Notes under the pieces: generated by a model
Seen by the model: the letters and a program-made list of their open reading frames with translations, nothing else
Databases searched by the model: none
Told to the model about the DNA's origin: nothing
Shown: positions 1 to 20,000 of the stretch, piece by piece
Layout: every line of letters begins with the position of its first letter
Position numbering within the stretch: position 1 is the stretch's first letter
Program-made: the position numbers and the translations under genes
From: an uncultured virus (IMG/VR IMGVR_UViG_3300006990_000018)
Taxonomy: Duplodnaviria; Heunggongvirae; Uroviricota; Caudoviricetes
Virus record (IMG/VR): IMGVR_UViG_3300006990_000018
Length of the DNA: 20,000 nt
Strand: one strand, 5' to 3'

Positions 1-125
1 TTGAAGAACTTGAGGACCTCGTGCGCCGCCTGTGCAAGCACACAGGAATGCGTATGGAGACCATCAAGGAACTACACCGAGACCAACAAACGCTCCTCCC
101 ACTCAAGCAACGACGGCTGGACTGA
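1..125 (+). CDS. 3' end of a gene truncated by the window edge (...EELEDLVRRLCKHTGMRMETIKELHRDQQTLLPLKQRRLD*)
   Basis: Frame starting at nt 3 is open to TGA 123-125, 2 nt before the next ATG at 128. Product unknown. Confidence 0.55.
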   Translation, partial: EELEDLVRRLCKHTGMRMETIKELHRDQQTLLPLKQRRLD

Positions 126-127
126 CC

Positions 128-877
128 ATGCTCCTTGGACCCAAGGCGCCCATTGAGGGCGTCCGTCAATGGCTACGAGACCCCATCCGACCGCTCATCC
201 TCTTTGGGCCAGCGGGATGCGGGAAGAACCATGTCCTTGAGACCATTGGCGAAGCGTTGGAGATGCAAGCGGAGACCCACGAGGACCCCTTGACCGCCAT
301 GGATAACGCACGCCATCCGACCTTTGGTGGAAATGGCCGCTACGCCGTCGTGGACGACGCCGATTTCATCAGCGGTAGGATATGGTCCCGAATAGCGAAA
401 GCGCTCCCTCACGCCCCTCCTACGGCCATTCTCGCCCAATCCTTGCACTCGGTCCCGTATCAAGTGCGGAAGTCCTGTGTTGTCATTGAACTCAAGCGAC
501 CGAGCGAATCGCATATGCGTTCCATGCTGGGCGAGCACCCCCTATCGGCCGACATAGCCAAGACCGCCAAGTCGTGGAGGCAGGCTATCACCGCCGCTAC
601 AATCGGCGTGGTTCCGAACACCGAGGACCTCGGATTCGTTCATGCACGAGACCAAGCGAAGGCCGTCCTCGCTGGGCACCTCACCCATGACTTTGACACT
701 CATCCACTCTCGGTTCTGGGCATGGCCCATCACAACGGCACTCCACCCGAGCAGGTGGCCCGTGGTCTGATGATGCACTCCCACGCTTGGGACATTGACC
801 ATCTCTCCGCCGTATCAAGGCGCTACATCGCTACGCTCCGCTCGGACCGACAGGATAACCCACCCTATCGTTTGTGA
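128..877 (+). CDS. AAA+ ATPase, clamp loader (RFC large subunit-like)
   Basis: Walker A-like PLILFGPAGCGKN, Walker B-like YAVVDDAD, and an RFC-like 'VRKSCVVIELKRPS' segment. ATG 128 preferred over GTG 32 because it follows the upstream stop. Confidence 0.7.
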   Translation: MLLGPKAPIEGVRQWLRDPIRPLILFGPAGCGKNHVLETIGEALEMQAETHEDPLTAMDNARHPTFGGNGRYAVVDDADFISGRIWSRIAKALPHAPPTAILAQSLHSVPYQVRKSCVVIELKRPSESHMRSMLGEHPLSADIAKTAKSWRQAITAATIGVVPNTEDLGFVHARDQAKAVLAGHLTHDFDTHPLSVLGMAHHNGTPPEQVARGLMMHSHAWDIDHLSAVSRRYIATLRSDRQDNPPYRL

Positions 878-919
878 TAGGCCGCCACCTTAATATAGGT
901 GGTGTTCATAGGACCAAAC
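878..919 (+). promoter_or_regulatory. Class I element copy 1 (TTAATATAGG 890-899; hairpin CGCCACCT/AGGTGGTG)
   Basis: TAGGC...CCTTAATATAGG with ATG exactly 30 nt after the first T of the core (920); archaeal TATA spacing for a leaderless mRNA. Confidence 0.85.
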
Positions 920-3112
920 ATGACCCAACCATGGACCCCCACTACCCAGCGTGCCTATCAGCACCACCTCGGCAACCTCGCCAAAGTGCTGAGCGGACAA
1001 TACGAAGGGAAAGGCCGAGCAGTCAAGCGTTTGAAAGTCGGACCATCGGAGCCATGTGCAACTGACGGCGACACCGTTCACCTGTCCTACCCCATCATGC
1101 AGGGCATCAGCGATAGCATGAACCTCATTCTCACCGAAGCCATCCTCGCCCACGAGGCCGCTGGCCACCTTCGCTACACAAACTTCAACGCTTGGAAAAC
1201 CATGACCGACGCTATCAAGCGTGGTGATGAGGACCGCTTGCTCCACGACTTCGTGAACATTTTTGAGGACGCCCGAGTGAACTACCTTCTCGGCAAGGAC
1301 TTCGCTGGCTCCAAGAAGCGCTTGGATATGGCTCAGAACATGATGATGGCCCAGCACAAGGCTGGCGTCGCAGGCCGTGTCATTGAGGACAAGGAAGCCC
1401 CCAAGATGGGTGTTATCGCCATCGCCACCGAAGCCATTCTCAGCGTTGGCCACTTCATCAACCACCCGAAGGTTATCGCCATGATGGACGAGGCTCGCCC
1501 CCTATTCGTCAATGCTTTGGCCGCCAAGAACACCAACATAGTGGTCAAGGGTGCCCGTGAAGTGCTCGCCATTTACCGCAAGCACTTCCCCGAGGACGAG
1601 ACGGATGGCTCCGAATACGGCGCCTCCACCTCCGATGAGGGAGAAGGTCTCTTCTCGGACGACATGAGCATTGAGAACATTGAGAAGGCGGCGAACTCGC
1701 AGAAGCGAAACAAAGCCAAGGCTCAAGACGCCCCAGCCAAGCGCTTCAAAGACCTCGTGGAAAAAATGCCTGTGGCCGACTCCACTCAAGACGGCGACGG
1801 CCCTGCCGCTGGCGATGCTGACGGCGACGGTGAGTCCGCTGGTGGAGATGCTGGCGACGGCAACGAGACTGGCGACGAGACTGGCGACGACGGCGATGGT
1901 GCTGGCGACGGTGCTGGCGGAGATTCTGCTGGCGGAGATGTTGGCGACGAGACTGGCGACGACGGCAACGGGAAGGGTATGAACGCTCTCCCCGAGACCC
2001 AAGACGACGACTTCGGCTCCTCTGCCGTTGTCCGTGAAGGCGACAACGACGAGGCAGAGTTCCTCGGCGGCTCAACTGGTTCATACGAGGCATTGTTTGA
2101 AGGAGACGACTTGACGGAGAACCTCAAGGCTGAGGCCCAAGCCGTCCTTGACGGTGCCGATGACCTGTGGTTCCCCGAGGACGCAGACCTTGAGGACCTC
2201 ACCGTGGACCATGTGGTTCCCGATTCGGGCGAGCGTGTGAACGACGGTGGCCACCTCATCATCACTCAAGAAAACGAATCGTGGCGAGACGGCATGGCTG
2301 ATGTTGGCGCTTATGATGCGACCAAGGCTCAAACGAAGGGCGCTGTGAAGCGTGTCGCCAAGACCTTGCAGAACCTCATCAAGGGCGCTGACACTCGCTT
2401 CACGACCCACCACAAGCGAGGCAAATTGGACGACCGCCGCCTGTGGGCTGTGCGCTCCTCCGACCGCTTGTTCACCAAGGACAAGACCTACGAGGAGTTC
2501 AAGTTGCGATGCGTCATTCTCATTGACGCCTCGGGGTCCATGAGTGGTGGCCGTGCTCGTCAAGCCGCTAAGGCCGCTGTGGCGCTCTCTGAGGCCATGG
2601 AAGCCGTTGGGGCGGACTACGAGGTCGTGGACTTCAATTCGTCCAATGGAGGCATTCGTGGCTACTCTCAAGGAGCAACCTACATCAATGTGCGAAAGGG
2701 CGCCAACCAATCGCTCACCACGACTGTCAAGCAACAAATCGCCACACCATTCTCGGGTTCCCAAAACTCCGATGGCTACGCCGTCAAATGGGCCATGAAC
2801 CGCACCAAGCAGTTCGGCCAACCCGACGCTCGCCGTATGGTGTTCATCATCAGCGACGGCTCCCCATGTGGCCCTGCTCCACGGGGTATGGGTAGCGGCA
2901 CCCATTTGCAGTCCGTCTTGGCTGAGGCTGAGAAGGACGACTGCATTCTGTTCTCTGTCGGCATCGCTGGAATGAACACGGCCAAGTGGTATGCAAACCA
3001 CGGCCACGCCTCTGTGAAAGACATCAGCACGCTCGCCTCGGACATTCTCGTGCCCCTCAAAATGGCGCTCAAGAAGGCGCTCAAGAAGAAAATGAAGGTA
3101 GTGGTCCAATGA
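920..3112 (+). CDS. CobT-like / MoxR-partner vWA domain protein with N-terminal metallopeptidase-like domain and acidic Gly/Asp linker
   Basis: AHEAAGH and FEDARV motifs at the N-terminus, a G/D-rich low-complexity linker, MIDAS motif DASGSMS and ISDGSP in the C-terminal vWA domain. Start set to ATG 920 by promoter spacing. Confidence 0.8.
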   Translation: MTQPWTPTTQRAYQHHLGNLAKVLSGQYEGKGRAVKRLKVGPSEPCATDGDTVHLSYPIMQGISDSMNLILTEAILAHEAAGHLRYTNFNAWKTMTDAIKRGDEDRLLHDFVNIFEDARVNYLLGKDFAGSKKRLDMAQNMMMAQHKAGVAGRVIEDKEAPKMGVIAIATEAILSVGHFINHPKVIAMMDEARPLFVNALAAKNTNIVVKGAREVLAIYRKHFPEDETDGSEYGASTSDEGEGLFSDDMSIENIEKAANSQKRNKAKAQDAPAKRFKDLVEKMPVADSTQDGDGPAAGDADGDGESAGGDAGDGNETGDETGDDGDGAGDGAGGDSAGGDVGDETGDDGNGKGMNALPETQDDDFGSSAVVREGDNDEAEFLGGSTGSYEALFEGDDLTENLKAEAQAVLDGADDLWFPEDADLEDLTVDHVVPDSGERVNDGGHLIITQENESWRDGMADVGAYDATKAQTKGAVKRVAKTLQNLIKGADTRFTTHHKRGKLDDRRLWAVRSSDRLFTKDKTYEEFKLRCVILIDASGSMSGGRARQAAKAAVALSEAMEAVGADYEVVDFNSSNGGIRGYSQGATYINVRKGANQSLTTTVKQQIATPFSGSQNSDGYAVKWAMNRTKQFGQPDARRMVFIISDGSPCGPAPRGMGSGTHLQSVLAEAEKDDCILFSVGIAGMNTAKWYANHGHASVKDISTLASDILVPLKMALKKALKKKMKVVVQ
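1790..1975 (+). repeat. Low-complexity coding repeats (Gly-Asp linker), including a 24-bp direct repeat GGCGACGAGACTGGCGACGACGGC at 1871-1894 and 1943-1966
   Basis: Seen directly; encodes GDETGDDG twice. Confidence 0.8.
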
Positions 3113-4146
3113 AGCGCTCAGTCCTCATTCCGACTGGCGATGAGCCACCCGAGCGCCGCACAGGCACCTACAACGAGCAAGAAGCCGTGCGCTATGACCT
3201 TGCGTTCACGGCGGTGGATTATCACCCAGCCAAACCGATTCTCGGCTTCGTTGATTTAGCGCACCGCTACACCGAATCATTGAATTGGGGACACTTTGAG
3301 ATGACGCATGGTGGCGTCGTTGAGATGATACACAGTATCATGGAGTCGCCTGCTCTCGGCGAGATTTCCATTGACAACGAAAACGGATGGGTCCGCACCG
3401 ATGAAGCGGTTCAAATCGGCGTCATTTGGCCCAAGGACCGTGTGCCTCAAGGAGTGTTCATGCGTGGCCAAGGATGTGCTCCCAAGCACCGCATGGAGGT
3501 ATGCCTCAAGACCATATCACCACGAGATGCTCACGACTTCCAATCAGTCCTTCAAGGCGAGACGGAGATGGTGTCGGCTCCGAAAAATAACGCAGTTCAC
3601 ACCCGTCTCTCGCAGGTTATGGCCCGTTTGATTGGGTTCATCGCTAACGGCGATTGGGACGAGGGTGGGGCGTTTGGTATTTGTGGCGAAACAGAGAACC
3701 TTGCTGGCTTGATTAACTCCGCTCGGTCGGATGCGTCATCCCCGACAATCGGATGGAAAGGACGCCTCTATGCACCTCAGCGCTTCTCCACGACATCACG
3801 GCGCTACGCTGATGCAGTTCGTCGTGGCTGGGAGATGGGTGATGCTATTTGGACCAATATCCCCTCAGAGTGGGACGGGGAGACGAATGAATGGGAGGCC
3901 TTCCCAAGGGTCGTGGAACACGATGAGAACCCATTCGTTGTTCAAGAACTTCCACCGATTTACAAAGAGCGACGGGCCTCAATCCACATCAACCTCGGTG
4001 GCGACTTTTGGGTGGAAGAGACCCGATGTCCGAAGTGTGCCCAAAGGCTTATCATCCACACTCCCGCCTCTATGTGTCCCAGCGGACACCCTGTTGGGCT
4101 GACTGTCAAGTGCGGCGACTGCAAGCACTCATTCGGTTGGCCTTGA
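3109..4146 (+). CDS. Hypothetical protein with C-terminal Zn-finger (CPKC...CPSGH...CGDC)
   Basis: ATGA overlap with the vWA gene stop; long ORF; paired Cys motifs. Confidence 0.7.
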   Translation: MKRSVLIPTGDEPPERRTGTYNEQEAVRYDLAFTAVDYHPAKPILGFVDLAHRYTESLNWGHFEMTHGGVVEMIHSIMESPALGEISIDNENGWVRTDEAVQIGVIWPKDRVPQGVFMRGQGCAPKHRMEVCLKTISPRDAHDFQSVLQGETEMVSAPKNNAVHTRLSQVMARLIGFIANGDWDEGGAFGICGETENLAGLINSARSDASSPTIGWKGRLYAPQRFSTTSRRYADAVRRGWEMGDAIWTNIPSEWDGETNEWEAFPRVVEHDENPFVVQELPPIYKERRASIHINLGGDFWVEETRCPKCAQRLIIHTPASMCPSGHPVGLTVKCGDCKHSFGWP

Positions 4147-4160
4147 ACGATGTGTCCTTT

Positions 4161-4200
4161 GCGGCACACTTATATATAGGGACCTCCTACGGTCAAATGG
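4161..4200 (+). promoter_or_regulatory. Class I element copy 2 (TATATATAGG 4171-4180)
   Basis: Variant core followed by CCTACG as in copies 4, 5 and 7; GGAG and ATG 4212 downstream. Confidence 0.7.
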
Positions 4201-4211
4201 AGCGGACAAAC

Positions 4212-4505
4212 ATGAAAATCCCCAAGCCACTACGCCAAGCCATCGTGAGCCGACTACGCTCGGAGCCACGACCCCAAAGCGCCAGCGAACTCACCGCACC
4301 CGTGAACGACGCCGTGAAGCCATCCTACCGCAAGACGCCCAAGCAGATGGCGTTCGTGCTCAAGCAGATGAAGCGAGACGGTGATGTCGTCGTGGCGAAG
4401 GAGGTCAAGAACGGCTTGACCGCCCACGGCAACGAGCGCTCTCGTGTGGAATACACCCTCAACCACGAGGTTCACGACCCCGACATTGTGGAGGAGAGCG
4501 AATGA
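4212..4505 (+). CDS. Putative winged-helix DNA-binding protein
   Basis: Helix-helix-recognition helix-hairpin pattern (LRQAIVSRL..SASEL..TPKQMAFVLKQMKRDGDV..VEYTL). Start ATG 4212, alternative 4197. Confidence 0.55.
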   Translation: MKIPKPLRQAIVSRLRSEPRPQSASELTAPVNDAVKPSYRKTPKQMAFVLKQMKRDGDVVVAKEVKNGLTAHGNERSRVEYTLNHEVHDPDIVEESE

Positions 4506-5563
4506 GCACCCGACTGTTTGACGGCCCTCTCCCCGAGCATATCGTGGAGAACCTACAACGAGGCGTAGCCCCGCACGAGAAGCGTGTGGTCGCCAACCTC
4601 GCCAAGGTCTCACGCATCGTGAACACCGAGAACATGACCATCCGAACCTACGACGACTTCAAGCAGGATTGGAAATACACCCACTCTCTCTATGCAAAGG
4701 TCGGAGAGCATAACTGCTTCCTGTGTGGAAAACAGCACATCCGTGAACTGTGTCAAGTCCACGACGAAGTGCAAGGAAAAACCATCACCGTCGGCAACGA
4801 ATGCGTGTGGAAGCATGTTGAGATTATGACTGACGCCGCTGAGGGACTCACAGGCGACGCCAAGCGAGACTTCCTCAAGGACGCCATGGCCAAGGCCAAG
4901 GCCAAGTTCATGCGAGAGAAGTTCGCCGCTGGGGGACACCTCACTACCGATTGGGAAGAATACCGAGACTACGCCACGGGCGCTCGTGAAGGCTGGCCCG
5001 TCTTTGGGAAGGAGAACCGCACCTACGCCAAGCGTGCCGACCGCATGATTAACGAGCGAGGCTACCTCACGGGCAAGACCGAAGAGTGGTTCATGACCAA
5101 GCGCCGAGACTTCCGTGCTGATGTGTTCCGCTGGAAGGAGGACGCCAAGAAGGTTCACGCTGAGCGCCTCCACCTAAACGCTGAGGCCGCCCGTCGCCGC
5201 CGTGAGCGGGACACGGACGCCACGAACTTCCGACTCAACGCCGAGCAAGGTGTGGACGACGGAAGGGTGTCTCCTGCGCTCGCTAAGGGCATCGCCAGCG
5301 TGGAGCAAGGCATTCGCCGCTACGGCCTCCACGGCTTGAAGTGGAGCCTCCATGACACCTACGAAGCCATCATGGCTGGCCTGCTGGGCAAGCCCACGGT
5401 GGACGAACCCATTGAGGTGTTCCACGCCCACTACGACGACCTTTCCGAATGGGAGCACTCGTTCCTGCACTCCATCAGCGAGAAGCGCACGAGCCTCGGC
5501 TTGCCGCTCACGCCCAAGCAACAGAAGGTCTTTGACAAAATCAAGAAGAAGGTGGCCGCTTGA
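4502..5563 (+). CDS. Hypothetical protein with Zn-binding motif (CFLCG...VGNEC) and C-terminal LSEWE..F..SI...LTPKQ helical motif
   Basis: ATGA overlap with the upstream gene; 353-aa ORF with genome-typical codon usage. Confidence 0.75.
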   Translation: MSTRLFDGPLPEHIVENLQRGVAPHEKRVVANLAKVSRIVNTENMTIRTYDDFKQDWKYTHSLYAKVGEHNCFLCGKQHIRELCQVHDEVQGKTITVGNECVWKHVEIMTDAAEGLTGDAKRDFLKDAMAKAKAKFMREKFAAGGHLTTDWEEYRDYATGAREGWPVFGKENRTYAKRADRMINERGYLTGKTEEWFMTKRRDFRADVFRWKEDAKKVHAERLHLNAEAARRRRERDTDATNFRLNAEQGVDDGRVSPALAKGIASVEQGIRRYGLHGLKWSLHDTYEAIMAGLLGKPTVDEPIEVFHAHYDDLSEWEHSFLHSISEKRTSLGLPLTPKQQKVFDKIKKKVAA

Positions 5564-5841
5564 CACGGTGGCTTCTCAATCAGCCAATACCTCGGAGCGT
5601 GGTGGTTCCCACCAACCCGACCATGAACGCTCAAACTCGTGAGGTCCCCGTCTCGGGAGTCGGCACCGTGCCGTATTGCCCGAACTGCGGACGACACGGA
5701 CCGATTGACGCTCTCACGCTGGGAGACGGTGCCTCGTGGCCGAACCTCGCCGTCCTATGCGGGCGCGTAGGCCATGAAGGGTGCGGCATCTATTGGTGCC
5801 TTGCCGCTCGGCCACCCCATGATTTGCGATTGCTGGACTGA
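5560..5841 (+). CDS. Small Zn-ribbon protein (CPNCG...CG...CG..WC)
   Basis: TTGA overlap with the upstream stop; Cys pairs. Start uncertain (TTG 5560 or ATG 5623). Confidence 0.55.
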   Translation: MTRWLLNQPIPRSVVVPTNPTMNAQTREVPVSGVGTVPYCPNCGRHGPIDALTLGDGASWPNLAVLCGRVGHEGCGIYWCLAARPPHDLRLLD

Positions 5842-5853
5842 TTTCAAGCCTTT

Positions 5854-5894
5854 TAGGCGGCATCTTAATATAGGGGTGCCCCCATGGCTTAACC
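5854..5894 (+). promoter_or_regulatory. Class I element copy 3 (TTAATATAGG 5865-5874)
   Basis: Full TAGGC..TTAATATAGG..GCTTAACC. Position +30 is AAG rather than ATG and is followed by GGAGAG and ATG 5910, suggesting a leadered variant. Confidence 0.85.
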
Positions 5895-5909
5895 AAGGAG
5901 AGATACAAA

Positions 5910-6305
5910 ATGACCTACGCAGACCCACAATTCCTGTTCTATGAGAACGGCGGACCCAGCAAAGAAGAAGGACGAAACGATGAAGCCAACACCATGGCGG
6001 CGCACCTCACGCTTGAGGACCTCACATCGGACCGATACCTCGGAACTACCTACATGACCCACGAACTGCTTCCATCGGATGAAGAGATGATTACAAGCAA
6101 GCACTACTGGAAGGTCTTTGCTCAGAACGACGGCTTCGGACGAGAAGCGTCAATCAATGTGTGGAACGCTGAGGAAGCCTTGCACTTCGGTGCACTCCTC
6201 GTCGCCGCTGGCTACAAGACGGTTTGCTCCTACGATGAGCGCCAAGTCGGCGGAAGCCCGAACTATGTCAAGCACACAAGCAAAGGCCCTGTCTTTGTGA
6301 ACTGA
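5910..6305 (+). CDS. Hypothetical cassette protein
   Basis: 131-aa ORF downstream of a class I element with SD-like AGGAG; no recognisable family. Confidence 0.7.
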   Translation: MTYADPQFLFYENGGPSKEEGRNDEANTMAAHLTLEDLTSDRYLGTTYMTHELLPSDEEMITSKHYWKVFAQNDGFGREASINVWNAEEALHFGALLVAAGYKTVCSYDERQVGGSPNYVKHTSKGPVFVN

Positions 6306-6320
6306 GGCTTGAACGAGCGC

Positions 6321-6354
6321 AACGGTTTCAAACCCCGCCACCCCCTCGGGGGCT
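6321..6354 (+). promoter_or_regulatory. Class II promoter-like motif (ACGG-TTTCAAA-CC) with CCCCC-TC-GGGGG inverted repeat
   Basis: T-rich box starts 29 nt before the terL ATG; the motif recurs before other structural genes. Confidence 0.55.
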
Positions 6355-7878
6355 ATGGCGGAGGGCGAGACGGGCCGATTGTCGGCCGAGCAGGCTCGGG
6401 AAATTGCACTATACCCCGACCGCTGGTCGTGCTTCTTCCGCACCATTGACGGCAAACCGTTCCGATTGGACGAGCGGGACTACCTCGTGGAGATATACCG
6501 CCACTTCGGAGCCTTGGAGAAGAACGACGCCACCAAAATGGTGGTGCTCAAGTGCTCTCGCAAGGTGGAAAAGACCGAGACCATCTGCAACTTGCTCCTC
6601 TATGGCCTACTGAACATACCCTACTTCAACGCCGTTTATACGGCCCCCCGACAGCCACAGGTGAGCCGCTTTGTTGAGGAGCGGTTCAATGGGGCCATGA
6701 TGGGTTCCATCAACAACGGGACCCTTCTGAACGCCCGTATCAAGACCTCCGTGAGCCACCAAACCTTTGATGTGGGAGCCAAGACGCTGAACCATCTCTA
6801 TGCCTACTCCAATTGGGGCGATGCTCACGCCCTGCTTGGGATTGAGGCCGACCTGTGTTGCATTGACGAATACCAAGACTCCGACGGCGATGTCCTACCG
6901 ATGCTGATTGAGATGCTCGCTCAGTCTGACTACAAATGGGTGGTCATATCGGGCACGGCTCGTGAGCAAGGGTCCGAGTTTTGGAAACTGTGGGAGAAGT
7001 CCACGAAGGGTGAATGGGACACCGAGGCTGGAAAGTGGGTCCACACGGACTCCAAGGCGAACATCATCGGCTATCACATTTCACAGGAGATGCACCCCGA
7101 CATCACGGCCAAGGACATAGCGCAGAAGAAGGAGACCTACACACCCCGACGATTCGCCAACGAGGTGCTGGGTGAGTTCTTCGCTGGGTCCACCAAGCCG
7201 CTCACCTTTGACGAGGTGCTCCCCGTCTTTGACCGCGACCGCGATGTGGTCCGAGGGGTCGCTCCACCTGCCGAGACCTACATGGGGATTGATTGGGGGA
7301 AGGAGACGACCGTGGTGATTATTGACGAGCATAGCAACATACTGCAAGCGGTCAAGTTGGACTCTCGTGAGACAGGCGAAGGTGATGAAGTGGAGATTCT
7401 CAAGAAGATGATTGGCGACTATAACTGCGTGCAGGTCGTCGCTGATATTGGCTACGGTGCTCGGCAGGTCAAGGAATTGCAGGAGGAGTTTGGAGAGCGT
7501 GTGCGGTCCTGCTACTACTCGTCTCGGCCAATGACGCCCTACGAATACAAGAAGCGAGACAACAACCGCAACCTCATTTTCATGTGCGTCGTGGACCGCA
7601 CGACCTATGTGGAGCAGACCGTGGAGGCCATCAAGAACCGTGAGGTGAGCCTACCCTATGCTGACGAATCACTCGCATGGGTGGCGCACGAGTGGTGCTC
7701 GCTGACGAGTTCAGCCGAGGCTGATGAGAAGAACACGCGCCCGATTCGGGGGCAGACCTTGACTAAATATGGGCGAGACGGAGACGACCACGCCTTCCAT
7801 TCCCTACTCTATGCTCGTCTGGCGCTTGAAATCAACGACGGGGGCGCTTTGCCCGAGATGCGGACCTTCGGAGCATAA
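6355..7878 (+). CDS. terL: Terminase large subunit
   Basis: Walker A-like VVLKCSRKVEKT, Walker B LCCIDEYQD, motif III ISGT, RNase H-like nuclease YMGIDWG, C-terminal DGDDHAFHS; lies upstream of the portal. Confidence 0.9.
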   Translation: MAEGETGRLSAEQAREIALYPDRWSCFFRTIDGKPFRLDERDYLVEIYRHFGALEKNDATKMVVLKCSRKVEKTETICNLLLYGLLNIPYFNAVYTAPRQPQVSRFVEERFNGAMMGSINNGTLLNARIKTSVSHQTFDVGAKTLNHLYAYSNWGDAHALLGIEADLCCIDEYQDSDGDVLPMLIEMLAQSDYKWVVISGTAREQGSEFWKLWEKSTKGEWDTEAGKWVHTDSKANIIGYHISQEMHPDITAKDIAQKKETYTPRRFANEVLGEFFAGSTKPLTFDEVLPVFDRDRDVVRGVAPPAETYMGIDWGKETTVVIIDEHSNILQAVKLDSRETGEGDEVEILKKMIGDYNCVQVVADIGYGARQVKELQEEFGERVRSCYYSSRPMTPYEYKKRDNNRNLIFMCVVDRTTYVEQTVEAIKNREVSLPYADESLAWVAHEWCSLTSSAEADEKNTRPIRGQTLTKYGRDGDDHAFHSLLYARLALEINDGGALPEMRTFGA

Positions 7879-7987
7879 GTGCCTATGAGATGGGGGTATA
7901 TAATCTTTTGCTACCTATCCTTTTGCTTCCTGTGTTGGTTTGGGCAATCGCTTCGGTCTTAAACCGCATGCTGAACAAGATTCCATC

Positions 7988-8251
7988 ATGGCGGACGCTA
8001 ACGAGGTTCTGTTGGAGATGCTCAAGGGCCTTCGTGATGATGTGGTGGTCATTCGGGACAACCATTTGGCGCACATCGCTGACGACATTCAAGAGATTAA
8101 AACCGAGCAAGTGGCCCAGCGTCGGGACATTGAGGACCTCATGGAGTTCAAGGAGGGCATCAACCAACACATCAAGTCGGGCATCACACGCCTTGTCCTC
8201 ACGGCGGCGGCCCTCACGACCGCCTCGCTCGGCATCCCGATGGCGTTATGA
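7988..8251 (+). CDS. Small coiled-coil protein with C-terminal hydrophobic anchor
   Basis: MADANEVLL... heptad pattern followed by LVLTAAALTTASLGIPMAL; class II motif CGG-TCTTAAA-CC 31 nt upstream of ATG 7988. Confidence 0.7.
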   Translation: MADANEVLLEMLKGLRDDVVVIRDNHLAHIADDIQEIKTEQVAQRRDIEDLMEFKEGINQHIKSGITRLVLTAAALTTASLGIPMAL

Positions 8252-8276
8252 ACCTCCTATTGGGATGCGTAGGAAC

Positions 8277-8672
8277 ATGGCGAAGCGGCAGTCATCCACG
8301 AGAAGCCTATTCTGGTTTGTCTCTGTCCCCATCGTTATTGCATGGGTGTCGTTTGCTTCGTTGGCCGTCTATAAGTCCGTGGTGGACGGTATGGAAATCA
8401 CCGAGAACCAATTGACGGTCATAGGGATTGTCGGTGGTCCTGCCCTGCTCATCATCACCAACCTGTTGGACCTGTTCAAGCAGGAGACCACGAATGACAT
8501 TCAAAACATGACACCCCAGCACGAGGCCGACATGAAATTGTCCGCCGCACGACTTGACCACGAACTCGCACGAGCCGCCGCTCAGCACGACCACGAGATG
8601 CTCATGCAACGAGAGGGCCGTATGCCCGTGTCCCCTTCCGAGGTCCCACTCCCAGCCGATGAAGAAAACTGA
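8277..8672 (+). CDS. Two-TM membrane protein (holin-like topology)
   Basis: Basic N-terminus, two hydrophobic segments (LFWFVSVPIVIAWVSFASLAVY; LTVIGIVGGPALLIITNLL), charged tail; class II motif G-TTATGAA-CC at -31. Confidence 0.65.
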   Translation: MAKRQSSTRSLFWFVSVPIVIAWVSFASLAVYKSVVDGMEITENQLTVIGIVGGPALLIITNLLDLFKQETTNDIQNMTPQHEADMKLSAARLDHELARAAAQHDHEMLMQREGRMPVSPSEVPLPADEEN

Positions 8673-8713
8673 TAGGCGCTACCTTAATATAGGAGTGGCG
8701 CCTACGACTATAC
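8673..8713 (+). promoter_or_regulatory. Class I element copy 4 (TTAATATAGG 8684-8693; hairpin 8673-8704)
   Basis: TAGGCGCTA-CCT-TAATAT-AGG-AG-TGGCGCCTA; ATG at +30 (8714). Confidence 0.9.
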
Positions 8714-9208
8714 ATGGCGAACAACACGAACAGCCCCGAGGTCCTCGCACGCCTCATTTTGAAGAACGAGTTTGACCGAGACGACTACTCTTGCGGCGTT
8801 GGCGCCGTTGGCTACATCTGCCCCAATGGGACCAACCCCGATGGCGGCATGGACCGAGCCGAGGGTGAGATGCTCGCCGCAGAAGCCAAGGAACTCAAGG
8901 CTGAGTGGTTGGAACTCACGGGCAACGAGTGGACTTGGAAGGACATGGAAGCCGCATTGGCTGAGTGGAAAATCCGAAAGCAAATCGCTGGCGCTGAGCG
9001 CCGCCGCTTGGCTCGTGAGGCTTGGAAGCGCACTCAGCAAGTCGGAACGCAAGTCTCCGAAGAGGAGATGGAGTCCATCGCTGAGGCCGAGTCCATGGTC
9101 GCCTCCATTGAGGCTGGCGAGCGCAAGGCCGCTGAGGACTACGGACAAATCGCTGGGTGGAGCAACTCTGGCTCCCGCAACCGCTTCGGTCAAATGGAGT
9201 GGATGTGA
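8714..9208 (+). CDS. Hypothetical cassette protein (helical/coiled-coil)
   Basis: 164-aa ORF starting exactly 30 nt after the class I core. Confidence 0.8.
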   Translation: MANNTNSPEVLARLILKNEFDRDDYSCGVGAVGYICPNGTNPDGGMDRAEGEMLAAEAKELKAEWLELTGNEWTWKDMEAALAEWKIRKQIAGAERRRLAREAWKRTQQVGTQVSEEEMESIAEAESMVASIEAGERKAAEDYGQIAGWSNSGSRNRFGQMEWM

Positions 9209-9210
9209 AC

Positions 9211-9242
9211 ACCGTTAAGAACTTGGGCGTCAAGCCCTACAC
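9211..9242 (+). promoter_or_regulatory. Class II promoter-like motif (ACCG-TTAAGAA-C)
   Basis: 28 nt before the portal ATG; GTTAAGAAC is also present at 17271. Confidence 0.6.
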
Positions 9243-10682
9243 ATGGCGGAGCGCAAGCGACGAAGGTTCGGTTTCCTTGGGCGTGGTCGCAAGACTGCGG
9301 CCGACGAAGGAGACATGAGCACGAAAGCACTTGCATCCCTGTCTCGCATCGGTCAAGCGACCAGCGTGGATAAACGAACGGGCAAGAAGTCCAGCGGTGG
9401 CCACCAATTGGTTAGCCCCGCCGTCATACGAGACATCAGCCTCAAGTCCGAGGTCATCGCCGCAATTTTGAGACGGACGGTGGACGATGTGCTCGGCAAC
9501 GGTTATCGCTTTGACCTCGCAGAGGGAGTGGAGCGTGGGAACCCCGAGGAACTTGAGCGCCTACGCCTCTTCTTCTCCATGCCGAACCCCGACGATATGG
9601 GGAACGAGTGGCTTGAGTCCCTCGTCTATGACCTCGTGCTCTATGGAGACGCATACCTTGAACTGGATGGGAGCGGAGACACCAGCGACGACGAAGGCTC
9701 CGACTGGACCTTCGGAGGGAACCTCGTCTCCATGTGGAATATCCCAGCCGACACCATGGAGATAATCCCGAACGAGCGTCTCCCGCCCCCTCCCGAGATG
9801 GCGTATGTGCAAACGCTCAATGGAATGAAGCGCCGCTTCTCAGCGAACAAAGTGCTCCACATCGCCAAATACAAGCAGGGTCGTGGCTACGGCACCTCTC
9901 CACTCGTGCCCCTATTGCAGACCATCGCAGGGCAATTGAACCTCTCAAACTACATCAACGAGCAGTTCACGGGAACGCTCCCAAAGACCATCCTCAATGT
10001 GGGCGACATCAGCAACGCTGAGATGAAAACGATGTTGGCCATGCTTGAGCAACAATTGAGCACGGGCAAGTCGCCCTTCGGCTTGGTCGCTGTGAATGGT
10101 GGAACGGGCTTCCAAACCCACCGCCTTATTGACTCCATTAAGGACGGCCAGCACCTTGACCTGCTCTATTACTACCGAGAGGAAATCTGCGCCGTGTTCG
10201 GCATCCCACCCATGAAATTGGGCTGGGTGCAGACAGGCAAGATGAGCAACCCCGAACAACAATTGGAAGCGTGGTATGATGTGGTGGAGTCCTACCACCA
10301 TCGCATCGCCTCCATGATTAACCACCGCATCCTCTCCATCCTTGGTGTCAAGGATTATGTGTGGCGCTTCAACACGATTCGCCCGTCTAAGGAGAAGGTC
10401 ATGGCCGAGGTCGTGCGTGCCCAAGGGCAGGCTATCGCCGCACTTAGGCAAGAGGGGGTTATCACCATCAACGAGGCACGAGCCATACTTGGATATGAAA
10501 TGCTGGAAGATGACAAGGCATCCGACCCATTCTTCATCAGCCCCAAGTTATCCATCAACCAAGGAGCAGAAGCCGCCGCAGAGGCCGCAGGAGACGCTCC
10601 TGTGGACGAGGAACCTTCCGAGGACCCTACACCCCCCGAGGACCGAGAGGAAGCGCTGGGGACGCCGTGGGAGGTGTTTTAG
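9243..10682 (+). CDS. Portal protein (HK97-like)
   Basis: Typical portal motifs: PNP..GNEWLESLVYDLVLYGDAYLE, VLHI..YGTSPL, REEICAVFGIPPMKLG, GVITINEARAILGY. Confidence 0.92.
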   Translation: MAERKRRRFGFLGRGRKTAADEGDMSTKALASLSRIGQATSVDKRTGKKSSGGHQLVSPAVIRDISLKSEVIAAILRRTVDDVLGNGYRFDLAEGVERGNPEELERLRLFFSMPNPDDMGNEWLESLVYDLVLYGDAYLELDGSGDTSDDEGSDWTFGGNLVSMWNIPADTMEIIPNERLPPPPEMAYVQTLNGMKRRFSANKVLHIAKYKQGRGYGTSPLVPLLQTIAGQLNLSNYINEQFTGTLPKTILNVGDISNAEMKTMLAMLEQQLSTGKSPFGLVAVNGGTGFQTHRLIDSIKDGQHLDLLYYYREEICAVFGIPPMKLGWVQTGKMSNPEQQLEAWYDVVESYHHRIASMINHRILSILGVKDYVWRFNTIRPSKEKVMAEVVRAQGQAIAALRQEGVITINEARAILGYEMLEDDKASDPFFISPKLSINQGAEAAAEAAGDAPVDEEPSEDPTPPEDREEALGTPWEVF

Positions 10683-11129
10683 GTGCAAATGGATATTGAC
10701 GCTGGTGTATTCAATCGGCTCGGAGCGTCATTTCAATTTCTTGGAGTGTTCATGGACCGCCAATGCGCCATGGATATGCAACGCCTCATGGGCGAGAAAA
10801 TCCTCGCCAAGGCGCTGGAACTCGTGCCTGTTCGCACAGGCGCTCTCAAGTCCACAGGGCGCGTTGTGAAGTCGCAGGACCGCAAGGGAATAGAGGTCCG
10901 ATTCGGAAACGGTCGTATTCAATACGCCTTGGTCGTTGAGTTCGGTCGCATTAAGTTCGCTCCGTTTCCACCCAAGCCCTACATTCGCCCCGCTGTTAAG
11001 TGGGCCTCACGCAACTTCAAACGAGATGCAAAACTCAAATTGGATAAGGCGATAGCGGCTTCACTACCCAAGGTCATAACGAGCAGAGGTATGCGTGGCG
11101 GTGGAGGAGGAACCTCGTATGGAAGATGA
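10683..11129 (+). CDS. HK97 gp10-like neck/tail completion protein
   Basis: VPVRTGALKST, YALVVEFG and PKPYIRPAV signature motifs; GGAGGTG SD-like sequence before the GTG. Confidence 0.8.
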   Translation: MQMDIDAGVFNRLGASFQFLGVFMDRQCAMDMQRLMGEKILAKALELVPVRTGALKSTGRVVKSQDRKGIEVRFGNGRIQYALVVEFGRIKFAPFPPKPYIRPAVKWASRNFKRDAKLKLDKAIAASLPKVITSRGMRGGGGGTSYGR

Positions 11130-11826
11130 ACACATCAAAGCACCAATCTCAGCATCAGTCAAGAAGGCGCTCGCTGAGAAGGCGAAGAAGCACAATGAGA
11201 AGCACACAGCCGCAAGCAAGCGGACCAGCACTCGGACCCTTATTGCCGTTTTTAGGCGTGGTGTGGGTGCCTACAACACGAACCCGCAGAGCGTGCGTCC
11301 GTCCGTTTCATCAGCCGACCAATGGGCGTATGCTCGTGTGAACTCCTTCCTCTATGTTCTCCGCAACGGACGGTTCCGAAGCGGCAAGCATGACACCGAC
11401 CTACTACCCAAGGGGCACCCGCAGTCCACGAAGTCGTTTGACTACGACGAGAAGGCCCCCAAGACGAACTTCCCCAAGCGTGGGGACAATGACAAGGTTA
11501 GTCTCGCCAATAGCGAATATCAGCAGTTCCCCTTGGCCTATGCGCTGAAATTGAGGGAGGAGCACCCCGATATATGGCGCAAGGGCGGCAACATTCTCGG
11601 CAACACGCAGTTCAACCGACTCCGCAAGGTCAAGTCTGGCGGTGTCAAGACTCCGACCGACGAGAAGGCAGTCCGCCTCCGTGAGGCTTGGGCCGCTCGC
11701 CACCTCAAGGACTACCGCCTCGCTGGCGTGGTCGCTCAAATCAAGTGGCTCGTCGTCGGTTCCCGAGGCGTTGGCCACATGAAACAGGTCATTGATGAGG
11801 CCCGAAAGAAAAGCCTTGAGGAATAA
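11119..11826 (+). CDS. Two-domain putative head-associated protein (N-terminal DUF5824-like)
   Basis: AVFRRGVGAY...RP...QWAYARVNSFL motif recalled as DUF5824-like; GGAGGAGG before ATG 11119. Family call from memory. Confidence 0.6.
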   Translation: MEDEHIKAPISASVKKALAEKAKKHNEKHTAASKRTSTRTLIAVFRRGVGAYNTNPQSVRPSVSSADQWAYARVNSFLYVLRNGRFRSGKHDTDLLPKGHPQSTKSFDYDEKAPKTNFPKRGDNDKVSLANSEYQQFPLAYALKLREEHPDIWRKGGNILGNTQFNRLRKVKSGGVKTPTDEKAVRLREAWAARHLKDYRLAGVVAQIKWLVVGSRGVGHMKQVIDEARKKSLEE

Positions 11827-11827
11827 G

Positions 11828-11857
11828 TATATATAGGGGTGCTCCCTACGCTTAACC
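11828..11857 (+). promoter_or_regulatory. Class I element copy 5 (TATATATAGG 11828-11837)
   Basis: ATG at +30 (11858); right half closely matches copy 3. Confidence 0.85.
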
Positions 11858-12154
11858 ATGAAGCAATACTTCACGGACGAAAACGGAACATGGATGGAAG
11901 ATAATTTTCAAGTCGGCGAGCGCTACGGCTCGTCGCAAGTCGTTGTCCTCAAGCGAGGCGAGACCCAATCCAACGGTAGCACCACCGTGGTCTTTCAACA
12001 CCTTGAAACGGGCATGATTGAACAAGTGAGCACGGACCCACACACCTCCGTGTATTGGACCCAAGACAACTGCCGCTACGAGAGCATTTATGTGAGCATG
12101 CTCGGTGGCGTCGTCAAGTCCAACGACCCGAACTACTTCGCTCTCAGTCGGTAG
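11858..12154 (+). CDS. Hypothetical cassette protein (beta-rich)
   Basis: 98-aa ORF starting exactly 30 nt after the class I core. Confidence 0.75.
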   Translation: MKQYFTDENGTWMEDNFQVGERYGSSQVVVLKRGETQSNGSTTVVFQHLETGMIEQVSTDPHTSVYWTQDNCRYESIYVSMLGGVVKSNDPNYFALSR

Positions 12155-12186
12155 GCGTCTTATAGGTGGGGAAACGACCCCAACCC
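12152..12186 (+). promoter_or_regulatory. Degenerate class I element (TAGGCGTC-TTATAGG)
   Basis: TAGGC start; TATAGG ends at 12166 and ATG is 21 nt later (12187), the same spacing as in full copies. Confidence 0.55.
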
Positions 12187-12471
12187 ATGGGACACGGAAA
12201 GAAAAGGCTACACAATCGCGCCCCTCGGTGGGTCATTGAGGGCCTTGATGCTTTGGAAGCGGACCCTCCAAAGGACCCGTGGCCAACTTCATATTTCATT
12301 GAGTTCACCTACGAGTGGAGAACCGCCCGCCTGTCTCAGTATCAAAGCCTGCGATGGCCTCCACGCGATTGGGACAACACACCTAACGAGATGGCCGCCC
12401 TCCTACGAATGAAGGGCTGGACCAATCGGAACAAGGGCACAGGCCGTCCTGCTGTGTGGGAACGCTCATAA
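12187..12471 (+). CDS. Hypothetical cassette protein, possible winged-helix
   Basis: TPNEMAALLRMKGW...G...VW pattern; start from element spacing. Confidence 0.6.
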   Translation: MGHGKKRLHNRAPRWVIEGLDALEADPPKDPWPTSYFIEFTYEWRTARLSQYQSLRWPPRDWDNTPNEMAALLRMKGWTNRNKGTGRPAVWERS

Positions 12472-12495
12472 ACCACATAGGGCGAACCCAAGGCT

Positions 12496-14049
12496 ATGAG
12501 CAGTCTTGACAACGCCACCGTCGTTGATTCACAAGTGTTCTCCGCCATCGCTGGCGACGCTCGTGAAGCCGTGTTTGAATACCGACTCACAATGCCGTTC
12601 AAGGTGGATAAGGAACACAAACCCGACCACGATGACGATGATGTAGTCGTCTATGGACCCGTCTATGTTGGAGACGACACGATGTTGGACCGCCACAAGG
12701 AACTCGTGGACTCAAAGGCCATCATGGACTCGTGGGAGTCCTACTCCAAGAACCCCGTCATTCTGTATAACCACCGCAAGGACTACGGCGTCATTGGCCT
12801 CATGGAAGAGGTTGAAATGGGCGAATACACCAAGCCCGACGGAACCAAAATCCAAGCCGTGTTCGGTCGTGCCCGTATTGATGGCGGCGAGAAGGACATC
12901 ACCCGCAAAATCAACAAAGGGATGCTACGAGCGTTCTCCATCGGCTTCATCGCCAAGGCTGGCGTCAAGCAAGGCGACGGCGACGATGCCTACCTCACCT
13001 TCACCGAAGTGGAGTGGATTGAGACGAGCGTGGTGGATATTCCTGCGTCTCCCAATGCCCTATTCAATGTCAGCAAGTCTCTGATTTCCTACAATTGTTG
13101 TGAGGGTGAATGCTCTTGCGGCAAGAAACACATCGTCGCCGTGGAAGAACGGGATGGTTCGTATGTCATTGAGTTCGGCAAGGCTGAGGAAATGCCCGAA
13201 GAAGGACCCCAAGAAGGGACCGAGATGGGCTTTGACGCCGACCTCATCGTGGAACTAAGCGACACAATCGCTGGATTAGAAGCAAAATTGGCTCATCTCC
13301 AAGAGGTTATTGACGGCGATACCGTTAAAGGCCATGATGATAGCCAACAGGCCATGACCGAGCAAGAAATCGCCGAAGTCGTTGAAGAAGAAGTCGTTGA
13401 ATTGACGGCAGAAGAAGAGACCTTCACCATCAAATCCGAAGAGGCACCCGTTGTTGAGACCAAGGCCGAAGAAGAAACCGAAGAAGAGGCTCCTGTTGAA
13501 GAAGTCGCCGAAGAGGTTGCTGAGGAAGCCGAAGAAGAAGTCGCCGAAGAGGAACTTCCCGAGGAAGTCGTTGAAGAAGTCGCCGAAGCAGAGGAAGAAG
13601 AATCCGCTCCCGAAGTCGTTGAGACCAAGGAAGCCGAAGAAGCCGACACCACCGTCGCAGTCTTGTCCGAAGTCGCCAACTCCCTAACCGCTGTTGAGGC
13701 TGGTCTGAAAGAACTCACCGCTCGTCTTGACGAGACGGAGAGCCTCAAGTCCATGCTCGCTGAGCGGGACGCAACCATCTCAGAACTCACCGAGGCTAAG
13801 GCCGCCGCCGAAGCCGAGGCTGAAATTGAATCCGAAGTCTCCCGCCGCCTTGGCGAGAAGATGAGCGAACTCGGTTTGAGTGCAACCCCAGCGGTCGCCA
13901 AGCCCAAGTCCCTTTCCCCAACGACCAAGACCACCACCAAGGTGAAGTCGGGTCCAACCATGCACGACCCCGTGCCCGAAGTGAGCCAAGGAATGGCTTC
14001 GCTCGGCGACTGGTTGGAAGTCCGTCTTGCAGGCAAGAGGCTCGGTTGA
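12496..14049 (+). CDS. Prohead maturation protease (HK97 family) fused to acidic scaffold
   Basis: DRHKELVD, NPVILYNH (His), RAFSIGF (Ser), IETSVVDIPASPNA; Glu-rich and coiled-coil C-terminal half; class II-like TCATAAA-CC at -30. Confidence 0.9.
   Translation: MSSLDNATVVDSQVFSAIAGDAREAVFEYRLTMPFKVDKEHKPDHDDDDVVVYGPVYVGDDTMLDRHKELVDSKAIMDSWESYSKNPVILYNHRKDYGVIGLMEEVEMGEYTKPDGTKIQAVFGRARIDGGEKDITRKINKGMLRAFSIGFIAKAGVKQGDGDDAYLTFTEVEWIETSVVDIPASPNALFNVSKSLISYNCCEGECSCGKKHIVAVEERDGSYVIEFGKAEEMPEEGPQEGTEMGFDADLIVELSDTIAGLEAKLAHLQEVIDGDTVKGHDDSQQAMTEQEIAEVVEEEVVELTAEEETFTIKSEEAPVVETKAEEETEEEAPVEEVAEEVAEEAEEEVAEEELPEEVVEEVAEAEEEESAPEVVETKEAEEADTTVAVLSEVANSLTAVEAGLKELTARLDETESLKSMLAERDATISELTEAKAAAEAEAEIESEVSRRLGEKMSELGLSATPAVAKPKSLSPTTKTTTKVKSGPTMHDPVPEVSQGMASLGDWLEVRLAGKRLG
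13354..14049 (+). CDS. Putative nested in-frame scaffolding protein (MTEQEIAEVV...)
   Basis: In-frame ATG at the start of the Glu-rich region, preceded 29 nt upstream by ACCG-TTAAAGG-CC, which matches the portal promoter motif. Confidence 0.55.
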   Translation: MTEQEIAEVVEEEVVELTAEEETFTIKSEEAPVVETKAEEETEEEAPVEEVAEEVAEEAEEEVAEEELPEEVVEEVAEAEEEESAPEVVETKEAEEADTTVAVLSEVANSLTAVEAGLKELTARLDETESLKSMLAERDATISELTEAKAAAEAEAEIESEVSRRLGEKMSELGLSATPAVAKPKSLSPTTKTTTKVKSGPTMHDPVPEVSQGMASLGDWLEVRLAGKRLG

Positions 14050-14055
14050 AGGAGA

Positions 14056-14091
14056 AACGGTTAATACCCACGAACACAGGAGAGATGAAAC
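14056..14091 (+). promoter_or_regulatory. Class II promoter-like motif (AACGG-TTAATAC-CC)
   Basis: 31 nt before the MCP ATG; AGGAG also present. Confidence 0.55.
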
Positions 14092-15156
14092 ATGAGCCAA
14101 GATATTGACTTCACCGAACTCACAGAACGAGTCAAGAACGCCCTCGCTGGTGCCGCCGCTGGAACGGGCGCCACTATGCTACCTACGGACACCGCAGACG
14201 AGATTATCGGCATCGTCTATGAGAGAAACTTCATGCGAAGTCTTTTCCCAGCCATGCCCATGAACCGTCGCAAGGTCAATGTGCCCAAGTTGAGCGGGTC
14301 GGTGGACTTCCACCAACAGACTCTCTCCATGACGGACGCAGGCACCGCCGCTTCCGAATCCCGCCACGCAACGGATGAAATCACCTTGGAACTCAAGACC
14401 ATGATTGCGAACATCCCAATCGGCAACTACCTCGTCGCCTACGGTGTGGAAGGTCTCATGTCAGTCCTCCGAGACGACATCGCCTCCCGCCTTGCCTTCA
14501 ACGAGCAATCCTTGCTTCTGAACGGCGACACCGAGACTGGAAGTTCATACGCTGACAACATCAACGGCGCATACGCTTCCCCAGCCAACCTCACAGGTGT
14601 CTCGGGCACAGCCAACGACTACCTGCTTCTCTTTGACGGTCTCCGCAAGTCTGCAACAGCAACCCCTGTCGCAGTCGGAGGAACCTTCGCTCTCAGCCAC
14701 CTCCGAACCGCCATCGCCTCCCTTGGAGTCTATGCGGACAACCGAGACGACTTGGCCTTCATCGTGCCTCGCAACCTTGAGGTCCAACTACTTGGCTTGA
14801 CTGAACTTCAAACCGTGGATAAATACGGCCCTGCCGCAACCATCCTCTCTGGTGAAATCGGTCGCATTTACGGCATCCGTGTCTTTGGAACTGGCGCTCT
14901 CGCCACCAACCTTGATGTGGACGGCGTTTATGACAACACCACAGGCGGTGCTGTGCAGAACACAACCGTGGCTGTCCTCACCCACATCCGCTCCCCAATG
15001 ATTGGAAACCCAACCGTTGCTGAGCGCCGATTCAGCATTGGCTTCCACGACGAGCCAACCAAGGACCGATTCGTGCTCATCCCCAAGCAGGATATTGCCT
15101 TCGGAGTCCGCTACCCCGAAGCCATCTGCCTCTTGACGGGCATCGCTACGGTTTGA
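14092..15156 (+). CDS. Major capsid protein (HK97 fold)
   Basis: Follows the protease; G..LP..A.EII, LRDDIASRLAFNEQSLLLNGD, FDGLRK, GRIYGIRV and terminal YPEAI motifs. Confidence 0.92.
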   Translation: MSQDIDFTELTERVKNALAGAAAGTGATMLPTDTADEIIGIVYERNFMRSLFPAMPMNRRKVNVPKLSGSVDFHQQTLSMTDAGTAASESRHATDEITLELKTMIANIPIGNYLVAYGVEGLMSVLRDDIASRLAFNEQSLLLNGDTETGSSYADNINGAYASPANLTGVSGTANDYLLLFDGLRKSATATPVAVGGTFALSHLRTAIASLGVYADNRDDLAFIVPRNLEVQLLGLTELQTVDKYGPAATILSGEIGRIYGIRVFGTGALATNLDVDGVYDNTTGGAVQNTTVAVLTHIRSPMIGNPTVAERRFSIGFHDEPTKDRFVLIPKQDIAFGVRYPEAICLLTGIATV

Positions 15157-15224
15157 GGCTGACCTCGCTCGGCTTGCTCTCCTTGGACGCTCGCTGGGCG
15201 GGCACCACCATGGGAGGGAACTGA

Positions 15225-15851
15225 ATGACGGCCATTGACTATTGCACCCTCGCCGAGGTTGAGACCTACGCAGGCATCAATTTCAGCGACGGCATCGGAC
15301 CAAGCGACTCAGAAGTCGCCACGATGATAAGCAACGCCTCACGCATGGTTGATGCCTACGCAGGACGACAACTGGCTGGGACCGAATCATTCGTTGAATA
15401 TCAAGACTCCACCGAGCGTATGCGCCACCTCGTATTGAGGAACCGCCCTATCGTCTCGGTGGCCTCGGTTGAGGAAACCAAGTCCGATGGGAGCACGACC
15501 ACCCTCGTTGAAGGACGCACTCGTGGCGACTCCGATTGGTGGCTGGACGACTCTGAGTCGGGCATCATTCGGTTCCATAACGCAGTCGGCCTCAACGCCC
15601 TGCAATTGTTCAAAATCACCTACACGGCTGGACGCACAGCGCCTCCAATTGAAGCCAAGATGGCGACCATCCTTCTCGTGGTCCGCCAAGCCGCTCGTGC
15701 CGCTCTCAACGACGAGAACTGCTCGGAACGCATCAAGGAGATGTGGCGACCACTCTTGGCCACGACGGAGAGCGAATATCGTGAGATGCTTGAGCGTGTC
15801 AAGCGCGATTCGTATTCTGCCGTTGCCGTGTTCGGGAATGGCGGTGCTTGA
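15225..15851 (+). CDS. Head-tail adaptor (HK97 gp6 / SPP1 gp15-like)
   Basis: YCTLAEVE, ISNASRMVDAYAGRQL, RPIVSVASV, ITYTAG..P..AKMATILLV; directly after the MCP. Confidence 0.8.
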   Translation: MTAIDYCTLAEVETYAGINFSDGIGPSDSEVATMISNASRMVDAYAGRQLAGTESFVEYQDSTERMRHLVLRNRPIVSVASVEETKSDGSTTTLVEGRTRGDSDWWLDDSESGIIRFHNAVGLNALQLFKITYTAGRTAPPIEAKMATILLVVRQAARAALNDENCSERIKEMWRPLLATTESEYREMLERVKRDSYSAVAVFGNGGA

Positions 15852-16348
15852 GCGTGGTGGGCGGCCAACCTCCTCTGGTGGACCCCCACACCTTGCTCAC
15901 GGGGCTTATTGAGGACAATACCCCAGCCGTGGGTGGCTGGACCGTCGTGGTGAACGACGGATGGATTGAGGCCAAGAAGCAAAAGACCTACCAAATCGCC
16001 ATCACCCAAGAATACGGTGAAATCCGAACCGCCAACCTCGGAGGCTCTCAGTCCGACTCCGACGCCGTTCCCCGTGTGGTATCGCAGTTCTTCCTCATCA
16101 CCCTCTTCCACCCCACCCGTGTGGGCGTGTGGACGCTTTACAGAGCGCTCACACAGGTGCTCAACGACCGTAGCCTCACCACGAATGGGGTGAACGGCAA
16201 CACCGACTACAAATGGTGCCGTCTTGCCCGCTCAGACGAGGCTAAGGCCATCAATAGCGTGGATAAGGTGTGCGGTCCCGATAAGCGAGAGGGCGACTGT
16301 CTCGGGTATCGCATGGACCTCACCATGGAACTCCGATGGAATGAATAG
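15848..16348 (+). CDS. Putative tail terminator / neck protein
   Basis: TTGA coupling to the adaptor; size, position and C-terminal beta strand (YRMDLTMELRW) fit. Family not confirmed. Confidence 0.5.
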   Translation: MSVVGGQPPLVDPHTLLTGLIEDNTPAVGGWTVVVNDGWIEAKKQKTYQIAITQEYGEIRTANLGGSQSDSDAVPRVVSQFFLITLFHPTRVGVWTLYRALTQVLNDRSLTTNGVNGNTDYKWCRLARSDEAKAINSVDKVCGPDKREGDCLGYRMDLTMELRWNE

Positions 16349-16386
16349 GCAACACCTTAATATAGGTGGGGGGCATAGGGCAGAAC
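16346..16386 (+). promoter_or_regulatory. Class I element copy 6 (TTAATATAGG 16357-16366; stem CACCT/AGGTG)
   Basis: Its TAG is the upstream stop codon; ATG at +30 (16387). Confidence 0.88.
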
Positions 16387-16602
16387 ATGATGATTCCCCT
16401 GCCCGACTACATCAAAGCCGCCATTGAAGCCCACGCCGAAGAGTTCCTCAAGAGAGCCAACGGCAAGGGATTCATCCGATTCACCAAAGGAGACGCCTAC
16501 TCGTGGTGGAGCCACTTCTTTGACCGAACGGGGTGGAACCACTACTGCGCCTACCTCGTGAACGCCAACGGACCATTTCAAGAAGGGACGGTGGAAGCAT
16601 GA
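16387..16602 (+). CDS. Hypothetical cassette protein
   Basis: MMIPLPDY... starts 30 nt after the class I core. Confidence 0.75.
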   Translation: MMIPLPDYIKAAIEAHAEEFLKRANGKGFIRFTKGDAYSWWSHFFDRTGWNHYCAYLVNANGPFQEGTVEA

Positions 16603-16853
16603 AGCGACGAACCTCTTGCCCTCCCTACACCTGCAAGACCAACGGTCGGACCTACAAAATCAAGGACAACGGCACTTCTCGGATTCCCCCAAGGATTGAG
16701 TGGACGGGCAGAGTCCGAACCGTCATTGGCCACTACGCCTGCTTCAACTGCGGTGGCTATTGTGTTCCTCCGTATCACCCCGAAGGTGAATACCGACCCA
16801 AGACGGCTGAGGAAATCGCACTCGTTCCCGAGGAACTACGCCATACCCTTTGA
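16599..16853 (+). CDS. Small Cys-rich protein (CPPYTC...CFNCGGYC)
   Basis: ATGA coupling to the upstream cassette gene. Confidence 0.65.
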   Translation: MKRRTSCPPYTCKTNGRTYKIKDNGTSRIPPRIEWTGRVRTVIGHYACFNCGGYCVPPYHPEGEYRPKTAEEIALVPEELRHTL

Positions 16854-16861
16854 GCGGTGGG

Positions 16862-16891
16862 TTAATATAGGAGTGGCGCCTACGATTAACC
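16862..16891 (+). promoter_or_regulatory. Class I element copy 7 (TTAATATAGG 16862-16871)
   Basis: 24-bp identity to copy 4; ATG at +30 (16892). Confidence 0.9.
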
Positions 16892-17269
16892 ATGGCGACC
16901 CACGCATACCACACGGCCCAAATCGTTGAAACCTTGAACCTCGTGCCCCACGGCTCCACCGTGGCGGCTGACTTGAACTGCTGGATTGGCCTTCAAGCCT
17001 TGGACGAGAATGCTCCCGTGGTGTATCACAACTGGGGCATCATCCGAGACCACTTCACAGGCGAGGAGACTGAAATGGTCATCCTCTCTGCCGCTGACGG
17101 CTTCCGTGAGTGGTCCCGCTCGGGCATCATGGAAAAAGTGCACATCGCCAACGCCATTCGCATGGAGCGCTCCGCAGGCACCCGCATGGCCATCGCTGGC
17201 GGTATGATGCTTCGTGGCTTCAACTCCACCGAGGTCAAAGACGCATACCGAGCCGTTTGCCGCCGATGA
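16892..17269 (+). CDS. Hypothetical cassette protein
   Basis: 125-aa ORF starting 30 nt after the class I core. Confidence 0.78.
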   Translation: MATHAYHTAQIVETLNLVPHGSTVAADLNCWIGLQALDENAPVVYHNWGIIRDHFTGEETEMVILSAADGFREWSRSGIMEKVHIANAIRMERSAGTRMAIAGGMMLRGFNSTEVKDAYRAVCRR

Positions 17270-17301
17270 GGTTAAGAACCATCTTCGGGTTTGAACGGTT
17301 C

Positions 17302-17679
17302 ATGGCTACCAAGAAAAAGGCTCCAAAGGCCGCTAAGGAACCCAAGGAAGAAGTCGTTGAAGTGCCCAAGGAAGAGGTCAAGGAAGAGGTCAAGAAGGCC
17401 GCTCCCAAGAAGGCCGCTCCCAAGAAGGCCGCCATGAAGGTCGGCTTGGAACACCTCCCCGACCCCGACTTGGACCCAATGCAACTCGCTGAGTTCATCA
17501 CCGCTTCCTATCACGCTATGCTGGGACGAGACCCCTTGGATGTTGAGATGACTCACCACCTGCGAACCGTGGAAATACACAAGCGACCACGAGCCGACAT
17601 TCACACCGATGTCCGCAAGGGTGGCGAGTATCAAGGCCGCCACGCTCTCAAGGGCGAAGGAACCCTGCTCGGTGAGTGA
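17302..17679 (+). CDS. Lys/Ala/Pro/Glu-rich protein with C-terminal DUF4214-like helical domain
   Basis: KKAAPKKAAPKKAA repeats followed by EFITASYHAMLGRDP..E....EY; class II motif G-TTAAGAA-CC at -30. Confidence 0.7.
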   Translation: MATKKKAPKAAKEPKEEVVEVPKEEVKEEVKKAAPKKAAPKKAAMKVGLEHLPDPDLDPMQLAEFITASYHAMLGRDPLDVEMTHHLRTVEIHKRPRADIHTDVRKGGEYQGRHALKGEGTLLGE

Positions 17680-17689
17680 GGGGGCCTCC

Positions 17690-18241
17690 GTGCCCCACAA
17701 GGACCCTGTGAAGCGAAAAGCGTATCAGAAGCGCTACCAAGAAGGATGGTATGCCCAAAACGGCGACCATCGCCGTGAACAGGTTCGTCGTCGTCGTCGT
17801 GCCCTCAAGCAACGATACCGTGAGTTCAAAAAGACGCTCTCCTGCGAGAAGTGTGGCTTGAGTGGGGAAGAGTCCCCATGGGCACTTGACTTCCACCACA
17901 GGGACGAGGACAGGCAGAAAAAGACCACCTCCGTCTCTCACCTCGTCTCGGGTGGCTACGGTTGGGACCGAATCATGGAGGAGGTTGCTTTGTGTGATGT
18001 CATCTGCGCTAATTGTCATCGCAAGGAGCACTACGAAGAACACATGGAGAAAATAGAGCAGGGCCTTGAAGGCGAGGACCTGTTGCCTACTACAATCAAT
18101 AACCCCGAGTTCGCACGGATGGGTCGCAAGAAGCAACGACGACGACATCGCCTTGAGCGACGAAAAGCGGCTGAGAAGGCGCTTGAGAAGCACGGGGGGC
18201 GCGACTACATCGCAGGTCCAAGCCCCAAGGAAGAACAGTAG
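17690..18241 (+). CDS. HNH endonuclease
   Basis: CEKCG...ALDFHH...EEVALCDVICANCHRKEH signature; GTG start approximate. Confidence 0.85.
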   Translation: MPHKDPVKRKAYQKRYQEGWYAQNGDHRREQVRRRRRALKQRYREFKKTLSCEKCGLSGEESPWALDFHHRDEDRQKKTTSVSHLVSGGYGWDRIMEEVALCDVICANCHRKEHYEEHMEKIEQGLEGEDLLPTTINNPEFARMGRKKQRRRHRLERRKAAEKALEKHGGRDYIAGPSPKEEQ

Positions 18242-18279
18242 GCGCAACCTTAATATAGGTGTGCGTGTCATGGCTATAC
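18239..18279 (+). promoter_or_regulatory. Class I element copy 8 (TTAATATAGG 18250-18259; hairpin GCGCAACCT/AGGTGTGCGT)
   Basis: Its TAG is the HNH stop codon; ATG at +30 (18280). Confidence 0.9.
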
Positions 18280-18516
18280 ATGACCGAAAATCTGATGCGA
18301 GCCAAGAGTGTTCAACACGCCGAATATGAAATCATTGAGCACCTGCTGGGCGAGATTGACCTTGCGTATCTCAAGGAGATGATGTGCGACAACGAGCACT
18401 CAACGAAGCGCTTTGACACCGCCGCCAAGAACCTGTGCGACCGTTTGACGGCCATGGCCGAAGTCCGCCGCAAGAACCTCCCCAAAGGGCACCCCGACCG
18501 AGAGGTGAATGGCTGA
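18280..18516 (+). CDS. Hypothetical cassette protein
   Basis: MTENLMRAK... starts 30 nt after the class I core. Confidence 0.75.
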   Translation: MTENLMRAKSVQHAEYEIIEHLLGEIDLAYLKEMMCDNEHSTKRFDTAAKNLCDRLTAMAEVRRKNLPKGHPDREVNG

Positions 18517-18845
18517 TGCCTTGTCCCAACTGCGGAGCGCCTGTTCGCTACACGAACTCATTCCCCACCTACGACGCCAAGAAGCCGTATGGCTATGACA
18601 AAGCCGAGTGCCTTGGTCGCGTGGAGCGTGAGGGATGGAGCACCACAAAGGCTGGTGAGCGCAAGTGGCGTGTCAAATACGAATCAGAGCCATGTGGATG
18701 GAAGGACGGCATCGCCGCCAAGAGGTCCGTCGTGGCCAAGGTGAAACCCCCTTCTTTGAAGCCAATAGGTGAGACGCCCGTGGCCGACGAGGGCACACAT
18801 CACGACGAGCCAGCAGGACGCCTCTTCCTCAAAGACTACCGATGA
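18516..18845 (+). CDS. Zn-ribbon protein (MPCPNCG...C...CGW)
   Basis: TGATG coupling to the upstream gene; Cys pairs. Confidence 0.68.
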   Translation: MPCPNCGAPVRYTNSFPTYDAKKPYGYDKAECLGRVEREGWSTTKAGERKWRVKYESEPCGWKDGIAAKRSVVAKVKPPSLKPIGETPVADEGTHHDEPAGRLFLKDYR

Positions 18846-18876
18846 GGTTTTTGACCATGATGGCCAAGGCCATGAC

Positions 18877-19995
18877 ATGCAACGCAACCACCAAGCCACG
18901 GCACTCTTGAGAGCCTGCCGACAGGTCCCCGATTGGTGGACCGTGGGTGGACGACAAAATCCGTATGCGATTGAGTTCGTCGGTCTTGGAAGCACGGCGC
19001 AGTTCTATTCCAAGACTGGAACCTACACAGGCGAGGGGACAATAACGATGTGGATTCGCCCCACGGCGACCATAGCGAACGGCGTGAACTACGGCCTGTT
19101 CGCCATCTATGACTCGGGGCTGGGGCAGGACATATGGACGCTGGAACTGCTTGGAGACACCACCAACGGCAACACGGTGGAACTGTTCATGCAAGGCGTA
19201 TCACAGGGCAAGGTCTTGAACATTGGAACCACATGGAGCAACATCACGATTCAGTTCACGGGTGGCGTAGCGTCGCTGTATCACAACGGCACACTCTCCT
19301 TCGTTGGCCTTGGTTCATACCTTGGCCCAGCCACCCAGCACACCATCGGCATTAGCCAAAAGCCACCACCCGCCGTGTCCGCTTATTTGAACGAGGTCAT
19401 CATAGACGAGGTGGCCTTTTTTGATGCTAACCCGACCCCATCCGTGCTTTACAATTCGGGAGTCCCGTTGGACTACGGGAACGACTACCCAAACTTGATT
19501 GCATCATACGAGGTGGAGAAACCCGTCGGGGCTATCAACGCCAATACCCTCGGTCCCACCTACTATCCCTCGGGGACGACGCCATCGTCGTTCGTGTTCG
19601 GCGGCTCAACGACGGGCGTGGTTGAAATCACGACCGAGGCGCTCCGCTCGTCTGACACCAACGCCTTCAAGGAGATGACAACGAACTACGGTGATTATGT
19701 CCGTGGGACGCCCGTGGGGGGCGCTACACCACTTGGAGTGGGCGTGGACCTACCCGATGTCGCTTGCGGCCTCATGCCCTATCCTGCTGGCGCTGGATGG
19801 AGCACACTCGGCTACACGGGAGCGTATGTCGGCAACAAAGAGGAGCCAGCGGCCACGCCCGAGGCATCCAAGGCAACCACCATGACCAGCGACGACCCAA
19901 CCACCTACGCCGCCGTAGGGGGCACGGCCTCGCTGACTGGCGTGGTGGACGCCCGTGCTGGGCGCCTGTTCCTGCCGTTGTTCGTGAAACGATAG
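18877..19995 (+). CDS. LamG / concanavalin A-like domain virion protein
   Basis: TITMWIRP, WSNITIQF...LYHNG, IG, IDEVAFFD, LYNSG pattern typical of LamG-like domains; Thr/Gly-rich; class II motif G-TTTTTGA-CC 29 nt before ATG 18877. Confidence 0.75.
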   Translation: MQRNHQATALLRACRQVPDWWTVGGRQNPYAIEFVGLGSTAQFYSKTGTYTGEGTITMWIRPTATIANGVNYGLFAIYDSGLGQDIWTLELLGDTTNGNTVELFMQGVSQGKVLNIGTTWSNITIQFTGGVASLYHNGTLSFVGLGSYLGPATQHTIGISQKPPPAVSAYLNEVIIDEVAFFDANPTPSVLYNSGVPLDYGNDYPNLIASYEVEKPVGAINANTLGPTYYPSGTTPSSFVFGGSTTGVVEITTEALRSSDTNAFKEMTTNYGDYVRGTPVGGATPLGVGVDLPDVACGLMPYPAGAGWSTLGYTGAYVGNKEEPAATPEASKATTMTSDDPTTYAAVGGTASLTGVVDARAGRLFLPLFVKR

Positions 19996-20000
19996 GCATA

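Follow-up and report, generated by a model that had tools for sequence, protein, structure and literature searches.

A repeated intergenic element of a marine tailed virus with the layout of haloarchaeal-type leaderless promoters

Basal promoters of haloarchaea contain a TATA box centred at -27/-28, a BRE with the sequence CGAAA and WW at -10/-11, and haloarchaeal leaderless genes show the same element distances counted to the start codon (PMC2151090, PMC4983044). A further description places a TATA box of 8 bp near -27 and an A/T-rich element near -10, with a pyrimidine at -1 and ATG in 94.9% of the leaderless mRNAs (PMC5316973). In the halovirus HF2, promoters are carried by intergenic repeats (class I of 56–58 bp, class II of 29 bp) that comprise BRE, TATA box and initiator. 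The conserved flanks of these repeats are thought to bind viral regulators, and their activity was determined by reporter and primer extension (PMC8707807). The upstream motif of the haloarchaeal myovirus HGTV-1 combines a region resembling a TATA box with an inverted repeat and has been likened to PeSLs (PMC3950731), the composite terminator/promoter motifs of T4-type phages that mediate modular shuffling (PMC2839356, PMC4122927). In SIRV2 and other archaeal viruses, early and anti-defence genes have strong promoters that are surrounded by a consensus regulatory sequence; in some archaeal viruses, inverted repeats overlap the BRE and have been proposed as repressor sites (PMC11065993). Magroviruses, the viruses of Poseidoniales, have linear genomes of ~100 kb with a halovirus-like structural module, DNAP, clamp loader, AEP, MCM and RadA (PMC5434244). 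No promoter descriptions for magroviruses were found in the literature; PMC5434244 and PMC11706807 contain no promoter, TATA or hairpin text.

The window, the whole 20,000-nt stretch of DNA that was analysed, is part of a ~80-kb marine tailed virus. Five inverted repeats around an A/T core had been reported in its initial annotation, and all of them are present, including the described G-T pairs and extrahelical 3' bases. The interpretation of the A/T core as a TATA box is supported as well. The core TTAATATAGG has six exact matches in the window (starting at 890, 5865, 8684, 16357, 16862 and 18250), each of them intergenic and on the gene strand. With up to two mismatches, 10 matches are found in the window compared with 3.21 expected, a number reached in one of 200 shuffles. 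Including degenerate copies, the spacing from the first T of the core to the ATG is exactly 30 nt in seven of nine window copies (Table 1). A second, weaker class of putative promoters precedes the genes of TerL, portal, protease and MCP in the window.

Table 1. Candidate class-A promoter copies in the window. Folding refers to DNA segments of 38 nt with 200 shuffles per copy; fractions give the shuffles that fold as well as the copy.
Copy	Position	Strand	Core	Gene start	Downstream gene	Inverted repeat and folding	Remarks
Class A, copy 1	879..922	+	TTAATATAGG, 890-899	ATG 920 (spacing 30 nt)	VWA/CobT-like, 730 aa	883-904; 8-bp stem; -5.6 kcal/mol; z -2.09; 4/200	In-frame TAG adjoins the TGA stop of ORF 32-877, followed by a BRE-like block
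Class A, degenerate	4160..4214	+	TATATATAGG, 4171-4180	ATG 4212	Conserved 97-aa protein, putatively winged-helix-like	No TATA-enclosing stem; z -0.01	Second in-frame ATG at 4197
Class A	5854..5912	+	5865-5874	5910		5859-5880; reported stem differs from the minimum-energy fold; z +0.80; 158/200	Short leader with an AGGAG-like stretch in between
Class A	8673..8716	+	8684-8693	ATG 8714	164-aa ORF of unknown function	8673-8704; strongest; -8.4 kcal/mol; z -3.18; 1/200	
Class A	11817..11860	+	TATATATAGG, 11828-11837	ATG 11858	98-aa ORF	No TATA-enclosing stem; different small hairpin, z -0.90	
Class A, degenerate	12146..12189	+	TATAGG 12161-12166; aligned core start 12157	ATG 12187	94-aa ORF	No TATA-enclosing stem; z +0.81	
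Class A	16346..16389	+	16357-16366	ATG 16387	71-aa ORF	16353-16368; 5 bp only; z -1.38; 20/200	
Class A	16851..16894	+	16862-16871	ATG 16892	125-aa ORF	No TATA-enclosing stem; z +0.28	
Class A	18239..18282	+	18250-18259	ATG 18280	78-aa ORF	18242-18266; 9 bp, 1-nt bulge; -5.7 kcal/mol; z -2.03; 10/200	TAG stop of the HNH gene belongs to the conserved TAGGC
Class A, start only	19990..20000	+					Window ends; relatives continue with CC + TTAATATAGG and an ATG 30 nt later (locus L031)

A consensus was derived from 120 unique copies of relatives, which represent 86 ortholog clusters. The elements follow each other in the order stop codon, GCGAWA, TTWATATA (-30 to -23), GG, TA (-11/-10), C (-1) and ATG. 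The BRE-like positions G, C, G, A, W and A at -38 to -33 have frequencies of 0.54, 0.72, 0.68, 0.64, 0.33 for A and 0.40 for T, and 0.65, respectively. In the TATA box, T or A reaches 0.89–0.98 at -29 to -23 except for -28 (T 0.57, A 0.32), and the G-rich block is defined by G at -22 (0.96), -21 (0.91) and -19 (0.89). Positions -36 to -31 and -20 to -14 played no part in the selection of copies. The frequencies of T at -11 (0.79), A at -10 (0.86) and C at -1 (0.91), followed by A at +1, lean high because these three upstream positions belonged to the selection matrix. An ATG-anchored position matrix detected 108 unique sites in the family loci, with 195 occurrences, all of them on the gene strand. 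In 51% of the clusters a stop triplet begins at -41, compared with at most 11% at any other offset. The conserved TAGGC is explained by the position of the putative promoter directly after the upstream stop codon.

The 8-bp TATA box lies where it is expected in archaeal basal promoters, centred ~26–28 bp ahead of the start, with the distance counted to the ATG and not to a mapped start. A BRE next to the TATA box, an A/T element at -10/-11 and a pyrimidine at -1 followed by a purine at +1 are further features of archaeal leaderless promoters, and the consensus shows all of them. Most likely, with a probability of roughly 0.7, the element is a strong core promoter (termed class A) of an archaeal tailed virus that is used by TBP, TFB and RNA polymerase of the host. 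Its architecture is that of a putative BRE, TATA box, -10 element and initiator for leaderless mRNAs, of haloarchaeal type. TBP would bind TTAATATA at -30 to -23, and TFB would read the BRE-like GCGAWA at -38 to -33 and thereby set the direction. The DNA would open around TA at -11/-10 and transcription would start at the A of the ATG, preceded by C at -1, which would give a leaderless mRNA. The architecture and the constraints on strand and spacing are direct observations, from which factor binding, start site and promoter activity are predicted. The RNA runs in which the virus occurs are present as contigs, and no transcript 5' end is seen in them.

With the archaeal leaderless basal promoters described in PMC2151090, PMC4983044 and PMC5316973 (haloarchaea and Thermococcus), class A shares an A/T box that is centred at about -26.5 and immediately preceded by a CGAAA-like block, TA at -11/-10, a pyrimidine at -1, an ATG whose A is at +1 and the restriction to a single strand. 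Class A is far more uniform than cellular promoters, the 10-nt core being identical in six window copies. Unlike cellular archaeal promoters, it has additional strong G residues at -22, -21 and -19 and is packed onto the upstream stop codon; its starts are predicted.

An archaeal host is also suggested by the replication genes. The virus looks magrovirus-like, since its relatives encode an RFC clamp loader of archaeal type together with a family B DNA polymerase. The archaeal type of these genes is a direct observation: the clamp loader of a relative matches archaeal RFC small subunits with an E-value of 2.5e-68 compared with 4e-8 for bacterial gamma, PolB is present in four of five relatives and an AEP-like primase also occurs. 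The presence of RFC, PolB and an AEP-like primase in the relatives would be compatible with magroviruses (PMC5434244). The relatives have sizes of 80.7–81.7 kb, one of them with terminal repeats. Genes for TBP or TFB were detected in none of five relatives, the search controls being positive in four archaea. No host link via CRISPR or provirus was found, and the MAG bins that contain relatives carry conflicting labels (one archaeon, one Legionellales).

Among archaeal tailed viruses, HF2 shares with the present virus repeated conserved intergenic blocks in two sequence classes (PMC8707807). The sequences are unrelated, however, and HF2 activity was measured, whereas class A is known from sequence alone. 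Furthermore, most class-A copies precede small ORFs in the structural module and would start leaderless mRNAs. Promoters of the SIRV2 type (PMC11065993) likewise have a near-identical BRE/TATA core and conserved flanks, and within one virus they serve many single genes that are small and of unknown function. They belong, however, to crenarchaeal viruses with expression data, whereas the class-A genes lie in the morphogenesis module and are known through their sequences. HGTV-1 also has many small ORFs behind a conserved motif that is tied to transcription and gene shuffling (PMC3950731). Inspection of its proximal promoters showed a nearly identical core ~30 nt ahead of the ATG; YTTAW is present at -36 to -22 in 22 of 33 upstream regions and CGRMA upstream in 20 of 33. 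The HGTV-1 inverted repeat, found in 17 of the 33 regions and folding with at least 6 bp in 10 of these 17, has a conserved sequence and is located upstream of the distal TATA-like box. In contrast to the repeats in the window, it does not enclose the TATA box.

The partly palindromic flanks (CACC..GGTG type) might in addition serve as operator for a dimeric regulator that the virus encodes and that jointly switches the class-A promoters on or off. This would supplement the promoter function and not exclude it, and appears rather unlikely. A comparable role has been proposed for the early promoters of SIRV2, with Aca8 as regulator, and for the intergenic repeats of HF2 (PMC11065993, PMC8707807). 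In the window's clade, complementarity between the arms exceeds that of internally shuffled arms (z 3.4 in 26 clusters and z 3.5 in 12 clusters), and 55.6–59.6% of the cells are paired in the true register compared with 32–47% in other registers. The complementarity is therefore a property of the consensus, which would be expected of a site bound by a protein. However, this consensus palindrome is weak and absent from more distant relatives (other cores z -0.4 and 0.5; all copies z 1.2), and the centre TTAATATA is asymmetric. As a candidate regulator, the window encodes a 97-aa protein that is conserved in the family (28 homologs). Its model (pLDDT 84) has three helices and a β-hairpin and may resemble the winged-helix regulators PadR, ArsR and Stf76 (Foldseek E-values 1.7e-3 to 5e-2, TM 0.5-0.57); these fold matches are weak, and Pfam HTH_20 stays under the cut-off (E 0.07).

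The initial annotation had proposed that selection acts on structure rather than on sequence, with outer arms that vary between copies and yet keep pairing. In at least some copies, selection might favour a hairpin or cruciform whose loop holds the TATA box. Such a structure would work either at the DNA level, in promoter opening or recombination, or in RNA, as a stem by which the upstream transcript is ended or protected. Such selection is improbable. Three of the five reported hairpins fold more stably than their shuffles (z from about -2 to -3.2), but a TATA-enclosing stem is absent in four of the nine window copies (cores at 16862, 11828, 4171 and 12157), which had been missing from the annotation. 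The copy at 16862 shares the 3' arm of the copy at 8673, but its 5' flank is not complementary, so no stem forms. Bulges are absent or differently placed among copies, and an Rfam search gave no match. In close orthologs of the 883 stem, two one-sided changes keep pairing (G-T to A-T and C-G to T-G) and are thus compatible with a selected hairpin. However, the stem is lost in low-GC orthologs, and the 8673 stem is reduced from 12 to ~5 pairs in the ortholog in L103. The 18242 ortholog in L082 keeps a long stem in a shifted register, as judged by eye.

Across the clade, a lack of covariation is directly observed. In 33 distinct copies, 55.6% of the cells are paired compared with 56.5% after shuffling the 3' letters among copies (397 of 500 shuffles as high), and the covariation score is 0.131 compared with 0.145 (434 of 500 as high). 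The bulged version gave 59.6% versus 60.5% paired cells and scores of 0.134 versus 0.157. In 108 copies, column pairs on every antidiagonal correspond to expectation. Duplex energies gave z 1.2 for 120 copies and z 0.9 for those with the exact core. An earlier duplex-energy test of 73 copies (z -2.6; 13/2000) and a further early test (z 2.6) favoured a hairpin, as did the length of contiguous stems, which is 4.69 in exact-core copies compared with 3.97 for permuted arms (53/10000). In 21 clusters without a window copy the lengths are 4.24 and 3.76 (383/10000). Overall, six clusters have at least eight pairs compared with 2.47 expected (122/10000). Excess complementarity is weak and given by the run-length statistic alone; p-values of 0.005-0.04 are weak because ~16 tests were run. 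Pairing and covariation in the clade equal the shuffled controls, essentially the outcome that the initial annotation had named as refuting its proposal, and selection for structure is not supported. Variation of the outer arms with continued pairing is not a general property of the element. The allegedly variable 5' arm is the conserved BRE-like block (GCGAWA) after the upstream stop, and the 3' arm is the conserved G-rich block. Under the promoter interpretation, hairpin potential would be a by-product of the consensus: the BRE side (..CGAYACC) and the G-rich block (GGTGKGS..) are partly complementary in the clade, and some long stems would therefore arise by chance or drift.

Other classes suggested for the hairpins fail on their defining features. 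N4-type hairpin promoters have a stem of 5–7 bp and a 3-nt loop and are read by the virion RNA polymerase; here the loop has at least 6 nt and holds the TATA box. Integron attC sites, which have a conserved structure of variable sequence with fixed extrahelical bases and lie near an integron integrase and cassette array, do not fit the missing covariation (33 distinct copies) and the absent or differently placed bulges, and no integrase family was found among 28 ORFs of the window or 75 ORFs of the relative G004. An RNA terminator, intrinsic or of the oligo-U type, has no support, as no run of at least four T follows any of the five stems; the haloarchaeal terminator signal is pentaU (PMC2151090).

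A bacteriophage promoter, either a sigma-70 -10 box or a T7-like site of a single-subunit RNA polymerase, is highly improbable: ~20 bases are conserved ahead of TATAGG, which superficially resembles the start region of T7-type promoters (...TATA/GG), and one MAG bin is labelled Legionellales, but there is no -35 box at 16–18 bp, archaeal leaderless promoters account for the fixed 30 nt to the ATG as well as for C at -1 and TA at -11/-10, the replication genes are of archaeal type, and a T7-like RNA polymerase domain was found in none of five relatives (weak, since the search control also lacked a match).

Breakpoints of homology were counted as promoter-linked from -25 to +60 of a class-A core. 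Seven of 28 internal breakpoints, from six relatives and at five distinct sites, fall into these intervals compared with 1.08 expected (binomial 7.5e-5). In the relative L148, the segment 8666-9204 with the class-A copy at 8673 and its 164-aa ORF is missing as one unit. Homology to three relatives stops at the copy 11817..11860, and the gene after the 16862 copy differs in the 99%-identical relative L098.

The likeness to PeSLs that had been pointed out thus holds for the breaks in homology at the element. PeSLs (PMC2839356, PMC4122927) and class A share many same-strand regulatory copies that flank small variable ORFs, and insertions, deletions and replacements in close relatives end at the motif. 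The likeness does not extend to the motif itself. PeSLs of bacteriophages consist of a stem-loop terminator followed by a sigma-70 promoter (-35/N17/-10), whereas the class-A element is of archaeal architecture with a stem that, where present, encloses the TATA box, and has no -35 box, T-run or terminator part.

Judging from the breakpoints, recombination may have occurred here and class-A promoters may bound swappable cassettes of small genes, as PeSLs do in T4-type phages. Tentatively, the promoters might be portable cassettes and homology patches for the exchange of accessory genes, with flanks that serve as operator of the 97-aa putative winged-helix protein. A near-identical 45-nt promoter would then recur about every 2 kb on one strand inside an otherwise conserved structural module, where small accessory genes, possibly with anti-defence functions, are inserted, deleted and swapped. 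If so, PeSL-mediated shuffling would have a counterpart in archaeal viruses, coupled there to control of the Aca type.

For small sets of copies, caution is needed, as conserved promoter flanks that are partly complementary can mimic variable arms that keep pairing. The haloarchaeal-type promoter with its predicted leaderless starts gives independent support, at the level of sequence, for an archaeal host of viruses known from metagenomes only. For these genomes it also provides a simple rule by which gene starts and transcription units can be called, and its link to cassette boundaries points to accessory genes.

The class-A element, a repeated promoter-like motif with a TATA box, is represented in the window by six exact occurrences of TTAATATAGG, all intergenic and on the + strand, and by further copies that are degenerate or truncated (see table). 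Seven of the nine complete copies have a core whose first T lies exactly 30 nt upstream of the ATG starting the following ORF, and the intergenic gaps at these copies measure merely 31-42 nt. The element is located upstream of the VWA gene and of eight small ORFs (71-164 aa) without family match. Copies outside the window were taken from relatives of the virus. An ATG-anchored position matrix yielded 108 unique sites in loci of the family, the wider set of relatives; all 195 occurrences are on the gene strand. Further scans brought the number of unique sequences to 120, which fall into 86 ortholog clusters; a metagenome scan gave at least about two family members among the listed loci with a G+C content of 0.47 or more, and a second scan of viral contigs added at least 11 copies. 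Family membership was set by locus origin and G+C content. A flank-score threshold was dropped, since true copies scored lower than chance ones.

The cluster-weighted consensus (-1 is the base before the ATG) begins with a stop-like T-R-R (-41 to -39), GCGAWA (-38 to -33) and two pyrimidine-rich positions. The core TTWATATA (-30 to -23) is followed by GG (-22/-21), G (-19), a C-rich stretch, TA (-11/-10), AAAC and the ATG. In 51% of the clusters, position -41 is the first base of a stop triplet (11% or less at other offsets), and this triplet is the real end of an upstream ORF in 25 of the 86. Thus, the conserved TAGGC described in the initial annotation consists of a stop codon and the start of the BRE. 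No Rfam family was found within the window.

Positions of promoters, homology breakpoints and neighboring features
Feature	Position	Strand	Remark
Degenerate class-A copy, core	4171	+	
Degenerate class-A copy, core	11828	+	
Degenerate class-A copy, core	12157	+	
Tenth class-A copy			Cut by window end
Second-class promoter	6322-6357		
Second-class promoter	7955-7990		
Second-class promoter	9210-9245		
Second-class promoter	12463-12498		
Second-class promoter	14059-14094		
Second-class promoter	17269-17304		
Breakpoints at class-A promoters	5918, 8665, 11829-11860, 12214, 16898		Against relatives L154, L148, L185, L103, L098
Breakpoints where the same cassettes end, 3' side	6303/6310, 9205/9242, 12415/12442		
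Segment absent from L148	8666-9204		Exactly promoter and ORF
97-aa protein	4212-4505	+	
Acidic run, VWA protein	1786-1980	+	GD/AGD repeats
Acidic run, protease/scaffold protein	13360-13640	+	E-rich, EEVAEE-like
HNH endonuclease gene	17690-18241	+	GTG start

Haloarchaeal promoters, as described in PMC2151090 and PMC4983044, have a TATA box centered at -27/-28, the BRE CGAAA and a WW element at -10/-11, and in leaderless genes the same distances are measured to the start codon. For Thermococcus, PMC5316973 reports an 8-bp TATA box near -27, an A/T element near -10, a pyrimidine at -1 and ATG in 94.9% of leaderless mRNAs. The viral element displays every one of these features, and nearly the same core is found some 30 nt upstream of the ATGs in proximal promoters of the haloarchaeal virus HGTV-1. 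Because of this agreement, the element can be read from its sequence as a strong core promoter of archaeal type that serves leaderless mRNAs, with factor binding and start site being predicted.

Every large ORF of the window is on the + strand. The encoded proteins include a VWA/CobT-like protein, the terminase large subunit (TerL), portal, prohead protease, HK97-type capsid protein (MCP), head-tail adaptor and HNH endonuclease. The HNH gene lies within the structural module and starts 10 nt past the preceding ORF; its TAG stop is part of the next class-A promoter. Long acidic low-complexity runs are present in the VWA and the protease/scaffold proteins. On the latter, contigs from RNA runs heap up with many loose ends, probably by cross-matching of repeats. 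Two RNA-labelled runs contain small parts of the virus as contigs, and one of them may be DNA. At 877-899, 16849-16876 and 18261, a DNA run (X2) shows joints and loose ends, which are short matches among promoter copies rather than reliable rearrangements.

Searches with TerL gave 82 stretches of IMG/VR contigs (80 kept; several contigs of 78-83 kb) and those with the MCP 217 proteins from marine data including Tara. Two relatives are complete (81,676 bp with terminal repeats, and 80,697 bp). The clamp loader of the relatives matches archaeal RFC small subunits with an E value of 2.5e-68, compared to 4e-8 for bacterial gamma. A family B DNA polymerase is present in four of five relatives, and an AEP-like primase is encoded as well. 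This gene set fits the description of magroviruses, viruses of marine group II archaea, in PMC5434244. TBP and TFB genes were found in none of five relatives, with positive search controls in four archaea. The relatives gave no match to a T7-like RNA polymerase in a weak search whose control gave no match anywhere, and they contain no tRNAs. A phage collection held no DNA near-identical to the window, and in a TerL protein search for a named relative all matches were below 60% identity (best 31%). Contigs of two capsid-gene relatives (L203 and L204) were placed in MAGs, one labelled as 'Methanobacteriota archaeon' (67% identity), the other as 'Legionellales bacterium' (81%). Since these contigs are probably viral and mis-binned, the labels are no evidence for a host.

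Comparisons with six relatives by blastn placed 7 of 28 internal homology breakpoints between -25 and +60 relative to a class-A core, against 1.08 expected (binomial 7.5e-5). As these seven rows fall on five distinct sites, they overcount the events. Relative L098 is 99% identical upstream and has a different gene past the promoter at 16862. Unrelated ORFs are substituted in close relatives past this promoter and that at 11828. The likeness to PeSLs noted in the initial annotation holds for this behavior, for which the PeSLs of T4-type phages are the reference (PMC4122927), but the element itself is no PeSL. HGTV-1, in which many ORFs lie behind a TATA-like stretch along with an inverted repeat, has also been compared to PeSLs (PMC3950731). 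Its repeat geometry was derived from the genome sequence itself (NC_021328, 128-143.6 kb, minus strand), with repeats found by folding. A sequence-conserved inverted repeat is present in 17 of 33 upstream regions, directly before a distal GGTATATAAA-like TATA-like box, and a separate BRE/TATA promoter is located about 30 nt before the ATG. The small ORFs therefore each have two tandem TATA-like boxes. The repeat lies upstream of the distal box, whereas the window stems enclose the TATA box.

According to the initial annotation, the outer arms of these stems vary yet keep pairing, by selection on structure. All five inverted repeats exist. Compared to dinucleotide shuffles, three fold better as single strands (starts 883, z -2.09; 8673, z -3.18; 18242, z -2.03), 16353 is marginal (z -1.38), and the best fold at 5859 differs from the proposed stem (z +0.80). 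Folding revealed no TATA-enclosing stem in four other window copies; the copy at 16862 has its 3' flank in common with 8673 and a non-complementary 5' flank. Orthologs generally fail to conserve the stems. That of 8673 in relative L103 has about 5 pairs in place of 12, with no compensatory change, and in low-GC orthologs of the 883 copy nothing but the CCT/AGG core is left. Two one-sided transitions seen among close orthologs are compatible with pairing, and the ortholog of 18242 in relative L082 retains a long stem in a shifted register, as judged by eye.

For specificity, each 5' arm was paired with the 3' arms of non-orthologous copies, and the outcomes were mixed and mostly null. At arm lengths of 10, 14 and 18, the z scores of duplex energies in a first set (73 copies, 51 clusters) were -2.1, -2.6 and -1.7 under DNA parameters; RNA parameters gave -2.0, -1.7 and -0.9. 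For the final set (120 copies, 86 clusters), z was 1.7 for stem extension (100/2000) and 1.2 for duplex energy (250/2000). The respective values are 2.9 (20/5000) and 0.9 for exact-core copies (35 copies, 26 clusters), 1.55 and 0.54 for copies with CC preceding the core (18 copies, 12 clusters), and -0.4 and 0.5 for other cores (85 copies, 62 clusters).

Column by column, pairing in 108 copies equals the product of the column frequencies on each antidiagonal (differences -0.018 to +0.021). In 35 copies (33 distinct) of the window's clade, a continuous 12-pair helix has 55.6% of its cells paired, against 56.5 +/- 1.2 with 3' letters shuffled (397/500 as high), and a covariation score of 0.131 against 0.145 (434/500). 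With a 2-nt 3' bulge, the values are 59.6% against 60.5% (410/500) and 0.134 against 0.157 (464/500). The true register pairs more cells than slid registers (32-47%) in the clade copies. Compared to internally shuffled arms, the real ones pair better in the clade (z 3.4-3.5), an advantage not seen over the whole family (z 1.2). The complementarity thus resides in the clade consensus rather than in copy-specific covariation. Contiguous stem length is the sole statistic still favoring structure, with 4.69 against 3.97 overall (53/10000). When clusters with a window copy are left out, the remaining 21 give 4.24 against 3.76 (383/10000), with 3 long stems against 1.3 expected (1037/10000). As one of about 16 tests, this excess is a weak hint, and selection on structure is not supported. 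The suggestion that the hairpins act as terminators has no support, as no T-run follows any of the five stems.

Besides the class-A promoters, the window has a second, weaker class with GGTTAAGAACC, GGTTAATACCC or GTTTCAAACC some 30 nt upstream of the ATG. It is found upstream of TerL, portal, protease and MCP, all conserved structural genes, as well as two small ORFs (ORF 7988 and ORF 17302); the MCP also has an AGGAG-like leader. This pair of promoter classes for differing gene sets is reminiscent of the class I and II repeats of halovirus HF2. The intergenic repeats of HF2 are proven promoters, the conserved flanks of which are thought to bind viral regulators (PMC8707807). In SIRV2 and other archaeal viruses, early and anti-defence genes have in common a conserved regulatory sequence surrounding a strong BRE/TATA core, in some cases with inverted repeats over the BRE (PMC11065993). 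A 97-aa protein is conserved family-wide (28 homologs, contigs up to 81 kb). Its model is a winged helix (pLDDT 84) whose fold weakly matches PadR, ArsR and Fur-type regulators as well as Stf76 of pSSVx. It is a candidate regulator of the viral promoters in the window. In the main texts of the literature examined, no promoter description was found for this virus group. Read as an archaeal viral core promoter, the element is of an ordinary kind, and its occurrence in this uncultivated marine group of viruses is new.
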